The translations under genes and the position numbers were made by a program. Shown one piece after another: positions 1-64,000 of a stretch of DNA of 64,000 bases; positions within the stretch are counted from its first letter, which is position 1, and each line of letters opens with the position of its first letter. The notes beneath the pieces are model-generated. The model saw nothing but the letters and a program-made list of their open reading frames with translations. It ran no database searches and had not been told where the DNA came from. The DNA lies in the IMG/VR virus record IMGVR_UViG_3300021399_000006, positions 14,128 through 78,127 of that record. The stretch is one strand, 5' to 3'. The stretch is from a virus.

Positions 1-1327
1 TGGATTTTTTAACTTGCCAAGACCATTCTAATTTAATATTATCTATAGACCATGAAAAACCGGTAGAGATATATTTATAATTAGCACCGTATTTTTTTGC
101 TATGGTTGCCGCATTTTTAAGTTTAGAGATAGCTTTCTTTGCCGCAGAAACACTCTACATTTCTTTATAATCTGAAATAAAAACATTTTTAACTTTAAAT
201 GTTTTACAAATTTGTTCTAATCCATCTATATGGTCTCCATGACCATGAGATAAAAAGATAGCATCAATTTTTGGAAGTTTTAATTCTTTTAATCGTTGAA
301 GAGTGTCTCCTTTTGCTGGACCAGTATCTATTAAAACACAGTTTTTAATTGTTATATTGTCATCTTCATATTCTGTAATTAAATAACTATCTCCGTATAA
401 ACTCTAATGAGTTTCAGAAACCCAAATTTGATATATTCTTATTCTATTATTACTTTCTTTTTTTTTATTCTATGTTAATAATTCATTTACCTTTTTCTGG
501 ATTTGTTCTGGATTATATCCACAAAAGGTTAACAGTAATTTTCTTATAGCTTCTTTTTCAAAAGTACCTGCTATAACCTATTGGGCGGCCGCCTATACAG
601 TTTTACCTTTTAGAGCATATATTTCATTAATATGAGTTTGAACTTTACTGGCCCATGAAGATAAACGTTTTGCTCGATAGTTATTTTTACCCATATATCC
701 TGCGATTGTAGCAATAGCAAGAGCATGAATGGTATTAGATTGATTTAAAACAATCTAATTTACTTTATTCTGTATTGCTTTTGCATTCTATGTACCAAAC
801 ACAGCAAGCATAGTAGTTCTATTAGTACCAGATCCATAAGTACCAAGAATCACTTCGGTTGCACATATAATTATTTGAAGATTATTCATGGCGGGCATGG
901 TATTATATTTAGGTCTAGCATAACCTAAAATAGACCTATTTTTATATGTTCTCCTGCTACAGCCGCCGTTATAATTTCCTGATATAGTTCTATTATATCC
1001 TATACAAAATTCTGTATGGTTAGGATTCTTTTTGTTATCACAATAGATAAGAATATCTCCAGGGCGGACACCCGATATTCCAGTATGCCAAACTCCTAAT
1101 TTCTTTGCTTTTGATACTATTGCGGAAGCGGATGCCGCATATCCAATAGTATCTATTCCATTTGCATCATATAATGCTGCCATAACTGTCTATGAGCACC
1201 ATTCATCAGTCATTTTTGTATGATGACCATGTTTATTTAATGTATTAACGACATCCTGATGAGCAGTTTTACTTCCATCATATTTGTTATATGCGGTTAA
1301 TACATCCCAAAAAGTGCATTTTCCCAT
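1..1327 (-). CDS. Cell-wall hydrolase-like protein: N-terminal CHAP/NlpC-P60-like peptidase fused to a metallo-beta-lactamase-fold domain (HGHGDH motif). TAG-recoded. The 3' end runs off the window.
   Basis: Minus-strand frame from ATG ~1327 (RBS AGGAGG 7 nt upstream) stays open to position 1 if TAG is read as sense (at least 4 in-frame TAG). Contains track ORF 788..1183. Motifs GISGVRPGDILIY and LSHGHGDHIDGL. Confidence 0.55.
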
Positions 1328-1339
1328 TTATTGTCCTCC

Positions 1340-2095
1340 TTATAAATTAACATCTCCTGAAATATAATATCCTGTCATTTTATACGTTTTACAGAATTTT
1401 TGAATACGAGATTTAAGGTTTGCGGAAGTTGTATATTCTAATAAAAAGGCTTGCATTTTATGGCGGAGAATTCGTTTCATATGACTTTTATACCATGAAT
1501 GCATATCTTTTTTCTGCTAACCGAATTTACCTTTCCCGCTATAGTTTTTAATTAAACTATAAACTTCCTCTTGTGTGACACCATCTATATATGTAATTGT
1601 TTTATGAGAAGAATCTTTGTCCATAAGTTTGTCTAAGAACTAACTTCCGCCATTTATCATTATATATTTAGTTTTATCTATTGCTCGTATTCTTTTCAAG
1701 AGAGTAATAATACCATTATACATTTCTGTACTTTTGTGGTATTCGTATACATCTAGATTATCTAGCCACCAACCTTGGAATCCGCGGTTTTTTAATTCTT
1801 TTGCTTTATTTACAATAAAATCTCTAACTGCGGGCTTCCTTAAATCGAGATAATACTAATGGGGCCAGTCCTATAATTTACTAAGCCGATAGGGTTTTAA
1901 TGTTTTATAATAACTTCTCTAATCAGAAATAGAGCCGGCAGATAAATACCCTAAAAGGGTATAACCCGCGGCTCTTAAATCCGAAATCTATTTATTTGTA
2001 TAATCCTATGGCTAAATGACTAAAATAGTTTTAGTTTTTGCTTTTCCTAATTTTTTAGGGGTAGCTTTTGTTGTTAACATAACAATATAATTCAT
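1340..2095 (-). CDS. Glycoside hydrolase, GH114-like TIM barrel (WWLDNLDVY motif). TAG-recoded. Probable lysis-module enzyme.
   Basis: 252-codon minus frame with about 9 in-frame TAG and no TAA/TGA. Adjacent to the peptidase and to a membrane protein. Confidence 0.5.
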
Positions 2096-2100
2096 TTTTG

Positions 2101-2550
2101 TTACCATTGCCAATCTATTTGACCATAAGGGTAATATGGCATTCCTTCTTCTGTTCGCCATCGGCCTTTTCGTTTAATTTGCCGAAGATGAAGTTTTGTA
2201 TTATATCTTTGAGTTTTATGAGTCCCAGTGATATAAATATAACGAATTGAGCCATTTCTATGGCGAATGTCTAAATAGTGGCTATCCTTTCTTTGCATTT
2301 TACCGTTGTGTTTAAAATAATAGAATTTACCATTAATTACTTTAATACAGTCTTTTGCGAGTTCTCCACGTTTGTGAAGTGCGGATGTAGATTGATAGCG
2401 GTAATACCAGTCGCCTCCAGATTTAAAAAGACCATATTTATTTGATGCCTTTGCATTAACTTTTAAAGCAAAAATTATACATATAAAACCTATTATTAAT
2501 AGACTAATCAAGGTCATTAATATAAATTTAGTTTCTTTTGAATCTTTCAT
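2101..2550 (-). CDS. Membrane-anchored protein with putative cell-wall-binding repeats (GDWYY / NGKFYYFKHNGKM), lysis-associated. Standard code.
   Basis: Track ORF, 149 aa, N-terminal hydrophobic helix. Confidence 0.5.
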   Translation of the reverse strand: MKDSKETKFILMTLISLLIIGFICIIFALKVNAKASNKYGLFKSGGDWYYRYQSTSALHKRGELAKDCIKVINGKFYYFKHNGKMQRKDSHYLDIRHRNGSIRYIYITGTHKTQRYNTKLHLRQIKRKGRWRTEEGMPYYPYGQIDWQW

Positions 2551-2593
2551 TTTATATTCTCCTTTATGATATTATAAAAAAAGACATATCAAA

Positions 2594-2905
2594 TTAAGGA
2601 AAGATGTCCTTACTTTCTTTCCAAAATTTTTCATATTCTTTTCGTTCAATAGAGGCATTTTGTTTACGAATAAAATCTATCCGTCTAGAATGTATTTTTT
2701 CAATAGCGGGCATTAAATAATTTTCATCTATAATTTTGGGGTCAGAACGAGAGAAAATTTCTTTAGGAATAGACACTTCTTCTGTAATTCTGCCTTTTGA
2801 TATAGGTGAAAAATCTGTTAATTTAATGTGAATATTTCCGTCAGAGAATAAATTAAATTCCATACTAAGATTTTGGCTAAGATATTTAAATAAAATGGTA
2901 TTCAT
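2594..2905 (-). CDS. hypothetical protein
   Basis: Track ORF of 103 aa, co-directional with neighbours. Confidence 0.45.
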   Translation of the reverse strand: MNTILFKYLSQNLSMEFNLFSDGNIHIKLTDFSPISKGRITEEVSIPKEIFSRSDPKIIDENYLMPAIEKIHSRRIDFIRKQNASIERKEYEKFWKESKDIFP

Positions 2906-2920
2906 TTTAATCCTTTCTTT

Positions 2921-3415
2921 TTACCAGTTCTGAGTTACTGTAAGATGACCACCGCATTTACATCTATATCTGTTAGGATACTTTACAACATTACCTGCTC
3001 TATGATAACGACCAACAATTTCTCCGCAAGAGGAACAAGTAACAATGTATTTATATGTGTCAGGGGTATAAGCGGCAACCTTGGTCTGTGTTGTATCAAA
3101 TGTACAATCAATACGTTTGCACATTTCTTTAAAGACTTTATCGTGTCCATGATTTTCATGGGTTTCTACGATAACGAGATAGTGCGCGCATTCGTGTTTG
3201 ATTACATCATCTATTGTTGCGGGGTCTCCTACTTCGAGAAGTTTGTAGCTAAACTCCATACTTTCGGGGGTAGTGTATCCACTGCAAGAGAAGAAAAGGA
3301 CTCTACCAAGTGTTCTGGTAAGTCTTTTGTTAATTTTTACAGGGATTGTAAAATCATAACCTGCGGATTTACAAATTTCTGTACAACGAGCGGTAAGGTC
3401 CTTTTCTGTCATCAT
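2921..3415 (-). CDS. SprT-like zinc metalloprotease (HECAHY) with C-terminal Cys4 zinc ribbon
   Basis: Track ORF of 164 aa. HExxH motif plus CSSCG...CKCGG. Confidence 0.6.
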   Translation of the reverse strand: MMTEKDLTARCTEICKSAGYDFTIPVKINKRLTRTLGRVLFFSCSGYTTPESMEFSYKLLEVGDPATIDDVIKHECAHYLVIVETHENHGHDKVFKEMCKRIDCTFDTTQTKVAAYTPDTYKYIVTCSSCGEIVGRYHRAGNVVKYPNRYRCKCGGHLTVTQNW

Positions 3416-3521
3416 AATGATTTTTCCTTTCTTATTTTTTTCTTTTGATAATTATATTATATCAAAATTTTTTAATAAAATAAACAGGTTGCTCAATAAA
3501 GAACAGCCTGTTGAAAGGGAA

Positions 3522-4070
3522 TTATTCGTTAATAACTTCAATGCAACAAGATTTCATTACTTCAAGAGCAGCTTTATGATTTTCGGGGGTGGTTCCCGCA
3601 CAGCAAGATGCATCTACAATAATTTGAGTTTCAGGAAACAATGCTCTAAGAATAAGAACATTAGAAATAACGCAAATGTCTGTACATACTCCTGCTATTT
3701 CAATAGTAGTAGGTGGAAATCTTTTATAAGATATATCGGGGTCTATAAAAAATGTTTTCCAATTAAAATAACCAAAAGTTCCTTTTTCTATTGTTTTGCC
3801 AGCAAAAGGAAAGAGTTCATCAACAATGCACCATCCTGGAGTGCCTTTAATACAGTGGAGTGGAACTTTATTCATTTCAATTTTTTCTACTGGATTATCC
3901 CAATTCCATAAATAATGACTATCTTGCGTAAAAATAATTCTATCTGTCGATTGATTATATTCTTCTTTAATTTTAGCTTTTATTTTAGGTACAATTGCGC
4001 GGGCTTCAGGTGTTCCGAGAGGGCCAGTTACAAAATCATTCTGCATATCAATTACAATAAGTGCTTTCAT
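3522..4070 (-). CDS. Isochorismatase-family cysteine hydrolase (nicotinamidase-like)
   Basis: Track ORF of 182 aa. MKALIVIDMQNDF and GVCTDICV catalytic-Cys motif. Confidence 0.7.
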   Translation of the reverse strand: MKALIVIDMQNDFVTGPLGTPEARAIVPKIKAKIKEEYNQSTDRIIFTQDSHYLWNWDNPVEKIEMNKVPLHCIKGTPGWCIVDELFPFAGKTIEKGTFGYFNWKTFFIDPDISYKRFPPTTIEIAGVCTDICVISNVLILRALFPETQIIVDASCCAGTTPENHKAALEVMKSCCIEVINE

Positions 4071-4086
4071 TTAAATTCCTTTCTTA

Positions 4087-4977
4087 TTACATTATTTGAA
4101 CGATATTATCATATAGAAGATGGTGCTGTCCGCCAGGGAATACTTTATTGTTATGATAATGTCCAAAAAACCAATGTTTAAATGTTACTTTATCTTCTAT
4201 CTCTTGTAGAAATTTATTAATTGGAGCTTTATCATACCAATCATAACCCATAAAAGTCTGTATAGAAGAAGAGCAGTCGTGAGTAAAGATATAATCTACT
4301 TTATAATTGACTTTTTTAAGGTCATTCCAAACCTTTTCTTCTATTTCTTTTGTAGGTTCTTCTTGTTCCCACCATGAAACTCCTTTTACCCGAAACATTA
4401 GATGAGAAAAGCGTTTTTTATTATAGGCTTTTTTAAATTCATCATTGTTATTAAAATCTGCGGGATTAAGGATACCATCTGAAATATCGTGACTTGGTGC
4501 TCCATTATAAACAAGGATTTTTTTGTTATCAATAGTAAAGATACCAGATTCAAGAACTAAAACTGAAGGGCGGAGGACCCTTACGAAACCGCCATTCCAT
4601 TCTTTTTGAGGGTATCCTTTTTTAAACTTTTCTTTTTCTTCGGGGGGCATTTTTTCAAAAAGCCAACTATTTAGAAGTTTTTCGTCTTTAATACCCATTA
4701 TCCTGTCATAATTTTCATGATTACCAAGAACAACAAGAGTAGTAAAAGACTTGGATTCAAGCCAATCTAATGCCCATTTTTCCGCGGGCGACTCCTTAAA
4801 TGCGGAAAGGTCTGTATCCCAAATCCCGCCAAAATCTCCGCATATGATGACATAATCTTCTTTTGTTAATTCTTTTTGAATAGGAAAATTAGATGTATTG
4901 AACCGAGGAATAAAGCCATCTGTGGTTGAATGTCCAATCCGTGCGCCATGAGTGTCGCCTGTTACAAAAATTGACAT
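4087..4977 (-). CDS. Calcineurin-like metallophosphoesterase
   Basis: Track ORF of 296 aa. GDTHG, GDFGG and GNHE motifs. Confidence 0.7.
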   Translation of the reverse strand: MSIFVTGDTHGARIGHSTTDGFIPRFNTSNFPIQKELTKEDYVIICGDFGGIWDTDLSAFKESPAEKWALDWLESKSFTTLVVLGNHENYDRIMGIKDEKLLNSWLFEKMPPEEKEKFKKGYPQKEWNGGFVRVLRPSVLVLESGIFTIDNKKILVYNGAPSHDISDGILNPADFNNNDEFKKAYNKKRFSHLMFRVKGVSWWEQEEPTKEIEEKVWNDLKKVNYKVDYIFTHDCSSSIQTFMGYDWYDKAPINKFLQEIEDKVTFKHWFFGHYHNNKVFPGGQHHLLYDNIVQIM

Positions 4978-4993
4978 ATCTACTCCTTTCTTG

Positions 4994-5032
4994 CGGGGAT
5001 TAGGTTATGTTAGGACTGAAGGTGCTTCCCGC
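4994..5032 (-). ncRNA. Conserved intercistronic/5'-UTR stem-loop (copy 1) immediately upstream of the RBS of the 4087..4977 gene
   Basis: GCGGG..(28-nt loop CACCUUCAGUCCUAACAUAACCUA)..CCCCGC. Near-identical copy at 5504-5542. Confidence 0.4.
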
Positions 5033-5033
5033 A

Positions 5034-5486
5034 TTAATTATCAAACCAATAAAGAATATATACATCAGAAGGGTAATAATATTCATATCCAGCAAATTTA
5101 ATATAATATTCTATTTGTTCGATAAAAAATTTAATGGGGTTAGTTGTTTCAACTATTTCATCACCGCAGTTATCATAATCAGTAATAGTAGGATTACACA
5201 TTAAATAATTTTTTAAATCTGCAAAATTAACTTCTTTAAAATTGAAATACCCCATGGTATTTTGTATTTCTTGAATTTCTTTAGCAAAAGAAGGCTCAAG
5301 AAAAGTAGTGTGTAATTGATTCCAGGGAATATCATTTTCTAAAAGTTCAAATAATTCGTGATTACGTATATTATAAGGATTAATAGAAACGTATTTATCT
5401 TTTTTCTTGTTAAAAATTTCTATTTTATCGTAATATCCTGTTTCAGTATTTCTTATAGCAATAGCTGTGTGAATATCTTTTCCCAT
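5034..5486 (-). CDS. hypothetical protein
   Basis: Track ORF of 150 aa. Confidence 0.5.
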   Translation of the reverse strand: MGKDIHTAIAIRNTETGYYDKIEIFNKKKDKYVSINPYNIRNHELFELLENDIPWNQLHTTFLEPSFAKEIQEIQNTMGYFNFKEVNFADLKNYLMCNPTITDYDNCGDEIVETTNPIKFFIEQIEYYIKFAGYEYYYPSDVYILYWFDN

Positions 5487-5503
5487 TGTATTTCCTTTCT
5501 ATG

Positions 5504-5542
5504 CGGGGGGCTAGGTTATGTCAGGATTGAAGGTGCCGCCGC
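5504..5542 (-). ncRNA. Conserved intercistronic/5'-UTR stem-loop (copy 2) upstream of the RBS of the 5034..5486 gene
   Basis: Paralogous to 4994-5032, with stem-compensating changes. Confidence 0.4.
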
Positions 5543-5562
5543 AGTTTTATTAGTTTATAAAT

Positions 5563-5793
5563 TTAATGAGAGAAAATGCGCATACAAAATTCTCGAATAT
5601 CAGAATCCGAAATTGAGAAATATGCGATAGGATTTACAATAGTAAGAGAAGCTAATTCCATAGCAGAAATGCTTGGAAATTTGTTATCCCAATAGAGAAT
5701 TCGATTTTCAAGAGAAAAAGAATCCTGGGAAGCATTGCGGGCTTCCAAGTAATTTGATACTAAATTAAATGCGTAAGTCTGCTTAAAATCCAT
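5563..5793 (-). CDS. hypothetical protein
   Basis: Track ORF of 76 aa. Confidence 0.4.
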   Translation of the reverse strand: MDFKQTYAFNLVSNYLEARNASQDSFSLENRILYWDNKFPSISAMELASLTIVNPIAYFSISDSDIREFCMRIFSH

Positions 5794-5854
5794 ATTATTA
5801 CTTTCCTTTCTATTGTTTCATTTTCTAAATATATTATATAATAATTTTTTTAAA

Positions 5855-5890
5855 TTGGCAACTTGATTTTATAGAGATTTTTTGTTATAA
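5855..5890 (+). promoter_or_regulatory. sigma70-like promoter (TTGATT-16-tgTTATAAT) heading the plus-strand early block
   Basis: Hexamers read directly. Followed by RBS AAGGAG and the structured region. Confidence 0.45.
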
Positions 5891-5939
5891 TATAATAAGA
5901 AAATAAAAGGAGATAAGGTATGAATGTAGTATTATTTAT

Positions 5940-6045
5940 TATTTGTGTTATACTTGCGGGATCGGCAATGCTTCGCATTGCCGAGTTGAGCGATAATTCA
6001 GGCAAGTTTGCACTACGTGCAAACTTGCTAAATTCCGCTCAACCA
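5940..6045 (+). ncRNA. Structured RNA element: two perfect hairpins closed by UNCG tetraloops (UUCG, UACG) inside a long-range stem. It overlaps a doubtful 46-codon ORF (5921..6061).
   Basis: UCGGCAAUGC-UUCG-GCAUUGCCGA. GUUGAGCG ... [GCAAGUUUGCAC-UACG-GUGCAAACUUGC] ... CGCUCAAC. Confidence 0.4.
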
Positions 6046-6237
6046 ATTATTATATAGGATAAAAATAGGGGGTAGTAGTATGACAATAGTATGTGATTGT
6101 ACAGCTTGTCCTTATAACAGAAGCCGCTTTTGTAGAAATAGATTAGTTAAAATTACTAAATAGGGTTTTTGTAAAAGATTAAGTATGCGGAATTGGCGGG
6201 AGCCAGTTTAGGAAAAGTTTATGGAGGGTTATAGAAA

Positions 6238-6708
6238 GTGTTAGTAGGAATCACAGGACACAGACCAGAAAGATTAGGACCTAATTGGCCTGTAGTAGAA
6301 AGATGGATAGCAGGAAAGTTAGAAGAATATAAAGCAAGAGGAGAAAGAGTCAGTTTAATTACTGGAATGGCGCGAGGTGTTGACCAGATTGCGGCAACCA
6401 CTGCTATTGATGAAGGGGTAGGTGTAAGATGTTATTTCCCTTTCCCGCGCAAGTTTAGTAATTTAGAAGATTATGTTATATTAAATGCGGAAGTCACTAG
6501 ATTCGAGCAGAATTCATATACTCCCGATGTGTACTTAAGGAGGGACCGCCGCATTGTTGATGATTGTGATGTGTTGTTAGTTGTATGGGATGGTGTTAAA
6601 AGCGGGGGTACTTATTATACTTATAAGTATGCTCTTGCAAAGGGTAAGAAGGTTGAAGTTTTTAATATACCTGCGCAAGGTACGGATTTAAATAGGAGAC
6701 CTATATGA
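6238..6708 (+). CDS. SLOG-superfamily (DprA/LOG/YpsA-like) Rossmann-fold protein. GTG start.
   Basis: Track ORF of 156 aa. GITGHRP and GMARGVD motifs. Confidence 0.55.
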   Translation: MLVGITGHRPERLGPNWPVVERWIAGKLEEYKARGERVSLITGMARGVDQIAATTAIDEGVGVRCYFPFPRKFSNLEDYVILNAEVTRFEQNSYTPDVYLRRDRRIVDDCDVLLVVWDGVKSGGTYYTYKYALAKGKKVEVFNIPAQGTDLNRRPI

Positions 6709-6742
6709 TGTAGATTCAATCTGGAAAAGGAGGGGCTGCCGC

Positions 6743-6994
6743 ATGATTGTTGGAGTTTGGTTTAAAGATAGGGATTGGTGTGAAAAATGGTTTGCAGATT
6801 TTTTAAGTAAGATTAATTATGATGCAGTAGATAAGGTTATTAGGTCTAAGGTGTATCCGCCTGTAGTAGTAATGAAGAATCATAATTATATTAAAGGTAT
6901 TCCCGCAACAGATAATTCCCGGGGGCATAGGATGGATGTGGCTTATTTAGAACCAGGAATAAGAGATTCAGATATTTTTGATTATGTAATTTAG
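6743..6994 (+). CDS. hypothetical protein (may extend about 33 codons to TGA ~7094 if the terminal TAG is read through)
   Basis: Track ORF of 83 aa. Confidence 0.4.
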   Translation: MIVGVWFKDRDWCEKWFADFLSKINYDAVDKVIRSKVYPPVVVMKNHNYIKGIPATDNSRGHRMDVAYLEPGIRDSDIFDYVI

Positions 6995-7187
6995 CCTACT
7001 GTTGTTACTTTTGATTTTAGAGATAACAGATATAAAAAAGGGGAGATTTATGAAGGTCTTTATGGGGGGTAGGTTAAATTGGACTAGGTTCCTTGAAATT
7101 GGGGGTAGAGTAATGAGTGATTAAGGTGCGGATCCCGCACAGGGGAACCTTTTTGCATTTTTTGCTTATGAAATTTGTTTGATTGAT

Positions 7188-7255
7188 GTAAAAATGCTAT
7201 CCCAAAATTCACCTTCTATTATTATAATATGTGAATTTTCGGATAGCATTTTTAC
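7188..7255. promoter_or_regulatory. 25-bp inverted repeat (one mismatch) flanking an 18-bp spacer that contains TATAAT. Candidate operator/promoter upstream of the 7353 gene.
   Basis: gtaaaaatgctatcccaaaattcac / gtgaattttcggatagcatttttac. Confidence 0.5.
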
Positions 7256-7352
7256 TTAAAATATTATTTTTAAGGTCAAAAATAGAAAAGTGAAATGAAA
7301 TAAAAGTTATATAAATATGGAAGTATTAATTTTATATAAGGAGGAAAAAGAA

Positions 7353-8030
7353 ATGTTAGAATTAAATGTTCCATATACATCAAAAGATCTTGCTTAGCAA
7401 TTATTTAAAGTAAGTCCTAAGACTTTTACAAGTCAAAAGAAAAAGTATTTAGAGTATTTAAAATAGTTTTATGATTTTGATACTCAAGGAAGGAAAATTA
7501 TATTAAGAAGAGAATTAAAACCATTTGAGACAAGAATGGCAAATAGAAAACAAACAGTGGAGAGGAATACTTCTACTTATAGAGATATAACACATAAGAT
7601 TATAAGTTATAAGCCTTTAAATAGTGGTGCTAATATTGCAAGAGAGATATATGATAATCCATTAAAACCACCATTTAATCATGAAGAAAGTACTATTGCA
7701 AAATATGTTAGAGGAATTTTAAAGGAGGATTTTGAAATTATGGATAAACAATGGTGTAGAATTAATTATGATACAAATACTTATTAGCCTTTGAGTTTTG
7801 AAGAGAAGTGTTTTTTGATAGAGTTGTTTAAGGAAAGTGATTTAAGCAAGAAGATTATGGATATTACTGCTGATTTTAAGTGTGGAAATATTTCGAGAAA
7901 AGAGTTCCAAGAGCAGGTTGGTTTTGTTGCTTAGAGTAAGTATAATAGAGTGATGGATGCTTTTAAAGGAAAATTTGGTTTTAGACCTTATAAAGTTCCT
8001 AATTGGCGGGAGAAGCAAGGAGTAATGTGA
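7353..8030 (+). CDS. Hypothetical protein of 225 aa that requires TAG read-through (4 in-frame TAG) within the otherwise standard-code early region
   Basis: Strong RBS AAGGAGGA 8 nt before ATG 7353. 678-nt frame without TAA/TGA. Contains track ORF 7536..7787. Ends TGA overlapping the next ATG. Confidence 0.5.
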
Positions 8031-8374
8031 TGGAAGAAGAATTATTTTTAATGGAAAGAAATTATATTGATAAGAATTTTGTTTTGGTGAGAGATGGTGA
8101 GGACTTTTGTATACTTTTTGGAGATAAGGTGTATACAAAAATGGTGAATTGTAAAGATGTAAGTGAAGATTTTATAAAATATTATTATGAAAGTTTAAAA
8201 GAGATAGTGTTGGATGATGGTATCCAGATTTTTGATAGTGAGCCAGATGTGGAAGATATGAGAGAATTGGTTGATGAATGGGTGAGAGAAGAATTGTGGG
8301 ATTGGCGGAAGGAAGTTAAGGAATATAAAGGACATGATGATTTGCTTATGGCTTTAAGTGTGAAAGAAAGTTAA
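8030..8374 (+). CDS. hypothetical acidic protein
   Basis: Track ORF 8003..8374. ATG 8030 has RBS AAGGAG. Confidence 0.5.
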   Translation: MEEELFLMERNYIDKNFVLVRDGEDFCILFGDKVYTKMVNCKDVSEDFIKYYYESLKEIVLDDGIQIFDSEPDVEDMRELVDEWVREELWDWRKEVKEYKGHDDLLMALSVKES

Positions 8375-8581
8375 GTTAGTGTGATTATATAAATTATGTA
8401 AAATTAATGTAAATTGAAGTAAATTGTGGAGGTGTGGTGGCCGACCTACCTACCTCCTATATCACATCCAAAATACATTTACCGAATATTAACGTTCGGG
8501 AAAATTTTTTTTATAAAAAAAATTTTCCCCCATTATAATTATAATAAAAAATTTATAAGAAATCAAATCCATAAAACATTA

Positions 8582-8612
8582 AACGAGGCTCCCAACGGGA
8601 GCCTTTTTTTTA
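8582..8612 (+). terminator. Rho-independent terminator ending the plus-strand early block
   Basis: GAGGCUCCC-AAC-GGGAGCC followed by U8. Confidence 0.6.
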
Positions 8613-8930
8613 TATTATATCATAATATTTTAATAAAGTCAAGTGCGGTCTCGGCGGCAAGGCCATATGCCTCGGTCTGAACCTAAGGGCCCTATGATGC
8701 GAGAAGCAGGTGAGACTGCACATAGGTCCATCTCCGCCTGACGGATTCACATAGGTGAATTCAGTTATGTGGATAGGTTCACCTTTGTGGATTGTGCAAA
8801 ATGCACAAAAATTTCGGGAATTTTGGCGAAAAATTTGTGCAATTTTTTTTGAAAAAAATATTGACATTGAGAGAATTTTGTGGTATAATCGGCGCGAACC
8901 ATGGTTCGCGCCCCGATGGTTTTAGATATG

Positions 8931-8960
8931 GATATAAAAAAACAGGCGTTACCGCCTGTT
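8931..8960 (-). terminator. Rho-independent terminator (AACAGGCG-UUAC-CGCCUGUU + U6 on minus)
   Basis: Hairpin plus A6 on plus, which is U6 on minus. Confidence 0.5.
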
Positions 8961-9099
8961 TAAATCTATTAAAGAAAAATCAAAACCCATAATGAAAGCA
9001 AGAATTGCATCTGCTATAAGAATGAGAGGCCAAAGGGGTGTAGGTTCACGAAAGTAGAAGGTAGAGACCGCACATAAAACAAAGAACCATACAACGCAT

Positions 9100-9282
9100 T
9101 TAATCATAGAAAGAAACATCTTCAATTCTCCATGCAAAAGGTTGGCGATAATAATCAAGAGTAATTGCATCACAATAGCTCCCAAAAGGACACTCATCAC
9201 ATTTGTTTATATCTTTATAGGCTTTTTTACAACCTTTTTTAATGAGTTTCATTCCTTCAATAATTTCATTTTTCCAATTCAT
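9100..9282 (-). CDS. small Cys-rich protein (CDECPFGSYC)
   Basis: Track ORF of 60 aa. RBS AGGAGAAG. Confidence 0.5.
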   Translation of the reverse strand: MNWKNEIIEGMKLIKKGCKKAYKDINKCDECPFGSYCDAITLDYYRQPFAWRIEDVSFYD

Positions 9283-9283
9283 T

Positions 9284-9472
9284 TTATTCTTCTCCTATCT
9301 CAATACGATAACAAATATCACTAATAATATTATGAAGATTAAAATTAAAAGTATCTTCAATATCTTCTAAATCAAATTCATCTTTATAACAATGAATAAG
9401 ATTTTTAAAGGCTTCACCATATCTTTCCGCCAGTTCAGGAAAAAGAGTTTTTGAAATATCTGAATTAATCAT
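9284..9472 (-). CDS. hypothetical small acidic protein
   Basis: Track ORF of 62 aa. Confidence 0.45.
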   Translation of the reverse strand: MINSDISKTLFPELAERYGEAFKNLIHCYKDEFDLEDIEDTFNFNLHNIISDICYRIEIGEE

Positions 9473-9717
9473 CTGCTTTTCTCCCTTGCAATATCGCTAA
9501 ATTTGTACCACACGCCTTCATCATTTTCATCTCCCCAAGTATGAGTTCCTTCCCAATAGTCATAAAGTTCATCATAAGGAATAAACTTTTGTGCAAACAT
9601 GATAACACCAAAAGCCTGAGCACGACAATTCTTAACCATGTCAGCAGAAGAACATTCTTTTGCATCAGCAAGTCTTTTTTCAACAAATTCTTTAACATCA
9701 TCCATTGTGATAGTCAT
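9469..9717 (-). CDS. hypothetical protein
   Basis: Track ORF of 82 aa. RBS AAGGAAA. Confidence 0.55.
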   Translation of the reverse strand: MTITMDDVKEFVEKRLADAKECSSADMVKNCRAQAFGVIMFAQKFIPYDELYDYWEGTHTWGDENDEGVWYKFSDIAREKSR

Positions 9718-9897
9718 AGCTTATTTCCTTTCTGTTGCTTTCCTCTTGACAATTATTATTATATCAGATTATCGGGAAAATACAATATGTAATGTTGCAC
9801 AAAAATGTAGATGAAATTTTGGTAAGGTTGACTATTGACATATTTTGGGCGCTGTCTCAATGGACAGCGCCCCGGGCTTCCGCCTGGGACGACTGTT

Positions 9898-10116
9898 TTA
9901 ATATTCAAGAGCTGATAACCAATTATAGTTATTAATATAAATATCTTTCCAGAATACTCTTTTTACTTTATGTTCAGAACAATTTAACGTTTTAGCAACA
10001 TTCCAGAAAACAATGTCTCCATCTAACCACCAGTCAAAATATTCTTGTTTCATAATAAAAAGAAAAAGTAATGCTTTGATTTGTTTATCTCGTTCAATCT
10101 TTTTCTGTCGAGTCAT
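9898..10116 (-). CDS. hypothetical protein
   Basis: Track ORF of 72 aa. Confidence 0.45.
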   Translation of the reverse strand: MTRQKKIERDKQIKALLFLFIMKQEYFDWWLDGDIVFWNVAKTLNCSEHKVKRVFWKDIYINNYNWLSALEY

Positions 10117-10119
10117 AAG

Positions 10120-10380
10120 TTAATCCTCAAGCAATCTTTCTGCTACACGTCTCCTCACAAATTTTATTGTATTATCAATCTCTTTTTCATTATAATAAAA
10201 GAAATCGTCAGCCTCATCGAGTCCATCAAAACAATCGCAGATAGCACTGTTGCAATCTTCTGTAATAACTCCAAGAACTTCATCAACGATTTCATTAATG
10301 TCAATATTAACATTAATAGAACTAATTACAAATGCCATTTTATACCTCCTTAAAACTCCTTGAAAACTTCCTTCTGACAA
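10120..10380 (-). CDS. hypothetical acidic protein
   Basis: Track ORF of 86 aa. Confidence 0.5.
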   Translation of the reverse strand: MSEGSFQGVLRRYKMAFVISSINVNIDINEIVDEVLGVITEDCNSAICDCFDGLDEADDFFYYNEKEIDNTIKFVRRRVAERLLED

Positions 10381-10559
10381 TCAGGACACAGACCAGAGAT
10401 AAAACGCTCGCGGTCAGTAGGCGACATGTGTGGAAAAGCATCCTGCACAAGTTCGCCAGACAGATAATTAAGATACTGTTCTAACTCAACAGTAAGAGTA
10501 TGATAAGTATTGCACATAGGACAAACAAAACCCATAGTAATAGGAACGAAAAATTTCAT
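10350..10559 (-). CDS. small Cys4 zinc-binding protein (CPMC...CPDC)
   Basis: Track ORF 10350..10604. Internal ATG ~10559 has an RBS GGGGG. Confidence 0.45.
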   Translation of the reverse strand: MKFFVPITMGFVCPMCNTYHTLTVELEQYLNYLSGELVQDAFPHMSPTDRERFISGLCPDCQKEVFKEF

Positions 10560-10572
10560 ATTTACCCCCTTT

Positions 10573-10752
10573 TTAGAAAAACATAAAATAGCAGATACAA
10601 ACAATGCCTACTTTAATTGCAAGAGACTGAAAAATTTTAGCAAATGCTTCATACCAGTCAAAAGCAGAATCAAGAATAAAAAATGCTTTACTGATAAAAG
10701 ACACTCCCATAGCAACCGAAAAAATAATAAACATAACCATTCGCATATCCAT
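10573..10752 (-). CDS. small membrane protein (59 aa)
   Basis: Manual ORF, two hydrophobic helices. Confidence 0.35.
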   Translation of the reverse strand: MDMRMVMFIIFSVAMGVSFISKAFFILDSAFDWYEAFAKIFQSLAIKVGIVCICYFMFF

Positions 10753-11096
10753 TTTGTTTTCTCCTTTCTTGTTGATAATATAAGTATATCAGATTACAGG
10801 AAAAATACAATAGATAGATTGCACAAAAAATCAAATGAAAATTTGTTAATTATGTCTATTGACTTGAATTTTGGCGCGCGTGGTTTGTACGCGCGCCAGC
10901 CGTAGATTAAATCTGGTACAGGCTGACGCATTTTTTTACCTATTATTCCAAATCAAAGTACATGCTACGAAAACCATACAAAAAATTACAAGTGTTCCAA
11001 TATGAGGTTGTGAGCCAGGAAGAGTATAATACATTTTTTTATTTCCTTTCTTTTGATAATATCATTTTATCAAATTTTTTATTTTTTGTCAATACT

Positions 11097-11390
11097 TTAT
11101 TCTGAAGTATCGACTCCGCAAAGCCTCATAGTCATAGCGATACAAGTAAAAGCGAAAACTCCCATATCATCAGGAATAGCGTTATAAACATTAGGATAGA
11201 GTCTTTTAATACCAGTAAGAAACATTCCACCCCAATTTCCGCCACATGCAGAACAATGGTCAAGAAAAGCCTTTGTGTTTCCATTAAAAGGATTGACAGT
11301 GAAAGCGGCTTCAATAACTTTTTTGCCATCTTCTCCCCAATTTTCAACAAGATAGTTCTGTGCTTCAATAATCATATCGTATGTAATCAT
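11097..11390 (-). CDS. hypothetical protein
   Basis: Track ORF of 97 aa. Confidence 0.5.
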   Translation of the reverse strand: MITYDMIIEAQNYLVENWGEDGKKVIEAAFTVNPFNGNTKAFLDHCSACGGNWGGMFLTGIKRLYPNVYNAIPDDMGVFAFTCIAMTMRLCGVDTSE

Positions 11391-11737
11391 GCTTTATTCT
11401 CCTGTTCGTTAATAGCATCTGACAAATGATAACAAGATTCATAGGGATTAGTTTCAATAGCTTTTATCATAGAATCCATATCCCACTCAATTGAAATAAT
11501 ATTTTGAAGAGGATACATAATTCCTGCATCGTCTTTTATGTAACCATTCTTTTTAATAAAAAGCATAAGATATTCAGGAATAGAACAAGTAATACTATCG
11601 GGATTTATATGAGAAAAATAAGAATATTTATGCTTTTCATTATCAATAGTAGTAAAAGATACAGTATAATGAATAGCTGTTACAATATTTTTTTCTCCAT
11701 AAATCTTTTTGTATAACCATTTATTAATATTAAACAT
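11387..11737 (-). CDS. hypothetical protein
   Basis: Track ORF of 116 aa. Confidence 0.5.
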   Translation of the reverse strand: MFNINKWLYKKIYGEKNIVTAIHYTVSFTTIDNEKHKYSYFSHINPDSITCSIPEYLMLFIKKNGYIKDDAGIMYPLQNIISIEWDMDSMIKAIETNPYESCYHLSDAINEQENKA

Positions 11738-11919
11738 TTTTTATCTCCTTTCCTCTTGACAATTATTATTATATCAGATTATAGGAATAAAACAATAGGC
11801 AAAATATACAAAAAATGGATGAAAAATTTGTTAAAAGTGATGTATTGACAAAAAAATGGCGCGCGTGGGTTGTACGCGCGCCAAAAAGGCTACCACCTTT
11901 TACAGTGGTAGCCTGTGGG

Positions 11920-12321
11920 TTACTCTGCTTCACCGTCCGTAGGTTCAGCATCAGGGGCAACGAACTCGACCCCCTTGACAGCGTACAGAGTGCGCTTCTT
12001 ATAGACGTGTCTCTGTGCCTTGTCAGCCTTAATCAGCTGACCCAGGAGAGCACCCATCTTCTGCGGAGACAGGTCTGCCAGACGCTCATCTGCCATAATG
12101 TCAGCCATAGGGATGAACTCCTCTGCTTCCGTAAGAATCTCAAGGATGATACCCTTAAGGGTCTCATTCTGCTTCTGTGTCTTAGTCATACCGCTCTTAG
12201 AGCCACGCTTGTTCAGCTGTGCAATCAGAGCGTTCAGGCGTTCGATTGCTTCGGGATTAGTCTCGCCCAGAGCCTTGATACCATGGTTGATAGCTTCTAC
12301 GTAAGTCATAGTCTTAGTCAT
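11920..12321 (-). CDS. Family-A paralog 1 (133 aa, GC-rich), unknown function
   Basis: Track ORF. Paralogous to 15319..15723 and 17488..17853 (M..MTY.EAI.....A.G..N/H.EA.ERL.AL.AQL.KR...G.TKTQK). Confidence 0.6.
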   Translation of the reverse strand: MTKTMTYVEAINHGIKALGETNPEAIERLNALIAQLNKRGSKSGMTKTQKQNETLKGIILEILTEAEEFIPMADIMADERLADLSPQKMGALLGQLIKADKAQRHVYKKRTLYAVKGVEFVAPDAEPTDGEAE

Positions 12322-12878
12322 GTTTTTCTCCTTTACTGATGAATTGTTTTCTTTATCTTATGTATTTATTATATCAAAGTTTTTTTTGTTTGTCAATAGT
12401 TTTTTTTGTTTTTTTCGGGGAATAAGAAGCGGTGACGTCAATCCGCTTCCGTTTACCCCTGCCCATATTTATGTCATTGCGGATGGGCTTCCGCTTAGCT
12501 ACAAAATCGCATACACTTAATATCCTTTCCTGACCTGTTTCCTAAAGATATTGTAGCATAAATGTTGTTCCGTGTCAAGCCTTTTTTAGTAATTTTTTAA
12601 GGTTTCTCTTTGCGGTCGTTCCATGGCACTAACGGCAAAGGTACTTTTTGGGGCTGTGCTGACCGTCTTGACTGTCGGCCCTCTCCCTCTCTCATTTTGT
12701 AATTAAATTATATCAGAAATTTTTTAATTTTGCAAGTACGAATATCGGGAAATTTTTTATCGTAAATTTGTTTAAAAAAATGCTTGACAAAATGGCTCGG
12801 AGTATGGTATAATGGAATTTTGGCGCGCATCGATCGATGCGCGCCCGACCAGTTTTTTATACCAATCGGGCGTATTTT

Positions 12879-13067
12879 TTATCGTTTTATCATATTTAAA
12901 AGCTGATTAAATAAAGCGATATAGTCATCGTTATCTATAAATCTAATGGCTGTTTCTCCAAAAAATTTTTCAATAGTTTCGTCAATAGCGTCGGAAACAT
13001 CTTCCGCAAGAGTTTCCATATTAAAGTCAATTGAAAAAGTACATTTTTCTGCATCATAATTAAACAT
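12879..13067 (-). CDS. small acidic protein
   Basis: Track ORF of 62 aa. Three-gene acidic operon. Confidence 0.45.
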   Translation of the reverse strand: MFNYDAEKCTFSIDFNMETLAEDVSDAIDETIEKFFGETAIRFIDNDDYIALFNQLLNMIKR

Positions 13068-13070
13068 TTT

Positions 13071-13268
13071 TTATTCTCCTTTTTTAATTTTAGCTTCTTC
13101 AAGAACAGTATTAAGGAAAAAAGGGTAATCTTTATCAGAAATGCAGATTTCAGAATTTCCTATCCATCTATCAACAGCATCAATTACTTCATCTACAACC
13201 TGTTGAATATCAAAAACTTCAACAGTAGTAACTTTCATAAGACCATTATCTTTACAAAATTCAATCAT
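13071..13268 (-). CDS. small acidic protein
   Basis: Track ORF of 65 aa. Confidence 0.45.
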   Translation of the reverse strand: MIEFCKDNGLMKVTTVEVFDIQQVVDEVIDAVDRWIGNSEICISDKDYPFFLNTVLEEAKIKKGE

Positions 13269-13494
13269 TTTTTCTTTCTCCTTCTTCTGCTAAAGTTAAT
13301 ACATAATCGGCAACATCTATAATAAGATTATTATGATTTTCAATTATAGTAGAATGGTCTGCAATATCTAATTCATTAATACCCAATTCTTGATAAATCT
13401 CTTCTTCAATAAGATTAAGAATACGTTCTGCAATTACTTGAATGTCAATAGCAGATTTTTTAACAACAGTAACAGGAACAACTCTTGATTTCAT
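13261..13494 (-). CDS. small acidic protein
   Basis: Track ORF of 77 aa. Confidence 0.45.
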   Translation of the reverse strand: MKSRVVPVTVVKKSAIDIQVIAERILNLIEEEIYQELGINELDIADHSTIIENHNNLIIDVADYVLTLAEEGERKND

Positions 13495-13743
13495 TATCTA
13501 TCTCCTTTCTTTTGATAAGTCTATTATATCAGATTCCAAAAGAAAGTCAATACTTTTTAGGAAAAATATTTTTTATTTTTTCTTGCGGAAATTGCTTGAC
13601 AAAAAGCCTTACCTGTGATATACTTAAAAATTCGGCGCGCGCTGGAGTGGGACACGCAAGCGCGCGCCGTTCATAAATCTGAATTTCAAATTTATGTATA
13701 AAAAAATCCAGAAAGCTGAAATTCAGTTTTCTGGATAGTGGTT

Positions 13744-14133
13744 TTACTTTTTCGGGGGACGATGCTTGACAAGTTTCACAGTGTATGAATTACCGTTAAA
13801 AGTGAAACTAAATTCCGCTTCATTCTTTACACTGGACACGACACCGCCGAACACTTCAACCGCTGTTTTAATGGCAGTCAGCAGACCGCCTTTTTCAGCA
13901 TCGACCTTGCGTTCTCTTACGACCTTTTTGCGTTCCTTATCCGACTTTTCGTAGCGTCTACCGACCTCTTTAGCTTTTTTGGTCATGGCTTCCGCTTCCT
14001 CATTGTCTGTGTAATCATGGTCATCCAGCCAAACATCAATAGCTTCCTCTTTCGGAATGTCAAGGCTTGCCATAAGTTTTTTAATATCTCCATCGGGAAT
14101 ATTGATTTCTTTGCCATTGAAATTATATTTCAT
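13744..14133 (-). CDS. hypothetical Lys/Glu-rich protein
   Basis: Track ORF of 129 aa. Confidence 0.5.
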   Translation of the reverse strand: MKYNFNGKEINIPDGDIKKLMASLDIPKEEAIDVWLDDHDYTDNEEAEAMTKKAKEVGRRYEKSDKERKKVVRERKVDAEKGGLLTAIKTAVEVFGGVVSSVKNEAEFSFTFNGNSYTVKLVKHRPPKK

Positions 14134-14188
14134 AACGTACCCCTTTCTTTATTTTCTAAAAAAATTTTATCATAAAATTTTTTATTTG

Positions 14189-14884
14189 TCAAGTAGTAAA
14201 AAGCCGATATTCCATTTTTTTGTGCTGTCTAAAACAATGTGCCATGATTTTAGTCTCAATCAAAACATCCTCAAGCCCTGTGTGGGCTTCATCAAATGTG
14301 TTATTGCCTGAAATGTATCTGTAAAGAATTTCAGCAGTAAGACGAACACGAGGATTTTTGTGTTTTGTCATGTATTCATTTTTAATACACCATCTTTCAT
14401 AACTTTTCTGTTTTCCGATTGTCTGTCTTGCCATTTTCAAAGTATCCCAAATTTCCATTTTATAAGGGAAAAAGAAACGCTTTTTTGATTTATAGACCCA
14501 TCGGATAGTATTAGTCAGTGCTTTCCAATCAAAATGTGCGTTATGTGCGAAAATTGCCTTTACGCCAAATTCTTTTAAATCTTTCCAAAAGACATTATAC
14601 ATAGTCTGGAATCTAACAAGTTTCCGCTGTCCGCTTTTAACCTGTTCCCAATACATGGGAATTTTTTCAGCGTAATAGGCGGACGCCATAACGTCTTTCA
14701 TAGCTACAAAAACTTCATAAATCAGAAATGAACGAGTTTTATAAATCCGTCCCTGTTTGTCAGTGATAACCCAACCAATATCGTATACAAGAGACTGTGA
14801 TAAATCCAGTTTATCACCATCAAGCATAATGCCGTTACAAGTTTCAGTATCAAGCCCCATAAGGTATTTAATTCTTTTATCCAT
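14189..14884 (-). CDS. DEDDh 3'-5' exonuclease (DnaQ/RNase T-like)
   Basis: Track ORF 14189..14956. Start ATG 14884 (MDKRIKY) has RBS AAAGGAGA. Exo motifs GLDTETC, FAHNAHFDW, HTGLEDV. Confidence 0.7.
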   Translation of the reverse strand: MDKRIKYLMGLDTETCNGIMLDGDKLDLSQSLVYDIGWVITDKQGRIYKTRSFLIYEVFVAMKDVMASAYYAEKIPMYWEQVKSGQRKLVRFQTMYNVFWKDLKEFGVKAIFAHNAHFDWKALTNTIRWVYKSKKRFFFPYKMEIWDTLKMARQTIGKQKSYERWCIKNEYMTKHKNPRVRLTAEILYRYISGNNTFDEAHTGLEDVLIETKIMAHCFRQHKKMEYRLFTT

Positions 14885-15159
14885 TCTATCTCCTTTTGTG
14901 TGCTGTTCTTTGTTCCTTACAAGTATTATTATAAGGGATAGCAAGCGGAAAAGCAAGCAAAATTTTTAAAAAATTTGCACAAATTTCGGGATTTTATTTA
15001 ATTAAAATTTGTGCAGATTTTCACTTGACAAAAAGGTTGGCGGTATGGTATAATGGATTTTCCCCGCGGCCCGGAGGACCGCGGGGCGAGCAAAAAAAAT
15101 AGGGCCTGGAATATTCCAGGCCCACACACAGAAAGGAGGACAAATAAAAGTCAGTCAAG

Positions 15160-15232
15160 TGTGCCCGAAGGGACTTGAACCCTCGACCCTTTGATTAAAA
15201 GTCAAATGCTCTACCAACTGAGCTACGGGCAC
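15160..15232 (-). tRNA. tRNA-Lys (anticodon UUU), 73 nt, CCA not encoded
   Basis: Cloverleaf read by hand: acceptor GUGCCCG/CGGGCAC, D-arm GCUC-AGUUGGUA-GAGC, anticodon arm UUUGA-CUUUUAA-UCAAA, T-arm GAGGG-UUCAAGU-CCCUU. Confidence 0.75.
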
Positions 15233-15318
15233 ATAGACCCCACGTGGTACGCTATTAAGCGTGTGGGGTGCTGATATATGGCGGTTTTGATAAGGGAGAC
15301 CGCAAACTCCCCGATAGG

Positions 15319-15723
15319 TTAGGCGTCCTCGTCCTCTGCTACCTCGGCATCAGGAGCAACAAACTCCGTGCCTGCGATAGCGTACAGGGTGCGCTTTTTA
15401 TAGACCTTACGGACAACCTTTTCAGCCTTTACAAGCTGACCGAGCAGAGCACCCATTTTCTGGGTGGACATACCCTCGGGCAGGCGGTCATCTGCAAGCA
15501 GGTCTGCCATAGGGACGAAGTCCTCTACCTCTGCCAGAATATCAAGGATAACTGCCTTGATTTCCTCGTTGGCTTTCTGGGTCTTAGTCATACCACCCTT
15601 AGAGCTACGCTTTGCAAGCTGTGCAGTGAGAGCGTTCAGTCTCTCAACCGCTTCGGGATTGGTATCACCGAGAGCCTTGATTGCGAAATCGATTGCAGTT
15701 GCATAAGTCATAACGTTTGCCAT
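15319..15723 (-). CDS. Family-A paralog 2 (134 aa, GC-rich)
   Basis: Track ORF. Confidence 0.6.
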   Translation of the reverse strand: MANVMTYATAIDFAIKALGDTNPEAVERLNALTAQLAKRSSKGGMTKTQKANEEIKAVILDILAEVEDFVPMADLLADDRLPEGMSTQKMGALLGQLVKAEKVVRKVYKKRTLYAIAGTEFVAPDAEVAEDEDA

Positions 15724-16097
15724 AATGTTTTTCTCCTTTTTGATGAATGATTTTGTTTTCTTTATTTTATGTATTTATTATACTATAAGTTTTTTTATTT
15801 GTCAAGAACTTTTTTTATTTTTTATTTCTTGACTTTACAAGGAACACATGTTAGCAAGCCTTTGCATTTTTGCGTATTGGGATTGAGTCGGCTTTTGTTT
15901 TCCTCTTTCCCTTACCTTGTAAATATATTTTATCAAAAATTTTTAAAAAACGCAATATCGGAATATTGCACAAATTTCGGGATCTGTATTGATGTAAGTT
16001 TGTGCAGATTTTCACTTGACAAAATCTCAAGGATATGATATAATGGAATTTTCGCCGCGGCCCTGTGGACCGCGGCCCGCACAAAAAAAGGAGAGCC

Positions 16098-16277
16098 TTA
16101 CAGCTCTCCCCAGTTAGCGGAATTTTTAACAATACGTCTATCCTGTCTCCGTGCGGAGCGTTTAAACTGTTTACACAGTTTACGATATTCCGCACGAGTA
16201 TAAAGAAGTCCAACTTCTTTAACACCCAGCCCCCAGATAGACCAATTTTTAGCAGTACCCTTTTTAAAATAATCCAT
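16098..16277 (-). CDS. small basic protein (59 aa)
   Basis: Manual ORF with RBS GGAGAAAAAT. Confidence 0.4.
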   Translation of the reverse strand: MDYFKKGTAKNWSIWGLGVKEVGLLYTRAEYRKLCKQFKRSARRQDRRIVKNSANWGEL

Positions 16278-16288
16278 ATTTTTCTCCT

Positions 16289-16738
16289 TTAAGCAATCAG
16301 ACCAGACAGAAACGGGATAATATTCTGATTTGCGTCAATAGCGTCTCCGAGTGTCCAATCTTTTCTCACACGGTCATCATCATCAATCAAAATCTGAAAA
16401 CCACCGAGGTTTTTTGTACAGGTCTCTTTAACAGTTCCATATTCTACGATATGAAGTTCGTCATAAGGGAAATCATATTTCCGAAGCCAGTCAACTTTTG
16501 CCTGTTTGACTTTCGCATCATAGTTAGGAGTAGAATCTTTAGCAAGCCACGATGTAACGACAATTCGCCAACCGTCATTTTTAAGCACCCACAGGATAGC
16601 GGTCAGAAGCACCATATCATAAAGGGGTTTAGCTTTAATGTACGGTGTAGGGTCTTCCGCCCTAAGCATTTTCAGCCATCCTTTTACATTATAAGTATCA
16701 GCAAGAGTACCATCCATATCAAATACAAGAGTTTTCAT
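16289..16738 (-). CDS. HAD-superfamily hydrolase (5'(3')-deoxyribonucleotidase-like; FDMDGTL motif I)
   Basis: Track ORF of 149 aa. Confidence 0.6.
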   Translation of the reverse strand: MKTLVFDMDGTLADTYNVKGWLKMLRAEDPTPYIKAKPLYDMVLLTAILWVLKNDGWRIVVTSWLAKDSTPNYDAKVKQAKVDWLRKYDFPYDELHIVEYGTVKETCTKNLGGFQILIDDDDRVRKDWTLGDAIDANQNIIPFLSGLIA

Positions 16739-17060
16739 TTTTTGTTCTCCTTTCCTTTTGTTGATTATATATTATCATACATTGGAGAGATTGTCAAGGA
16801 TATTTTTTAAAGTAATCCACATAATTTTGCAATTATAGGGCTTATTACATAAAAAATTAAAAATAAGAAAAAAATCCAATTAAAATTAATTTCATCTTTT
16901 TTCGGTTTATGATAGACACTATAAACACCGATAATAAATATACTAATAAGATAAAATATAAAAATAATTTTTCCTGTCATTTTTTATTTTTCCTTTTCCT
17001 TTTGTTGATTATATATTATCACACATTGGAGAGATTGTCAATACTTTTTAAAAAATTTTT

Positions 17061-17243
17061 TTAAATTTCAAAAGTATCATTGCCGAACATTTCAACCATC
17101 TCATAAAATTCTTCTACAGAAGAACAATCAAAGGAAGCACCATTGATTTCTGCTACCTTTTCGCCGTAGGCTTCAAAGAAAATAGCGTTTTCAGTTTCAG
17201 CAAGAACAGTAAAAAATCTTTTAATATATTCTCTATGTGTCAT
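17061..17243 (-). CDS. small acidic protein
   Basis: Track ORF of 60 aa. Confidence 0.5.
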   Translation of the reverse strand: MTHREYIKRFFTVLAETENAIFFEAYGEKVAEINGASFDCSSVEEFYEMVEMFGNDTFEI

Positions 17244-17487
17244 GTTATTTCCTTTCTATTGCTTTCCTCTTGACAATTATTATTATAAGCGATAGCCTTA
17301 AAAAACACAATAGGTAAATTATACAAATTTCGGGATCAAATTTTGTTTATTTTTATTGTAGATTTCACTTGACAAAAAGCTGGCAGATGTGATATAATTG
17401 AATTTTGGCCCGCGCCGGAGCACTACGCGCAGGCGCGGGCCAAGCACAAAAAAGCGACTTTTAAGGGGAAGTCGCCACCCCATAAAA

Positions 17488-17853
17488 TTATTCCTCTGCT
17501 ACCAGAGAGTAGACAACGTGCTTGTCAGCCTTGCCCTTTTCAACGATGCCATCCTTGACCATCTGACCAAGGAGTGCGCCCATCTTCTGGACAGACAGAC
17601 CATCAGGCAGGCGAGGGTCAGCAATCAGCTTCACCATGCCGACAGGCTCTTCGGCTTCGCCGAGGATTTCAGCAATCATTTTCTTGATTGCTACGTTTGC
17701 TTTCTGAGTCTTAGTCAGACCCTTAGAGCCAGAGTTGCGCTTCGCAAGCTGTGCCTGGAGTGCCTTGAGGCGGTCAACGGCTTCGGTATGGTCTGCGCCC
17801 ATAGCCTCGATAGCGATATTGATAGCTTCTGCATAAGTCATAACATTTGCCAT
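17488..17853 (-). CDS. Family-A paralog 3 (121 aa, GC-rich)
   Basis: Track ORF. RBS AAAGGAG. Confidence 0.6.
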   Translation of the reverse strand: MANVMTYAEAINIAIEAMGADHTEAVDRLKALQAQLAKRNSGSKGLTKTQKANVAIKKMIAEILGEAEEPVGMVKLIADPRLPDGLSVQKMGALLGQMVKDGIVEKGKADKHVVYSLVAEE

Positions 17854-18212
17854 AATTTTTCTCCTTTACTGATGAAAATCTTTTGTTTTCTTTTGATGAT
17901 GTTATTATATCAGGTTTTTTGTTTCTTGTCAAGGCTTTTTTTGAAAGTTTTTTAATTTTTTTCAAGTGATTGACCAGAGCCTTACCCCGTAGCCGTAACC
18001 ACCTGACTGCCTTTCCCTTACCTTGTAAATATATTATACTAAAAATTTTTTAGTTTTTCAAGATGGAATATTGCACAAATTTTGGGATCGTGAGAGATGA
18101 AAGTTTGTACAAAATGCCGATTGACTTTTTTCTGGCGGTGTGGTATAATGGAAATTTCGCCACGCGCTGGAAAGGGACGCACCAGCGCGTGGCGAGCAAA
18201 AAAACAGAGGGT

Positions 18213-18395
18213 TTACACCCTCTGCCCACCCTGACGGATGAAACAGCCAGAGCACTCATAAGAGCCATCTCCGACAGCCTTGACCCCAGTCAGGTCAAGG
18301 ATATAGAGGCCTGTAGCCTCGATTGCCTTGCGGATGACTGCGACCTTGTTAGAGGAAGCGTTAACAGTGACGATGTAAGATGCGAAATTCATCAT
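18213..18395 (-). CDS. small protein (60 aa) preceded by a ~220-nt GC-rich structured leader (18396-18620)
   Basis: Track ORF. RBS AAAAGGAG. Upstream consensus minus promoter at ~18620-18650. Confidence 0.5.
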   Translation of the reverse strand: MMNFASYIVTVNASSNKVAVIRKAIEATGLYILDLTGVKAVGDGSYECSGCFIRQGGQRV

Positions 18396-19106
18396 AGTGA
18401 TATTCTCCTTTTCTGATGGTGATTATTAATTGAAATGCGTCCATCCTACCAGCCTAGGGGTTCCAGACGCTCCCCGTATGTTGCCTGCACATTTATATAC
18501 CGCAAAGTAGGACTTCGGCTTGCGGTGGTGGGTCTTTGTTAGGAAGACTTACTGCGACAACTTGGCGTCTTGGGTTCTTTCCCTTGCTTCCATCCCTCAC
18601 CTTATGTATTTATTATAGCACCTTTAGGTGGCTATGTCAATACCTTTTTTAAAAAATTTTTCAATCTTTGTGGTCCTGACCCGTGAGGTAGATTGAAAAC
18701 CCAGAGCGGTTTGTGTCGTGTCCTCGTCGCCATAGCACGGCTTTTTGTTTATTGAGGAGTTTGCTCTCCTCATTTGATGATTATATTCTATCATCTTTTT
18801 TATTATTTGTCAAGAGGAAATTTAAATTTTTTTAAATTCTTGCTTCGCTACCGTGTATCCACAAGCAGAAGACCCGAGGTCGGGAACATCTCCTGTCCTC
18901 TTGACAATTATTATTATAAGCGAAAACGGGCGGAAATGCAATAGGTAATATTATACAAATTTCGGGATCAAAAAAGATTGTTATTTGTATAATTTTCCTC
19001 TTGACAAAAAGCTGACGGGTGTGATATAATGATTTTTCCGCGCGCCCCGATGGTGCGCGCGGCAAGCAAAAAAAATAAGGGGATAGTAAACCCTATCCCC
19101 TTATTC

Positions 19107-19310
19107 TTAGCAATCATAGGTGTAGCATCCCTCGTAAGGGTCGAATCCGCATTCATCTACATCGGGTTCATCGTCCCAGTCATACTCCTCATCCTCGTAC
19201 TCTTCCTCATACTCAGATTCATCAACAGAACAGTAGGTTGCACAAGTGCATCCATATTCTGCCTCGTAGGGGCAATTTCCAAAGTCACAAGGGGTTTCCG
19301 CTCTCAGCAT
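19107..19310 (-). CDS. highly acidic Cys-containing small protein (67 aa; candidate DNA mimic/anti-defence)
   Basis: Track ORF. More than 35% D/E. Followed by a strong terminator. Confidence 0.5.
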   Translation of the reverse strand: MLRAETPCDFGNCPYEAEYGCTCATYCSVDESEYEEEYEDEEYDWDDEPDVDECGFDPYEGCYTYDC

Positions 19311-19337
19311 ATCTTTATCTCCTTTCCTATTGTTGGA

Positions 19338-19526
19338 TTAAATTGCTTTAGGACGTTTCCGAGGATGTACACGACCTGTTTTAATAGCTTCCGCCATGAA
19401 CTTTTCCTTGGCTTCGACTTCATCAGGGGGAGCGATTGTAACCAAAGTTACAAATCTTTCAGGTGCATACAGATTTTCAATATCCTTGTAAGTAAAAAGA
19501 CCGCCACCATAAACAACTTTTCTCAT
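19338..19526 (-). CDS. hypothetical protein
   Basis: Track ORF of 62 aa. Confidence 0.45.
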   Translation of the reverse strand: MRKVVYGGGLFTYKDIENLYAPERFVTLVTIAPPDEVEAKEKFMAEAIKTGRVHPRKRPKAI

Positions 19527-19592
19527 AGTATTTTCTCCTTTTGTGTAATGTTTTCTCTTGATGATTATATTATATCATAGTTTAGGAAAAAG

Positions 19593-19775
19593 TCAATACA
19601 TAATGTAAAGTTTTTTTCCATCTTTTGATTTCCACATTTCCAGACCCTTGCTGTTAAAGCCGAGGAAAATAACAGGGACGTTTAAAACATAAATAGGCTC
19701 AACCTTAATGTCAGGATTAAGACCAAATTTTTCGATGACAGTTCTCAATTCTTTATCAGACATAAGTTTTCTCAT
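19593..19775 (-). CDS. small protein (60 aa) with tandem structured leader (19780-19960)
   Basis: Part of track ORF 19593..19907. ATG at ~19775. Confidence 0.4.
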   Translation of the reverse strand: MRKLMSDKELRTVIEKFGLNPDIKVEPIYVLNVPVIFLGFNSKGLEMWKSKDGKKLYIMY

Positions 19776-20150
19776 TTTTATCACCTCGTTTTGTATTATT
19801 TTGTCGTATAGGGGATACCGCTGGTTCGTGTAGGCGGCAGATACCAAATCCCCTATAATAGAGAGCCACAGGTCTGTATGTGGATACCGCATCTCTATGG
19901 GGAGCACCGCTGGTTCGTATAGGCGGCAGATACCTGAACCTCATCTTGGTTCGCTCCCCCTTGACAATTATTATTATAAGCGATAGACCAAAAAAATGCA
20001 ATAGATAAAATGCACAAATTTCAGGATGGATCTTTGTGCATTTTTTTTGAAAAAATGCTTGACAAAAAGGTGGCAGGTATGGTATAATGGAACTTCGGCC
20101 CGCGGCGATGAGAAGCAAACCGCCGCGGGCCGGCCAAAAGATGAGGAGTT

Positions 20151-20342
20151 TTACTCCTCATCCTCATCATCCCATCCGTCATCTCTAAGAGCAAGTTCTT
20201 TCAGGCCGGCAAGCTGTTCATCAGTCATCTGGGGATTGAGTTCAACCTCAATGCAGAACCAGATTGTAATCTTATCTTCAAAACCAAGGGTTCTCATAAC
20301 TTCATCCATTGCTTCGTTATTTCTTTTGGTGTAATTTGTCAT
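20151..20342 (-). CDS. small acidic protein (63 aa; C-terminal DDGWDDEDEE)
   Basis: Track ORF. Confidence 0.5.
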   Translation of the reverse strand: MTNYTKRNNEAMDEVMRTLGFEDKITIWFCIEVELNPQMTDEQLAGLKELALRDDGWDDEDEE

Positions 20343-20823
20343 TTTTTTATCCCCTTTCTTTTGATGATTATATTATATCAAAATTTTTCTTTTTTGTCAA
20401 CCGTCAGAAATCAATTTTTTTATATTTCTGACGGTTGTAATCCTTTTTGGATTTGTGTGTGCGGATTCCTGTATTGAAGGGGACAAGCACACGTTTCTGT
20501 GCGTTTTTTGCTTTCCGCACTTTTTTATTTTCGTTTGTCATTTTATCACCCCCTTTTTTTTCTTTTTTAACTATAAATTCTACAAAATAATCCTTCTTGA
20601 TTAAACTCAAAACTAATGTTTTCTCCAGACATAGGATTTTCATATTCTAAATTATATTCATCCTCGTAAACAAGTTGCTGTCCTGTAATTTCCATCATAT
20701 TTTTAATTTGTTCTTTTGTCATATTTTTTATTTTCCTTCCATTCGATTGATTATTTGTTTTCCTTTAACTGTATTTATTATATCAAAGGGTTTGGCTTTT
20801 GTCAAGCCCTTTTTTCATTTTTT

Positions 20824-21123
20824 TTAAATTTTATTATATCCTGCTCTCATGTGCTCAATAGCAAGATTGATAATGTCCTGCGGAGCTTCGTTTTCTGCGT
20901 AGTACCGTCTAATCTGATTCGGTCTTGCGATAAGAATGGTAATCATAATACCTGTCCGCTTGTTGTAGATTACTACCAATCCGGTTGTAGTAATCTTATG
21001 GACTTCGGGTCCATTCTTATGACCACGGTCTACAGTGACTTCCTTTACAACCTGCCCCATTCCGATCTGGGCGATAATCTGGCTACGTCTCTGGCGGTCG
21101 GCTCTCCAATGCTTGCTGTTCAT
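20824..21123 (-). CDS. hypothetical basic protein
   Basis: Track ORF of 99 aa. Confidence 0.5.
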   Translation of the reverse strand: MNSKHWRADRQRRSQIIAQIGMGQVVKEVTVDRGHKNGPEVHKITTTGLVVIYNKRTGIMITILIARPNQIRRYYAENEAPQDIINLAIEHMRAGYNKI

Positions 21124-21333
21124 GTCGTATCTCCTTTCCTTTATCTTATGTATACATTATACCCCATGAGAGCGGCCATGTCAAGTAAAATATTGCACAA
21201 AATTTCAGGAATTTTGTGCCTGATCTTTGTGCACTTTTCCGATATTGATTTTTTCTAGCGGTTGTGGTATAATGATTCCCGGCCCGGCCTGGCAAGGGAC
21301 GGCCAGCCGCGCGCCGCGCAAAAAGGACGAGGA

Positions 21334-21438
21334 TTAATCCTCGTCCTCGCCATTGAACTCTTCAAGAGTTACACCACACTCTGCAAGCAGTTCCTCAAGA
21401 GTTGCACCATAGTTCATCATTTCGTTAAGAGTAGTCAT
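21334..21438 (-). CDS. tiny acidic peptide (34 aa)
   Basis: Manual ORF with its own TTGACA-17-TATAAT promoter and RBS. Confidence 0.3.
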   Translation of the reverse strand: MTTLNEMMNYGATLEELLAECGVTLEEFNGEDED

Positions 21439-21539
21439 TTTGTACCACCTTTCTTTTGTATGTTTGTTTTCCTTTAACTATATTTATTATATCTTAAAGG
21501 GGTTGTTTTGTCAACCCCTTTTTTTATTTTATTTTTTGA

Positions 21540-21700
21540 GGAGATTTCCACTCCTCTCTCTTGGATGGCTTTGATTGTAGCGTAAGCACTTTGGGGAACT
21601 TAATCTCCAGTTACCTCACCCCGAAACTCGGACCATCAGAGTTTAAAACCGAGCGCTTGGTAGCTAAGGAATCGAACCTTAGTAGAACCGTTCTACCTTT
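21540..21700 (-). ncRNA. ORF-free cassette slot, candidate small RNA carrying a tRNA-like T-arm (GGUUCGAUUCC)
   Basis: Bounded by standard cassette promoter/terminator motifs. No ORF of 30 aa or more even with TAG read as sense. Confidence 0.3.
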
Positions 21701-21757
21701 CCTTTGATGATTATATATTATCATATTTGTTGACTTTTGTCAACCCCTTTTTTTATT

Positions 21758-21919
21758 TTATTTTTCAAGCCATTTGTAAAAGTTCTTTTTCCAGTTCTCA
21801 ATGATTTTTACAGTGTAAAAATCATCTTTACAAATTTCTTCAACCCTTGCATCGTCCATGTGATAACCGTTCTGAATCATTTCGTTGAAGATTGCTTTCT
21901 TGATTTCGTAGTTTGTCAT
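21758..21919 (-). CDS. small protein (53 aa)
   Basis: Manual ORF, own promoter. Confidence 0.35.
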   Translation of the reverse strand: MTNYEIKKAIFNEMIQNGYHMDDARVEEICKDDFYTVKIIENWKKNFYKWLEK

Positions 21920-22012
21920 TTTGTACCACCTTTCTTTGATCGGTTTGTTTCATTTCTTGATTATATTATATCAAAGGGGTTGAGGTTTGTCAACCCCTTT
22001 TTTAAAATTTTT

Positions 22013-22168
22013 TTAATCCCAAAAACCAGACCAAACAGAAAACCCTTGTTCATTTACTATTACGTGATCGAAATAGCCATTATCATATTTTTCCATATAA
22101 TCCAGGCAGTCGGCATAAGACCCCTCAAAAACAATTAATTCATCTTCGTTGCGTTCAACTCGATACAT
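22013..22168 (-). CDS. small acidic protein (51 aa)
   Basis: Manual ORF. Confidence 0.35.
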   Translation of the reverse strand: MYRVERNEDELIVFEGSYADCLDYMEKYDNGYFDHVIVNEQGFSVWSGFWD

Positions 22169-22266
22169 TTTAAATCTCCTTTTCATTTGATTGGGTTTTG
22201 TTTTCCTTTAACTGTATTTATTATATCAAAGGACTTGGCTTTTGTCAAGCCCTTTTTTAAAATTTT

Positions 22267-22446
22267 TTAGCACTCCCACGGTCCATCAGGGAAAAATGTT
22301 ACACAATTAAGGTCGTCATCCCATCCGCAAGAAAGAACATAGTTCTGCCACTGTCCAGACATAGCATCAATTTCTTTTTCCATTTTATCCATCATGTCTG
22401 CATCAATAGTAACGACTGCATCTAAAAACCATACATAACCTTTCAT
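22267..22446 (-). CDS. small acidic protein (59 aa)
   Basis: Manual ORF. Confidence 0.35.
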   Translation of the reverse strand: MKGYVWFLDAVVTIDADMMDKMEKEIDAMSGQWQNYVLSCGWDDDLNCVTFFPDGPWEC

Positions 22447-23022
22447 TTTATACCACCTTTCTTTTGTGCTTTTGTTTTCCTTTGATGATTATATTATATC
22501 AAAGGGCTTGGCTTTTGTCAAGCCCTTTTTTGATTTTTTTAAAATCTTTCTTTTAAAGCAAAACCCTTTTCATTACGAATAGCAATGTAGTCATAAGGAA
22601 ATTTTTTACAGGCTTTTTCAAAAACTTTTTCCGCTTCTTTCATAGTTGCTACTTTAAAACCGTAACGGAGAAAACCTACTGTGATGTGGAACATTTTGTA
22701 CCCCTTTCTTTGGATCGATTATTGTTTTCCTTTGATGATATAAGTATATCACACTATAGAAAAAAGTCAATAGATTTTTAAATAAAATATTGTACAAAAA
22801 AAGGATTAAAATAAAATAAATAATTATGCACTTTTCCCTCTTGACAACTGGCTGTCACATGTGATATAATGTTTCGGCCTGCAGCGGCCGCTTCCGCAGG
22901 CTTTGGAAAGAATGTTAAATTATTAACAATCGATCTTCTTTTGTACGATCGATTGTTAATAATACGCTTTGTTATAATATAATAAAAGCCTTATTAGTTT
23001 TATACTAATAAGGCTTTTATTT

Positions 23023-23265
23023 TTATTTAACGTCAACACCTTGACTTTTCAAATATGCAATTCTTGAAGGAACATATTCGTTATATCTTTTTTCAAGCTG
23101 TTCTTTTGAGTATCTCATAACATAGCTTCTATCAGCTTCTTTGTAGATACCAAGTTCAACCATTCTGTTAACCATAGCTTTCTTTGTCATTTTAAACCCC
23201 TTTCTCGATCGGTTCTTTGCTTCATTTGATAAATCAATTATAACGCTAAAAGACATATCTGTCAA
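23023..23265 (-). CDS. hypothetical basic protein
   Basis: Track ORF of 80 aa. Confidence 0.45.
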   Translation of the reverse strand: MTDMSFSVIIDLSNEAKNRSRKGFKMTKKAMVNRMVELGIYKEADRSYVMRYSKEQLEKRYNEYVPSRIAYLKSQGVDVK

Positions 23266-23614
23266 TACTTTTTTTAATTTTCAGACTATTTTTTTAATTT
23301 TCAGATAACTTTAAAATCTTCGTTTTTAAAGGGTTTACTTTGATCTTTTAACGTGTTAAAGTGTGTTATTTTTTTAACAAACAATAGCATTTTAGGAATG
23401 AAAAAATTTTTTAAAATTTTTTCATTTTTCCTCTTGACAAACTGGTTCTATGTGTGGTATAATTGTTCGGCCTGCAACGGCCGCTGGTGCTGACTAACAC
23501 AATAGAGTTTGTTTGTTAATTAACAAACAAACTCTATTACTTTAACGTATTAAAGAACATTGTTAAAACCTTAACAATCAATCTACTATGTTAGATTGAT
23601 AATAGTTTAACAAT

Positions 23615-23690
<76 letters not shown>

Positions 23691-24413
23691 TTGACTTAGT
23701 TTGATTATTTATCTTATTTTGATTAGTTTGACCTAACTCAGCAAAGCCACTTTTACACATTAGCGTACTAAAGTGTTATTTTTTTAACAAGTAAAAGACT
23801 AAATCTTTAAATTTTAAAATAAGTGTTAAAAATTTAACAAGCCCGCTAATGAGCAAAAGTAAGAGTTTAGTGTGTTAAAAACTTAACAAAGGCAAGACTG
23901 TATCACTTTACCATGTTAAAGTGTTAACGTGTTACTAATGAGCAAAAGTAAGAGTTTAGTATGTTAAAAATTTAACGCTTATCAGGAAAGGTGTGAGTTT
24001 AGTGTGTTAAAAATTTAACGCTTATCAGGAAAGGTCTGACTTTTATTGATTACAGATTTATGGATTCAGAAATCTGGATACGTGTTATTGCATTAAAATT
24101 CGGCGCGCATTGGCCTGCGCGCGCCGAGCAAAACTATTAAATACAAAAAAAGACCGCCCTAAATAAAATCATACGATTTTTTAGGGCGGTCCATTCTACG
24201 CAGCGTTTATATTTAGTTTTTTGTCTCTACACAGCATTCCCAAAACTTTTCTCTCGGTATTAACGGGGGGGGTGGGTTTTTGGGAAAAAATTTTTTTGAT
24301 TTTTAAAATTGATTATGGTCTCGCCATTCCCCGTACCAAAAGTTTTTAAGTTTTCAAACAACGTACCAAAAGTTTTTAAAAATCTAAATAACGGTTCCTC
24401 GCACCAAAAATTT

Positions 24414-24890
24414 TTAAGTTTTCAAATATAATATATTATAATAATCTAAAGCATCTACTTCTTCCATAAAAAAATGAATCCCAGGAGCACATATAAACAG
24501 TCTATTATCACAAAAATCTTTTACAGAAACTTCTTCTCCAACCTTATAAACAAAAGTAGAGTCATATATAGAATGAGCCTCTTTCAACTCTCCAGTAAAA
24601 TTTCTTATTTCTAATACTTTAGCTTTATCACATCTACATTTCTTACTATCTAATCCGCTAGTTCTTTTTGCATCTTCAGGAATTTCTAATTTTATTAAAG
24701 CATAATGATTTGATTCATCAACAGCACATTTCCAACCTATAAAACTCCCAGTTGCGGGACAGGCTAAAGGCGGAAATGGAATTTCTGCTTCTTCTTCCTT
24801 TTTCTTAAAAAAAGGATATAAAGCGGCAGTTATACATGCACTAAAAAAAATAAAACTAACAATCACTATTATAAAACTAAGAATTTTCAT
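24414..24890 (-). CDS. secreted/membrane-anchored Cys-rich protein
   Basis: Track ORF of 158 aa. N-terminal hydrophobic segment. Confidence 0.5.
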   Translation of the reverse strand: MKILSFIIVIVSFIFFSACITAALYPFFKKKEEEAEIPFPPLACPATGSFIGWKCAVDESNHYALIKLEIPEDAKRTSGLDSKKCRCDKAKVLEIRNFTGELKEAHSIYDSTFVYKVGEEVSVKDFCDNRLFICAPGIHFFMEEVDALDYYNILYLKT

Positions 24891-24917
24891 TATTTTTTAC
24901 ACCATTACCAAAAGTTT

Positions 24918-25193
24918 TTAAAAATTAATCTTTCCCGCAGGCAAAAACCTACTCAATCTTTCTACCATCCATCCTGGGGCTTCTTCCGCATGAACCTCTT
25001 CAATTTCCATTCCAGAAGGAACTGAAATTGTTAACACCCCTTCTTTAAAGGTATAAAATAAAACAGGAGCAGGAGATGTATTTTCAATACTTTTTACAAC
25101 CATATCTCTATAATCATAAACATCTCCTGTCTCACAATCTTGAGGTCTTGGAAGAAAAAATAAAACTCTCTCTTTACTAATATAATCTTGCAA
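24918..25193 (-). CDS. hypothetical protein
   Basis: Track ORF of 91 aa. Confidence 0.45.
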   Translation of the reverse strand: MQDYISKERVLFFLPRPQDCETGDVYDYRDMVVKSIENTSPAPVLFYTFKEGVLTISVPSGMEIEEVHAEEAPGWMVERLSRFLPAGKINF

Positions 25194-26129
25194 TTATTCC
25201 TTATCCCTCATGTCAACAATAGGAGTCGCGCCACCTGTAATTTGTGGCATTGCGCCATTCCAAGTCTTATAATAAATATACTCATTATATTCATCAGTCA
25301 GCGCGCCAGAAATCACCTTAATAGCTTCAGCCTCCGCTCTAGATTCAGTCTCCCTTGCGGCGGCAGCACCTTCCGCCTTAATCTTAGCCTTTTCTGCTTC
25401 AATTGCGGCAGCTTCCTTCTCTTTTTCCGCATTAATAAGCGCAACCGCCTTATCACGTTCCGCGTTCACCTTATCGGTTTCCGCAGTCACCTTCGCTGTT
25501 TCAAGTTCCTCTTGCGCCTTAATCTTTTTCTTAATAGCCTTATCGGTATCTTCATCAGGGCGGACATCAGTCAAAGAAACGCTATCAATAATAATACCAT
25601 ATTTATCAAATCTTTTCTGCATTTCTTCAGAGATGGCGGTATTCACGGTTCCTCTCTCTTTACTAACAATTTCAATCATACCATAGCGAGGAGTAATTTC
25701 CTTTATCCAACCTTGCATATTTGGTTTAATGAAACTATCAAGAATCTCTTTACCATCCTGTCCTCTAAATCTACTAAATGTTTCAGGCAAACGATTAATA
25801 TCAAAAGTATAACCGAAAGCAACATCTACTTCGAGAGATGCGCCTTCCTTAGTGGGAACCTCAAAACTTTCATCATCTTCAGAGTCTCCACGCGAATCCT
25901 TTGACATGTATGACTGTTCTCTTGCAATAGTATATTTAGTTACAGTTTTAGTGGGTGAAAGGAATTTCCAACCTTGCGTCAATACCTTCTCTTCAAGGCC
26001 ACCATTCATATTATAAACAATACCTGCGTAACCTGCGGGAATCTTGGTCGAAAATAATATAAAACCAAAGACTATCAATACCAAAACAACACCAATAGCA
26101 ACTCCGCCAACTTTTCCATTTTTTCTCAT
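25194..26129 (-). CDS. SPFH/band-7 (stomatin/prohibitin/HflK-C-like) membrane protein with Ala/Glu/Lys-rich coiled-coil tail
   Basis: Track ORF of 311 aa. N-terminal TM helix, SPFH core, EAEKAKIKAEGAAAARE repeats. Confidence 0.65.
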   Translation of the reverse strand: MRKNGKVGGVAIGVVLVLIVFGFILFSTKIPAGYAGIVYNMNGGLEEKVLTQGWKFLSPTKTVTKYTIAREQSYMSKDSRGDSEDDESFEVPTKEGASLEVDVAFGYTFDINRLPETFSRFRGQDGKEILDSFIKPNMQGWIKEITPRYGMIEIVSKERGTVNTAISEEMQKRFDKYGIIIDSVSLTDVRPDEDTDKAIKKKIKAQEELETAKVTAETDKVNAERDKAVALINAEKEKEAAAIEAEKAKIKAEGAAAARETESRAEAEAIKVISGALTDEYNEYIYYKTWNGAMPQITGGATPIVDMRDKE

Positions 26130-26137
26130 AAAATTTT

Positions 26138-26293
26138 TTACTCCTCTTCTTCTTTATTTAAACTTCTTTCTATATCTTCCTTCATATCATTTATAACGCT
26201 GCCAATAAAAGGGAAGAAAATATTAAGCGCACACCATAATAGAAATGCGCAAATAATAACGATAACTATAAATAATGGGTTTAATACTGCCAT
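26138..26293 (-). CDS. small membrane protein (51 aa)
   Basis: Manual ORF. RBS GGAG. Confidence 0.35.
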   Translation of the reverse strand: MAVLNPLFIVIVIICAFLLWCALNIFFPFIGSVINDMKEDIERSLNKEEEE

Positions 26294-26481
26294 TTTATCT
26301 TACTCCTTTCTTTATATTTTTATAGCTTGAGCTATTGATATAACCATTATAATTATAAAAATTATAATATTATATATACACATATCATCATCATAATCTT
26401 CATAATTAAAAATAGAAGTTCTTTCTATAATATTAAAAAATATAGACATCATACACATTCCCGCAATAAAGGCATTCCAAT

Positions 26482-26631
26482 TCATTTAACCTTTTCTCCA
26501 TAAATTTCTTCTATAATACGGTCATCAATCCTTTTCATAGTTGCCATGCCCTCTTTGTAGCCAAGAAAGAAGCCGAAGGCGAAAATAATCACTATACAGA
26601 TAAAATAAATAATTCCTAATATAATATCCAT
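26482..26631 (-). CDS. small membrane protein (49 aa)
   Basis: Manual ORF. Confidence 0.35.
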   Translation of the reverse strand: MDIILGIIYFICIVIIFAFGFFLGYKEGMATMKRIDDRIIEEIYGEKVK

Positions 26632-26942
26632 CCTGCTCACTCCTCTTTATCAAATGCTGAAAAATCACCATTCAGAAGATGCTCTATAATAGTATATTCA
26701 TTATTTGTGAGATATATCTTGCCCTGTCGCTCAAGACGAAAAATTAACTTTGCAAAAAATATGATTGCGTTCTTTATTGCCTTGTTATCCACGCTCTCAC
26801 TCCTCTCATTTTTTATGTTTTGCAAAATCCTCTAATGCCATAAAGAATAACCATATCGGGAACATAAATATAGCAACCAATATAAAGGTTTCTACAATAA
26901 AAAGAACCACAACAAAGATTGTATATAATATTTGCAGTATAC

Positions 26943-27266
26943 TCATGTTTCTTTTCTTTTCCCTTCACTGCAAAAATCATCGTGATTTACTTTTTTCACT
27001 CCGCTTGTAAGGTTGCACCACCATCTACCAGATTCCGCGTCGAATAAATGGTAATTGCAATCCTTACACCTGACCACAGGTACAACATCAGCAGGTGACA
27101 TCTGCTCAACCACTATTGCCATTGCTCTTGCTCCTTGCGCATATGGAATACCGCCATTTTGTTCTAAATCATCCGCATTTGCGTTTATTTCATTGACCAC
27201 ATCTTGCTTGCGGATATATTTATCTGTCATCCTCTGCCTCCTCAAACTCATCACAGTCATCCTCAT
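26943..27266 (-). CDS. Cys-rich hypothetical protein
   Basis: Track ORF of 107 aa. Confidence 0.45.
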   Translation of the reverse strand: MRMTVMSLRRQRMTDKYIRKQDVVNEINANADDLEQNGGIPYAQGARAMAIVVEQMSPADVVPVVRCKDCNYHLFDAESGRWWCNLTSGVKKVNHDDFCSEGKRKET

Positions 27267-27394
27267 CTAAATCTTTTTGGCACCCATCCACAAACCACTG
27301 TCTCTTGCGTGTGCTGTAATAGGTATCATATCCCCATATTGCATATTTGCATTTTGTACAGTCAGGCATTAGAGTCCTCCGCTCTCTTTTTTCA

Positions 27395-27670
27395 TCATCT
27401 ACTTTCAATAATCGTTACTGTACCTTCAAACACTCCCCATTCCGTATCAGCTTTGAATGTATGTGTTTCCGGCTTTTCATCGTCACGCATCGGTCTTGTC
27501 AGATACCACAGAGCAGAATCATCTTTCCATGTGATTTCTTCTAACTTCTGTCCTTTGGGTAATTCTAAGGTCATACTTCCACCGTAATTTCTAGTAGCTG
27601 CATGACAGCCAGTTAACATAGCTATTATCATTAATATTACAATACTCTTTTTAATCATCTTATTTCTCAC
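27395..27670 (-). CDS. lipoprotein (signal peptide + LTGC lipobox)
   Basis: Track ORF of 91 aa. Confidence 0.55.
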   Translation of the reverse strand: MRNKMIKKSIVILMIIAMLTGCHAATRNYGGSMTLELPKGQKLEEITWKDDSALWYLTRPMRDDEKPETHTFKADTEWGVFEGTVTIIESR

Positions 27671-27694
27671 CTCTTATAAGAACTTCTTTATCAA

Positions 27695-27967
27695 TCATGC
27701 TTTATCCTCTATATAAGGTTCAGGAAGCGGCATCCATGCAACGATACATTTAGTATTATAAACATCTTTTCCAATTGCCCAGCCTGGAGTATCACGATAA
27801 ATACCATCTGAAGATAATAATTTTTCACAATATGTTGCCGTTTCAACTATATACCACTTTTCTCCATTTGGATAATAGCTTTTTCTTGTTACGAGTATAG
27901 GATCAGACCATAATTCATAATCTGTTTCTGGTAATCTTTCCTTTACTGGAATCCATTCATAATTCAT
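27695..27967 (-). CDS. hypothetical protein
   Basis: Track ORF of 90 aa. Confidence 0.45.
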   Translation of the reverse strand: MNYEWIPVKERLPETDYELWSDPILVTRKSYYPNGEKWYIVETATYCEKLLSSDGIYRDTPGWAIGKDVYNTKCIVAWMPLPEPYIEDKA

Positions 27968-28236
27968 ACTTCTTCCTCCTCAAAATACTTATTCCACCAT
28001 TTAATAGCCTTTTTCAAACTATTAAAGCGGTGTTCCTCTAAATCTCTATATTCATCTTCAAGGCATTCACCGATATTAATTTGATACCATGCATTATCAC
28101 GGGCGGGTTCCGCACAGAAACTCAAATTAATTTCCATATCTTTTCCTTCTCTTGTAAATTCCTCAAAAGAAAGAAGAATTTCTCTAACTCCAAGTTCACT
28201 AAAATCTTCAACTGTCAATTTTTTCATTTTATTCAC
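27964..28236 (-). CDS. hypothetical acidic protein
   Basis: Track ORF of 90 aa. Confidence 0.45.
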   Translation of the reverse strand: MNKMKKLTVEDFSELGVREILLSFEEFTREGKDMEINLSFCAEPARDNAWYQINIGECLEDEYRDLEEHRFNSLKKAIKWWNKYFEEEEV

Positions 28237-28819
28237 CTATATCAGTTATTAAATGTTTTCCTGCTTCCATGTTTGACTTATCAAGGCGGATTACTTGGTT
28301 TGCAGTAATATCACCAGTTACATCACCAAAAATTACAACAACAGATTTTCCTCCATTGGCGGAAATGTCTCCCGTATGATTACCGTAAATAACAACATTA
28401 TCACCAGTTATATCACCTACTCTATCATTATTTACTTTAATTGTAGTAGATTTTTTATCGGAATCCTCTTCAGCATTTCCCCATATTTTCCACCACATAG
28501 ATTCAGGTGGAGGGGTAGACCCGTTCAGTCTACCAGCGTCGCATACATAAATAAGACCTTTATATTTTACTTTATCATATTTAGTATAAAGTGTATCTTC
28601 CTTCCATTCTTCTACTATTTCTTCTGCATTTCTTGTTAATTGCTTCCAAGCAGATTTATAAATAGGAATAATAGAATTTTGAGGATGAAGAGACATAAAA
28701 ATATCTCCATTAAATTCAACGAGGTCTCCTTCTGCATATGTTTTAAAAGAATTATAAGAATCTACAGGAATACCATGCCATGTCAATATATAATCGTTAC
28801 AATCGTTACATTTAATCAT
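28229..28819 (-). CDS. hypothetical protein with bactofilin-like beta-helix repeats (GDITGD.VVIYG..TGDI)
   Basis: Track ORF of 196 aa. First gene of the leftward early transcript. Confidence 0.45.
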   Translation of the reverse strand: MIKCNDCNDYILTWHGIPVDSYNSFKTYAEGDLVEFNGDIFMSLHPQNSIIPIYKSAWKQLTRNAEEIVEEWKEDTLYTKYDKVKYKGLIYVCDAGRLNGSTPPPESMWWKIWGNAEEDSDKKSTTIKVNNDRVGDITGDNVVIYGNHTGDISANGGKSVVVIFGDVTGDITANQVIRLDKSNMEAGKHLITDIGE

Positions 28820-28834
28820 TTTTCTTCCTTTCTC

Positions 28835-28960
28835 TTGTCTTTCATTTTCTAAAAATATTATATCAAAAAAAATTCAAAAAAACAAGTCAATTTGCTATTT
28901 AAGCTACTTTGACTTGTACAAAAAATTTTGATATACTAAAAATATAAGGTCAAGAAAGGA
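28835..28960. promoter_or_regulatory. Divergent promoter pair at the early/late boundary: a leftward one (TTGACT-18-TGATATAAT) and a rightward one (TTGACT-17-TATACT) for the late operon
   Basis: Hexamers read on both strands. Confidence 0.55.
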
Positions 28961-28971
28961 GAATCTTATAA

Positions 28972-30084
28972 ATGGAAGATTCAAAAAATTTAAAGTTAGA
29001 TTATACTATTTAGTCTCCATAGGCGCGAACTGCTTTAGTGCAAGAAATAATAGATTCTCTACCTCCTGAAAAAATAACAAAAAAATATTTAGAAGTTATG
29101 TCAGATTATATTATATTTGCTATGACAAAACAAGAGAGAAAAAATAAATTAATAAATACCAGCAATAGAATGATAACAGTAAATAAAAGAGAAAAATCTT
29201 TTTAGGGGCTAGTGAGTAAATTTTAGAACGGTGAAGATGGAATATATAATTTAATAACAAATGATAAAAATATTATTTTTACGCCTAAAATTTCTATTAC
29301 GGCAGAAGATGTAAAAACAATTCCTGGTCTTAAACAGCTACAGGAAGCCATAGCGGAAACTGAAGCCCGCTAGAAAAAAGCTAAAGGTAGAAAACGTTTT
29401 ATATTAAAACAACAATTAATCCAATTACGTCAAGACCAATACGTTTTAAAAAACTCTTATAAACAACCTATAAATTGTTTAAATGGTATTAAAAATTTTT
29501 ATTCTCTTAATTTTGATGATAATATAACAATAAAGAATGGAAAAATAGAAGATAAAAGTTTAATATCTTTTATGAATCCTAAACACATTTCTGCTCTTTT
29601 GTGCAATTATTCTCGATTAAAAGAAAGTTGTTATGGTAAATTTTATACAGATGGTTATTTCCTTATGGAAGCATTAGATAAAATAGTAGATCAAACCCTT
29701 GAAAAGGATTTTCCTCTTTACTATAGTCTCTTGATTTATAAAATAGATGGAAAGACTAATCTTTAGATTCAATCTCTTTTGTAGCAATAGCATGATGTTC
29801 ATTATTCTATATAGTATATATCTTCTCTTTGGCGGAATAAAATTCCTAAAATGATTGCGGAAACCGCAACGAAAAATTATCTTTTATGGTATTACACTAA
29901 TAAAGAAAAAGGCGAATGGAAACGCTGTTCGAGATGTGGATAGGTTAAATTAGCTCATAATATCTTTTATTCTAAAAATACTTCCAGTAAAGATGGTTTT
30001 TATTCTATATGTAAAGATTGTCGTAATAAAAAGAAGAATAAAGTAGTAAAAATAGTAAAAAGAATACCGTATAAAGGAGATTAA
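28972..30084 (+). CDS. First late gene, hypothetical protein (about 370 aa; TAG-recoded) with a C-terminal zinc-ribbon module paralogous to the next two genes
   Basis: RBS AAAGGAG. Frame open to TAA 30082-84 with about 12 in-frame TAG. Contains track ORF 29572..29766. Confidence 0.45.
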
Positions 30085-30085
30085 T

Positions 30086-30490
30086 ATGATTAAAAGAACA
30101 TGCCCAAAATGCGGACGTACATTAGAAGAAATTAAATTTTTTTCTTATAGAAATGATAGAAAAAAGAAATATCCCATTTGTAAAGATTGCATTAAAATGA
30201 ATATAGATGACTATAATCCAGATACTTTTGTAAAATATATAAAAGAATTTAATGACCCTTGGTCACCTACTTTATGGAATAAGATATTAGAAAAAGAAGA
30301 AATTCGAAGAAAAGAACAAAAAAATTTTTATAAATATTTAACAAATACTCCGTCTATTATAGGAAAATATTTAGCTTATGTAAGATTAAAAGGCTTTCAA
30401 GCTTTTACATGGGAAAGAAGTGATTAGTTTGAAAAAGGACAGTCACATTTACTTCATTTAAGCAATCTTTCTTCTAAAGAGGAGGGATAA
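30086..30490 (+). CDS. zinc-ribbon protein, paralog 1
   Basis: Track ORF 30086..30427 extended through one TAG to TAA. Confidence 0.5.
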
Positions 30491-30492
30491 AA

Positions 30493-30843
30493 TATGGCAA
30501 AAATAACATGTTAGAAATGCGGTCGTACTATGTAGGAAGTTAAATTCTTTTCTTATCGAAACGGTGATAAATTTTAGATATGTAAAGAATGTATAACTCT
30601 ACACGTTGATAATTTTGATGAAGATACTTATTTATGGATAGTAAAAAAGGCAGATGCTCCTTGGGTGCCTCTTCAATGGAATAAAATTAGAGATAGAGAA
30701 TATGCAAAGCATGGAGGAAAACTAAAAGGTACTTCTGTCGTTGGTAAATATTTATCTTGGACAAAATTAAAACAAAATAAAGATTATTCGTGGGAGACAA
30801 GTTAGGAATTATGTAAAAAAGTTTCTCAAAAAGAAAATGTTGA
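30493..30843 (+). CDS. zinc-ribbon protein, paralog 2 (TAG-recoded)
   Basis: RBS GAGGAGGG. CQKCG...CKEC. Extended similarity to paralog 1. Confidence 0.45.
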
Positions 30844-31696
30844 TAAAGAAGCATAGGAAGCCCGTCAGGAACAATTAAAGGGTCAACTTGAAAAGGGTGA
30901 AATTAGTTAGGCACAATATAGAACATTAGTAAGTTCTGAATTTCAAAAACAAAATGAATATATAATGATGCCTAAGATTCCATAGCAAGATGCTATCGGT
31001 AAAGATAATGCTTTTAATGAAAATGACTTTTTCCCATAGGAAGAATTACCTGATTTGGCGGCCGACCTTACGTTAGAAGATAAGAAATATCTCGTTATGA
31101 AGTGGGGCCGCACTTATAAAATGAATCAATTAATTGAACTTTAGAAAAAATATGTTTAGATGACGAATTCGTTTGATATACAAGACGCAGATAGTAAAAA
31201 TTCTTTGATTCTTATTTGTAAGACTTATTTAAAAATGAATTAGGCTTTAGACTGCGGAGATGTAGAAGGATATGGTAAATACAGTAGAACCTATGATATG
31301 TTAAGGAAGTCCGCAAAGTTTACAGCAGCGCAGAATAAAGATGAAAAAGGAGACGTCGTTGATTCAGTTGGTGAATTAGTTGCCTTTTGTTAGAAACATG
31401 AGGGAAGAATACCTAGATTTTAGATAAAACAACCTGATGCTATTGATAAAATTATTGATGACTTAAAAGCATATAATAGAAGCCTTATTTATGAAGATGC
31501 TGCTCTTGCAAGGCAGGTTTAGGATTATTTGAAACAAGCAAGAGCGCAACAGATGAAAAAAGAAGATACTAAAATAGCTAAAGAACAAGGTTTTGATGTA
31601 CCTCAATTAACAGAAGAAGATACGTTAGCTTATAAAGAATTTTTAAGACAATAGGCTGATGAAACTGAAAAGATTACAGGAGGACATTAGGAATGA
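30836..31696 (+). CDS. putative terminase small subunit / DNA-packaging protein (286 aa; TAG-recoded)
   Basis: Position immediately upstream of TerL with a stop-start overlap (ATGA). No TAA/TGA over 860 nt. Confidence 0.4.
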
Positions 31697-33432
31697 GTTT
31701 ACAAACATTATTAGATAGTTCTCTTGCTTATGAAGGTAAAAAACAAGGTATATCAGAATAGAGATTACTTTAGAAAATAGATGATATAAGAGATAAAATT
31801 GCTTTCTTTAGATAGTACCCTGATTTATTTATTGATTTTATACAAGGTCCAGAAGGAACTTTTAAGTTTTTATATTATCAGCGGATTTTTTTACGGATCG
31901 TTATGCGGCATCGGTATGTTTATGCAACGTTCCCGCGTGCGTACTCAAAATCATTTTTATCAATGATGGCGTTGATGATTAGATGCGTTCTTTATCCTGG
32001 TGCCGATTTATTTGTAACTACGGGTGGTAAGGAACAGGCAGCATCTATTACGGTAGCGAAAATAGAAGAAATTTGCCGTTTAATTCCCGCGCTTGCAAAT
32101 TAGATAAACTGGGATAGAGGTAAAACTAAAAAGTCAAGAGATGATGTAAACTATGTATTTAAAAACGGTTCAAGAATAAGTATTCTTGCCGCAAAAGAAT
32201 CTTCAAGAGGACAAAGAAGAACAGGCGGAATTATGGAAGAATGTGTTCTTATTGACCAAACTATGTTAAATGAAGTTATTATTCCAACCACTAATGTTAA
32301 TAGGCAATTAGCAGATGGTACTCGTGATAGTAAAGAAGTGGTTAATAAGTCACAAATATATATCACTACCGCAGGATGGAAAAATTCGTTCGCTTACGAT
32401 AAACTCATTTAGCTATTGATACGTAGTTTGATTTAGCCAGATGAAGTTATGATAATGGGTGGAACTTATGAAACACCTATATTAGAAGGATTGTTAGATG
32501 AAGATTTTGTATAGCAATTAAAATTATCTGGTACTTTTAATGAGGATTCTTTTGATAGATAGTATCGTAGCCTTTGGAGCGGAGACGCTTAGAACGCTTT
32601 CTTCTCATCTTAGGTTTTTGATAAACATAGAGTATTGCGGCAGCCGGAAGGAGAATATAGCGGCAGGTCTAGTAGATCAGCATATTATGTTTTAGGAGTT
32701 GACGTTGGTCGTATAGGATGTACGTCAGAGGTTGCTGTTTTTAAGTGCACCCCACAGCCGCAAGGAGCAGCAATAAAATCATTAGTTAATCTTTATACTT
32801 TTGAAGCATAGCATTTTGAGCAACAAGCAATTCATATAAAGAAAATTTATTATAAATATAAAGCACGAAAGATAGCTTTGGATGCAAACGGCCTTGGAGT
32901 AGGTCTCTTAGACTTTATGGTACTGGCGCAAGAAACGGATGATGGAGACTATCTTCCACCTTTTGGTGTTTAGAATGATGAAGAAGGTATTTATAAAAAA
33001 ATTTTTAAAGGAATATCTTAGTATTAGAAAGATGCTATATTCCAAATAAAAGCTAATGCTCCAATTAATACTTAGGCTTATTCTTATGCTCAAACTCAAA
33101 TGTCAAGCGGAAAAATTAAATTTTTAATTGATTAGGCTTAGGCGAAAGCAAAATTGATGTAGACAAGAACGGGTCAGAATATGACTCCCGATAAAAGAAA
33201 TGAATATCTTCGTCCTTTTGTTTTAACTACAGTATTAAGATAGCAAATGTTAAATTTAGTATAGGATAATGAAGGTGTAAATATTATTTTAAAGCAGGAT
33301 AGTCGTGGAATTAAAAAGGATAAGTTTTCTGCTTTTGTTTATGGATTATATTTTATTAAGCAGGAAGAGTAGCGAAGCCGTAAAAGAAAAAAGAGAGATT
33401 TAAGTAAAATGTGTTTGTTTACACCTTATTAA
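31693..33432 (+). CDS. terL: terminase large subunit (579 aa; TAG-recoded)
   Basis: Contains track ORF 31903..32103. Deviant Walker A (PRAYSKS), nuclease-domain GVDVGR, about 17 in-frame TAG. Confidence 0.75.
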
Positions 33433-33519
33433 TTTTTTAATAAATAATGGACAAATTTTAACAAAAAGATTTTTTTATTTTTAATATATAATAGTTAAAG
33501 AAAGGAGAATATATTTTAT

Positions 33520-33879
33520 ATGAAATCTTCTCGTGCAGAAATAAAAATATGTTAGATTTTATAGCAAGCAGGTCTAGTTTTTCAGGAAGAATATAGTTTT
33601 CCCGATTTAATAGGTCGTGGCGGTCATGCTTTACGTTTTGATTTTGCTGTTTTTGATGATGATGGTGAGTTATGGTTTTTAATTTAGTATCAAGGTATTC
33701 AACATTATAAAGCAAAAAGTATTTTTGGAGGAATGTCTGGATTAAATCAACAACAGTATTATGATATGCAGAAACGTTAGTATTGTAAAAAGCATGGTAT
33801 AAAACTTGTAATAATCCCGTATTGGGATGAATATCAGATAAGTTATGATTATATTATGAACTTAGCTGATGTCTATTGA
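33520..33879 (+). CDS. small nuclease-like protein (PD-(D/E)XK-like?), TAG-recoded
   Basis: RBS AAAGGAGA. 119 aa. Confidence 0.35.
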
Positions 33880-35566
33880 AGGCGGTGATTTTTTGGTAAA
33901 TAGAAAAGAAGAGATAAAGAAAAAAGGTTTTAGAATGAGACCTTCTTTACAAGATACCAATGAAACATACTCTCCCGCATTAGACTTTTCAAAAATAAAA
34001 GTAGGTGTAAAAACTCTTCAAGATGCTGTTGTATCTTTAGGAGAATTTAAAAGAATTAATCCTAGACTTGGTGACAAGCAATAGGTACTTAAAGCTATCA
34101 ATAATGGGAATAAAGCTATGATGATAGAAATATCTAATTTCTTTTATCGTACTAGCGGTATTTATGCAAGATTATGTAGATACATGGCGTATCTATATAA
34201 ATATGATTGGTTTATTACTCCTTTTGTAAAAGGATGTTAGGGTTTATTAGACCCTGATAGCGGATTAGGTAGTATATAGACAAGTGAATAGGATAAAGAG
34301 AAAAAGAAACAATTTCAGAATTTCTTTAAAGTATTAAAGTTCTTTTAGGCTTTTGAAGTAAAACGCTTTTGCGGCGAGGTTGCTCTAAAAGTAATAAGAA
34401 ACGGTAGTTATTATGGGTATTTATTACCTCAAGGAAATAAAGTAGTTGTACAATAGTTACCAGTAAAATATTGTAGATCTAGGTTTAAGATTTCAAATCG
34501 TCCAGTAGTAGAATTTAATATGAAATATTTTAGAGATGCGTATCCTGATGAAACACAGCGTTATCGCATATTAAAACTTTTTCCTAAAGATTTCCAAAAA
34601 GGCTACAGATTATATATTGGCGGAAAGCTAAAACCTGATTTCCCTGGAGACGAGTCAGGATGGTATGTATTAGATCCAAAAAGTACCGTAAAATTTAATA
34701 TTAATGAAGAAGATTTCCCTCCTTTTATTTCTGTTATCCCCGCTATAATCGACCTAGATGCCGCACAATAGTTAGATAGAAAAAAGATGGCACAGAAACT
34801 TTTAAAAATCATTATTCAAAAGATGCCATTAGACAAGAATGGTGATTTAATTTTTGATGTTGATGAAGCACAAGAATTGCATAATAATGCTGTTCAAATG
34901 GTTAGTCGTGCTATTGGTGTTGATATTTTAACTACTTTTGCGGATGTTTAGGTTGCGGATATGTCCGATAGAGGAACAACAACTACTATTGATGATTTAT
35001 AGAAAGTATAGAGAACAGTTTATAATGAAGCGGGTGTTTCACAATTACAATTTAACAGTGATGGTAATATAGCATTAAATAATTCCATTGCTAACGATGA
35101 AGCATCTATGTATAATTTATTAACACAGTTCGAATCTTTCTTAAATTTATTGTTAGAACCTTTTAACAAGTCACCTAAAAGATGTTATTATCAAGCACAA
35201 TTCTTGCCTACAACTATTTATAATTATAAGGATTTGGCTAAATTATATAAAGAACATGCGCAAATGGGTTATACGAAAATGCTTCCTCCCGTTGCGTTAG
35301 GCCAAACACAAAGTTCAGTATTAGCAAATGCGTTCTTTGAAAATGATATTCTTGATCTTGTTAGAGTCTTTGTTCCTCCGCTTACTTCTAATGTTATGAA
35401 CGCAGAAGCTTTACAACAAAGATCTGCGGTAAACAGAGGCGGTGAAAATGGACAATCTGGTGGTGGAAAAGAATCTTCTGGTAATAAATCGGAAGGCGCT
35501 GGCCGCCCAGAAAAGCAGGATAATGAAAAAACAGAGAAAACAATAATGAATAAATAGAGTATGTAA
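33869..35566 (+). CDS. portal protein (565 aa; TAG-recoded)
   Basis: Track ORFs 33869..34084, 34520..34771 and 35108..35557 lie in one frame joined by TAG. Position after TerL. Confidence 0.6.
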
Positions 35567-35577
35567 GGAGAAAAATA

Positions 35578-36924
35578 ATGGCATTAGCACATCAAAGTAT
35601 TGCTACTATTAAATCTCCTGAATTTATAAACTTACAAACCTTAGATATAAATCCTCTAATGTCCTCTTGTGAGATTAAAGTTTTTTATTTAGGAGAAAAT
35701 CGTAACGGTAGTTTTATATCAAAATAGGTTGCTACGGAAATGGCTAAAACTTTACGTGGCGCGCCTATTGTTGGATATTATAAAAAAGATAAAGAAGATT
35801 TCGCAGACCATGGCGATCAAGTCATCTTAGACGATGAAGGTTTTCATTTTAATTGTTTAACTAAACCATATGGTTTTGTGTCTCCTGATGCAAAAGTGTG
35901 GTTTCAAGATTTTGAAGATACAGATGAGTTTAATAATAATGTTATTAGAACTTATTTAATGACAACAGGCTATCTATGGACAGGACAATTTGAATAGGCT
36001 AAACAAGTCTTTGATGACGGCGGAAAGCCTCAGTCTATGGAATTAGATGAAAAAAGTTTACAAGGTCATTGGGCAAAAAATTCAAAAAATAATATGGAAT
36101 TTTTTATTATAAATGACGCAATATTTTCAAAGTTATGTATTCTAGGAGATAATGTGTAGCCTTGTTTTGAGGGTGCATCCGTAACTTCTAGTACATTTAA
36201 ATTAGATAAAGATTTTTCAAATACTTTATTTAGTATGATGAAAGATCTAAAATATGCCTTAGAAAAAGGAGGACAACCAGAAATGGCAAAACTTGAAAAT
36301 CAAGCTCCTGAAGAAGTAAAGGACACTTTTGTTGAAACTTCTTTTGAGAAAAAAGAAGAAGAAAAGAAAGAAGAAAAATCTGATTCTCAAGGAGAAGGTG
36401 CAACAGAAGATAAAGAAGAAGAAGATAAGAAAAAGAAAGAATATACCGCAAAAGACGATAAAGAAAAGAAGGATTAGGAAAAAGAAGATTCTTCTGACGA
36501 TAAAGAGGATTCTGCGGAAGAAGAAAAAGAAGATGAAGATAAGAAGAAAAAGTTTACAGCTTTACAGGCTGATTACGAAATCTTATCTCAAAAATATTCT
36601 GATTTAGAAAAAGAAATTGCTTCTTTAAGAGAATTTAAACAAAACATTGAAGATAAAGAAAAGGATGCCTTAATTAATCAATTTTTTATGTTAACAGATG
36701 AAGATAAGAAGGATGTTATTTAGAATAAGTCTAAGTATACTCTTGAAGAAATCAAATCAAAATTAGCAGTAATTTGTTTTGATAAAAAGGTCAATTTTAA
36801 TTTAGAAGAAGATTCTGAAAATGAAAAAGATTAGAAGGGTATTATTACTTTCAATGTTGTAGAAACAGAAGATCCAGACCCCGAGTGGGTAAAGGCTGTT
36901 AAAGCCAATATGGTTAATTTTTAA
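35578..36924 (+). CDS. scaffolding protein (448 aa, acidic/Lys-rich coiled coil; TAG-recoded)
   Basis: Track ORFs 35740..35997 and 36235..36477 are in the same frame. Lies between portal and capsid. Confidence 0.55.
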
Positions 36925-36941
36925 TTAGGAGGAATGTTAAT

Positions 36942-37535
36942 ATGGCTGTTGAAAAAACAAGAAAAGGCTTCGGACAAGTTGAACCGAACCATCTTTCAGC
37001 TAGATATACTGGACAAATTTACGCTCAGTTACCTGCAAAACATTCAAACGGCAATGCTATTGAACAGCTTGAAAATGGTCAATTTCTAAAATATGACTAT
37101 GCAGCAGGCTGTGCTAGCGATAATAATGCTTCTGCAGGGGAGTGGATGTTAGTATTTAATGAGGAAAAACTATATGATGAGCGTTATCAGAATCACAGAT
37201 ATTTTGCTCTGAAAAATACAGATTTTACTGATAAACTTATTTATCCTCGTCTTTTAAAGACAAATATTGGTGATATTTTCACAACTAATACTTTTAAATC
37301 AACTGATGAAACACCTAAAACAGTAACTACTGGAGATTAGGTTATTAATTTACCTACTCTTGCAGTTGGTGCTACTGTTGTAGTTGGTGATGATGGTTGG
37401 TTAAAAGCAGGAACTCCTAGCGCAGGACAAATGGCTTTTAAGGTAGTTCCGCATTTCACACAAATTGGAACAACTGGTGTTGATTATACTCTTGGAGATA
37501 TGCAGTACGCTGTAAAACTCCAGAGAGTGCAATAA
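36942..37535 (+). CDS. head protein (197 aa; one TAG)
   Basis: Track ORF 36942..37340 extended. Confidence 0.45.
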
Positions 37536-37555
37536 TAAGATAGGAGGATATAGAT

Positions 37556-38659
37556 ATGGCTTTAGATAGAAAAGAATTACAAGCATTAGCTAAGGCTACT
37601 GCTAAGGCTTCATTAAATCCTTCTACTACTTTTGCTTTTAATAATACAAATTTAACTTTTGAAGCATTAAATGAAACCTTTAGAGATGAAATGAATAAAC
37701 TTGCGGGTACTTATGCTGAGTATCGTGAGAATAAGAATCTTATTTTCAATTTAATCGAAATCGGTTTAGACGAGATTCTTCCTGCAAAGGTTATGCAGAA
37801 TTATGGTCAGTTTGCTGACGTTAAAACTTATGCACAGGGTGACAAACCTGTATTCCGTGTAAGAATTAGTGAGGCTTCTAAAAAGCGTGCTAAGAGTTTC
37901 GTAACAAGAGTTGGTCTTGCTGGTAGATATGAAGTCTTCAAGCTAGATGGCTACACACTGGAAGTTCCTACAGCAGCATACGGCGGAGCAGCTTCTATTG
38001 GATTCGAAGAGTTCCTTGATGGACATATCACAATGAGTGATGTTTATGATTTAGTTCTTGAAGGACTTGATGAAGCTGTTTATCGTGAGATTGCTAAGGC
38101 TCTTGTTGCTATGGCACAAGACGGTGATTTTAATCCTTATAACAAAGCTAATGTTGCAGGATTTGACGAAGCTGAATTTGATCGTCTGATTGCAACCGCG
38201 GATGCTTATGGTCAGAGTACAATTTATTGTACATTTGATTTTGCGGCTACTATGCTTCCTTCTCAGAATATGTGGTCAGATAGTATGAAGGAAGATATTT
38301 GGAACAATGGTTACTTTGCTACATATAAGAGACACAGAGTAATCGTTCTTCCTCAGAGTTTTGAAGATGCTACAAACTCAACAAAGGTTCTTGATCCTCG
38401 TTATGCTTATATTATTCCTACAGGAGCAGAGAAACCTGTTAAGGTTGCTTTTGAAGGACAAACTGCTGTAAGAGAGCATGAGAACGCAGATTGGTCAAGA
38501 GAGATTCAGACTTATAAGAAACTAGGTATTGCAGTTTACAATGTAAATCCTGGTATTTGTGTCTATAAGAATTCTGCTCTTTCAAAGAGTAACGCTTCTA
38601 GATCAACTGGAACTCCTACTATTAGTAAGGATATGACCATTGTAGTGACTAATAATTAA
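37556..38659 (+). CDS. major capsid protein (HK97-fold-like), no TAG
   Basis: Track ORF of 367 aa. Position after the scaffold. Strong terminator follows. Confidence 0.6.
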   Translation: MALDRKELQALAKATAKASLNPSTTFAFNNTNLTFEALNETFRDEMNKLAGTYAEYRENKNLIFNLIEIGLDEILPAKVMQNYGQFADVKTYAQGDKPVFRVRISEASKKRAKSFVTRVGLAGRYEVFKLDGYTLEVPTAAYGGAASIGFEEFLDGHITMSDVYDLVLEGLDEAVYREIAKALVAMAQDGDFNPYNKANVAGFDEAEFDRLIATADAYGQSTIYCTFDFAATMLPSQNMWSDSMKEDIWNNGYFATYKRHRVIVLPQSFEDATNSTKVLDPRYAYIIPTGAEKPVKVAFEGQTAVREHENADWSREIQTYKKLGIAVYNVNPGICVYKNSALSKSNASRSTGTPTISKDMTIVVTNN

Positions 38660-38661
38660 AT

Positions 38662-38697
38662 ATATGGGGAAGAACGTTATTTCTTCCCCATTATTTT
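38662..38697 (+). terminator. Rho-independent terminator after the capsid gene
   Basis: GGGGAAGAA-CGUUAUU-UCUUCCCC + UUAUUUUU. Confidence 0.65.
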
Positions 38698-38725
38698 TAT
38701 ATAAAGGGAGATACAAGGAGAAGAT

Positions 38726-39274
38726 ATGGAAAAGACTACATTAATTAGAGTTTTAAATAGAGATAATGGTTCTGTTGTTTATTCTATTCCTGAAATGAAT
38801 GGATTAAGACGTGTTTTTCAATCTGGTGAAACAAAAGAAGTTACTTTTGAAGAACTTGAAAAATTATCTTATATCCCTGGCGGAATGGCCCTTTTAGAAG
38901 ATAGTTTAGTTATTTTAAATAATGCATAGGCAGTACGTTTAATATTAGGAGATGTAGAACCTGAGTACTCTTATTCAAGAGAAGATATTATTAAATTAAT
39001 GAAAACAGGTTCTTTAGATGAATTTTTAGATTGTTTAGATTTTGCTCCTGAAGGAGTTAAAGATTTAATTAAAAATTTATCAGTAGAGCTACCTTTAAAT
39101 GATGTTGCTAAAAGAGAAGCTATTTTTAATAAATTAGGTTTTAATGTAGATAATGCAATTAGAATTAAACGTGAATCTTCTGAACCAACTGAAGAAAAAC
39201 CCGTTGTAAAAAGAAGAGTTCAAAAGAATTAGGAAAATAAATCTACTATTCCTACTCGTCGTGTTGTAAAATAA
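38726..39274 (+). CDS. hypothetical head-completion protein (182 aa; TAG-recoded)
   Basis: Track ORFs 38726..38929 and 38999..39232 in the same frame. Confidence 0.45.
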
Positions 39275-39291
39275 AGAAAGGAGGTGTAATA

Positions 39292-39834
39292 ATGCCAGAG
39301 AACTATACACCCTTTTCAGATGTTTATAATAGTTTTTTATCTAAAATTACGGATGATATGTATATGGAACTTACCGTAGAAGATACTTATAAAATACTGT
39401 ATGAGTTAGTGGTTGCCGCACTTCCTAAATTTTAGTTTCCTCGACAAGATTTATCTTATCAACAAATTTTTGTTGAAGGATAGGATGAAGATGATGAAGG
39501 AGATTTAATTTGGGCTTTTGTAAATAAATTAACTCCATAGTAGATAAATATAATTTCTACTTATATGATTGTAGAATGGGTTGGACAACAGTTAGCTTCT
39601 GTTGAAAATACTCGTATGAAATATAGCGGAAGTGATTTTAAATTTACATCACAGGCTAATCATATGCAAAAATTATTACAATTAAAAAAGGATTACGAGC
39701 GGGAAGGTTTTCATTTACAGCGTTTATATAAAAGAAGAAAAAAAGATGATACTGGAGTATATAGATCTACTTTTGGGACAATAATGCAGAATCATCCAGA
39801 AGGAGGGGCATCGGTATGGCACAATTATTTTTAA
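39292..39834 (+). CDS. head-tail connector candidate (180 aa; TAG-recoded)
   Basis: Track ORF 39565..39834 extended upstream through 4 TAG. Confidence 0.4.
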
Positions 39835-40148
39835 AATACGGTGTCTCTATAGATAAAGAAAGTTTTTCTACAAATATAAAAAGAATTATAAATCAATTAT
39901 ATAAAATACTTCCTATGAGGGAAGAAGGAAAAGACTGGCAAAAACCGTTAGAGACTTTAATTGAATAGTTATGTGGAATGAAAAGATTAATATCTAATCA
40001 AGATAGTCTTTTTTTCACTATAATATGTAAAATGGAGGGACTATTTGATTTAACAGATGACGAAAGAGATATGCCGTTATATAGGCGGACAATTTTCGAA
40101 TGTCTTAGTTTATTAAATAGTTTAAATTATAATGATTTTGAATCTTGA
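39816..40148 (+). CDS. hypothetical protein (110 aa)
   Basis: Manual ORF. Confidence 0.35.
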
Positions 40149-41433
40149 TAGTTTAAGAAACAGAGCTACGTTTAAAGATGATAATGAGCATTTCCTTTAG
40201 GAAAAAAACTTTGGTCTTAATACTTTACAATCAAGATTAAATATAAGAGGTGGACATGACCAATGGACAAGAATGAGATAGGATAAATTAAGAAGTTTAT
40301 ATAGTGCTTTATTCTCATCTTATCAACGAGCGATTGTTCAAAAATATGATGTAAAAAAAGATAGTTTAGCAAAAAATATTATTTCAATAATTACTCTTTT
40401 ACAAGATAAAGTTTAGTTATCTGATTCTTAGATACAATTTTTAGATAAGCTAGAAGAATAGTATAATTTTTTAAATGCGGAAAGAGATACGGTACAGTAT
40501 ATTAAACAATTATAGCGTATTGTAGATTCTTTGGTTGATAGTGAACCTTTATTTAGATGTTTAATTAATCATGATAAATTAAAGGTAGATTATTAGGATA
40601 AAATTATATCTATTCCGTTTATGTAGCCTCCTATTGGAGAAGATGAATCTATTGAAACTGATTTTCATAATGGAACTGTTTTTAAATGGGTACATGGGAA
40701 TAAATAGGAATGGACTCCTGATACATATTGGATTGTATATATGCAATACTCAGAAGAAACAGCTTACTTTAGAGCAGAGATTCGAAAAGCAGATGAAGAA
40801 ATTGAAATTATAACAATAGATGATGAAGGTAATGAAAATACAGTTACTTATCACGGTTGGATGACAGGACCTAATGAAACAACAGCTTTATGGAATACTA
40901 AAAAAGGTGTTGTTTGGAATGATATGAATTATACTAAACTATTATATATAACAAAAGATGAAGATACATTAGCGTTTTTTCAGCGTTTTGATAGAATTAT
41001 AATTAATGGAAAACCTTGGTAGGTGCAAGCATATAATGAAAGTTATAGCACTAATAAGCGCGGAGATGCGGAAACCGGTATAATTAGAGTGGCACTAAAA
41101 GAAACCTATACGAATACTTCTCAATTTGTAAAGGAAACGATATAGGATTTAGATAAACAACAAGCTGATAAATAGGTTTATGACGCTACTCATACATAGG
41201 GATATATTGATGGACCTGCAGTTGCCGCACCTTATGATAGGTTGGTTTATACTGCAAAGAACCTGGATCCCGCAGAATGGTCTATATCAGATTCTACTCT
41301 TGCTAAAATAGTTTCAATATCTGAAGATGGAAAAACTGTTAAAGTAGATATATTAACGGGATTTTCAAATAAAGAAGGTTTTGAAATTAGTTATGGTGAT
41401 TTAAAACTGAAAGTTCCTATTGTATCATTATGA
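40132..41433 (+). CDS. tail-completion / neck protein candidate (433 aa; about 13 TAG)
   Basis: Track ORFs 40741..41022 and 41242..41433 in the same frame. Confidence 0.45.
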
Positions 41434-41452
41434 GGAAAAAGGAGAGTATTGC

Positions 41453-42085
41453 ATGAGAAAAGATTTAATATCTTTAAAACCTATTTATTCAACGTTTTTA
41501 TCATGCGATAAAGATATATAGAAGATTTTAAAAGTACTTTTTGTTTAGAGTCGCCCACATAGTGATATGCTTAAAAGACTTTTGATTATAAATTCAAAAG
41601 ATTGTTTAGAAAATAATGCGGAATATCAACGTGTTATTGATAATTTTTCTTTAAAGGATTTAATTGATAAAGGTTATATTAGATTAAATCCTAAAATTTC
41701 GAGGGGCACTCATTAGGAAGTAAAAAGTTATATTCTTATTTCTTTAGATAATTTTTCTCCTAATTTTAGGAATCCATAGTATCGAGATTATATAATTAAT
41801 TTTGACATAGTATGTTATAATGATACTTGGGTATTAAATAATTATAAAATTAGACCTTTAGCAATTTGTGGTTATATAGAAGGAATATTACGAAGTTTAA
41901 CTTCTTCTACATCAAAAGATAAAAAATCTTATGATGCAGATATAAAATTAACAGGTATTGGAAAATATGAATTAATAGGCTGTAAACAAGTAGTTTTAAA
42001 TGAAGATTTATCTATGTATACATTATCTTTTAGAGGAATGCATTTTACGGAAGATATAGGACAAATAAAGATAAATGGAGAATGA
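41453..42085 (+). CDS. hypothetical structural protein (210 aa; TAG-recoded)
   Basis: Manual ORF. Confidence 0.35.
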
Positions 42086-42818
42086 ACTTTTATATTTATC
42101 AGGAAATGATATTCCTTTTGAATAGGCAAGATTAATTTTACATCAACCTACTATAAAAGAAATTGCTTACATAGGAGAAAAGAACTTTTTTACAGGATGT
42201 TAGTTTTTAATATTTTCAAAAGAAAAAAATTTATAGGATAAGGACAAAATTCTTTTAGAAGATTCTAATGATTTTAAAATATTAATGACAATGATAAGAC
42301 AAGATAATGTAATAGCTAAGAATTATAAAATTTGTATGCATATGGTTCTAACATTAATATTTCCTTAGTATAAAATAGATTTTTTACCTTTAAGTATTAG
42401 ATTACTAAAAGATAAAGAATCTTTTTTTATAGATGAAAATAACTTTGATAAATTTAAAAAGATTATTCAAAGGATGTTTTGTTTAGGAGCAGGTTAGAGT
42501 TCGTCAAGATATAATCCTGGCGGACCACAGGCTGCCGCACTTGTTAAAAAATTTCAAGAGCGAGCAAGGAAATTAGCTAAATTAAAAGGTCAATCGGAAG
42601 ATTAGATAAATATTTTTTCTTAGTATATTTCTATTTTGGCGGTTGGCCAACAAAAGAATATGAATTAGTTATTACAATATACCGTTTATCAATTATAGAA
42701 TGAAATGCGCCGTTTTAGAATGAAAATGGGATATGATATATATATTCAAGCTAAAATGGCAGGCGCACAAAATTTATAGGAAGTTAAAAATTGGATGGAA
42801 AAAATTTCTACCGATTAA
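42075..42818 (+). CDS. hypothetical structural protein (247 aa; TAG-recoded)
   Basis: Manual ORF. Confidence 0.35.
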
Positions 42819-42838
42819 ATTTTTAAGGAGGAAAAAAC

Positions 42839-43906
42839 ATGAAGTTTGGTGTACGCGAATGTGCAAATATTGTTTTCCGTGCAAAACAAGAGACTGTTAT
42901 TGGAACTTCAAGATTCCATGTTGGTCAACCAGTACTTTATATTGATACAGCAACTACATCTGCAATGGAACAAGCTAGTTCAACTGTGTATGCACAGGGT
43001 GGTCCTGGTAATTCTAGATTAATTGCTTGGGAAGGTGATAAAACTCTTACATTTACTGTTACTGATGCGCTTATCTCTCCTGTTTCTCTTGCTATGTTAT
43101 CAGGAGCGGGTCTTATTAAAGAAGCAGGTAAAAGAGTTCATGTGCATGCAACAACTGCTGCTACAATGACTGTAACTGGTTCTGGTGGTAACTATACAGG
43201 TGTTATTGATTTAACCGATGCTTTAACAGAATTTGGTACAATTAGTCCTGTTATTTCAGGCGAAGGTATCAAAGGAGTTACTGTTGATGCAGGAACAGAT
43301 GCACCTTTATTTATTATTAAAACAGAAGACGATGGTTCTATTACAGGAGATATTGTAACTTCTGGAACAGATATTACTTATACAGTGCAGACAACTGGAT
43401 CAGGTTCAACAGCTAAAGTAACAAAAGCTATTTTAACTATTACAAATCCTTTATGGAATAATGATAGTGCTAAAGCTATTACTTCATCTGTAAATGTATT
43501 AGTTGATTATTATGTTGTTAAGAATGCAGAAAATGTATCTGAAATTCAGATTACACCTGCGGACTTTGCTGGTTACTACTATGTTGAAGCTGATACTCTA
43601 TTCAGAGCACAGGCTACTGGTATTGATATGCCTGCTAACTTAACATTCCCTAATGTTAAAGTTCAGTCTGGATTTACAATCACTATGGCAGGTACAGGTG
43701 ATCCTTCTACATTTGATTTTACAATGGATGCTTTCCCTGGATACACTTATTTTGATAAGTCTAAACAGGTTCTTTGTGTAATTCAAGTTGTTGAAGATAG
43801 CTTAGCTGCTACTTCTGTTGGACATAGCGTAATGCTTGAAAACGATGCTAGAGAGCATAGTAATATTTTAATTGGCGATAGTGATTTATCAGAGCCTCAA
43901 GGCTGA
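42839..43906 (+). CDS. major tail protein with Ig-like domain, no TAG
   Basis: Track ORF of 355 aa. Thr/Gly-rich beta-sandwich-like sequence. Terminator follows. Confidence 0.55.
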   Translation: MKFGVRECANIVFRAKQETVIGTSRFHVGQPVLYIDTATTSAMEQASSTVYAQGGPGNSRLIAWEGDKTLTFTVTDALISPVSLAMLSGAGLIKEAGKRVHVHATTAATMTVTGSGGNYTGVIDLTDALTEFGTISPVISGEGIKGVTVDAGTDAPLFIIKTEDDGSITGDIVTSGTDITYTVQTTGSGSTAKVTKAILTITNPLWNNDSAKAITSSVNVLVDYYVVKNAENVSEIQITPADFAGYYYVEADTLFRAQATGIDMPANLTFPNVKVQSGFTITMAGTGDPSTFDFTMDAFPGYTYFDKSKQVLCVIQVVEDSLAATSVGHSVMLENDAREHSNILIGDSDLSEPQG

Positions 43907-43920
43907 TGATTAATTAATTA

Positions 43921-43958
43921 TGGGAAAGGATATTTTATATCCTTTCCCATTTTTTTTA
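43921..43958 (+). terminator. Rho-independent terminator after the major tail gene
   Basis: GGGAAAGGAUAU-UUUA-UAUCCUUUCCC + U8. Confidence 0.7.
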
Positions 43959-43984
43959 TATAATATAATAGGAGTTTTAATTTC

Positions 43985-45154
43985 ATGGCTAATGATATGT
44001 CTTTTATAGATTCAATATTATGTTCATCAATATTAGAAAAAAATATTTCTTAGATAGATGAAACAGGGAAAAGAACAAAAGAAAATATATCAGCATTAAT
44101 AAATTAGTTACAAACTATTAGAGATTCTTTAAGAAAAGAAAAATTATATATTTAGGATGTAAGTGGAGAAAGGAAAAATGTTACTAGATGGAGAGATATT
44201 TTAGATAATCAAACTTATACCATTGATTATGGAAAAATACGGCAAAATAAAAATTTATAGCAAAATTTTATTGAAAAAATGTTACGAGCATATGAATTAT
44301 CTACTTTAATTTTATCAGAATTAGAATTAATACATTCTGTTTCTACGGTTGTAACATGTATAGGAAGAGGATATTCTTATTCACGTCTTCCAAATTTTGC
44401 TTTTGAAGCCAAATATGTTTTTTTAAATAAGCAATCTAGTTAGAAATCTGGGGGTAGATAGATTTTTGGATTACGATTAAATCAAAAGCAGATAAAACAA
44501 AATATTATTAATAAACAAAAACAAAAAACTTAGGCTTAGATTGCTTTATCTAATCATTTTAAATTTTTTATTGCACCTTTTGTTGAATATGAAATTCATG
44601 CTAAAAGTACAACAAAATGGAAACCAAATAAAGGAGTTTTAGGAGAAACTTTTGAAAGACATTTAGAGAATGTTCCTCATAATGACATTCAATCTTTATT
44701 AGATAATAGTATATAGCATTTAGGTTCATATGGAGAGCGTTGGATTTTATATAAAATGAGTTCTGGTTCAGATCCTTTTTTCACTGGACCTGATACGTAG
44801 CTTAGCCAAGTAAAAAATATTAATGCTTCAATAGTTTCAAATATATAGACTTTAATAAATACTATATAGGGAATTTTAAAAATAGTAAATAGTGATGGAA
44901 CTTTAAATAAAACAAAAGAAGAATTATCTAGTATATTTAACCAAGCAGAAACTAGTTTTAGTATGGGACAATAGATATATGAAGATTTGTTAGCAAATGC
45001 CCCTAATCAATTAAAAGATATTTTACAAAGTGTATTAAACACAGGAGAAACAAAAATTACTTTAACTGTTAAAGAGCCTGGTAAAAAGGGAAGAACTAAA
45101 AAGAAGTATCAAATAAATAAAGAAACTCTTACCTTAGAAATGACCTCTGATTGA
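43985..45154 (+). CDS. hypothetical tail-assembly protein (389 aa; TAG-recoded)
   Basis: Manual ORF. Confidence 0.35.
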
Positions 45155-45223
45155 CATTTTTAAAATTTTTTGTTATACTTTAAAAAGTAAATAATTTTAA
45201 TTTTAAAAGAAGGAGATAAAAGG

Positions 45224-45772
45224 ATGAATTATAAAGATTTAAATTTACATACTGATAATGATATGTATTATATCGAAGTATAGGGAAAGAAAATTAATAT
45301 AAAAAAATATCTTCCTATCAATGATAAAAAGGATTTAGTTGAGATTACTCTACAAAAAGCGGAATAGGCGGACGGTACATATAATGAAATTTTAATTGAT
45401 GTATATTTTAATTTATATCTTGTTTATCTTTATACCGATATAGTTTTTACTGATGAAGATAGAGAAGATGAAATGAAGCTTTATGACGAATTAGAAAGCA
45501 GTGGAATACTTGAAAGAATTCTTGATAAGATTCCTGAAGAAGAGTATAATGTTTTGATGGATTATCTAAAAGCAATGCGGAAAGAAATTAGTTCTTATAA
45601 ACATAGTGCGGCAGCCATGGTACAGAAATTGATTGTAGATCTGCCGAAGAATGCAGAAGCCGCCGCAAAGATTGTATAGAATTTTAATCAAGAAAAATAT
45701 AAAGAAGTTATTGATTTTGCTCAACATGCAAATGGTGATAGACCAATTCCTTTTAAACAAAATTAGGGCTAA
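45224..45772 (+). CDS. tail assembly chaperone candidate (182 aa; TAG-recoded)
   Basis: Track ORF 45473..45679 extended. Position before the tape measure. Terminator 45785-45828 follows. Confidence 0.45.
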
Positions 45773-45860
45773 ATAATTTAATTTTAATCGCTCTCTTTGT
45801 ATATTATTACAAAGAGAGCGATTTTTTTATTTTATTTGAAAACAAAGGAGGAGATAATTA

Positions 45861-48800
45861 ATGGCTCAACAAGGAGGAAGAATAGATTTTTAGGTAGGTT
45901 TTAAAGCCGATAAATCTGGAATCAATGATATTAAAAAGAGTCTGCAAGATTTACAAAGAATAAAAATAGCAAATTTTGACGGGCCACAAGAAGATTTAAA
46001 AAGAATAAAAAATACTGCAAAATAGGTACAAAGTGCGTTAACGAAGGCTTTTAATCCAAATTTAAATACTATAAACTTAAAAACTTTCAATAGTTCATTA
46101 AAAGAATCTGATTTAACAATAAATAAAATATATTCAGATTTTTCTCAGGCTGGAGCACAGGGGCAGGTAGCATTTAATAAAATGGCAACCTCTGTGTTAA
46201 CAACAAATCAGTCTTTAAAACAAACAGAAAATATTGTTACTAAATTAGGATAGACTTTTGTTAATACTATAAAATGGAATATTGCTTCTAGTGCTATTAA
46301 TACTTTTACAAGCGGAGTTCAAAATGCTTTTACTTACGTTTAGCATTTATAGAAATCTTTAACTAATATTAGAATTGTTACTGGCGATTCTCAGCAAAAA
46401 ATGGAAGAGTTTGCGGCATCTGCTAATCGTGCTGCTCAAGAATTAGGACGTAGCACTATGGATTATACCAAAGCCGCCCTTACTTTCTATCAACAGGGTT
46501 TAAATGATGAAGATGTTCAAGCTAGAACTGAAGCCGTTTTAAAAGCACAAAATATTACTGGCGCTGGTTCATAGATGGCAGATTATTTAACTTCTGTATG
46601 GAATGGTTATAAAGTTGCTAATGAATAGGCGTAGGTTTATGTTGATAAACTTGCCGCAGTTGCAGATACTAGTGCATCTGATATGAGTTAGTTAGCTATT
46701 GGTATGTCTAAAGTTGCATCTACCGCTAATACAATGGGTGTGGATATAGACCAATTAAATGCTCAATTAGCTACTGTTATTGCTACAACAAGGCAAGCTC
46801 CAGAAGCTGTCGGTACTGCATTTAAAACCATATACACTCGTATGAATGATATTAAAACTGGATCAGATGAAGCTGAAATCAGTTTAGGAAATTATTCTGG
46901 TAAAATGGCAGAGTTAGGTTTTAATGTTCTTGATGCTACAGGCCATTTAAGAGACACAGGATAGGTTATGTAGGAGATAGGTAGCCGCTGGGAAGATTTA
47001 ACAAGAGAACAACAAGTTTATTTGGCTACTACGATGGGTGGTCAAAGACAGGTTAACCAGTTAATGGCTCTATTTGACAACTGGACTACATATAGTGAAT
47101 TATTAAATACATCCCTTGAATCTGAAGGTACTCTTGCACAGAAAAATTCTGTTTATCTTGAATCTCTTGGGGCTAAGATGGAGCAATTAGGTGCCGCAGG
47201 AGAAAAAGTAAAAGATAACTTAGTTGACAGTTAGAGTTTTGGTAAATTTATAGATATATTAACAAAAGGGACAGATTTATTAGGAACTTTTGTTGAATCT
47301 ATTGATGGTGGCGGTTCAGCTCTACTTGGATTAGGTGGTATTGCAACACAGGTCTTTAGCGGTACAATCGCTAAGGAAATTAATAAAATAGTTGTTAATT
47401 TTCAAAATATGAAATTTAATATGGATCAAGTAAATTAGCAACTAAGATTAATTGAAGATTTTGGTAATTCTCAAGGTTATCAGCAAGGCGCCATTGATGA
47501 AATGTTAAATGTAAAACGTCAGATGATAGATTATAGCGCTGTAATGACGGAATAGGATAATAGAGAATATAATGCTATTGTTAAAAAAATTGGTGCTGAA
47601 CAACAATATATATTATAGTTACAAGATAAAATTGAAAAAGGTAAAGAATATAATGAAATAATTCAACAAGCTGTTTTAGAAAATCAGAAAAATGGAATAG
47701 AAACTTCTTTCAATGATGTTCAAATGGAATTACAACAAAGTATTGAAGATATAACAAAATCTTTATCTGATTTTCGTGGTGCAATGGCATCTGGTTTAGA
47801 AAAAGATAATTTTACAACAGGTCTTATTACAGAATTTGAAATTGTAAATAGTTATTTAAATAATAAATTACCAGAAGGTTTTAATAAAACTTACGAAGAA
47901 TTAACAAAAGAGCGTGATAGATTATTAAAAGAATCAGAGAATATTATAACAGAAGATGTTTCTCGTATAAACCAAAGAATTATCAATCTAATAAAAACTG
48001 CTGTAGGTAGTATTTCGGAAAATTTTAATTTTAGTTTAGATGTAAAAACAAATACAGCAGAAATTGAATTAGCAAGAGATAGAATACAAGAATTAAAGGG
48101 GGATGCTCTTCAATTATAGCAATCTTTAAAACAAGCATTATCTATAAAAGGCGGAGTAGAGGTTGTAGGTGCCTTAGGATCTATGTCTTCTGCAATTTTA
48201 TCTATGCAAAAAGGATTAAGTAGTCTTACTGATGAAAATCTTTCTCCTTTAGAAAAAATGCAAAAAGTATTGATGAGCATAGGATATTCTCTTCCTATGC
48301 TAATAACTAGCTATCAAAAATTATCAACCTGGACTAAGACTTTTACAGGTGCTATAACAAAAGCTATGACTATTCAATAGCAAAAAATGGCTATTGAAAA
48401 AGCAGAAGAAGCATTAAATAAAGCTAAAATAGCAAGAGAGTAGGCAGAAATTGCTTTAAAAAATAAAAATAATGCTTTATTAGTGGTAGAAAATAATTTA
48501 CAATAGAAAGATGTTTCAAGTGCAATGAAATTAGCTGGGGCTAAGCTAAAAGTAAAATAGGCTACAGAGGCGGCGGCCACAGCAAAAGAAAAATAGGCTT
48601 TAGCTACTAAAGAGTTAGAAAGTGCACAGACAAAGTTAAATTTATCTACTAATCTTTTTTCTAAAATAGGTATTGTAGCAGCTATCGTTGCAGTTGTATT
48701 AGTTGCTAAAAAATTATATGAAGTATATAATCAAGATGCAATCGCCGCTTAGAGGGCGGCAAAAGCTGCACAAGAAACAAAGAAGACTTATGATGATTTA

Positions 48801-51800
48801 AAAACTTCTTTGGAAGATACAAAAAAGGCTTTAGAAGATTTACGTTCTTCAGAAAGTGCTTTATAGGGATTATCTCGCGGTACAGAAGAATGGAAAAATG
48901 CATTATAGGATTGTAATAATAAAGTTCTTGAATTAATTTCTAACTATCCACAATTAGCTAAATATGTAGAAAATACTAATGGACAATTAACTATATCTCA
49001 AGAAGGCCAAGAAGCATATTTAAATCAATTAGAGCAAGGGGTAAAAAACGCTCAAAATGCAAGTTATATTGCAAATAGTAATGCTAATTAGCAACAAATA
49101 TATTCAGATGCTGCTGCTATTGGGCATAGAAGTATATACACTTATGAAGATAGACAATCTAACGGTAAAATGGAAGAAGAAAGTGCTTCCGCCACAAGAC
49201 AAGAAGTAATTTAGATTGTTTAGGCTATTGATAAAATTATAGATTCTGGTGGAGATTTATCATAGGGATTAAATGGACTTAAAGATCAAATTGTTAATAA
49301 AACAGGTTTAAATGAAGCTTTAGTTGATGCCGTTTTATCTAATGAGTAGGCGGTCTTAGCTTTAAGAGACCAAATGCAAGAAAATGCTTTAGCCGATAAA
49401 GTTATGTATCAAGGTATGGCTGAAAATAACTTAATGAATAATTCTACTTATAGTGGAGCAGATGATTTAGGTAAACAAGTTATATCAGCTATAGGCGGAG
49501 CAGATTTATAGGCAGCAGTAAAAGATGCTTAGGAAGAATGGCTTAAAAAAATGGAAGGCTCTCAAATGAGCCGTTTTGACAATGCTGCTAGTGCTAATGT
49601 TCAAGAAATTTTAAAAGCATTAAATGATGCTCAAAACACAAATTGGAGTTTAGACTCTAATGCTGTTAGAGGCGGAGATAATGAAAGAACGATTGCTTTT
49701 CTTGATGAACAACATTAGGTTCAAATTTTAACAAAAGAACAAATTGCTTCTACTATTGCTGCAAAACAGGCTTTATAGGAATTAGGCATATCCGCGGAAA
49801 ATGCCGCGAAGATGTTAACTGAGATAGATAGTCTCCAAATTATGGATTCCGCAAAATCTGCAATTAAACAGTGGGTAGCGGGTCAGGATATGACAAATAT
49901 TAATCAAGCTGGGTTAGATAATATCCAAGGTAAAACTCTTAATGAAATATTTGGTGGAGATGAAGAACAGTTACAACAAGCAGCTAAAGCGCGTGGTATT
50001 GAAATTGAAGGTAATGAAGATTGGCAAAGTCAATTAGAGAAGGACTGGAGTGATTCTTGTAATTATTTAAGCACTGCTTTTGATGAAGTTGCAAAAGATG
50101 CAACTGATAACGTAAAAAATGCTTGGGAAACATTAAAAAAAGATAATGACATAAAAGAAGCTACTTTAGGAACTCAACAACAGTTAGTAGAAGATATGAG
50201 ATAGGCTTTTACTAAAGGCGGAGAAGAGGGATTAAAGACTTTAACAGATTTCTTTAGTAAAACTGAAGATTTAGATTCTTTAAAAGAATTGTCTGAAGGA
50301 TTAGATTTTAATACACTTTCAGTTGAAAATTTTAAAACAGCTCTTGAAGAAGCAGGTATAAGTACTTCTGCTACAAACGAAGAAATACAAAGATATATTG
50401 AAACTCAAAAATAGCTATCTGAGGTTTTATCTCCTGAATAGAATTATAAAAATGTTCATGATATTACAGATGGATTAAAAAGAGGAGATACTATAGATGC
50501 TGAGCAAGCAGAAACATTAAAAACGGCGGGGATTAATGTTGATGCATTCTTTTCTCATATGGCAGATGGGTCTTTAAAATTAAAAGTTAATGCAGAAGAT
50601 TTTCAATCTTATATTAATCAAATAACTTTAGAACCATTTAAGAATAAAATTGATGAGTTACAAAATAAAATTAACGGAATACAATCATTCCAACAAACTG
50701 ATTATGCCGCGGGGAATGATAAGGGAAATACTTTTGAAGATTTTTCAAGTATGGTAAGTCCCTATGAACAAGGTTCTTATGATATTGATAAGATAGAAGC
50801 ACAATTATAGTTTTTAAGAGCAATAGGTGAAGAAGATTAGCATATTACTCAAGTAGAAACTGATTTACAAAATTCACGAGTTTCTTCATACGAAAGTTTA
50901 AAAGCTATTTCTGATTTAGTTAAAGAGCATGCCAATGATTATAATGATTTAAATGGTAAAGTAGATTAGTATAAACAAAATATTTAGATTTTAAATGAAC
51001 AAATGCAAAATGCTAATTAGTTACCTTTAGATGCAGATGTTGATACAGATAAATGGGAAAGTTTAACTGAGCATATTCAAGAATATGCTTAGGCAAATGA
51101 CGAGTTAGCAGATTCATTAGCAACTGATATTGATACAGCGTAGGATGTAGCTTAGGCAATTTTACGTTTTGACAGTGCTATTGGATAGGTTAAAGATCAT
51201 TATGAAGAATGGTTAGAAGCATTATCTTCTGATTCTATTGAAGATCAAGTTCAAGCATTAGATGAATTAGAAAATGCTTATTCTGATATTTTGGATTTAC
51301 CTTTTGATAATGTTTTAAGTGATAGTTTTTTACGAAGTGCTGAAAATTTAAATTTATTGCGAGAAGCTGCTAATGGTAGTGAATAGGCTTATAATCAATT
51401 AGCTTAGGCGGCAGCAAAAGATATATTAATAAATTGTGGAATTGATACTTCTCAATTTGACATAGATAAAAGTTATATTGAAAGTTTTATTTTTGACGAA
51501 GGGGCTTTCCCGGATCTTGAAATTGGGGCTAGCTTAGATAGTGAACCGTTTCTAAATGGTTTAACTGATATGATTAATGCCGCTCATATGACACAAGAGC
51601 AAGCAACTGACTATTTAGCAAATATGGGTGTTGACGCTTAGATTATTTAGGCAGATAGCGAGGCAACAGAAACAAAAGAGCAGACAGGATTTCATGGATA
51701 GCCAGTTCCAACACCTTTACCTTATGAAGTTCCTATTGCTAATGGTATGTCAGTAAGTACAGTTGCTTCCACAGGTTTAGTGACTGGAGTAAATTGGGTT

Positions 51801-54800
51801 CCTGATGAAAATTTAATTCAAGATAAAAAAGAAAATAAAGCCTTTTCTTTAAAAGTTGTTTCTGCAAAAAAATCTTCAGGTGGTGGTTTTAAATTTAGAA
51901 ATTCTTCCGCTGGAAATAAAGGTAAAGGCGGCGGCGGCGGAGGAGGTAGAGGTAAGAAAGGTAGAGGAGGAAAAGGTAAGAAGGGATCTTCTAAAACTCC
52001 AAAAACCTAGAAACCTATAACCGATAAACCCGATCGTTATCATGATGTTAATCTTAAATTAAAAGATATTGATAATGATTTAAGTAAGATTCAAAAATAG
52101 CAAGATAAATTAACAGGTAAAGATTTATTAAACAATCTTAATAAACAATTAAAACTTCTTGAAAAACAAGTAGCTACTTATAAAGAAAAACTTGAGTTAG
52201 AAAGACAATAGGCTAATTAGATTCGTAGTCGTTTAAAGAAATAGGGTGCTACCTTTGATCCGAATGGAAATATTTCTAATTATAGCAAACTTCTTACAAA
52301 AGCATTAAATGAATATAATGATGCAGTTGCTAGATATAATAAGATGAGTGCGGAAGAGCAATAGAAAAATAAAGATTTGCTTGAAAACGCTAAATTAAAA
52401 TATGAAAATCTTAAAAAAGATATATAGCGTTACGATAAAATTATATCGGAAGAAATTCCTGGATTAGAGAAATCTATTCAAGAAGCTATCGACAAACAAA
52501 CTGAAATTAATATTCAAAAATTTAAAATTAAAGTTGATTTAGAAATGGATATGTCGGAAGCATAGCGGGAGTTTAATGAATTTGCAAGAAAAGTTAAAAA
52601 ACAATTAAGAGACGATGATATTCTTGGAAATGCTAAATCTTATTTAAAAGATTATTCTTCTTATTATAAAGGTGGATATGACGTTATTCAAGGCCTAACA
52701 GATCAAGTTTTTAATACTTTAGCGGAAATTAATAATATTAACAAACAGGGTATTTCTTCAATATACGGTACCGATAAGGCTGCCGCATTAAAAGATTTAC
52801 AAGAATATACATAGGCATTAATGAGCAATCTTGAAGATATAGAAGATGTAGTTGCTAATATTAAAGATTCTATTTTTGATGCTATTGATAAGGCACAAGA
52901 TGCTTTTGATGAACAAAAGAAAGAATATGAATATATTGCTGATTTAATTGAACATAATCAAAAGGTTGTTGAATTACTATATGGAGAAGATGCTTATAAA
53001 TAGTTATAGAAATATTATGAATTACAAGAGAAAAATAATAAAGACCAATTAGACTTTTTAAGACAGCAAAAAGAAATGTGGTATTCTCGTATGGAAGAAG
53101 AGCGGGTAAGGATGAATAATCTTACTGAAGGTACAAATGCCTGGAAAGAAGCTAACGACCGCTTTGAAGAATATAAAAGACATTGGATGGATGCTGTTGA
53201 TGATATAAATAGCCAGATTGAAGATTCTCTTGATAATTTAATTGATAAATATACTAATGCTGTTGATAAAATCTTTTTAGTCTTTGAAAATAATATTACT
53301 AATGGAAAAGGTTTAGATAATATTGCGGAAGAGTGGTAGCTAATTGGTAAACAAGCGGATCAATACTTAGATAAAGTAAATTCTATGTATGAAATTGATA
53401 AACTTGAAAATGCTTATAGAGATGCTATTGATGATAATGATGGTAATTTAAAAGCCCAACAATCTTTAAATAATTTAATGAATGAACAATTAAAATATTT
53501 AAAAGATAAAGATAAATTAACTCAATATGATGTTGATAGGGCAAATGCTTTGCTACAAATTGAAATTAAACGATTAGCTTTAGAGCAGGCTCGTCAAAGC
53601 AAGACTAAGTTACGTTTAAGAAGAGATGCACAAGGCAATTATACTTATCAGTATACAGCAGATTAGGATGCAACAAGACAAGCTCAACAAGAATTGGCGG
53701 ATGCTTAGAACAGTTTATATAATTTAACAAAGTAGGCATATAAAAATAATTTAGATGATTATTATGATACTACTGAAGAAATGAATGAAAAAATAAGGGA
53801 CGTTTATAAAGATACAACTTTGTCTGCGGAAGAGCAAAATCAAAAAATTGCTATGATTTATGAATATTACGGTGATATTATAAATAATTTAACATAGCAA
53901 AATGAAGATTTAAAGAAATTTATGATGGAAGATACATTTAACGAAATGGCAAAAATGTATAATACCAACGTATAGAATTTTAAGAATATGACAGATGAAG
54001 AAAAAGATATTCTTATGAATGATATGGTCCCTTATTGGAAATCAAGTATTCAAGATATGGCTGATACTTTTGCGGGAGCAGGTGGTTTCGGACCTATAAC
54101 TTAGGATCTGTTTAATGATTTAATAGATAATTCTAAAGATTATCAAGATTCATTAGATGAAATAGGTAAAATTGCAGGTGTAAGTTTAGAAGATATTAAA
54201 AATGCTACTGATGTAAATATTCAAAGAGCAGAAACTTTATTAGAAAAAAATGATGAATTAATAGATTCTTATAATGAAGAAATGTCAAAAGTACAATAGG
54301 TTATTAATGAAGTTGAAAGATTAGTACAAACTTATCAGAGAGCCAAAGATGCCGCTATTCAAGCAACAGAGGCGGCTTATGAATATACTCAAAGAGAAAG
54401 TGCTAATACTGCGAATCAATTAATTGATAATAAAAATACTGCTGGCAAGTCTTAGTATACAAAGGCGGCCGCCTTTGATACAGGTGGATATACTGGAGAT
54501 TGGGGAGATGTAGGTAAAACTGCAATTCTACATGAAAAAGAAATAGTTTTAAATGCTTAGGATACTATTAATCTTTTATCGGCAGTAAAAATCACAAGAA
54601 CGTTAAGTGATATAATTTCTAATTTTAATATGGAACCTATTGGATTAGGAAGAGTAGTTAATAATACTAATAATTCTTCTAATAGTACCTCTCAAAATAT
54701 TACTATACATGCGGATTTCCCTAACGTTACCGAAAAATCTGAAATCGAAGCCGCATTTAATAATCTTGTTAATAAAGCAAGTCAATATGCTTTTAGAAAA

Positions 54801-54803
54801 TAA
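45861..54803 (+). CDS. tail tape measure protein, 2,980 aa, TAG-recoded (about 100 in-frame TAG)
   Basis: Ten track ORFs (46704 to 53666) all share frame 0 with ATG 45861 (RBS AGGAGGAG). No TAA/TGA until 54801-03. TP901-type core motifs. GGGGGGGRGKKGRGGKGKKG segment. Confidence 0.8.
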
Positions 54804-54809
54804 TTAGAT

Positions 54810-54846
54810 AACAGGTAGATATTTATATCTACCTGTTACTTTTTTA
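54810..54846 (+). terminator. Rho-independent terminator after the tape measure
   Basis: ACAGGUAGAUAU-UUAU-AUCUACCUGU + UACUUUUUU. Confidence 0.65.
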
Positions 54847-54928
54847 TAGGGCAATTAATTATAATATACATTATATTTTTTTTATAAAAAAATAGAAATT
54901 CAAAGAGAAAAAAGGAGGTCTTATAAAT

Positions 54929-57900
54929 ATGAGTGGTGAACAATATTCTGATGCTCTTTTATAGGCAATGTCTGTTATTGCAGATCGTACAGTTTCAAAT
55001 GCGAAATATAATAAAACCATTCAAGCTACTGTAGTAGAATGTATAGACTCTACTATAGGAGAATATAAAATAAAATATCAAAATGGGTATTGGACTGCAT
55101 ATAGTTAGAATGTTAATACTACTTATATGCCTGGAGCGAGTGTTTATATAAATATTCCAAATGGAGATATGTCTTCTATAAAAACTATTGTCGGCACAAC
55201 TCAAAAACTTGGAATAAATTATATTAACGTAATTCCAGAATAGGGACAATATGAAGATAATGGTAATAATATTTTAACAAATAATCAAGGATATAGTTTA
55301 TCTTCATATAAAACGGAAAATTTAATTATTTTTGAAGAAGGTAACGATAATTTTTACGATGCGGATGCCGCAAACATATATATAAAAAGTTCTTCTCATT
55401 TACAGTTTGCTTTTGATATTCAAACAGATTTAAATTATGAACAGAGATATAATGGTAATTATGGAATTAAGTTTTATTTAAAATTTAAAGATAATACTTT
55501 TGAAGAGACAGTAACGAGAGTTTATACTTTTGATATTTATAAGATGGAAGGTAATCCATATTCTTTCTTTAATAAAACGAATCAGAAAGCTGTTTTTGAA
55601 ATAGACGGTGCTAATTTTATAGGAATCGAAAAAATAGAATTATTTACATAGCGTTTTCCAAATCAAGATGAAAATGCGAAAGATGATATTTTTATTTCTA
55701 ATTTATCTATTAAAGGTATGAATCAATTATCTCAAGAAGAAATGGATTCTGTATCACTTTCTTTTGTTGCAAGAAGAGGATATATTTTTAATGATAATTC
55801 TGATGACAACGATACACGTCCAATTTAGGCTGTTGTAAGAGTTTTAGGAAAAGTTGTAAATGAAGTAAGCCAAAATTTAAAATTTTATTGGTTTGTTCAA
55901 AATGTAAGTATCACTGAAAGTAATCCTTTTTATTTAAAATACGGTGGATATGGATGGAAATGTTTAAATAATTATAATGTTTTATCTTCAGATGAAAATG
56001 GAAATCCTTCAACTATAGAATACATTCCCTCTAAACCTACTTTTTCTATAGCAAAAAAAGATGTAAAAATAAAATAGCAAAAATATAAATGTGTAGTATT
56101 ATACGGAGATAGTTCTTTTTCAAAAGAATTCGTTATAATAAATGAAGATGCTTCTTATAAAATGATTATTGTTTCTGATGCTGGAACTTAGTTTATTGCG
56201 GATGCAGGCTCCCCCACTTTAACATGTTATGTTATGGATAGAAATTAGGAAGAAGTTGATTCTATTATTTATCGTTGGGGAGTTATTAATAATCAAGGTA
56301 TTTATAGTTATTTACCTGAAGGTAATATTAATATAGACGAAAATATAGAATATGGTTATCCAGAAGCATTAGAAGAATATAATCAATTAAAAGAAGGAAT
56401 TGAAAATCATTCGATTTTGCAATATGAAAAAAATGAAAAAGATAAAGACTTATCTAATATTAAAAGATTAGAATGGCTAGAAGATAGAATAAATACTTTT
56501 AAACAACAACAAACAGTTTATCAAAACAAAATATTTTTTGTCGATATAAAAAGAATTGATAATTTTAGTACATATATATGTACGGTAATGGATGAAAATA
56601 ATAATGTTTTGGGAACGCAAGAAATTACTTTAATTAATAAAAAGACTTCTAATGGTGGATATTCTCTTGTTATAAACAACGGAACGCAAGTTTTTAATTA
56701 TAATGAAGAAGGTATTAGTCCTTGTGAGGATTAGAATATTAAATATGTAATTCCTGAATTAACTTTTACTCTATATAATGAAAAAGGGGAAGAGGTTAAT
56801 CAGGATTATATTAATGTTAATAATATTAAATGGTTTTTCCCTAATAAAGAAAATAGTTTATTAACACATAATTATGATAATACTCCTTTAGATTTTTATA
56901 ATCAAAAAACTTTTTCTTATGGTATTAGTAAAAAATATTTTTCTAATAAACAATAGAACGATATAAAATTAGAAGTAACTTATAATGGGTATACATTAAA
57001 AGCTAAAACAAATTTAACTTTTACTAAAGAAGGTTTTTTAGGAACAAATGGTACAGGCTTAGTTTTAAAAATAGTTCCTGAGGGATTAACAGGAACTAGT
57101 CCTTGTTTAAAAATATCTCCTTCAAAAGCAAATCAAAAAAAATTAATTGGAAAATTTAATTTTGATAGTTTAAAAGCATAGTTATGGGATGGAGAACAGC
57201 AAATAGAAAAGGCAGATTCTTATTTTTGGTAGATATTAATACCAGTAAAAAAAACGGAAACTTTTTTAAAAATAAAAACTTCATCAACATTAACAACAAC
57301 ATCTTCTTTTATTAAATTAGAAGTAAATAATAGTAATATTAAAAAAACATTAACAGATAACCCTTATAACATTATAAAATTGACAGTAACTTATAACGGT
57401 AAAAAAATATATACAACATTACCTATTTGTATTTATAAAGTTACAGTAGACTCACAATATGATATTGAATTAAAAGAAAATTCAGGTTTTAAATATGTTT
57501 TTTATGCTTAGGACGGAACTCGTCCTAATTATAATGATAAAACACCTTTTACAATTACCGTAAAACAAAAAATTGGTAATATAGATTTTGAAGAAATTAA
57601 TACTGTTGCTTCAAAAGATTTATAGTTTTCTTATGTAGCTAATGGTAATTTTAAAAATACTTCTCAAAAAGATAAAACAATTCAAACTTTTGCACCAATA
57701 CCTTTATCTTATTTTAATGGATAGACTTTAGATAATTATGTTTATTGTTTAATTACAAAAAATAATAGCCAAGATGGAACTATTACAATCGGTTAGGCTT
57801 TAATTCCAATTCATATGATGCTTAATCGTTATGGACATGCCGCTTTAAATGATTGGGATGGTAATTCTATTGATATAGGAAATACTTCTCATGATACTAT

Positions 57901-59488
57901 TTTAGCCCCACAAGTTGGAGCAGGATAGAAAAATAAGAATGGTGAATTTTCAGGAATATTGATGGGCAGTGTAAAAATTCCTAATAAAACTTAGAATGGT
58001 TTATTTGGTTATTCTAAAGGTGCCCGTACTATATTTTTAGATGCAGAAACAGGAAATGCTAATTTTGGTATTGCAGGAAATGGTCAAATTCAAATTAATG
58101 CTGAACAAAGTATTATTACTGGTGGAGGTTATAATATAAATAATTATAACTCTGATATAAAAAAAGATACAAATAAAGAAGGTATGTTAATTCACCTTCA
58201 AGCACCAGAAATTAGATTTGGTTCTAAAAAATTTTATGTTACTTCTGAAGGTTAGCTATATGCACAAGGTGGTGGCCAAATTGCAGGATGGAATATTAGG
58301 GATACTAGTTTAAGTAAAAGTATTTTTAATAAAAAAGGTGAAGAAATTAGTAGTACTGGTATGAGTTCTGATAATAGTGATAAAACTAATTTAGCTTTTT
58401 GGGCAGGAAACCAGTTTAATGTAGATTTTAATGGACATGTAAATGCAACCTCTATTGATATAGGTGGAGATAATAAAAATCACCAAGATGTCCATATTAC
58501 AAAAGGAACAATTTATAGTGGTAAACATAAACCTTTTAACAGTACAGAGGATGGATTCTTTTTAAATTATGCAGGTTTATCTATTGGGGCAGATTTTAGA
58601 GTAACTTCTTCAGGATATTTAACAGCAAAACAAGGAACTTTTGGAAATGCTACTAAGAATTTTACGATAGGAATTTTTGAGGATAAGGATGGAATTACTT
58701 ATACATCTCTTAAAGGAAATAATGTATATTTAGGAACTGATAAAATATCGTTAGGTTCTAATTTTTCTGTAGATAATACGGGTAACTTAACAGCTTCTTC
58801 TGGTAAAATTGCAAGTTGGTATTTTACAGATGGTGCTTTTTATAATCAAACTGCTAAAGATGCTGCTGATAAAGACAATGAAGTTGGATATGGAAAATGG
58901 AACGATAAAACGAAAAAATATGATAGCATTTATGAAAAAGGTATGTATTTTGGAAACGGTGGAATAAGATTTGGTGCTAATTTTCATGTAGGTAGTAATG
59001 GTAATATGTTTGCTATCGCTGGTACTATAGGTGGATGGAGTATTGGTTCTAGTTCTTTAACTGGAGGTAGTTTAAAATTAAATAGTGATGGTTCTTTATC
59101 AGGACCTGGTTGGAGCATTGCTTCTAACGGAGAAGCTACTTTTAGTAATGTAAAAAGTGCTAATATAAAAGGTGGGACTATATCAGGAGGAAGTAGAACA
59201 GGTGGTAGTATTGATCCAAGTAAAGTTAAGGCTCCCTATGGCAGTGGTCCTTCTGGCAGTGGCTTTAATGGAGGCACTTTAAATCAATGGTGTAAAAATA
59301 TTGTTACTACAAGTATTACTGCGGATTATATTACAAGTAAATTGAATTAGTCAGACTGGTCTATAACTAAAGACCTTTCAATTTGGGGGGATGCTTTTTA
59401 TAAAGGTTCTGAAATTGCTACTCGAGATTGGGTAAATACTCAATTAACACACTATGCAAAAAAGGGTGAGACACCTTCTTCAGGGTAA
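54929..59488 (+). CDS. large tail / host-recognition protein, 1,519 aa, TAG-recoded, with beta-helix-like Gly-rich repeats
   Basis: RBS AAAGGAGG. Track ORFs 56417..56734 and 58361..59350 in the same frame. Confidence 0.6.
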
Positions 59489-59534
59489 TTATTAATGGAG
59501 TTAAATATTCATTAGATTAATAAGGAGATAAAAG

Positions 59535-59735
59535 GATGGAAAATATTAACTTAAAAATGGCGGAAGTAGATGCCGCATTGACATATTACCTACAGCAATT
59601 ACCAGTTGGTGTAGCTTATTATATATTAAAAGATAAAGTAAGATAGCTTGAATTATTATATTATAATCAAGCAAGACAAGAGCAAGAAAATATAAAATCT
59701 TCTGAAGAAGAAGCAAAGGAGTCAACAGATGAGTA
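59535..59735 (+). CDS. small protein (66 aa; one TAG)
   Basis: RBS AAGGAGA. Confidence 0.35.
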
Positions 59736-59848
59736 AAACAGTAGTTACAAAAGTATTTAAAAAGAATAGTAACGGATAGTTTTCATCAGCAGTTCCTATT
59801 GGAACCTCTTCTGAATATGTATCTGTTTCTAAGAATGGAAACCAAGTG

Positions 59849-61546
59849 ATGAGTTTAAATACTTTAATTGGTGATCCTTCTGTTTTTACAGAAACTTCAT
59901 TATCAGATAAAGTAATAGAAATAGAAGAAAAAACAGGAATTGCAGATGCTTCCGCTACTCAAAAAGGATTAATGTCATCTGCGGATTTTAAAAAAATAAA
60001 TCCTCAAATTATACAAAACGATGGAGATTTAAATAATATAACAAATATAGGTTGGTACAAAATTGTTTATAATCCTTCTGCTGATAAAAAAATAGCAAGT
60101 AATGTTCCTGAAGGAATTTTAGCTTCTTGTTGGATGTAGGTTCAACAATTATCTAATTCTAGCTTCTTTCAAAAAATTAGGACTCCTTCAGGAATTTATT
60201 TTGAAAGACAATTTACTAATAATCTTTGGTCAGATTGGAGTAGATTAGATAAAACTATGACTGCGGCAACCGATAGCACAGACGGTACGTTAGGAACAGT
60301 ACCAGCTCCAGGAAGAGGACAACAAAATAATTTTTTAAGAGGAGACGGAACGTGGGCGCCAGTTGAAAATACATGGGTAGAAAATACCGTTAATACAAAT
60401 GGATATGTTCTTGCTCCTTCTTCAAGTAATTCAAATAAAGTTTGGAAAACAGATATAAACGGTAACCCTGGATGGAGAGACGAAGAAAAAACTTCTTATA
60501 ATGTATTAGGGGCAAGTGGTGATAGCACTACAAACGGTGTACTTGTTCCTCTACCTGCTTCAAGTCAACAAAATAATAATAGTTTTTTAAGAGGAAATGG
60601 AACTTGGAGTGGTTTAAATGGAAGGTTATTAACAGAAACGGAATATAATAGATTAAACGCTCAAGGACTTTTCTTTGGAGCAAAAATTGAATTTAATCCT
60701 CCTTCAGAAGCAACGTATGGAGGTTTTATTGATTTCCATCATAAAAATGGAACGAGTGACGATTATAGCGCAAGAATTATAGAATGGACACCAGGAACTC
60801 TTACTCTTTATCATAATATAGATGTTTTAAACAAAACTACTACAAAAACTTTAGAAGTAGCTAATACTGTTAATGTAGGAGGAAATTCTAATATAGAAGG
60901 AAATTTAACAGTTAGGTCTGATTTTGGTGTTACTGGAGGCGCTATCGTAAGAGGGACTTTTAGAGTTGATAATGGTCTTTATGCATCAGGTGGAGCTACA
61001 ATTTCAGGAAAAACTGAAATAAAAGGAATTTTGAAAACTCAAAGGGCTGATAACGGTGAAAACGGTCATACTATAGTAGTAAGTTCTCTTGCTGAAACGG
61101 GTGGAGTTTTTATGTTAAATAGTTATACAGGAAAAACTTTACAGGTGCTTGGAAACTGGGGAACAAAAGGTAAAACAAGTTCACAATATATTGCTGTAAG
61201 TTCTTCAGATATACGATTAAAAGAGAATATAAAAGAAAGTCATGTAAGCGGTTTATAGTTAATAAATAAAATTCCATTATATGAATTTGATTGGAAAAGA
61301 GATAAACAGCATCAGAAAATTGGTTTTATAGCAGATTAGTTAGAAAAAATAGATTCTAATTTAAGTCTTGGTAGTTAGAAACCATATGATGAAAATGGAA
61401 ATCCTATTTATAAGAGTGTAAATACTTTTTATTTACAAGGTTTTGAAATTAAAGCTATTCAAGAGTTATCTCAACAAAACCAAGAACTTAAAAAAGAAAT
61501 TGATTCTTTAAAGAAAGAAATTAAAGAATTAAAGAAAAAGGTATAA
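59849..61546 (+). CDS. tail fiber protein with C-terminal intramolecular chaperone/auto-proteolytic domain (peptidase S74-like, SSDIRLKENI). TAG-recoded.
   Basis: Track ORFs 59846..60139 and 60257..61258 in the same frame. The start is uncertain: an upstream ATG at 59728 sits in another frame. Confidence 0.6.
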
Positions 61547-61552
61547 AAAAAA

Positions 61553-61592
61553 GGGAAACGATAAAATAAATCGTTTCCCTTTTTTCTTTTTA
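61553..61592. terminator. bidirectional Rho-independent terminator between convergent late genes
   Basis: AAAAAAAAGGGAAACGAU-AAAAUAA-AUCGUUUCCCUUUUUUCUUUUU. Confidence 0.7.
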
Positions 61593-62072
61593 AAAAGCAC
61601 TTTTATGCTATTTAATATAAGCTATTCCTAAACATATGGCATCGCTTATATCATCATTAACATCTATATTATAAATCATTTTAACTAAACGCTTACTATT
61701 AGCTTTTAAAGTATCTCGTCTTATCCCTGGTCCAGTTTGTATTCCACATAATCTTCGCCAATGCCCAGATACATATAAATCTACTTTATAATTTAAAATA
61801 CCTAATTTTGTAACAGTTTCTCCTTGAAGATATATTAATGCTTTATATACTGCTTGGTTTTGTTTAACATCCTATGGTAAAATTTCTTCCATTACAATAT
61901 TTGTAGGCTTATATTTTTTACATATTTCTACAATTCTATTACTCATACTTTCGATTCTTTTATATACGTTTCGATCATTCTATATTAAACATTCATAATG
62001 TATTAATTTGCCCTACTAAAATATTGCAATTCCGCTAGATTTAGTAGAGGCATCTATCGCTAAAGTTTTCAT
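61593..62072 (-). CDS. ruvC: RuvC-like Holliday junction resolvase (159 aa; TAG-recoded)
   Basis: MKTLAIDASTKSSGIAIF start. RBS GGAGG. Three in-frame TAG. Confidence 0.6.
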
Positions 62073-62175
62073 CGTTGAATCTACCTCCTTTAATCTAACT
62101 TGAGTATATCAAAAAATTTTAAAAAAGTCAAATAAAAAATGGGAATAGGTAAAACCTATTCCCATTTAATTTATA

Positions 62176-62622
62176 TTATTTACTTCCACTACTTCCAAAC
62201 CCGCCTTCCCCTCGTGCAGTTTCATCTAATTCTGTAACTTCTTCAAAAGTTAAATTAAATTTAGGAAGTAATGCAAATTGAGCAATTCTTTCATGCGGCT
62301 CTATTTTTTTCATACTATCTCGATCATTATGAACTGCTACTTTAATCTATCCTCTATAATCGGAATCAATAACACCAACACAATTTGCTAAGCGGAGGCC
62401 CTTCTTTGTAGCGATGCCGCTTCTTGGGAAAAGTCCACCCCAATAATCTTTAGGGATTTCCATAGCAAGTCCTGTTCCAATTAATTCTGTTTTATGCGGC
62501 CATATATATGTATTTGTTTCCGTATTAGCATATAAATCCCACATAGCGGCATCCTAGCTTCCGCAATATGGAAGTTTAGCATTTTCATCAAGTCTCTTAA
62601 CTTTAATATTTATATTATTCAT
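62176..62622 (-). CDS. dut: dUTPase (148 aa; two in-frame TAG)
   Basis: Track ORF 62347..62544 extended. Motifs GLFPRSG and GVIDSDYRG-[TAG]-IKV. Confidence 0.75.
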
Positions 62623-62878
62623 CAGCTACATCTTCCTCCGCGCAATAAATAGGCATTAACTCACAATCAGGTTCTTTCTCTTGACAAAATTCTTTAGTAA
62701 TAATAACTCGTCTCCATTCATCAATAATTTCACCTTTTTGCTTTTGTGTTTTAATTTCATTGCTAGTTTTTATGACAGTATATTGAGGATTTGTTTTAGC
62801 CTATTGAATAAGTTTTGTTGCTTCTGACTATGAATCACAACGGTACTGCTAAGTAACTTTAATTAAATATCTGCTCAT
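62615..62878 (-). CDS. hypothetical protein (87 aa; TAG-recoded)
   Basis: Manual ORF. RBS AAAGGAGA. Stop overlaps the dut start. Confidence 0.4.
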
Positions 62879-62888
62879 TTTATCTCCT

Positions 62889-63152
62889 TTAAATTTGTGA
62901 ATATATAAAAGTTATATCATTTTTATTATTTAATAATATCTGTTTTTCTTTTGTTTGTTTTTCTATTCTCTATAAAAGATTTTTTGGGCCGCCGCTTAAA
63001 TAAACTTTCTTTAAAGTTTTATCTTTTGCAAAAAATTCAGGAAGATAAGACATTGGAATCTATTGAGTTTTTGACGGAGAAAAGAATCCATTTTTAATAC
63101 AAACAGTTTGTTTCCAATCTCCTATTCTTATCTTACAATACGCTGTTTTCAT
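62889..63152 (-). CDS. hypothetical protein (87 aa; TAG-recoded)
   Basis: Manual ORF. RBS GGAGGAAAT. Confidence 0.35.
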
Positions 63153-63162
63153 TATTTCCTCC

Positions 63163-63546
63163 TTAACATTCTATAACGGCATTATCATATGGAAATAAAT
63201 AATAAGCAAAAGGTTCATCATCAATTCTTAACCAAATTTCAAAATTACCATCAGGTTGCTCTTCAATAGAAAGTACGTCTCCTCTATTAGTGCAACATCC
63301 TAAACATTCTTTTGCAGCTATTGCGGGAGGATTTGGATTTTGATTTTCATACATGTGAAAAATAGTAAAATCGCTTCTATCTTTACAATATAACATCCCA
63401 TATGAATCACACTTCATATTAAAAAAATTTTCAATCTTATTTTGCGCGCTTGCTAATTCAAGATGATTCATAGGTTTAAACAACTATTTATTTGACATTA
63501 ATTGTTTATTAGCGGTATATAGTGTTCCCATATTAAGTTCTGCCAT
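63163..63546 (-). CDS. Cys-rich hypothetical protein (127 aa; one TAG)
   Basis: Track ORF 63163..63483 extended upstream to an ATG with RBS AAGGAGATAA. Confidence 0.45.
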
Positions 63547-63557
63547 TAATTATCTCC

Positions 63558-63743
63558 TTATATCTCTACTTTTTTGTATAATCCACAATGACATTCTCCT
63601 AAACCTTGCTCCATAAATTCTTTACAAATACATTTAGTATCTTCATTTTTTATAGTTTTACATGGGCAATACCCGTTATTAGCTTTGAGCATTGCCCGTA
63701 TCTAATTAGCAAGTTCTTTGTCATCAGTTACCTTTATCGTCAT
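63558..63743 (-). CDS. small Cys-rich protein (61 aa; CPC..CIC..CHCG)
   Basis: Manual ORF. Confidence 0.35.
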
Positions 63744-64000
63744 AATATCAACCTTTCTGCATATTGATTATCACTAGCAAGATATACTCCTAATACCTCA
63801 TCATAATGTTTTTCTTGATTAGGAATAAATCTACCATACTTTATAATTATATTATCAAAATTTTTAAAAAAAGTCAAAAACCATTTAATTTCATCTTTAT
63901 TATATCCAGTATATATGATTATATCATCATTAGATACTTCTCGAAATTTCTTAATAAAGTCAAGAATTTGATAAAAAGAATCAAACGGTTCTAAGCCTTG
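63740..64000 (-). CDS. anaerobic ribonucleotide reductase activase-like (NrdG-like) C-terminal fragment. The 5' part lies beyond the window.
   Basis: IIIYTGYNKDEI resembles the NrdG IWVWTGY motif. Ends with TGA overlapping the next ATG. Confidence 0.4.
   Translation of the reverse strand, partial: QGLEPFDSFYQILDFIKKFREVSNDDIIIYTGYNKDEIKWFLTFFKNFDNIIIKYGRFIPNQEKHYDEVLGVYLASDNQYAERLIL

What the first reader, a model, noticed from the sequence alone, without database searches (positions are those of the whole stretch)
2100..28960. Genome partitioned by code usage: standard-code early block against TAG-recoded late blocks, and the most abundant structural genes avoid TAG
Between ~2.1 and 28.8 kb the genes (mostly minus strand) are clean standard-code ORFs. 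From the divergent promoter at ~28.9 kb onward, and on the minus strand at both window ends (1-2095 and 61.6-64 kb), genes need TAG read-through. The candidate major capsid (37556-38659) and major tail (42839-43906) genes contain no TAG, even though they sit inside the recoded block. This is the pattern expected if TAG suppression works as a lysis/late-timing switch. The best-known recoded gut phages read TAG as Gln, which supports that reading. The lysin and glycoside hydrolase genes, which are lethal if expressed early, are heavily recoded.
Basis: partly seen in the sequence, partly recalled or inferred. Interest (0 to 1): 0.6.

Follow-up and report, generated by a model that had tools for sequence, protein, structure and literature searches.

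The report
Phage reads TAG as glutamate

Summary
The split by TAG use is real but not as clean as described. Genes at 28972-61546 (+) and the minus-strand genes at both window ends need TAG read-through: 248 in-frame TAGs. The minus-strand ORFs of the 2.1-28.8 kb block have no TAG at all, either inside them or as their stop codon. That block is only about half coding. It also holds a plus-strand island (6080-8030) with three ORFs that contain TAG.

The candidate capsid and tail-tube genes have no TAG. This holds across 25 relatives: capsid 2 TAG among 686 Glu-type codons, terminase 294 among 901.

The reading as TAG=Gln fails. TAG sites align with Glu in standard-code relatives (52 of 103, against 5 Gln) and in the cultured Enterococcus phage EF1. 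TAG exchanges with GAA/GAG among close relatives. The same test gives Gln for the published phage phAss-1, which serves as a control.

Close relatives carry a tRNA(CUA) inside a cluster of 26-28 tRNA genes. Contigs identical to the window show the start of that cluster a few kb beyond its left end. This tRNA has a Firmicutes-type tRNA-Glu body.

Stop-codon recoding in only part of a phage genome is already known. TAG=Glu with a suppressor tRNA derived from tRNA-Glu appears to be a new variant. Public databases translate these proteins with Gln at the TAG sites.

The parts
2..1327 (-). Lysin-like gene, cut by the window edge (580 aa in relatives). It has CW_7 repeats and a metallo-beta-lactamase / Apyc1-like domain. 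8 in-frame TAG.
   Evidence: TAG share of Glu-type codons is 0.33.
1340..2161 (-). Glycoside hydrolase family 114 gene. The likely start is at 2095 or 2107. 8 in-frame TAG, the highest TAG share in the window (0.57).
2101..5486 (-). TAG-free accessory genes: a protein with choline-binding repeats, SprT-like, isochorismatase/nicotinamidase-like, metallophosphatase, and two unknowns. All end in TAA.
6080..8374 (+). Plus-strand island with strong positive GC skew. ORFs 6080-6358 (9 TAG, acidic tail), 6743-7096 (3 TAG) and 7317-8030 (4 TAG) need TAG read-through. The SLOG/DprA-like ORF 6238/6367-6708 and ORF 8003-8374 are TAG-free.
   Evidence: Gene callers report the same ORFs in identical contigs.
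8600..28819 (-). TAG-free block of mostly small ORFs at low coding density. It includes an exonuclease-like 231-aa ORF, a HAD-like ORF, DUF5758, an SPFH/Band 7 protein and a CBM5/12 protein. No ORF uses TAG either as a sense codon or as its stop. The stretch 17.9-24.4 kb is poor in ORFs.
15159..15232 (-). tRNA-Lys(UUU), the only tRNA gene in the window. It is not a suppressor.
28820..28971 (.). Intergenic region between the divergent blocks. It holds sigma-70-like matches: on the + strand TTGACT-17-TATACT with an extended -10 TG (28909-28937), and on the - strand TTGACC-17-CAAAAT (28953-28925).
   Evidence: These are consensus matches only and are not enriched over shuffled sequence.
28972..30084 (+). 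Sigma-factor-like gene (phrog_5767) with a C-terminal zinc-ribbon/HNH-like region. It is the first gene of the rightward block. 10 TAG, the first at codon 13.
30086..31696 (+). Two YonG_N-family genes (134 and 400 aa) with 1 and 16 TAG.
31693..33432 (+). Terminase large subunit, 21 TAG (TAG share 0.43).
33869..35566 (+). Portal protein, 11 TAG.
35578..36924 (+). YonD_N-family acidic protein, scaffold-like. 6 TAG among 62 Glu-type codons, a depletion (P = 0.002).
37556..38659 (+). Candidate major capsid protein. 0 TAG against 25 GAA/GAG. Across 25 relatives, 2 TAG among 686 Glu-type codons.
   Evidence: The fold check was inconclusive: pLDDT 55, and the best PDB matches are capsid proteins at E = 0.08.
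42839..43906 (+). Candidate tail tube protein (phrog_2729, virion structural protein). It lies upstream of two chaperone-position genes and the tape measure gene. 0 TAG against 15 GAA/GAG. Across 12 relatives, 5 TAG among 188 Glu-type codons.
45861..54803 (+). Tape measure protein, 2980 aa, 71 TAG.
   Evidence: Its size matches the 3149-aa tape measure protein of phAss-1.
54929..61546 (+). Distal tail protein (1519 aa, 20 TAG) and a tail fibre with a Peptidase_S74 chaperone domain (605 aa, 5 TAG).
61590..64000 (-). DNA-metabolism genes that contain TAG: RuvC-like (5 TAG), dUTPase (3), three small ORFs (3, 3 and 1), and NrdG, which is cut by the window end.

Best explanation
The window is about 45% of a roughly 140-kb SPbeta-like siphovirus from the rumen. 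It is a relative of phAss-1 and of Enterococcus phage EF1.

Shown:
- TAG is a sense codon for glutamate. It supplies about a quarter of the Glu codons in one class of genes: sigma-like factor, terminase, portal, most tail genes, lysis-type genes and several nucleotide-metabolism genes.
- A second class carries no TAG at all, neither inside the gene nor as its stop. Those genes read the same with or without suppression. This class holds the leftward accessory block and the candidate capsid and tail-tube genes. In a relative it also holds the replicative polymerase and an ATPase.

Shown in close relatives, inferred for this genome:
- The decoder is a phage tRNA(CUA) with a Firmicutes-type tRNA-Glu body. 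It lies in a cluster of 26-28 tRNA genes. In contigs identical to the window, that cluster starts about 4 kb beyond window position 1, on the same strand as the TAG-free block and downstream of the lysis-type genes.

Inferred:
- The host's GluRS charges this tRNA with Glu. GatCAB does not amidate it, because it lacks U1-A72 and has the longer tRNA-Glu-type D loop.
- After infection the TAG-free genes and the tRNAs are expressed under the host's standard code. Once the suppressor has built up, the TAG-containing genes can be translated. Their first TAG lies at about codon 20 (median). They include a sigma-like factor and the lysis-type genes.
- Suppression is costly or incomplete. Selection therefore keeps TAG out of the virion proteins needed in the most copies.
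For: TAG is a sense codon:
- Coverage by ORFs of at least 100 aa rises from 27% to 77%.
- Gene lengths then match those of the standard-code relative L027.

TAG = Glu:
- Against standard-code L027, 52 of 103 TAG sites align with E and 5 with Q. Log-likelihoods: E -203.8, D -251.5, Q -276.5.
- Against cultured phage EF1, E is again best: -341.3, against Q -367.6.
- Eight other genomes of the clade give E. The controls phAss-1 and L028/L029 give Q.
- Among close relatives, TAG aligns with GAA 35%, TAG 28%, GAT 9%, GAG 6% and CAA 3.6%. In the reverse direction, GAA and GAG are the codons most often replaced by TAG.
- In dUTPase, TAG falls at GSxDAA and YRGxIKV. Solved dUTPases have E at the first site in 2 of the 5 best matches, and at the second in 3 of 5 (T in the other two).
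- With TAG = Glu each gene has an ordinary Glu and Gln content.

The decoder:
- tRNA(CUA) at L074 16860-16936 is identical in L075 and L079. L079 comes from a 133-kb contig of the Glu clade.
- Its 36-nt core also occurs in a 143-kb contig whose capsid protein is 92% identical to the window's.
- Infernal aligns it as a canonical tRNA.
- Its best database matches are annotated tRNA-Glu. The phAss-1 suppressor used as a control matches tRNA-Gln and tRNA-Trp.
- It shares the anticodon stem, the D loop, a 4-nt variable loop and A73 with the tRNA-Glu(UUC) carried in the Lactobacillus johnsonii prophage Lj928 record.
- U11-A24, the absence of residue 47, U35 and A37 are GluRS determinants. U1-A72 and a short D loop are what GatCAB requires.

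The split:
-.
- The ORFs around the suppressor in L074 are TAG-free.
Against: - The suppressor was not recovered from a contig 100% identical to the window. Those loci end at tRNA-Met, about 5 kb short of where it sits in relatives.
- C34 and A36 replace U34 and C36, which are strong GluRS determinants in E. coli. Charging by GluRS is therefore unproven.
- No aaRS gene, release-factor gene or RF1 inhibitor was seen, so it is unknown how RF1 competition is handled.
- dUTPase, NrdD, NrdG and RuvC carry TAG. That does not fit a simple early/late divide.
- There are no expression data.
- The host is unknown. The only hint is two small contigs binned into Erysipelotrichaceae MAGs.
- The capsid identity rests on gene order and weak fold matches.
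Confidence: 0.78

Rival explanations
1. Standard phage code 15: TAG is read as glutamine by a Gln-type suppressor, as in crAss-like phages, Lak phages and phAss-1.
For: - It is the only TAG reassignment reported in the phage surveys I read.
- Sister lineages of the same family do give Gln: phAss-1, and L028/L029.
- Public pipelines translate these genes with Q.
Against: - Q is 47 to 84 log-likelihood units worse than E against L027, in the window and in all eight other clade genomes tested. It is 26 units worse for the window against EF1.
- TAG exchanges with GAA/GAG about eight times more often than with CAA/CAG.
- The suppressor has a tRNA-Glu body, G1-U72 rather than U1-A72, and no close similarity to tRNA-Gln.
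Confidence: 0.04
2. There is no timing switch. TAG is simply a slightly costly synonym of GAG that drifts in wherever selection on translation is weak. The split reflects only how much of each protein is needed, and how soon.
For: - TAG share falls in step with expected copy number in the virion: capsid 0.3%, the 197-aa gene next to it 1.8%, tail tube 2.7%, scaffold-like 7%, portal 20%, terminase 33%.
- TAGs are spread evenly along genes.
- TAG sites turn over quickly between relatives: 52 of 77 Glu columns in terminase have TAG in at least one genome.
Against: - Thirty-two accessory ORFs, which are unlikely to be highly expressed, have no TAG at all, even as a stop codon.
- A 1317-codon polymerase gene has none among 108 Glu codons.
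- Genes whose untimely expression would be harmful, GH114 and the lysin-like gene, have some of the highest shares.
Confidence: 0.3
3. The TAG-free block is a hypervariable cargo region of recently acquired genes from standard-code sources. It lacks TAG because of where it came from, not because of selection.
For: - GC content is uneven, 0.26 to 0.44.
- Two GC-rich paralogues prefer GAG.
- Relatives are rearranged at 9-11 kb, and one lacks the SPFH gene.
- A 133-kb assembly of the same phage breaks inside 15.8-23.6 kb.
Against: - Genes taken from standard-code genomes should often end in TAG. None of the 32 does.
- Conserved core genes (polymerase, capsid, tail tube) are TAG-free as well.
Confidence: 0.15
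4. Recoding serves mainly as a lock. In a lysogen, or after capture by other elements, the TAG-laden structural and lysis genes cannot be expressed without the phage's own tRNA.
For: - SPbeta-like phages are temperate (my own knowledge).
- Prophages with recoded late genes and TAG-free integrases have been described.
- The first TAG comes early in nearly every recoded gene.
Against: - No integrase or repressor was seen in the window or in the flanks I fetched.
- No integrated copy was found. The genome-collection hits are small binned contigs.
Confidence: 0.15

Closest known systems
TAG-to-Gln (code 15) recoded gut phages: crAss-like, Lak, Garnet/Topaz/Amethyst clades, phAss-1
   Same: - In-frame TAG in structural and lysis genes.
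- A subset of genes that is compatible with the standard code.
- A phage-encoded tRNA(CUA).
- No phage aaRS seen.
- Most likely a host that uses the standard code.
- phAss-1 belongs to the same SPbeta/EF1-like family: its capsid protein is 52% identical and it shares gene order.
   Different: - The amino acid is Glu, not Gln.
- The suppressor derives from tRNA-Glu, not from a Gln-type tRNA.
- The survey preprint states that only TAG to Gln and TGA to Trp were seen in phages whose code differs from the host's.
Peritrich ciliate nuclear code (NCBI table 30: TAA and TAG to Glu); my own knowledge
   Same: TAG is read as glutamate.
   Different: - That code is eukaryotic and applies to the whole genome, and it reassigns TAA as well.
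- Here TAA is the main stop codon: 41 of the 59 complete genes tabulated.
- Here the reassignment covers only part of a viral genome.
Genomes with blocks of different code use, as handled by MgCod and prodigal-gv
   Same: Stretches of genes that need TAG read-through sit beside stretches that do not.
   Different: - Those tools assume Gln for TAG.
- Here the split goes gene by gene. TAG-free capsid and tail-tube genes lie inside the recoded block, and TAG-containing ORFs lie inside the TAG-free block.
Bacillus phage SPbeta and Enterococcus phage EF1 (standard-code relatives)
   Same: - Structural module with YonG_N and YonD_N families, a very long tape measure protein, and a genome of about 135-145 kb.
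   Different: - These phages show no in-frame TAG. EF1 served as the standard-code reference.

Membership tests
Stop-codon-recoded phage (partial use of an alternative code) | In-frame stop codons in conserved phage genes; reading them through restores full-length proteins. | tested here: met
   Terminase, portal and tape measure protein reach the lengths of their standard-code homologues only with TAG read through.
Stop-codon-recoded phage (partial use of an alternative code) | Coding density rises sharply under one alternative code only. | tested here: met
   Coverage by ORFs of at least 100 aa: 27% under the standard code, 77% with TAG read through, 33% with TGA read through. TAA read-through gives 55%, but from overlapping spurious ORFs.
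Stop-codon-recoded phage (partial use of an alternative code) | The phage genome carries the matching suppressor tRNA. | tested here: inconclusive
   There is none in the window. tRNA(CUA) is present in close relatives L074, L075 and L079 and in a contig with a 92%-identical capsid protein. The loci identical to the window stop about 5 kb short of its expected position.
Stop-codon-recoded phage (partial use of an alternative code) | The host uses the standard code. | not testable with these tools
   The host is unknown. The only hint is two small contigs binned in Erysipelotrichaceae MAGs.
Genetic code 15 (TAG = Gln) | TAG positions align with Gln in homologues from standard-code genomes. | tested here: not met
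   E 52, Q 5 of 103 sites against L027. E is also best against EF1. The control phAss-1 gives Q.
Genetic code 15 (TAG = Gln) | The suppressor tRNA is of Gln type (U1-A72, tRNA-Gln body). | tested here: not met
   G1-U72, U11-A24, a 4-nt variable loop and a tRNA-Glu-type D loop. The best matches are annotated tRNA-Glu.
TAG = Glu reassignment (as in NCBI table 30) | TAG is read as Glu. | tested here: met
   This is sequence inference; no protein data.
TAG = Glu reassignment (as in NCBI table 30) | TAA is also read as Glu. | tested here: not met
   TAA ends 41 of the 59 complete genes tabulated.
Lysis/late-timing switch by suppression (Borges et al. model) | Early genes and the code-change machinery are free of the recoded stop; lysis genes are enriched in it. 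| tested here: met
   The accessory block and the ORFs around the tRNA cluster are TAG-free. GH114 (0.57) and the lysin-like gene (0.33) are at or above the mean TAG share of 0.245.
Lysis/late-timing switch by suppression (Borges et al. model) | TAG-containing genes are translated later than TAG-free genes. | not testable with these tools
   This needs a cultured host and time-resolved RNA-seq, Ribo-seq or proteomics.

The most novel reading that the evidence does not exclude
A third kind of natural stop-codon reassignment exists in phages: TAG read as glutamate. It is carried out by a phage tRNA-Glu whose anticodon became CUA. It arose within the same SPbeta-like family that also contains TAG=Gln lineages and standard-code lineages. 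It is common in rumen metagenomes. Every current pipeline translates it wrongly as glutamine.
Probability: 0.6. Interest if true: 0.8.

Novelty: new variant of a known kind. Interest (0 to 1): 0.72.

Why it matters
Consequences if TAG = Glu holds:
- The survey I read saw only TAG=Gln and TGA=Trp in phages whose code differs from the host's. It argued that the host's GlnRS and TrpRS are the enzymes phages can exploit. A tRNA-Glu-derived amber suppressor would add GluRS to that list.
- Related lineages would exist with three states: standard code, TAG=Gln and TAG=Glu. That makes the evolutionary path of a code change directly comparable within one phage family.
- About 2% of all residues, and a quarter of the glutamates, in the recoded genes of a very abundant rumen phage group are wrong in public protein sets. 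More than 7,000 terminase and more than 7,000 capsid homologues are on record. A neutral Gln stands where an acidic Glu belongs, which affects structure prediction and family models.
- Proteomic checks could miss the error, because Glu at a predicted Gln looks exactly like deamidation.

Separately, the roughly 100-fold depletion of TAG in the capsid gene compared with the terminase gene is a measurable sign that suppression is costly.

Tried and rejected
- Other reassignments for the ORF-poor stretch 20.5-25.5 kb: reading through TGA, TAA or both produced no long ORFs.
- Hidden tRNAs or other known RNAs in the middle block: Rfam at gathering and at permissive thresholds, plus a custom scan for CUA anticodon loops, found only tRNA-Lys.
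- Suppressor next to NrdD, where phAss-1 has it: no tRNA there in 17 close relatives.
- Exact-match searches in IMG/VR for the window's left end and for a tRNA-Met 37-mer found nothing.
- A broad test with database terminase homologues failed as an independent test. Those proteins had been translated with TAG = Q, so the TAG columns show only an E/Q split. This is informative about annotation but is not a standard-code reference.
- Pfam gave nothing for most structural genes.
- The AlphaFold model of the capsid candidate was poor (pLDDT 55). The Foldseek matches to capsid proteins are only suggestive.
- Stop-codon context: the base after sense TAG is C somewhat more often (15% against 8%, p = 0.005). 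The shift is too weak to build on.
- Literature searches for TAG read as Glu in phages found nothing. The library does not hold subscription-only papers.

Full report
**What the window is**

The window has 32% G+C. Its capsid candidate, terminase and portal match Enterococcus phages EF1/VRE9, SPbeta-like Staphylococcus phages and the human-gut phage phAss-1. Pfam families on record for its neighbours are YonG_N and YonD_N, named after Bacillus phage SPbeta.

phAss-1 is published as a TAG-recoded phage with three tRNA(CUA) genes, read as TAG = Gln (PMC10607447). Contigs identical to parts of the window come from rumen-type assemblies of 125-145 kb. The window is therefore a little under half of a genome of about 140 kb.

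**Checking the observation**

With ORFs of at least 100 aa, 27% of the window is covered under the standard code. Coverage is 77% if TAG is read through and 33% for TGA.

From 28972 to 61546 the plus strand is one near-continuous array of genes. Together with the minus-strand genes at 2-2161 and 61590-63546, it carries 248 in-frame TAGs in 11,920 codons. These genes include a sigma-like factor, two YonG-like genes, terminase, portal, a scaffold-like gene, tail genes, a 2980-aa tape measure protein and a tail fibre. With TAG read through, their lengths match the orthologues in a standard-code relative. The first TAG usually comes within the first 20 codons.

In the 2.1-28.8 kb block, the 28 minus-strand ORFs that I accept have no TAG against 302 GAA/GAG codons. 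No accepted ORF of the block ends in TAG: 21 end in TAA and 11 in TGA. These genes read the same in either code.

The block is not as clean as described:
- A plus-strand island at 6080-8374, with strong positive GC skew, holds three ORFs with 9, 3 and 4 TAGs. Gene callers report the same ORFs in identical contigs.
- Only about half of the block lies in credible ORFs.
- The stretch 17.9-24.4 kb has only very small ORFs, a microsatellite and a tandem repeat.

Just outside the window, in a relative whose NrdD protein is 90% identical, a 1317-codon DNA polymerase III alpha-like gene and a 394-aa ATPase gene are TAG-free, while a neighbouring 184-aa gene has 11 TAGs. The split is by gene, not simply by block.

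**Which amino acid TAG encodes**

IMG/VR yielded 29 loci around capsid homologues. Two of them (L026, L027) have no in-frame TAG and serve as standard-code references.

I translated TAG as X and aligned the window's proteins to L027.
- The 103 TAG sites face E 52 times, D 10, K 8 and Q 5.
- A likelihood test used the observed substitution profile of each amino acid in the same alignments. It gives E -203.8, D -251.5 and Q -276.5.
- Eight other genomes of the clade also give E. phAss-1 gives Q, as published, and a third lineage (L028/L029) gives Q. So the test can tell the two apart.
- With the cultured Enterococcus phage EF1 as reference, the window again gives E and L028 gives Q.

Among 23 close relatives, the codons aligned to the window's TAGs are GAA 35%, TAG 28%, GAT 9%, GAG 6% and CAA 3.6%. 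In the other direction, GAA and GAG are the codons most often replaced by TAG.

In dUTPase, TAG falls at GSxDAA and YRGxIKV. At the first site the two best solved dUTPases have E. At the second, three of the five best have E and the other two have T.

With TAG = Glu, every recoded gene has an ordinary Glu and Gln content. In ORF 6080-6358 the nine TAGs lie mostly in an acidic tail.

**The decoder**

The window has one tRNA gene, tRNA-Lys(UUU), and no CUA anticodon loop in a tRNA context.

Contigs identical to the window show that a tRNA cluster begins about 4 kb beyond position 1. It is on the same strand as the TAG-free block and downstream of the lysis-type genes. Those loci stop at tRNA-Met.

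Close relatives with the same gene order carry 26-28 tRNA genes there, including one tRNA(CUA). It is identical in L074, L075 and L079; L079 is from a 133-kb contig of the Glu clade. Its core is also present in a 143-kb contig whose capsid protein is 92% identical to the window's.

Infernal aligns it as a normal 73-nt tRNA:

GGCUCGG UG GUCA AACGGUUUA AGAC G CUGGU CUCUAAA ACCAG AAAU CGGAG UUCGAUU CUCCG GCGGGCU A

Its best matches among annotated phage records are tRNA-Glu genes (Lactobacillus prophage Lj928, Enterococcus phiSHEF13, a Streptomyces phage). The phAss-1 suppressor, run as a control, matches tRNA-Gln and tRNA-Trp.

Aligned with the tRNA-Glu(UUC) carried in the L. johnsonii prophage Lj928 record, it has the same anticodon stem, the same GGUUUAAGAC D loop and stem, a 4-nt variable loop and A73. 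The anticodon loop differs at four positions, three of which turn the anticodon UUC into CUA.

The identity rules in the literature are as follows.
[quoted passage not shown] The tRNA has all of these.
- U34 and C36 are also GluRS determinants. The tRNA has lost both (PMC9976931).
- Bacterial GatCAB needs U1-A72 and rejects the extra D-loop base of tRNA-Glu (PMC2811023). The tRNA has G1-U72 and the long D loop.

My inference is that it is charged with Glu by the host's GluRS and is not converted to Gln. No aminoacylation data exist.

**Why some genes avoid TAG**

TAG supplies 24.5% of Glu-type codons in the recoded genes.

Across up to 25 genomes of the clade, the TAG share is:

| Gene | TAG / Glu-type codons | Share |
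|---|---|---|
| Capsid candidate | 2/686 | 0.3% |
| 197-aa gene before it | 4/226 | 1.8% |
| Tail tube candidate | 5/188 | 2.7% |
| Gene after the capsid gene | 19/447 | 4.3% |
| Scaffold-like gene | 109/1547 | 7% |
| Portal | 183/901 | 20% |
| Terminase | 294/901 | 33% |

In terminase, 52 of 77 Glu columns have TAG in at least one genome. In the capsid gene, 2 of 50 do. TAG therefore comes and goes freely in most genes but is removed from the proteins made in the largest numbers.

This fits a cost of suppression. It does not fit a timing switch, since these are late genes.

The complete absence of TAG from 32 accessory ORFs, even as a stop codon, and from the polymerase gene fits the published idea that genes translated before the suppressor is available must be readable in the host's code. 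The high TAG share in GH114 and in the lysin-like gene fits that idea too, as does the presence of TAG in the sigma-like gene that heads the rightward block (first TAG at codon 13).

The order of events is inference. The promoter-like matches at 28.9 kb are not better than chance.

**Identity of the two TAG-free structural genes**

The tail tube call rests on three things: phrog_2729 (virion structural protein, E = 2e-51), its position before the chaperone-position genes and the tape measure gene, and weak sequence matches to solved tail tube proteins.

The capsid call rests on gene order, size and a large homologue family. An AlphaFold model was poor (pLDDT 55); its best PDB matches were capsid proteins at E = 0.08. 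I treat both as candidates.

**Comparison with what is known**

Partial stop-codon recoding in phages, with standard-code early genes and recoded structural and lysis genes, is established. That part of the finding is a new member of a known kind.

The reassignment to Glu is not in the papers I could read. The survey preprint says only TAG = Gln and TGA = Trp were seen in phages whose code differs from the host's. NCBI taxonomy has only a 'code 15 clade' for such phages. Four literature searches found nothing. The library lacks subscription-only papers, so I cannot exclude a prior report.

Database proteins of this clade carry Q at the TAG columns, which gives a pure E/Q split there.

**Host**

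The only hint is two small contigs binned into rumen Erysipelotrichaceae MAGs.

**Verdict**

Noticed in passing
L069 16671-16742 (also L068, L070-L072); about 4 kb left of window position 1: A tRNA-like gene with an 8-nt anticodon loop. ARAGORN reports a four-base anticodon UUUG and labels it Lys|Gln. It could be a frameshift-suppressor-type tRNA or an odd tRNA-Gln.
   Followed up: no
window 15159-15232 (-): A lone tRNA-Lys(UUU) sits in the middle of the TAG-free block, far from the main cluster of 26-28 tRNAs, which already has a tRNA-Lys(UUU).
   Followed up: partly
window 15319-15723 (-) and 17488-17853 (-): Two paralogous ORFs, both starting MANVMTYA. They lie in a stretch with 40-44% G+C and one prefers GAG over GAA, unlike the rest of the genome. 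This suggests recent acquisition.
   Followed up: no
window 24414-26153 (-): Three consecutive ORFs (DUF5758, a 91-aa ORF, and SPFH/Band 7) lie in the same reading frame and are separated only by TAA stops. One relative lacks the SPFH gene.
   Followed up: partly
window 17900-24400: An ORF-poor stretch with (ATT)23 at 23616-23685 and a 43-bp tandem repeat at 23952-24043. A 132,990-bp assembly of the same phage has its two ends at about window 15.8 and 23.6 kb, so this region may vary between strains or be hard to assemble.
   Followed up: partly
window 2-1327 (-); full length in L068 11224-12966: The 'lysin' has CW_7 wall-binding repeats plus a metallo-beta-lactamase domain, which on record also hits the anti-Pycsar Apyc1 family. 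No recognised muramidase or amidase domain was found, so its role may not be (only) lysis.
   Followed up: partly
P0047-P0166 (terminase homologues in the public protein collection): Proteins of this clade were predicted with TAG translated as Q. Columns where the window has TAG therefore show almost only E or Q.
   Followed up: yes
L035 4414-8367 and 8360-8914 (relative, beyond the right end of the window): There is an extreme contrast between neighbouring genes: a DNA polymerase III alpha-like gene with 0 TAG in 1317 codons sits next to a 184-aa kinase-like gene with 11 TAG.
   Followed up: partly
L028/L029 and L064 (more distant relatives in IMG/VR): A third lineage of the family seems to read TAG as Gln. 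One more distant relative carries a 90-nt tRNA(CUA) that resembles a phAss-1 suppressor with a long insert. The family thus holds standard-code, TAG=Gln and TAG=Glu lineages.
   Followed up: partly

Follow-up and report, generated by a model that had tools for sequence, protein, structure and literature searches.

Promoter cassettes of the early region

We analysed a 64-kb window, the whole stretch of 64,000 nucleotides from an uncultured, TAG-recoded gut phage of Firmicutes, whose genes at 8.6-28.8 kb lie on the minus strand and have good Shine-Dalgarno sites. In the intergenic region e7, the exonuclease-like gene (14189-14884) has a minus-strand promoter in the gene direction, P_gene (TTGCTT-N17-TATAAT, 14928-14956). 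The plus-strand distal element TGCACAAATTTCGGGAT (14976-14992), which is the left arm of a split palindrome with its extension, ends 9-10 nt upstream of the −35 of this promoter, as it does in the majority of copies, and, read as ATCCCGAAATTTGTGCA on the minus strand, is its upstream element. The right arm, or proximal element, TTTGTGCA (15008-15015, plus strand), stands 9 nt ahead of the −35 in a plus-strand antisense promoter, P_A (TTGACA-N18-TGgTATAAT, 15025-15054). A GC-rich plus-strand hairpin, CCCCGCGG...CCGCGGGG (15062-15086, −20.5 kcal/mol), begins 7 nt past the −10 and is the predicted 5′ end of the P_A transcript. Between e7 P_A and the upstream unit lies a unidirectional intrinsic terminator (15102-15123, minus strand), which ends a minus-strand unit consisting of a family-A gene (15319-15723) and tRNA-Lys (15159-15232). 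The next region, e8, contains P_gene (TTGCGT-N17-TAAAAT, 15927-15955, minus strand) and, on the plus strand, the distal element TGCACAAATTTCGGGAT (15967-15983), the proximal element TTTGTGCA (15999-16006), the antisense P_A (TTGACA-N17-TGaTATAAT, 16016-16044) and a GC-rich hairpin, GCCGCGG...CCGCGGC (16054-16076, −17.4 kcal/mol). The minus-strand terminator of the gene at 16098-16277 (16088-16111) is convergent with e8 P_A.

The two arms form the split palindrome TGCACAAA-N(14 or 24)-TTTGTGCA, which an earlier note on this DNA had reported. It was borne out by five exact copies in the window, all on the plus strand (8802-8841, 14976-15015, 15967-16006, 20011-20040 and 21194-21233), against none across 100 shuffles (0 expected). 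The coordinates given for the palindromes agree with ours to a few bases in every case but one, the copy placed at 19996-20035, which lies at 20011-20040. A near-copy at 18072-18111 has a single mismatch, in its right arm (TTTGTACA), and a variant with arms TATACAAA...TTTGTATA lies at 18952-18991. Of the further copies described as degenerate, those at 9796 and 10820 have the left arm alone, and that at 11795 has it in a weaker form; at all three the −35 hexamer and GC hairpin are kept, and the spacer and −10 are gone. At 17320 a complete promoter accompanies a left arm variant with an intact extension.

The window contains 21 perfect TTGACA-N17/18-TATAAT promoters, compared with 0.07 expected, all within 8861-23463. 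Nine of them are on the P_A (plus) strand, at 8861, 12784, 15025, 16016, 17369, 19001, 20059, 22841 and 23434. Additional plus-strand sites lie at 13596 and 18121 (11/12) and at 21245 (10/12). The extended −10 TG, described as usual, is present in almost all plus-strand promoters. Because the genes of 8.6-28.8 kb sit on the minus strand, these promoters are antisense, as had been claimed, and the evidence supports the plus-strand sites as a class of antisense promoters that is coherent and under strong selection.

The palindrome forms the middle of a bidirectional promoter cassette of ~190 bp, stereotyped in layout, which stands between the early-gene cassettes of the phage. Both parts of the unit proposed earlier, palindrome and antisense promoter, are real; that model lacked the GC-rich hairpin found 3′ of every P_A and the divergent minus-strand P_gene that adjoins the left arm. 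In gene direction, the stop codon of gene X, often with a unidirectional terminator after it, is followed by the GC-rich hairpin, by the reverse complement of the consensus sigma-A promoter P_A (extended −10; GGAAATTT precedes the hairpin), by the element TGCACAAA, a spacer of ~14 nt and ATCCCGAAATTTGTGCA, and then, after 9-10 nt, by P_gene, with a conserved leader ahead of gene Y. P_A, predicted to be the stronger of the two promoters, points backwards into gene X. The distance from the P_A −35 to the gene Y start codon is mostly 115-125 nt. In agreement with the repeated "grammar" noticed before, the cassette occurs ~14 times in the window, as direct repeats ~1 kb apart, and again in dozens of related phage contigs.

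The other copies are given here with plus-strand features unless P_gene, which is on the minus strand, is named. Copy e1 (8802-8912) has arms at 8802-8809 and 8834-8841, P_A at 8861-8889 and, after a 1-nt gap, a hairpin at 8891-8912. Three copies are degenerate: e2 (9796-9872; left arm 9796-9803, −35 only at 9835-9840 and no −10, hairpin 9847-9872), e3 (10820-10898; left arm 10820-10827, −35 only at 10859-10864, hairpin 10872-10898) and e4 (11844-11883; −35 only, hairpin 11857-11883). On the minus strand a T-run follows the e4 hairpin, which is therefore the terminator of the family-A gene 11920-12321. P_A and hairpin lie at 12784-12813 and 12822-12845 in e5 (12784-12845), and at 13596-13624 (TATACT) and 13634-13668 in e6 (13596-13668). 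Copy e9 (17282-17441) comprises P_gene 17310-17282, the distal element 17320-17336, P_A 17369-17398 and a hairpin at 17407-17441 (−31.2 kcal/mol); e10 (18033-18193) comprises P_gene 18061-18033, distal 18072-18088, proximal 18104-18111, P_A 18121-18149 and hairpin 18159-18193. In e11 (18913-19062) we located P_gene at 18941-18913, the distal element (TATACAAA...) at 18952-18968, the proximal element (TTTGTATA) at 18984-18991, P_A at 19001-19030 and the hairpin at 19038-19062. Copy e12 (19973-20131) has P_gene 20001-19973, distal 20011-20027, proximal 20033-20040 (19 nt from the −35), P_A 20059-20088 and hairpin 20097-20131. Finally, e13 (21156-21316) has P_gene 21184-21156, arms 21194-21201 and 21226-21233, a weaker P_A at 21245-21273 (TTGATT) and an imperfect GC hairpin at about 21280-21316; its P_A RNA would end at the plus-strand terminator 21496-21521.

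Plus-strand terminators, which the earlier note had placed in 20.7-22.6 kb, are present at 20785-20812, 21496-21521, 21729-21744, 22234-22251, 22501-22528 and 22981-23021. The last ends a unit (22841-23021, plus strand) with a P_A-like promoter at 22841-22870 and a hairpin at 22877-22901, a candidate for a plus-strand RNA of ~150 nt. An iteron-like region at 23.3-24.1 kb lies in the firing direction of two P_A-like promoters, among them that at 23434-23463, which has a weaker hairpin (23434-23486, plus strand). A GC-rich hairpin with no promoter lies at 24100-24127, right after a minus-strand terminator.

To count cassettes we used custom pattern scripts. Promoter-plus-hairpin elements number ~150 in the window and 35 viral contigs, with more in MAG contigs and in phage phAss-1, and 79 of the 108 P_A-type (class A) copies are antisense to both neighbouring genes. 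The cassette is conserved in related phages, and a 17-mer scan found it in ~38 of 60 IMG/VR hits. Searching with an independent anchor (−10 plus discriminator) gave 21 new copies, all 21 with the hairpin and 19 with the proximal arm. The only published, named phage genome with a cassette match is phAss-1, which is TAG-recoded and itself a metagenome assembly. Megablast of 14000-22000 against the phage collection returned a single 46-bp match, blastn of one cassette returned none, and the cassette was not found in Enterocloster phage PMBT24 (OQ326496); a cultured relative carrying it was rejected on these results. The cassette is also present in MAG contigs from Clostridia-type bacteria, and a host or prophage origin was rejected, as the genome scan matched MAG contigs alone. 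Sharply defined and highly conserved, the cassette is a non-coding marker for a widespread uncultured clade of large phages of human-gut and rumen Firmicutes (contigs of 20-200 kb, 30-48% GC), whose early regions are otherwise "hypothetical" and unannotated.

In blastn comparisons with other phages, homology forms islands on the intergenic cassettes, with none on the ORFs between them. Direct repeats between ORFs that have no nucleotide homologues in related loci would fit recombination modules that let co-infecting phages exchange ORFs, the antisense promoter being incidental. Such a role is described for PeSLs (PMC4122927), the promoter-early stem-loop cassettes of T4-type phages (Arbiol 2010, PMC2839356; Comeau 2014, PMC4122927). 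For this purpose, however, homology alone suffices, and a 12/12 promoter with an extended −10, the fixed hairpin position, diverged stems that keep their pairing and the consistent antisense orientation are left unexplained. We consider this account quite improbable.

The GC-rich hairpin downstream of P_A

The gap between −10 and hairpin is 7-8 nt in 85 of 102 copies; in the window, hairpins start 7-9 nt past the P_A −10, and each copy has a different sequence. For the first 48 nt downstream of antisense-oriented promoters the median folding energy is −16.9 kcal/mol, compared with −1.7 kcal/mol for gene promoters. On these two counts the hairpin belongs to P_A. Its stems and loops comprise ~95 different sequences, structure being kept rather than sequence, and near-orthologous pairs differ at 4 of 136 stem, 12 of 76 loop and 60 of 672 flank positions. 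One compensatory change was seen in eight informative orthologous pairs, too few for covariation statistics. Our main model does not account for the face-to-face pairs, in which the hairpin also contains the start of a second, co-directional promoter.

The flanks are GGAAATTT on the 5′ side and CCAAAA on the 3′ side. An intrinsic terminator combines a stem with a U-tract; the hairpins have a U-tract on neither strand, and only two, at 11857 and 24100, received a score as terminators. Within 100 nt, 15 of 81 copies have a terminator that works in the P_A direction, and a discrete small RNA with its own terminator was rejected. In an Rfam scan, tRNA-Lys alone reached the gathering score and weak hits in 8.7-24.3 kb at a permissive threshold were noise, so a known RNA family was rejected at both thresholds.

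The hairpin could instead act in the gene-direction RNA, as a back-up terminator lacking a U-tract, an insulator or a 3′ stabiliser of gene X mRNA, with P_A chiefly a roadblock of bound polymerase that keeps read-through from entering gene Y. Hairpins at 9847, 10872, 11857 and 24100 persist without a −10, and two of these (11857 and 24100) look like canonical minus-strand terminators. A gene-direction terminator lies between hairpin and gene X in 42 of 83 copies, which leaves half without a separate one, and at some loci the hairpin is merely 12-20 nt from the stop codon. Overall, however, its distance to the gene X stop codon is variable (median ~40 nt from the hairpin end, range 12 to >100 nt), whereas that to the P_A −10 is fixed at 7-9 nt, and the next sequence in gene direction is AAATTTCC rather than a U-tract. 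Such a role appears unlikely to us as the main one.

The stems are CGCG-rich, near-perfect palindromes, which would suit a function at the DNA level, as cruciform or Z-DNA formed upon promoter firing, or in RNA polymerase sequestration, transcription-driven genome entry, the priming or activation of replication, or put/nut-like antitermination carrying P_A transcripts into the late genes. All P_A promoters point towards the late operon, both in the window and in locus L007, and two P_A-like promoters fire into the iteron-like region. Against this, many stems are not alternating purine-pyrimidine, family-A proteins lack the Z-alpha signature residues, the hairpins vary within one genome, unlike nut sites, and in the 15 of 81 copies noted above a P_A-direction terminator follows at once. 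The late block begins with a sigma-factor gene that has its own sigma-A-type promoter (28909-28937), and P_A transcripts feeding the late operon were rejected on this ground. We regard these DNA-level and processive roles as highly unlikely.

Arms of the split palindrome

Upstream of the P_A −35, the distance to the proximal arm is 9 nt in 50 copies and 19 nt in 11. The distal arm stands 9-10 nt upstream of the P_gene −35, and in most copies the distal element starts at a constant distance of 32 nt from the −35 of P_A. Arm-to-arm spacing is either 14 or 24 nt at constant cassette length, a 10-bp shift that occurs because each arm holds a helically phased distance to its own promoter. Among the class B copies, whose hairpin promoters are co-directional, 23 of 37 have the proximal arm and only 9 of 37 its inverted partner. 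Co-variation between the arms was not seen (26 identical pairs vs 23.6 expected), and their symmetric co-evolution was rejected, though e11 shows matching TA variants. Both arms are placed ahead of the −35, clear of the core promoter elements, and the extension ATCCCGAAA, on one arm only, makes the site asymmetric. The arms are one and the same 8-bp promoter-upstream element, which precedes the −35 of each of the two back-to-back promoters by 9 or 19 nt.

The earlier note had read the palindrome as an operator for a dimeric regulator. In such a model, a dimeric phage protein, for example the family-A winged helix, would bind both arms and switch P_A and P_gene, giving a temporal sense/antisense switch at every cassette. 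The arms are indeed inverted, with centres 32 or 22 bp apart on the same face of the helix, and the conservation of GTGCA and the 17-mer goes beyond A/T-richness. No protein family is commoner beside the cassettes than family A (25 genes at 16 loci), which lies directly downstream of three window cassettes and, by structure prediction, has a helical hairpin and a winged helix. This candidate binder, however, matched no family in Pfam or PHROG, and two half-sites of a dimer operator should have a fixed spacing and occur jointly, whereas here each arm tracks its own −35, lone promoters carry single arms and the arms vary independently. Nor do the arms cover the −35 or −10, and the one-sided extension removes the symmetry. 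A dedicated dimeric operator is not supported, and we think it improbable that the model applies; a regulator binding single arms is possible.

Lambda OR and the phi29 p4 sites (A2c/A3) occur once per genome with fixed geometry, and overlap the core promoter or recruit polymerase from set positions. The cassette is similar in having inverted sites between two back-to-back promoters, but each of its arms follows its own promoter and single arms occur. UP elements, found at roughly −40 to −60 in strong promoters of bacteria and phages, are A/T-rich and have the consensus AAAWWTWTTTTnnnAAA. AAAAATTTGTGCAAATTT resembles this consensus and accompanies otherwise optimal promoters; the arms have a fixed, helically phased position and A/T-rich flanks. 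Unlike UP elements, they have a conserved GTGCA core and, on the P_gene side, the extension ATCCC. The exact conservation of GTGCA and ATCCCGAAA across diverged phages points to a specific, putative binding protein.

In a Foldseek search, Z-alpha and DsrD were among the top winged-helix matches of the family-A model. Aligned to Z-alpha with hhalign, family A scored a probability of 1.4%; Asn173 and Tyr177 aligned to non-conserved Ser/Gly, and the wing Trp fell outside the alignment. Family A as a Z-alpha-type protein binding Z-DNA at the CGCG stems was rejected, the likeness being that of a generic winged helix and the Asn/Tyr of helix 3 being absent. Of the 25 family-A genes, 16 have a codon-aligned antisense frame that is open throughout, and its translations are Leu/Cys/Phe-rich and not a coherent protein-like sequence. 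No start codon with a Shine-Dalgarno site was found, and P_A as an mRNA promoter for an antisense protein was rejected. We treat the open frame as a shadow ORF arising from avoided TTA, CTA and TCA codons.

Proposed role and comparison with known systems

We put at about an even chance a model in which P_A, strong and probably constitutive, uses host sigma-A to make an antisense RNA with a hairpin cap, and this RNA dampens or insulates the cassette upstream. The arms would act promoter by promoter, as UP-like contacts for the RNA polymerase alpha subunit or, alternatively, as sites for a monomeric or independently binding factor rather than as one dimer operator. Host RNA polymerase would use P_A as a promoter of maximal strength, probably constitutively, and the transcript would begin 1-3 nt ahead of the hairpin, so that the RNA would carry a 5′-terminal stem-loop. 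In Firmicutes, a 5′-terminal stem-loop guards RNA against 5′-end-dependent decay. Polymerase from P_A would pass the one-way terminator and enter gene X, whose output would be lowered by head-on polymerase collisions and by stable antisense RNA; the same collisions and RNA would prevent read-through from gene X reaching the P_gene region. Incidentally, the conserved cassettes may also provide homology for swapping the intervening ORFs.

Several observations sit poorly with this main model. Four hairpins (9847, 10872, 11857 and 24100) persist without a complete P_A, and because of them the hairpin may also work on the gene-direction RNA, as back-up terminator or 3′ stabiliser. The antisense RNAs of most copies have no defined 3′ end. 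Conservation of GTGCA and ATCCCGAAA exceeds what is usual for an UP element, and a strong constitutive antisense promoter behind each early gene would be wasteful unless timed by a factor. It is possible, if rather doubtful, that the cassette is a genome-wide timing device, so far undescribed, in a large group of uncultured Clostridia phages, in which a conserved early protein, possibly family A, reads ATCCCGAAATTTGTGCA/TTTGTGCA and flips transcription from P_gene to P_A. Hairpin-capped antisense RNAs and collisions would then shut off the whole early-gene array together, and the hairpin would serve both strands, as antisense 5′ cap and as sense 3′ block.

The layout assumed in the main model has a synthetic precedent. 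In E. coli, a "unidirectional terminator + reverse constitutive promoter" represses in proportion to antisense promoter strength (Brophy & Voigt 2016, PMC4731013), mostly through polymerase collisions, and its terminator must be weak in the antisense direction (PMC4731013). The layout at the gene 3′ end is identical, and by this analogy the cassette may be its natural counterpart; the synthetic part lacks the 5′ hairpin, the divergent partner promoter and the upstream motif. If so, phages would have evolved the "one-way terminator plus reverse promoter", ~14 per genome, with an added 5′ RNA-stabilising hairpin. For the hard-to-engineer Clostridia, the cassette could also supply ready-made parts, namely sigma-A promoters of maximal strength, 5′ stabilisers and compact terminator/promoter composites that work in both directions.

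Natural antisense RNAs of similar orientation are known. Lambda OOP and the Bacillus type I antitoxin RNAs RatA and SR4 are made from constitutive promoters convergent with a gene and are complementary to the mRNA 3′ end; each is a lone, short RNA that ends at a defined terminator, and the duplex is cut by RNase III. P_A, too, is convergent with the 3′ end of its target gene. Unlike them, it mostly lacks its own terminator (present within 100 nt in the 15 of 81 copies above), there are ~14 cassettes per genome, and the targets are unrelated genes rather than toxins. REP/BIME elements share a consensus palindrome and are spread by RAYT transposases. The hairpins resemble them as GC-rich palindromes just downstream of genes that are able to stabilise adjacent RNA, and differ in having ~95 sequences, each tied to a promoter; no transposase was seen among the largest protein families of the cassette loci.

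We rate the cassette as a variant, not described before, of known phage regulatory cassettes. PeSLs so far have been a means of modular shuffling in T4-like phages of Gram-negative bacteria, and conserved cassettes between variable ORFs would carry this over to siphoviruses that infect Gram-positive bacteria. The stem-loop of a PeSL directly precedes a promoter that has the direction of the genes, and it terminates the upstream gene (PMC4122927). Here the hairpin follows, at 7-9 nt, a promoter that opposes the genes (antisense to both neighbours in 79/108), P_A is back-to-back with a second promoter and has a conserved upstream motif, and the phage is a siphovirus of a Firmicute, not a T4-like myovirus. 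Like PeSLs, the cassettes are short composites of a near-consensus sigma-70 promoter and a stem-loop, repeated between small accessory early genes, and are conserved where the flanked ORFs are variable, as the blastn islands indicate. At 20.8-22.5 kb, the window also contains compact composites of exactly the PeSL kind, in which the terminator loop contains the −35.

Promoter-hairpin cassettes in the minus-strand gene array

We found five exact copies of the split palindrome TGCACAAA-N5-35-TTTGTGCA in the window, all on the plus strand, while 100 shuffled sequences contained none; variant copies lie at 18072-18111 and 18952-18991. Perfect TTGACA-N17/18-TATAAT promoters number 21 against 0.07 expected, with the entire set inside 8.8-23.5 kb and 9 of the 21 on the plus strand. 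Three more plus-strand promoters score 10-11 of 12 positions, and nearly all carry an extended −10 TG. These counts bear out the earlier note in its description of a split palindrome accompanied by consensus antisense promoters.

Two parts of the unit are missing from the earlier note, a hairpin and a second promoter. Every plus-strand promoter is followed by a GC-rich hairpin of 8-14 bp, located 7-9 nt past the −10 with a conserved GGAAATTT between. The hairpin has another sequence in each copy and a folding energy of −15 to −31 kcal/mol, against a background of ~33-41% GC. None of the minus-strand gene promoters carries such a hairpin. We named the antisense promoter P_A. On the minus strand, the left arm and its extension read ATCCCGAAATTTGTGCA and end 9-10 nt before the −35 hexamer of a divergent, gene-direction promoter (P_gene; TTGCAT, TTGTGT or TTGCGT, N17, TATAAT), which drives the following cassette. 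In the gene direction, the order is therefore gene X (often with a terminator), hairpin, reversed P_A, TGCACAAA, spacer, ATCCCGAAATTTGTGCA, P_gene, conserved leader and gene Y. The leader that begins P_gene transcripts (tatttACAAGGTAAGGGAAAGAGG) is conserved across loci (window 15826-15935, 17955-18045 and 12400-12735 (−); also the related locus L018).

The window is phage-like, with ~30% GC. At 8.6-28.8 kb, the minus strand carries an array of small genes that use the standard code and all have good Shine-Dalgarno sites. Plus-strand genes at 28972-62000 (late) and some left-end ones at 5900-8400 are open only with TAG as a sense codon, for example ORFs of 2981 codons (45858-54803, tape-measure size) and 1558 codons. 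The sole tRNA detected in the window is tRNA-Lys(ttt) (15159-15232), and no suppressor tRNA was found within it. The portal protein shares 37% identity with that of phAss-1, a 136-kb siphovirus with TAG recoding that was assembled out of human gut virome data and is predicted to infect Clostridia (PMC10607447). At the head of the late block, gene 28972-30084 has a match to a phage sigma-factor family (phrog_5767). This sigma-factor-like gene (28909-30084 region, +) also has C-terminal zinc-ribbon/HNH-like matches and its own promoter, TTGACT-N17-TGaTATACT.

Conservation and two classes of hairpin promoter

A 17-mer scan of IMG/VR returned 60 loci, ~38 of them with the whole cassette. Across the window and 35 loci, our detection script picked out 148 promoter-plus-hairpin elements. 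Searching independently with the −10 and discriminator (TGGTATAATGGAAATTTCG) yielded another 21 copies, of which 21/21 have the hairpin and 19/21 the proximal (right) arm; the distal motif is a variant in most of them. Cassette-bearing contigs are 20-198 kb long with 30-48% GC, and stem from numerous gut and rumen samples. Among GTDB genomes, the cassette occurs only on MAG contigs (labelled Bacillota, Oscillospiraceae, Lachnospiraceae, Erysipelotrichaceae and others), and it is absent from the cultured Enterocloster phage PMBT24. In phAss-1 (OQ749652), pairs of consensus promoters face each other across GC hairpins at 129.1-135.0 kb of the record (L074 43100-49000 in our locus set), such as 130714/130804 and 132917/133008; the words "promoter", "repeat", "hairpin" and "terminator" occur nowhere in the paper describing it (PMC10607447).

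Two classes could be distinguished. Class A, the kind described above, has a −10 to hairpin gap of 7-9 nt and is antisense to both flanking genes in 79/108 cases, so the repeated antisense "grammar" noted earlier holds and extends to related loci. On the convergent side, the end of the hairpin is a median of ~40 nt away from the stop codon of the gene; on the divergent side, the distance between the −35 and the start codon is mostly 115-125 nt. Class B, with a gap of 2-4 nt, is mostly co-directional with genes; it is typically paired with a class A promoter, and the two converge on one shared hairpin. We folded the first 48 transcribed nt of 499 near-consensus promoters from these loci, and the median energy was −16.9 kcal/mol for antisense-oriented promoters versus −1.7 when the promoter is co-directional. 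Stem sequences vary between copies with pairing kept in all; between near-orthologues, stems change less than loops or flanks, and one stem change is a compensatory pair.

Promoter-anchored arms and candidate binding proteins

The earlier note read the palindrome as one operator bound by a dimeric regulator. This is not supported, since the arms track their own promoters, occur singly and vary independently of each other. Between the proximal arm and the P_A −35 there are 9 nt in 50 copies and 19 nt in 11, and the distal motif, anchored to P_gene, starts at a fixed 32 nt from the P_A −35. The two spacings seen in the window, 14 and 24 nt, thus differ because one arm has shifted by one turn of the helix with respect to the promoter it belongs to. 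In class B, the arm stands at 9-10 nt in 23/37 copies, with an inverted partner in only 9/37; the motif is also found upstream of other gene promoters, at 9-10 or 19 nt. We conclude that the palindrome comprises one upstream element in two copies, each anchored to its own promoter in a bidirectional cassette. The AAAAATTTGTGCAAATTT around the arms resembles a UP element, and the conserved GTGCA core with its one-sided ATCCC extension suggests a specific binding protein.

Family A, the commonest protein family near cassettes (window genes 11920-12321, 15319-15723 and 17488-17853 (−)), is no more than a candidate for such a protein. It has no match in Pfam or PHROG. In the predicted model (pLDDT 80), a helical hairpin at the N-terminus is combined with a winged helix at the C-terminus; the best structural matches are small winged-helix domains, sequence matches are weak, and Z-alpha signature residues are absent. 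Each family-A gene is preceded by the leader tatttACAAGGTAAGGGAAAGAGG, then a non-coding stretch of 100-300 nt and another consensus promoter; …AAAGCCnACTCAATCCCAATACGC… within it is common to the window and L018. The genes (three in the window and 22 homologues in other loci) have a GC of 0.51-0.52, far above their surroundings, and avoid TTA, CTA and TCA codons, so that in 16/25 the codon-aligned antisense frame stays open over its whole length. We judged this frame a shadow ORF.

Predicted function and neighboring elements

P_A unites every feature of a maximal sigma-A promoter. An RNA starting 6-8 nt past its −10 would have only 1-3 unpaired nt ahead of the hairpin, and the tight gap (7-8 nt in 85/102 copies) is best explained by a role at the RNA 5′ end. 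In Firmicutes, 5′-terminal stem-loops are known RNA stabilizers. A P_A-direction terminator is present within 100 nt in only 15/81 copies, versus a gene-direction terminator downstream of the hairpin in 42/83; P_A polymerases should thus enter gene X. As noted earlier, plus-strand terminators are present for some antisense RNAs, which they would bound; these lie at 20.8-23.0 kb, embedded in minus-strand promoters. A synthetic construct of Brophy and Voigt has the same layout, a reverse constitutive promoter behind a unidirectional terminator, and there the gene was repressed in proportion to reverse promoter strength, mainly via polymerase collisions (PMC4731013). Judged from sequence, the cassette probably functions in this way. 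Four hairpins in the window lack a complete P_A, and class B partners share hairpins with class A promoters; both weigh against this reading.

Comparison of 8.5-24.5 kb with other loci showed homology in a conserved gene block (10.9-12.9 and 13.7-18.3 kb) and in short islands that coincide with intergenic cassettes; ORFs between islands have no nucleotide homologues in the compared loci. Such a pattern is the signature described for PeSLs, the promoter-early stem-loop cassettes of T4-type phages (PMC4122927), but the PeSL stem-loop lies upstream of a co-directional promoter, unlike here. Our search turned up no previous account of the cassette, which we regard as an undescribed variant of known phage regulatory cassettes.

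Compact composites, built from a bidirectional terminator hairpin whose loop includes the −35 (TTGACA) of the next minus-strand promoter, lie at 20785-20812, 21496-21521, 21729-21744, 21975-22000, 22234-22251 and 22501-22528. They are PeSL-like terminator/promoter units in the true sense, and their nucleotide sequence is conserved in related phages. A candidate replication origin is the non-coding region 23300-24100, toward which P_A-like promoters fire from 22841 and 23434; it contains iteron-like repeats (gtgttaaaaatttaac, and agtttagtgtgttaaaaatttaacgcttatcaggaaagg in two copies) as well as an (ATT)n microsatellite, located around 23610-23685. A candidate RNA of ~150 nt (22877-23021, +) has promoter 22841, a 5′ hairpin, a long internal hairpin and a bidirectional terminator (22981-23021). 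A 33-codon ORF (21338-21439, −) has its own promoter (21514) as well as a good Shine-Dalgarno site and sits wholly inside the predicted antisense RNA of the P_A at 21245.

Follow-up and report, generated by a model that had tools for sequence, protein, structure and literature searches.

Inhibitors of restriction enzymes, CRISPR, RNA polymerase, HU and RecBCD are known among the small acidic proteins made early in phage infection. Such inhibitors have normally been found singly, because they have no sequence in common. T7 Ocr, ArdA, T4 Arn, T7 gp5.9, phi29 p56, PBS2 Ugi and AcrIIA4 are all small, early and very acidic, and the folded DNA mimics carry carboxylates placed like those of the DNA backbone. 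Acidic segments of another kind are found at the end of SSB (…DDDIPF-COOH) and of T7 gp2.5 and gp4, where a disordered acidic linker leads to a conserved aromatic tip that docks via the free C-terminus; the SSB-type tail also competes with DNA for basic surfaces. Eukaryotic viruses are also known to use short linear motifs (e.g., LxCxE or C-terminal PDZ-binding peptides), in which one peptide is placed on unrelated viral proteins to engage one conserved host domain. To our knowledge, a family-wide, single-copy, portable C-terminal module has not been documented for phages.

The host-takeover module of SPO1 combines many small early genes with very strong sigma-A promoters. Its products include Gp46, an HU inhibitor (PMC8892312), Gp53, a ClpCP adaptor (PMC6873191), and Gp44, in which a small folded N-domain is joined to a disordered segment of 57% D/E without basic residues that mimics ssDNA and binds RNA polymerase (PMC8208478). 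The PeSL cassettes of T4-type phages (PMC2839356, PMC4122927) are repeated units of early promoter and hairpin on either side of tiny orphan genes, which they shuffle within a hyperplastic early region.

The DNA analyzed here is a window of 64,000 nucleotides, numbered from its first letter, of a phage of roughly 130 kb which reads TAG as a sense codon, as shown by recoding in its late genes. Its terminase falls into the SPbeta / Geobacillus E3 / Enterococcus H1 / phAss-1 group, outside Herelleviridae, and terminase and exonuclease together identify phAss-1, Enterococcus phage H1 and Geobacillus virus E3 as its kin (PMC10607447). The phage probably infects a Clostridia species of the gut or rumen. 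The interval considered in this study (19107-21438) is part of an early, host-takeover-type region (9-24 kb), in which 20 perfect 12/12 TTGACA/TATAAT promoters were found within 15 kb, and in which 93 promoter-like sites were observed versus 49 +/- 6 in shuffled sequences. This region is a run of small cassettes, each consisting of a consensus sigma-A promoter, a hairpin across its -35 element and then one or two tiny genes, all of which have a Shine-Dalgarno site. The promoter/leader repeats form three families (D1, D2 and D4) of 10-13 copies. Cassette contents change fast between relatives, the flanks being kept while the cassettes get replaced.

Dense small early genes with strong host-type promoters and ribosome-binding sites in a large Firmicutes phage are what is seen in the SPO1 module, to whose gp37-gp60 no PHROG match was found. 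The locus also resembles the PeSL system, in that a repeated promoter and stem-loop accompany variable orphan genes and that cassettes are exchanged between close relatives with break-points within conserved flanks. However, the hairpin here spans the -35 element itself and would terminate opposite-strand transcription only, and the host is Gram-positive. Moreover, one junction of recombination falls within the coding sequence of an acidic linker, implying that a protein tail is shuffled besides whole genes. A megablast search with 6 kb of this DNA against 50,697 phage records gave no match, and neither did the non-coding stretches against Rfam, at the gathering threshold or at E <= 5.

The original prediction saw in the interval a cluster of tiny, extremely acidic proteins, each with an independent strong promoter and terminator, and listed further acidic proteins nearby. 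All of the named ORFs are present on the minus strand, each with a Shine-Dalgarno site. Strongly acidic proteins (D/E >= 20% and D/E minus K/R >= 10%) account for 11 of the 26 early minus-strand proteins of 90 aa or less (~40%), versus 9.8% expected from random 60-aa windows of the late proteins of the same phage (binomial P-value = 1.5e-5). The interval is acidic in part only, since it also encodes four basic proteins which alternate with the acidic ones on the same strand: a 62-aa protein (19338..19526, pI 9.6); a protein of about 60 aa (19593..19775) preceded by the promoter TTGCAT-17-TATAAT (20001..19973) and a structured leader of 190 nt (19776-19968); a very basic 45-aa protein (20404-20541, pI 10.7); and a 99-aa protein (20824..21123, pI 10.3) with its own promoter (21184..21156), which is kept in 11 related loci.

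Besides the 67-aa protein described below, the interval contains three acidic genes, all on the minus strand. A 63-aa protein (20151..20342, 29% D/E) ends in DDGWDDEDEE, as had been noted, and is preceded by a perfect TTGACA-17-TGnTATAAT promoter (20372..20400). A 51-aa orphan protein (20567..20722) is co-transcribed with the 45-aa basic protein from a promoter at 20805..20777. A 34-aa protein (21334..21438, 29% D/E), which ends in EEFNGEDED and has a 79% identical homologue in locus L008, follows a perfect consensus promoter (21486..21514). The acidic proteins listed outside the interval all have a pI of 4.1-4.5, although the first has a better start and occupies 10120-10338 rather than extending to 10380. 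They comprise an operon of three genes for proteins of 77, 65 and 62 aa (12879..13494, minus strand; ORFs at 12879-13067, 13071-13268 and 13261-13494) with one promoter (13550..13523), a 60-aa protein (17061..17243, minus strand) behind a promoter with a weak -35 element, and two minus-strand genes, 22013-22168 and 22267-22446 (22013..22446), with perfect promoters at 22248..22220 and 22521..22493.

An independent strong promoter holds for part of this set. Perfect 12/12 promoters precede 20151, 20567, 21334, 22013 and 22267. In the interval, three of the four acidic genes thus follow a perfect TTGACA-17-TATAAT promoter of their own, the exception being the 67-aa gene. Likewise, clear intrinsic terminators follow 19107 (19108..19071) and 21334, whereas the hairpins within the cassette promoters have a terminator score for the opposite (+) strand only. 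Most of the small acidic genes lack a homologue even in relatives whose exonuclease is 66-88% identical. In the three-gene operon only 12879-13067 has one (L018, 76%); the 17061 protein is 90% identical in L001; 22267-22446 has a single weak match in the related loci (L099, 38% identity), and 22013-22168 has no homologue there. BLAST comparison of the proteins starting at 10120, 12879, 13071 and 13261 detected no paralogy, and their alignment shows a weak common pattern only. The view that the small acidic genes are real early accessory genes, fast-evolving and, by sequence criteria, strongly expressed, is supported by these data, and their profile fits host-takeover or counter-defence genes.

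The 67-aa gene (19107..19310, minus strand, TAA stop) is the second gene of a two-gene operon behind 19338-19526 and is driven by the promoter TTGACT-16-TGnTATAAT (19569..19596, minus strand). Its product had been described as more than 35% Asp/Glu; we obtained 36% D/E, with a net charge of -23 and eight Cys, and the stretch quoted for it, EYEEEYEDEEYDWDDEPDVDE, is correct. The protein consists of a four-Cys knuckle (residues 1-28), an acidic/aromatic linker (residues 29-52; VDESEYEEEYEDEEYDWDDEPDVD, 19155..19226), which appears disordered, and a C-terminal peptide (residues 53-67; ECGFDPYEGCYTYDC, 19110..19154) followed by TAA. An intrinsic terminator with a 16-bp stem and T8 (19071..19108, minus strand) is kept in the related loci L018-L020. 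These loci have, in the same genomic slot, a protein with another N-terminal part and the same tail, the linker being the swap point; frameshifting as the source of the variable N-terminus was ruled out by DNA alignment. In the closest relative, L001, the tail gene is missing at this slot and the contig is not among the pattern matches, indicating that the tail function is dispensable or replaceable.

The C-terminal peptide belongs to a family which we defined by an acidic linker, the pattern [DE]-x-G-[FY]-[DN]-P-Y-x-G-x-[YF]-x-x-D-C and an immediately following stop codon. The same tail is common to 106 word-indexed matches. An exhaustive HMM profile search of 1.84 billion representatives revealed 176 clusters at 50% identity, whose representatives have 46-150 aa and whose match nearly always ends at the last residue. 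The consensus, E-Φ-G-F-D-P-Y-x-G-C-Y-T-x-D-C-COOH, is almost invariant over its 15 residues (numbered -14 to 0), the invariant positions being 98-100% conserved among 367 unique proteins. Members share a three-part build of a variable N-terminal carrier, a disordered linker of ~25 residues (on average 46% D/E, 12% F/W/Y and 1.8% K/R) and the C-terminal peptide. Judged from these sequences, the tail family is real and is selected at the protein level. Conservation of the tail as DNA, whether as antisense target, recombination site or part of a terminator, was rejected, since the 126 distinct DNA versions use every synonymous codon at the invariant positions and the downstream DNA is unrelated between loci.

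The tail was found on 115 IMG/VR contigs, with exactly one match on each (115 in total). Among the GTDB species genomes, it occurs on 31 contigs of uncultured gut/rumen assemblies (MAGs) and in none of the isolate genomes. A tblastn search with the 67-aa protein and a 22-aa tail against 50,697 cultured phage records gave no match, to which low-complexity filtering may contribute; with a less acidic carrier-plus-tail query, the carrier part alone was matched in these records. Tail motif strings gave no match in a full-text literature search, and a cluster look-up returned no names for the NCBI-sourced members. Thus, the family is large and undescribed, being present in no database or text searched.

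After removal of the tail, the carriers fall into 115 BLAST-level clusters, i.e., about 115 unrelated proteins, among which is an HD-domain protein. Near-carrierless forms of 33-50 aa contain little beyond linker and tail. Relatives of carriers also exist without the tail in the window. One is the zinc-ribbon domain of a 69-aa protein (10350..10559, minus strand; phrog_20898), which in 12 other phages bears the tail. The 63-aa protein is related to the commonest carrier and the 34-aa protein to the carriers of P0286 and P0156, and neither has the tail. The tail is evidently portable between carriers. In contrast to the SSB and T7 tails, it is longer (15 residues), ends in Cys, has G/P/Y invariants and occurs on its many unrelated carriers, which show neither an OB fold nor a terminal D-D-[IL]-P-F-COOH tip. 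Gp44 of SPO1 shares the combination of a small folded N-domain and a disordered acidic segment, but it has neither an invariant C-terminal anchor peptide nor carrier swapping. The tail also exceeds the typical length of the linear motifs of eukaryotic viruses.

The leading hypothesis, to which we assign a probability of about 40%, is that this tail is a portable polyanionic docking/competitor peptide directed against a conserved host protein early in infection, as suggested by its composition, its architecture and the analogies given above. The active unit would be linker plus tail, made immediately after infection. The polyanionic, aromatic-studded linker may occupy a basic nucleic-acid-binding surface, while the C-terminal peptide, probably a small beta-hairpin with a free Cys carboxylate end, would anchor in a specific pocket of the host protein and thereby block or redirect it. 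Position -10 covaries with position -3 (D pairs with T/S in 200 cases and N with D in 30, against 4 exceptions), which is what cross-strand neighbours in a hairpin should show. The carrier would be interchangeable and may mainly let the acidic segment be translated and stay stable. D/E-rich nascent chains abort translation when they are N-terminal (bioRxiv 10.1101/2021.02.02.429294), which would explain why a carrier is needed.

For the tail to occur on contigs of 33-75% G+C, its partner must be either a host protein of very high conservation or a product of the phage itself. A more specific proposal, tentative and with the odds somewhat against it, is that phages of gut/rumen Clostridia and some phages of high-G+C hosts each carry exactly one portable effector of ~40 residues, made up of the polyanionic disordered linker and an invariant 15-residue hairpin at the C-terminus, which can be joined to almost any small protein and disables or hijacks one universally conserved host hub. 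Such a hub could be RNA polymerase, a protein acting on single-stranded DNA or in recombination, or the thiol-dependent system of nucleotide reduction. If so, this would be the first family-wide host-targeting module of the linear-motif type described in bacteriophages. The disorder-plus-anchor build familiar from eukaryotic viruses may be common in phages. Several hundred small acidic early proteins of uncultured gut/rumen phages can be recognized by one 15-residue signature. A synthetic peptide, or a minimal gene of ~40 residues, would allow a direct test of their function, and the tail offers a handle for target finding by pull-down or co-folding. It is also a natural example of a transferable tag, compatible with more than 100 fusion partners. 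Should its target be a housekeeping protein conserved in Clostridia, the peptide might in addition serve as a research tool or as a starting point for a narrow inhibitor.

The original prediction favored DNA mimics or other anti-restriction and anti-CRISPR proteins. As a general account of the acidic proteins, folded DNA mimics or dedicated inhibitors of R-M, CRISPR or Abi systems, like Ocr, ArdA and AcrIIA4, are unlikely, though they are the best of the alternatives. The proteins are small, acidic, early and strongly expressed by the criteria used above, and they turn over quickly. Their D/E content (29-36%) is comparable with that of Ocr (29%). Precedents include Ocr itself, TifA (21% acidic; PMC11322646), SPO1 Gp46 (PMC8892312) and Gp44 (PMC8208478). 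Homology to structural proteins, named in the original prediction as grounds against it, was not found. However, none of the acidic proteins has a significant match in Pfam, PHROGs or NCBIfam, including the Ocr/ArdA-type families, and the family profile has no match among PDB sequences at E <= 10. AlphaFold2 predicts full disorder for the 67-aa protein (pLDDT 52, pTM 0.11), which argues against a folded mimic of the Ocr type. For the 63-aa protein, it predicts a generic three-helix bundle (residues 3-52) with a disordered acidic stub (RDDGWDDEDEE). Foldseek searches with this model gave best E-values of 1.2 (PDB) and 0.93 (BFVD), all neighbors being generic three-helix bundles and none a DNA mimic. 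Judged by model confidence and structural neighbors, a stable fold with a DNA-like array of carboxylates is not supported. In addition, a peptide that is invariant across so wide a range of G+C is more easily reconciled with a conserved housekeeping target than with a defence system, which varies. The idea of charge mimicry survives in another, disordered form, since a nucleic-acid-like polyanionic linker anchored by the peptide is still a plausible mechanism.

Slightly less probable, and likewise unlikely, is a redox-active or metal-binding arm, with the tail serving as an electron shuttle, a trap for thiol enzymes (thioredoxin or an NrdH-dependent reductase) or a metal chelator. The flexible acidic arm ends in C-x4-C (Cys at -5 in 89% and at 0 in 99% of tails), often with a third Cys at -13 and with several Asp, Glu and Tyr residues, and many carriers are themselves Cys-rich knuckles or ribbons. 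The C-terminal tails of ribonucleotide reductases lend support to this idea: in class I and II enzymes a C-x4-C is found on a flexible C-terminal arm, and the beta subunits of class Ib have acidic peptides with Trp at their ends. A redox or metal role in fact accounts for the cysteines no less well than docking does. On the other hand, about 11% of tails have G, A, E, D or Y in place of Cys -5, and in 46% Cys -13 is replaced. Conservation of the G, F, D, P, Y, G, Y and D residues equals or exceeds that of the cysteines. The exhaustive profile search found the peptide in phage-type proteins only and in no cellular protein, and no thioredoxin or reductase gene was observed near the tail genes.

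Docking of the tail to a phage-encoded partner, which would bring small domains to a replication, transcription or regulatory complex of the phage, is improbable to a somewhat greater degree. About half of the tail loci have common early genes, encoding a DEDD exonuclease (51), a HAD nucleotidase (46), a multi-copy family of ~120-134 aa (52) and a 129-aa protein (36), and the HD phosphohydrolase among the carriers could be a domain so recruited. However, the other half lack these neighbors within the available DNA, the G+C span is wide, the co-occurring proteins are not basic, and the carrierless forms would have nothing to recruit. With regard to a RiPP or signal precursor, no radical-SAM, YcaO or lanthipeptide enzyme was found among the window proteins or the recurrent neighbors, and the N-termini are hydrophilic.

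We consider a cis-acting C-terminus quite improbable, whether as a nascent peptide with a regulatory role, which would arrest or destabilize the ribosome on reaching the stop codon, or as a tag for degradation; in either case the product itself would have no target. Tail and linker together (~40 residues) match the length of the ribosomal exit tunnel, the N-terminus would be irrelevant, ribosomes are destabilized by D/E-P-rich sequences, and the terminator stem of the 67-aa gene begins within its stop codon. Yet all three stop codons are in use, and the downstream contexts of 127 distinct tail-gene loci are mixed (24 terminator, 34 adjacent gene, 14 promoter and 55 other), with no regulatory target or downstream gene conserved. 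Least probable of all is that most of the orphan acidic ORFs are non-functional and owe their acidity to A+G-rich inter-promoter sequence: among 135 related loci, seven of the acidic ORFs lack homologues or show a single weak one, but all have a Shine-Dalgarno site (at 5-9 nt) and lie either behind a consensus promoter or in an operon, those with homologues are conserved at the amino-acid level, and the enrichment over late-protein windows is significant.

A uracil-DNA phage in need of an Ugi-like inhibitor is unlikely here, given the gene at 62176-62655, which we take from its motif to be dUTPase-like. Long plus-strand ORFs that could be read from antisense promoters (e.g., 19029-19580) were judged to be spurious, being antisense to GAN-rich coding sequence and giving F/I/L-rich translations. 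One opposite-strand unit (19001..19062, plus strand), a consensus promoter (19001..19030) with a GC hairpin at the 5' end of the transcript, fires into the 3' end of the 67-aa gene, and nine more copies of it are present, the next at 20059-20132.

The original prediction described the interval 19107-21438 as a cluster of tiny acidic proteins, each with its own promoter and terminator. All of the ORFs it named are present, each with a Shine-Dalgarno site; the alternative would be that the acidic ORFs are non-genes. The 67-aa protein (19107-19310, minus strand) contains 36% D/E and has a net charge of -23, and the 63-aa (20151-20342, minus) and 34-aa (21334-21438, minus) proteins each contain 29% D/E. 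Acidity is indeed enriched: among the 26 early proteins no longer than 90 aa, 11 passed a strict criterion, compared with 9.8% of random 60-aa windows from late proteins of the same phage (p = 1.5e-5). The cluster is not exclusively acidic, however, since four basic proteins also lie within the interval. Strong promoters are present in the region (20 perfect TTGACA-17/18-TATAAT sites), but the 67-aa gene lacks one of its own and lies downstream of 19338-19526 (promoter 19596..19569), and the three genes in a row at 12879-13494, taken for independent units, form a single operon.

It was also proposed that these proteins are candidate inhibitors of host defence, for example DNA mimics. Pfam, PHROGs, and NCBIfam scans of every acidic protein gave no match, and AF2 (31-sequence alignment) predicted disorder for the 67-aa protein (pLDDT 52, pTM 0.11), leaving a folded DNA mimic directed against defence without structural or sequence support. 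The 63-aa protein has 38 close homologs of 54-73 aa (mostly 60-64 aa), all unnamed, which share the ending LALRDD[GE]WD[DE]E. In its AF2 model, residues 3-52 form three helices (pLDDT 84) and the acidic stub is disordered; Foldseek found only generic three-helix bundles (E > 0.9). Most other acidic ORFs had no homolog among 135 related loci, whereas the exonuclease, the HAD nucleotidase, a 129-aa protein, and a multi-copy family of ~120-134 aa are widely conserved; the acidic genes are therefore accessory genes with fast turnover.

A tblastn search of the relatives matched no more of the 67-aa protein than its final ~30 residues, in proteins whose N-termini are quite unlike its own. A search of 5.8 billion proteins yielded 106 proteins of 47-116 aa, nearly all ending in …(E)PDVDECGFDPYEGCYTYDC, with 15 BLAST-distinct N-terminal parts. 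This word-indexed search is biased to identical tails; an exhaustive profile search and a degenerate DNA pattern are free of that bias. The former, covering 1.84 billion representatives, gave 176 matches at E <= 1e-3, all of 46-150 aa, and the match reached the last residue in nearly all of them. Four tail-family proteins extend further, with Q at the usual stop in P0103, P0220, and P0225, probably a TAG stop taken as Gln by the gene caller, and other residues in P0184. The back-translated pattern matched 115 sites in IMG/VR, on 115 different contigs (up to 240 kb, 33-75% G+C); "one per genome" is a count on contigs with a strict pattern. Across 185,579 species genomes, the same pattern matched only 31 times, always on contigs of uncultured gut or rumen assemblies (MAGs), mostly labeled Clostridia. 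The tail was not found in cultured phages, the family has no match in Pfam, PHROGs, NCBIfam, or PDB, and its motif strings are absent from the 8 million full texts searched. The tail is confined to phage-type small proteins and is portable and single-copy per contig. Small acidic early effectors are a known kind; what is new here is a C-terminal module that is transferable and shared across a whole family.

The consensus derived from 367 unique proteins reads, from position -14 to the last residue (position 0), E/D (98%), C or M (54% and 19%), G (100%), F/Y (99%), D/N (99%), P (99%), Y (99%), a variable residue, G (100%), C (89%), Y/F (98%), T (81%), a variable residue, D (99%), and C (99%). 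The 25 residues preceding this motif form a linker with, on average, 46% D/E, 12% F/W/Y, and 1.8% K/R. The coupling between positions -10 and -3 is almost perfect: of 234 distinct tails, 200 pair D with T/S, 30 pair N with D, and 4 are exceptions. Part of this coupling could stem from common ancestry within a subfamily. If the tail formed a beta-hairpin turning at -7/-6, these positions would be cross-strand neighbors and -13 would lie opposite the terminal Cys.

Conservation of the tail is at the protein level rather than the DNA level and reflects strong purifying selection: among 126 distinct DNA versions of 13 tail codons, all four Gly and Pro codons and both codons for F, D, Y, and C are used, and the DNA 3' of the stop is unrelated from locus to locus. 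Another explanation is that the tail is a cis-regulatory or degradation tag. The unrelated downstream DNA, together with its mixed contexts (a terminator at 24, an adjacent gene at 34, a promoter at 14, and something else at 55 of 127 distinct loci), speaks against a peptide that acts in cis by arrest or attenuation.

Grouped at BLAST level after removal of the tail, the N-terminal parts, or carriers, form 115 clusters, of which 84 are singletons. They include several Cys-rich knuckles and ribbons, small alpha/beta domains, helical bundles, and an HD phosphohydrolase, and seven proteins keep <20 residues after linker removal, that is, they are essentially linker plus tail. The HD carrier is a 215-aa protein on two IMG/VR contigs (L024 and L130, 126 and 201 kb); at L013-L015, the HD protein is separate and is encoded one or two genes downstream of the tail gene. 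In the close relatives L018-L020, the orthologous slot holds a 58-aa protein with another N-terminal part and an identical tail; the DNA alignment retains the upstream flank (a ribosome-binding site with ATGCTGAGA) and the downstream flank (the last ~80 nt and the terminator), while the middle is exchanged, with the junction within the acidic linker. The tail gene is absent from this slot in L001, the closest relative. Carriers also occur without the tail. The zinc ribbon at 10350-10559 lacks it and matches tail-bearing ribbons (pairwise E = 6e-18; 12 matches), and in cultured phages this ribbon is widespread with the tail never attached. Since the 63-aa protein matched 21 tail-stripped carriers (best E = 4.5e-5) and the 34-aa protein two (best E = 1.9e-6), three of the four acidic proteins of the interval belong to the tail-family repertoire, only one of them bearing the tail, which matches the one-per-contig rule.

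The genes carry early-type expression signals. We infer that the active unit is the linker plus tail, in which the polyanionic linker would compete for a basic, nucleic-acid-binding surface and the specific C-terminal peptide would anchor it in a conserved host protein. One rival possibility is that the tail docks on a partner encoded by the phage; another, suggested by the terminal C-x4-C, is a redox or metal-binding arm. SPO1 Gp44 consists of a small folded N-domain and a disordered region with 57% D/E, a mimic of single-stranded DNA that binds the beta and beta' subunits of RNA polymerase (PMC8208478). This protein is the nearest precedent for the proposed linker mechanism. The acidic tails of SSB and T7 gp2.5 are further analogies. 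Nascent chains rich in D/E and Pro near the N-terminus abort translation unless a tunnel-spanning peptide precedes them (bioRxiv 10.1101/2021.02.02.429294), which provides a rationale for an interchangeable carrier.

In its genomic setting the region is similar to the SPO1 host-takeover module, and in cassette structure to the PeSL modules of T4-type phages (PMC2839356, PMC4122927), with homology to neither. Minus-strand promoters and leaders form repeat families of 10-13 copies. The individual terminators claimed for these genes held only in part, as hairpins embedded in cassette promoters score as terminators for the plus strand only. In five cassettes (20777-20812, 21486-21521, 21965-21993, 22220-22251, and 22493-22528), the -35 hexamer lies in the loop and stem of a 10-12 bp hairpin (AAAGGGCTTGACAAAAGCCAAGCCCTTT) that is a good intrinsic terminator for the opposite strand only. 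Ten plus-strand promoters (12784, 15025, 16016, 17369, 18121, 19001, 20059, 21245, 22841, and 23434), mostly perfect TTGACA-18-TGnTATAAT, are directed against the early genes. Their predicted transcripts begin with a G+C hairpin of 10-15 bp that differs in sequence from one to the next, followed by an A-run and the complement of the early terminator, and run antisense into the 3' end of the early gene (fold z -3.5 to -6.9); they may be stable antisense RNAs that shut off early genes. The related loci L002 and L004 have the same layout behind the tail gene. A microsatellite of ~25 ATT repeats (23595-23687, repeat family D12) lies between early cassettes.

A conserved structured RNA of ~175 nt (18420-18610, minus) has its own consensus promoter (18640..18612). 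Its sequence identity is 97-98% in L001 and L018-L020, 88-89% in L002, L004, and L099, and 77% in L006, exceeding the conservation of neighboring proteins, and seven sequences show compensatory changes in seven predicted pairs; Rfam gave no match at E <= 5. A second promoter-driven stretch (21545-21712, minus; promoter 21743..21715), without a convincing ORF and 79-82% identical in L001, has two hairpins at its start, of which the second looks like a tRNA T-arm (TAAGG-TTCGATT-CCTTA); neither ARAGORN nor Rfam gave a match. A structured 190-nt leader (19776-19968, minus) precedes a ~60-aa gene and contains two similar hairpins, each with the identical 12-nt loop CUAYACGAACCA (fold z = -2.4); it is 89% identical in L001 and partial in L003, L004, L019, and L020.

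Few long ORFs are found on the plus strand at 30-62 kb under the standard code, but reading TAG as a sense codon gives contiguous ORFs, e.g., 45858-54803 (2,981 aa). Late genes (28972-61546, plus; 1-2173, minus) are readable only in this way, with 6-21 in-frame TAGs in each of seven late ORFs checked, whereas the small early genes (9-24 kb, minus) stop at TAA or TGA and can be read with the standard code. No suppressor tRNA was found within the window, whose sole tRNA is tRNA-Lys(UUU) (15159-15232, minus). In other phages, TAG is the stop codon of six tail genes. With TAG translated as Gln, the terminase shares 72% identity with a human-gut contig and 42-46% with Enterococcus phage H1/VRE9, Geobacillus virus E3, and phage phAss-1; SPbeta-type YonF is a more distant relative. 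The DEDD exonuclease (14189-14884) again matched Enterococcus phages and phAss-1, but not Geobacillus E3. TAG-recoded gut phages are a described group with phAss-1 as the type (PMC10607447). The early region is common to twelve IMG/VR relatives of 111-181 kb, and the host is assigned from co-binned metagenome contigs together with the type of promoter and ribosome-binding site.

The commonest neighbor of tail genes is a multi-copy family (104 proteins, 52 loci) with no match in Pfam or PHROG, represented here by three paralogs of 121-134 aa, 50-67% identical (11920-12321, 15319-15723, and 17488-17853, minus), each followed by a bidirectional promoter/hairpin module. Inverted repeats TGCACAAA…TTTGTGCA between divergent promoters could be operators. 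A nucleotide-metabolism set (14189-14884, 16289-16738, 62176-62655, and 61590-62108, minus) includes the DEDD-type exonuclease and a HAD-type 5'-nucleotidase-like protein (a faint NT5C match, on a homolog), both conserved in 61-65 related loci, as well as putative dUTPase-like and RuvC-like ORFs recognized by motif only. Other minus-strand genes encode SPFH/Band 7 (25194-26129), DUF5758 (24414-24890), SprT-like metalloprotease (2921-3415), and isochorismatase-family (3522-4070) proteins.

Follow-up and report, generated by a model that had tools for sequence, protein, structure and literature searches.

The early cassette array and its hairpins

The stretch analysed here, referred to as the window, comprises 64,000 nt of the viral record IMGVR_UViG_3300021399_000006 (positions 14,128 to 78,127); all coordinates below are window positions. 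The window is a TAG-recoded phage, in which a TerL-like protein and a portal protein read with TAG=Q were found. It carries TRTG-extended -10 elements and AGGAGG Shine-Dalgarno (SD) sequences, and its promoters and SD sequences are of the Firmicutes (Gram-positive) type. A megablast search with 14.0-24.5 kb against 50,697 phage records returned a match of 46 nt at best and no relative, and the 134-aa early protein gave no match as a single-protein locus query. Related loci were found by an alignment-based search; the family survey reported below covers 31 related phage loci, with 664 forward and approximately 215 reverse promoters. Rfam, at its gathering and E-value thresholds, yielded tRNA-Lys only and nothing for the hairpins or candidate ncRNAs. 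A literature search on early promoters of recoded phages gave nothing relevant. The proteins flanked by the elements are ORFans, with 0 matches in Pfam or PHROG and only sporadic homologues.

Between 20.7 and 22.6 kb every tandem junction carries a hairpin. All six elements listed in the initial annotation are present; they are intergenic, with the upstream stop codon 10-20 nt away and the SD and ATG of the next ORFan downstream. The first (20785-20812; plus strand AAAGGGTTTGGCttttGTCAAGCCCTTT, then T6CAT8; -17.2 kcal/mol) lies between genes 21123-20824 and 20722-20567, and its minus-strand promoter has the -35 at 20805-20800 and the -10 at 20782-20777. The second (21496-21521) pairs GGGGTTG with CAACCCC on the plus strand in a stem of 10 bp with a 6-nt loop, followed by T7 (-15.2 kcal/mol); its minus-strand promoter (-35 at 21514-21509, -10 at 21491-21486) stands ahead of a 34-aa gene (21438-21334). 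The third (21729-21744) is a truncated copy, reduced to GTTGACttttGTCAAC with 6 bp (-7.1 kcal/mol), in which the 5' GGGG arm is unpaired and CCCC separates the stem from the U-run. Its minus-strand promoter (-35 at 21743-21738, -10 TAATAT) putatively drives a non-coding, tRNA-like region with no clear gene. The fourth hairpin (21973-22000; AAAGGGGTTGAggtttgTCAACCCCTTT, 11 bp; -17.2 kcal/mol) belongs to a minus-strand promoter (-35 at 21993-21988, -10 at 21970-21965) ahead of gene 21919-21758, and the fifth (22228-22255; AAAGGACTTGGCttttGTCAAGCCCTTT; -12.4 kcal/mol) to one (-35 at 22248-22243, -10 at 22225-22220) ahead of gene 22186-22013. The fifth has a plus-strand A.C mismatch, at which the minus strand forms a G.U pair. 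The sixth (22501-22528; AAAGGGCTTGGCttttGTCAAGCCCTTT, then T-rich; -18.8 to -20 kcal/mol) has its minus-strand promoter (-35 at 22521-22516, -10 at 22498-22493) ahead of gene 22446-22267, and its 39-nt core is identical to positions 1115-1153 of the related locus L074.

Predicted folding energies at five of the six sites thus lie between -12 and -20 kcal/mol. The initial annotation, which quoted the sixth hairpin as its example, had described GGGCUUG-loop-CAAGCCC for each element. Hairpins do occur at all six sites, but the exact GGGCTTG..CAAGCCC is found only at 22504-22525 (0.00 expected in shuffles); the remaining ones are GGGG/CCCC or wobble variants. Since the six copies have approximately 80-100 nt of flanking promoter and 5'UTR sequence in common, they represent a duplicated family and not six independent events. 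A separate hairpin at 20397-20435 (CAACCGTCAGAAAT..ATTTCTGACGGTTG) abuts the -35 of the minus-strand promoter at 20400; it is a variant with the stem-loop upstream of the -35, built on the same junction design.

The -35 that each hairpin was said to supply belongs to a full 12/12 match to TTGACA-17-TATAAT on the minus strand at five of the six sites (-35 starting at 20805, 21514, 21993, 22248 and 22521), but to a 10/12 match at 21743. Stems embedding the -35 occur at 5 of the 24 near-consensus minus-strand promoters in the window, and promoters that stand back-to-back with a plus-strand promoter (23265, 21184 and 18061) have none. Runs of A6-A8 abut the stems, upstream of the -35. Such an A-tract precedes every early promoter in the phage family, hairpin or not: the mean A count at positions -12 to -5 is 5.4 with a hairpin against 4.85 at hairpin-less promoters, and the T-score is 4.73 against 4.63 (p=0.30). 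The plus-strand U-run is the complement of this generic early-promoter A-tract and therefore no special adaptation.

Convergent promoters were found on the plus strand. At 21245-21273, TTGATT-17-TGnTATAAT (10/12, extended -10) lies ahead of a GC-rich hairpin region (approximately 21278-21319). Its predicted transcript would be antisense to gene 21438-21334 and would reach the second hairpin, the first plus-strand site of terminator form downstream, after approximately 250 nt; such an RNA would span exactly one 34-aa cassette. L074 has an equivalent arrangement, with a reverse promoter near 1460 and a hairpin at 1115. The promoter at 20059-20088 (TTGACA-18-TGnTATAAT, 12/12) is followed by a GC hairpin at 20096-20132. 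Transcription from here would be antisense to three genes and would arrive at the first hairpin after approximately 725 nt, unless it stops sooner at the weaker hairpins 20397-20435 or 20487-20502. Five plus-strand promoters in the window (15025, 16016, 17369, 18121 and 19001) meet no such hairpin.

Terminator form and distribution in the phage family

The two strands of the elements differ in terminator form. On the plus strand the stem is followed by T6-T7 and more T after that, and five of the six sites show the canonical form of an intrinsic terminator (GC-rich stem, loop of 3-8 nt, U-tract of 6 or more immediately behind the stem). The textbook terminators with U6-8 of the initial annotation are thereby recovered at five sites, but not at 21729-21744 with its weak stem and intervening CCCC. 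On the minus strand the stem is followed only by UUUGAUAUAAU (U3), which is marginal and looks weak beside the U7-8 of genuine forward terminators of the phage. A score of the d'Aubenton-Carafa type, serving to compare strands and not as an absolute call, ranges from +18 to +54 on the plus strand for five of the six and from -16 to +7.5 on the minus strand. The symmetric bidirectional form with an A-tract and a U-tract is absent in the window copies, which have A6-8 on one side and only T3 on the other. Within the family, good terminator form is seen on the antisense strand for 23/37 hairpins and on the promoter strand for 8/37, while 13/37 score as a terminator on neither strand.

Folding energy was rejected as a strand discriminator, as it showed no consistent difference for the PeSL-like hairpins (for PeSLs, see the last section) nor for the GC hairpins (40 vs 52, p=0.10). 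Wobble asymmetry was also considered as a sign of the functional RNA strand, with 5 promoter-strand against 3 opposite-strand wobbles (G.U cells in A3: 6). It is uninformative because variation is confined to the C-rich 3' arm, the 5' arm being fixed by the -35 and the GGGS flank, so that transitions in the 3' arm give promoter-strand G.U pairs from composition alone.

Across the 31 related loci, 37 of the 664 forward promoters bear such a hairpin against 4.05 expected from shuffled flanks, an approximately nine-fold excess, whereas none of the approximately 215 reverse promoters does; these counts are inflated, as copies are related by duplication. The arms vary (GGGGTTGA, GGGCTTG, AGTGTTG and ACTATTGAC), with compensatory changes between GGGC/GCCC, GGGG/CCCC, AGGC/GCCT and AGTG/CACT. 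Five pairs have changed on both sides, in 13 cells, a level reached in 0 of 500 shuffles. Loops of 3 to 10 nt occur, and between the 3' arm and the -10 there are 1 to 12 nt. In unrelated viral contigs a complementary SCCC was found in the spacer at 33 of 126 AAAAAGGGSTTGACAAA sites (4.6 expected); 16 of these 33 also have a promoter-strand T-run inside the spacer, giving the fully symmetric form.

The hairpins are not placed at random among the forward promoters. A same-strand ORF end lies within 60 nt upstream for 29/37 hairpin promoters against 249/627 others (p=4e-6; OR approximately 4.7-5.5), and a reverse-promoter module lies within 1.5 kb downstream for 28/37 against 236/627 (OR 2.6-5). 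Both associations hold jointly, though they may partly reflect clustering of hairpins, ORFan cassettes and reverse modules in one subregion. The first promoters in the path of an antisense transcript carry a hairpin no more often than the rest (8/138 vs 29/526, p=0.84). Together with the positive 1.5-kb result, this means that the link with reverse modules is real yet not position-specific.

Presence of the hairpins differs by lineage: five in the window, nine in L074 and none in L121, the closest relative (89% aa identity in the neighbouring gene). L121 has kept the convergent promoters and reverse modules, and at its orthologous promoter both arms have decayed; the hairpin is thus dispensable. 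L130 has three hairpins and one reverse promoter only. Comparison by blastn with L121, L074, L123 and L126 gave matches consisting solely of promoter cassettes of 40-95 nt, up to 100% identical over 41 nt. Synteny between the window and L121 breaks at the promoter/5'UTR, and near-identical elements are found beside unrelated genes in different phages. An integron-like attC/recombinase system was considered and rejected: no recombinase was found among the neighbouring ORFs, and in length the hairpins fall far short of attC sites.

Possible roles of the hairpins

The reading that we favour, and to which we give about an even chance, is that the elements are composite promoter/terminator junctions between tandem early ORFan cassettes, similar to the PeSLs of T4-type phages, and insulate in both directions, with the stronger effect on antisense transcription. 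In the double-stranded DNA each element is, as its sequence shows, a consensus sigma-A/sigma-70 promoter with an upstream A-tract. When transcribed from either side, the GGGS-TTG...CAA-SCCC palindrome is predicted to fold into an RNA hairpin, the pairing being supported by covariation. An antisense RNA polymerase on the plus strand would meet the hairpin plus U6-7, which by its form should act as a canonical intrinsic terminator. On the minus strand, a polymerase that has run on past the upstream cassette would meet the hairpin plus UUUGAUAUAAU, weakly pairing sequence of the -10 region, and hence probably a partial terminator or attenuator at best. Taken together, this would insulate both ways and turn each tiny cassette into a transcription unit of its own. 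In addition, the element of approximately 40-95 nt would provide the homology patch for cassette shuffling; the comparative evidence points this way, as nothing else is conserved between the otherwise unrelated cassettes.

The initial annotation went further in one direction, proposing that the hairpins exist as plus-strand terminators that halt convergent antisense transcripts at the next promoter, with the minus-strand hairpin being irrelevant. Part of this stands. Convergent promoters are present at 20059 and 21245, the plus-strand form is canonical beside a marginal minus strand, the predicted 21245 antisense RNA would be ended at 21496 after one cassette as in the L074 pair, and hairpins are enriched upstream of reverse-promoter modules. 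As the reason for the hairpins to exist it is not supported: the first promoter met shows no enrichment and the U-run, being generic, is no stronger at hairpins. The tie to a same-strand ORF end upstream is at least as strong. Moreover, five hairpins of the window stand in series behind one strong putative terminator; with four of the six lying behind that at 21496, few plus-strand transcripts should reach these four. The five plus-strand promoters without a hairpin to meet, the reverse modules of L121 with 0 hairpins and the three hairpins of L130 with its single reverse promoter argue in the same direction, and we regard a dedicated antisense stop as unlikely. Slightly less likely still is the opposite view, in which the hairpin does no more than terminate or attenuate, on the minus strand, the co-directional transcription of the upstream cassette, and the plus-strand form is an accidental by-product of the A-tract. 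The strong link with a same-strand ORF end just upstream fits this view, as do the presence of a hairpin at every tandem junction of the array but at none of the back-to-back promoters, and the spacer T-run in half of the hairpins of unrelated phage contigs. In a reporter, moreover, a PeSL stem-loop caused co-directional termination (PMC2839356). What speaks against it is the minus-strand stem with only U3 behind it, where real forward terminators of the phage use U7-8, and a score of at most about 7 in the window that is positive in only 8 of the 37 family members.

It is improbable that the palindrome has no transcriptional role at all and merely travels with a promoter cassette that is mobile or duplicating, or that its sole function is in cassette exchange, as a recombination hotspot or a structure at the DNA level. 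The common flanks of the copies, the near-identical elements beside unrelated genes and the lineage-wise presence and absence would be explained, and a recombination role was suggested by the PeSL authors (PMC2839356). Nonetheless, compensatory substitutions that keep pairing across divergent arms require selection on structure, the hairpins are in nine-fold excess over shuffled controls, and the bias towards ORF ends and reverse modules is not easily explained by hitch-hiking alone. A repressor operator, bound by a dimeric phage or host protein across the -35 to shut off the early promoters, seems very improbable. With its centre on the -35 and spacer of early promoters, the inverted repeat does occupy the classic repressor position, but the varying arms and the 3-10 nt loop speak against a protein operator of fixed layout, the position of the 3' arm varies with respect to the -10, and the palindrome is missing from most early promoters, including all those of L121. 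Among the neighbouring early proteins a DNA-binding domain was not detected.

A more speculative possibility, which we consider a long shot though not quite as remote as the operator, is an RNA-polymerase hand-off device. Here an antisense polymerase would terminate precisely on the UP-like A-tract of the sense promoter, remain bound to the DNA, turn around in an alpha-CTD-dependent manner and re-initiate at the overlapping sense promoter. Recycling of E. coli RNA polymerase after termination has been shown at promoters in either orientation (PMC11364550). The modules of a convergent promoter plus GC hairpin would launch defined antisense RNAs covering whole early cassettes. If true, the array would couple antisense and sense transcription, beyond insulating cassettes.

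Under the insulator reading, composite promoter-terminator cassettes would no longer be confined to the T4-type phages from which they have been described, but extend to an unrelated family of uncultivated, stop-codon-recoded phages with Gram-positive-type promoters. This suggests that phages have repeatedly arrived at this design to pack and shuffle tiny early genes, be they host-takeover genes or ORFans. The elements should warn annotators that what is called a "terminator" on one strand can in fact be a promoter of the opposite strand. As a part for synthetic biology, 28 bp that combine a consensus promoter with a putative strand-asymmetric terminator offer a compact insulator.

Comparison with known systems

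The closest counterparts are the promoter-early stem-loops (PeSLs) of T4-type phages, described by Arbiol et al. 2010 (PMC2839356) and Comeau et al. 2014 (PMC4122927). Both PeSLs and our elements combine a strong sigma-70-type early promoter and an AT-rich tract upstream of the -35 with a stem-loop, often GGGG...CCCC or GGGC...GCCC, that lies between -35 and -10 or overlaps the -35; the PeSL set itself includes -35-overlapping stem-loops that are often GGGG...CCCC (PMC2839356; PMC4122927). Both follow the stop codon of a small ORF and precede the SD/ATG of the ORFan behind it, cluster in a plastic early region, and form the sole conserved sequence and the exchange points among shuffled cassettes. 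In a reporter, the stem-loop of one PeSL matched rrnB T1 in terminating co-directional transcription, and a recombination role was proposed (PMC2839356). Given this likeness the elements are real and only moderately new. The differences concern the carrier, a TAG-recoded phage with Firmicutes-type promoters and SD instead of T4-like myoviruses of Gram-negative hosts; the canonical U-run, which is on the antisense strand here with only U3 on the co-directional side; and the interleaving of the array with convergent promoter plus GC-hairpin modules, which is not described for PeSLs. The elements are a PeSL analogue in another lineage and not a homologous member.

Bidirectional intrinsic terminators, in which a hairpin is flanked by an A-tract and a U-tract, have been seen in bacterial full-length RNA profiling. 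They resemble our elements in having a symmetric hairpin able to stop both directions, with an A-run on one side and a T-rich stretch on the other. Classical ones lie between convergent genes, whereas the present ones lie between tandem genes and inside a promoter, and their two sides are very unequal (U6-7 vs U3).

A further parallel is offered by cassettes of the moron or host-takeover type, which come with a promoter and a terminator of their own; the host-takeover module of SPO1 is one case. Morons of lambdoid phages are discussed in PMC2839356. As in the array described here, the genes concerned are small, early or accessory, and every one has a strong host-type promoter and a terminator to itself; but there the promoter and terminator are separate, whereas here the same 28 bp would serve as promoter and putative terminator.

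The hairpin promoters and their genomic setting

The window (GC about 31%) belongs to a stop-codon-recoded phage. With TAG as a sense codon, the plus strand between 29 and 62 kb yields long ORFs, for example of 2,981 and 1,558 aa (45858-54800 and 54812-59485), as well as a portal (PHROG 2739, E=1.6e-71) and a terminase-like protein. Between 28972 and 61543 (plus strand) TAG appears to be reassigned: ORFs of 200 aa or more number 27 with TAG as sense against 9 with the standard code. A suppressor tRNA was not found within the window, the sole tRNA there being tRNA-Lys(UUU) (15159-15232, minus strand). The minus-strand early region needs no recoding. This opposite-strand region (about 8.5-24.5 kb) contains the hairpin elements and is crowded with tiny genes, each with a strong SD and a perfect TTGACA-17-TATAAT promoter. 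Because of the consensus promoters, TRTG-extended -10 elements and AGGAGG SD sequences, we infer early genes transcribed by a Gram-positive-type host polymerase.

The initial annotation had proposed six hairpins here, acting as plus-strand terminators and carrying minus-strand -35 boxes, and all six were found (20785-20812, 21496-21521, 21729-21744, 21973-22000, 22228-22255 and 22501-22528). Five are stable (-12 to -20 kcal/mol, z-scores -3 to -6); in these, the minus-strand -35 box shares its first bases with the 5' arm (GGGS-TTG), and the 3' arm falls within the spacer. At 21729-21744 truncation has left a stem of only 6 bp, and the promoter there scores 10/12. The hairpin sequence originally quoted is exact at 22504-22525 but not in the other copies; on the plus strand the copy near 22225 contains an A.C mismatch. 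T6-T7 follows each stem on the plus strand. All six copies have some 80-100 nt of neighbouring promoter and 5'UTR sequence in common and form one duplicated family. What distinguishes the hairpin promoters is GGGS upstream of the -35 box plus its complement in the spacer.

We compared both strands using a d'Aubenton-Carafa-type score, for comparison only: it ranges from +18 to +54 on the plus strand at five sites, against -16 to +7.5 on the minus strand, where the stem is followed by UUUGAUAUAAU only and scores are therefore low. The phage's own forward terminators at gene-block ends have U7-8. Scores and U-runs thus bear out the textbook form predicted for a plus-strand terminator. The plus-strand U-run is, however, complementary to an A-tract that practically every forward promoter of the phage family (early-gene direction, minus strand in the window) has upstream, in the same register. 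T-scores are 4.73 for hairpin promoters and 4.63 for hairpin-less ones (p=0.30), and A-counts 5.4 and 4.85, respectively. A strand-specific wobble analysis gave no decision on which transcription the hairpins serve.

Enrichment and covariation in related loci

Viral contigs were scanned once by pattern and twice with protein anchors, which resulted in 31 non-redundant related loci. These have extraordinarily many near-consensus promoters, 664 forward and about 215 reverse (convergent). Hairpins embedding the -35 box occur at 37 of the 664 forward promoters (shuffles predict 4.05) and at none of the reverse promoters. The arm pair at position -1 is C:G in 13 cases and G:C in 18, and further arm pairs include AGGC/GCCT, AGTG/CACT and ACTA/TAGT. 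In a 20-sequence ungapped alignment five pairs have changed on both sides, and 0/500 shuffles match the observed covariation. The hairpin is a genuine feature on which selection acts. It is also dispensable: L121, the nearest relative (its adjacent gene shows 89% aa identity), has no such hairpins, and both arms have decayed at its orthologous promoter (tcacTTGACAaaaaccaaattc versus gggcTTGACAaaagccaaaccc). At 720-745 of another related locus, L074, the upstream ORF has its TGA stop inside the TTGACA box of the following promoter and within the hairpin, an example of very tight packing of stop codon, hairpin and promoter.

Convergent promoters and neighbouring elements

The 12-13 convergent plus-strand promoters of the window (8861, 12784, 13596, 15025, 16016, 17369, 18121, 19001, 20059, 21245, 22841 and 23434) are real features, and presumably active. 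Each combines an extended -10 with an 18-nt spacer and has a very GC-rich hairpin downstream; the family consensus is TTGACA-17/18-TGnTATAAT with conserved spacer aaaaggtggcggtatgg. The hairpin, at about +5, varies in sequence with recurring loop motifs (e.g. GGGAC, GAAGC), and precedes an A-run and then the terminator of the converging gene block. The family is conserved in the relatives, where a segment of at least 60% GC follows 94/214 reverse against 15/664 forward promoters. Of all features of the region, this family is perhaps the most unusual.

The stretches between each plus-strand promoter and a divergent minus-strand promoter contain an inverted repeat, TGCACAAATTTCGGGAT...TTTGTGCA (14975-15015, 15965-16010, 17320-17360, 18070-18110, 18950-18995, 20008-20040 and 21195-21219), which may be an operator or a structured element. 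Compensatory changes are seen in two copies (TATACAAAT/ATTTGTATA); the core ACAAATTTCGGGAT occurs four times exactly and twice with one mismatch. Adjoining these modules, the minus-strand motif TTATAATAATAATTGTCAAG(R)GG (9745, 11755, 14915, 17269, 18900 and 19960; 6 occurrences against 0.06 expected) looks like a second promoter class (-35 TTGCAT/TTGTGT, -10 TATAAT) whose initially transcribed sequence is conserved.

GC-richer non-coding minus-strand stretches under consensus promoters (21540-21700, 18440-18600, 17965-18035, 15830-15925 and 18690-18780) are probably small RNAs; none has an Rfam match or ARAGORN call. One, which contains a tRNA-like T-arm (GGTTCGATTCC), is itself kept in L121 (12520-12660) and L074 (2140-2330), and two start with ACAAGGTAAGGGAAAG. 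Gene 19907-19593 has in its 5' leader a tandem pair of ~29-nt repeats, ACCGCTGGTTCGTRTAGGCGGCAGATACC (19800-19950, minus strand), kept in L074 (3010-3100) and L121 (11520-11650); this leader may be structured. Promoter 22841 seems to give rise to a separate small RNA of ~145 nt (22877-23025, plus strand) with a 14-bp hairpin (ATTAACAATCGATC/GATCGATTGTTAAT), ending at a bidirectional terminator (22981-23021) common to the converging gene 23190-23023.

Interpretation and comparison with known systems

The initial annotation saw the stopping of antisense transcripts as the function of the hairpins. A transcript from the 21245 promoter would indeed stop at the 21496 hairpin after ~250 nt, spanning one 34-aa cassette exactly, and L074 has an equivalent case. 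The link to reverse modules also holds: one lies within 1.5 kb downstream of 28/37 hairpin promoters versus 236/627 others. Several results speak against a dedicated link. The first promoter met by an antisense transcript shows no enrichment of hairpins (8/138 versus 29/526, p=0.84). Five window hairpins stand in series beyond one strong terminator, five other plus-strand promoters in the window encounter no hairpin, and minus-strand promoters back-to-back with a plus-strand promoter (23265, 21184, 18061) have none. The antisense-stop reading thus has partial support, and as sole function it is unlikely.

The association with a same-strand ORF end just upstream is at least as strong (OR about 4.7-5.5); hairpins occur at 24/144 promoters with both this and a reverse module and at 4/266 with neither. 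A purely co-directional attenuator is a slightly weaker candidate still, and a palindrome that merely hitch-hikes or serves recombination is improbable. Loops of 3 to 10 nt and freely variable arm sequences argue against a fixed protein operator, which we consider very improbable. About even confidence goes to PeSL-like (promoter-early stem-loop) composite promoter/terminator junctions, two-way insulators of tandem early cassettes that are stronger against antisense transcription. Sequence anatomy, enrichment, covariation, context associations and cassette shuffling are shown here, and termination on either strand as well as activity of the plus-strand promoters is predicted. Speculatively, polymerase terminating on the UP-like A-tract could reverse direction and start again from the overlapping promoter.

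In unrelated viral contigs, 33/126 AAAAAGGGSTTGACAAA sites have a complementary SCCC in the spacer (4.6 expected), and half of these 33 also a T-run there on the promoter strand; the latter would be symmetric bidirectional terminators with the -35 box in the loop. A -35 box within a terminator hairpin is thus a widespread phage design. The window elements are a variant whose long stem occupies the spacer entirely.

[quoted passage not shown] PeSLs are placed upstream of ORFans in hyperplastic regions, one assayed stem-loop gave termination equal to rrnB T1, and modules are shuffled by way of the motifs (PMC2839356; PMC4122927). The window elements share all sequence-level characteristics of PeSLs and bear the shuffling signature. 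Only promoter cassettes of 40-95 nt align between the window and the related loci L074, L123, L126 or L121 (up to 100% over 41 nt), while the ORFs between them are unrelated; the synteny breakpoint with L121 falls at the promoter/5'UTR, and the flanking ORFs are ORFans with sporadic homologues. Unlike PeSLs, however, the window elements come from a phage of a different lineage, have their canonical U-run on the antisense strand, and form an array interspersed with convergent promoter and GC-hairpin modules.
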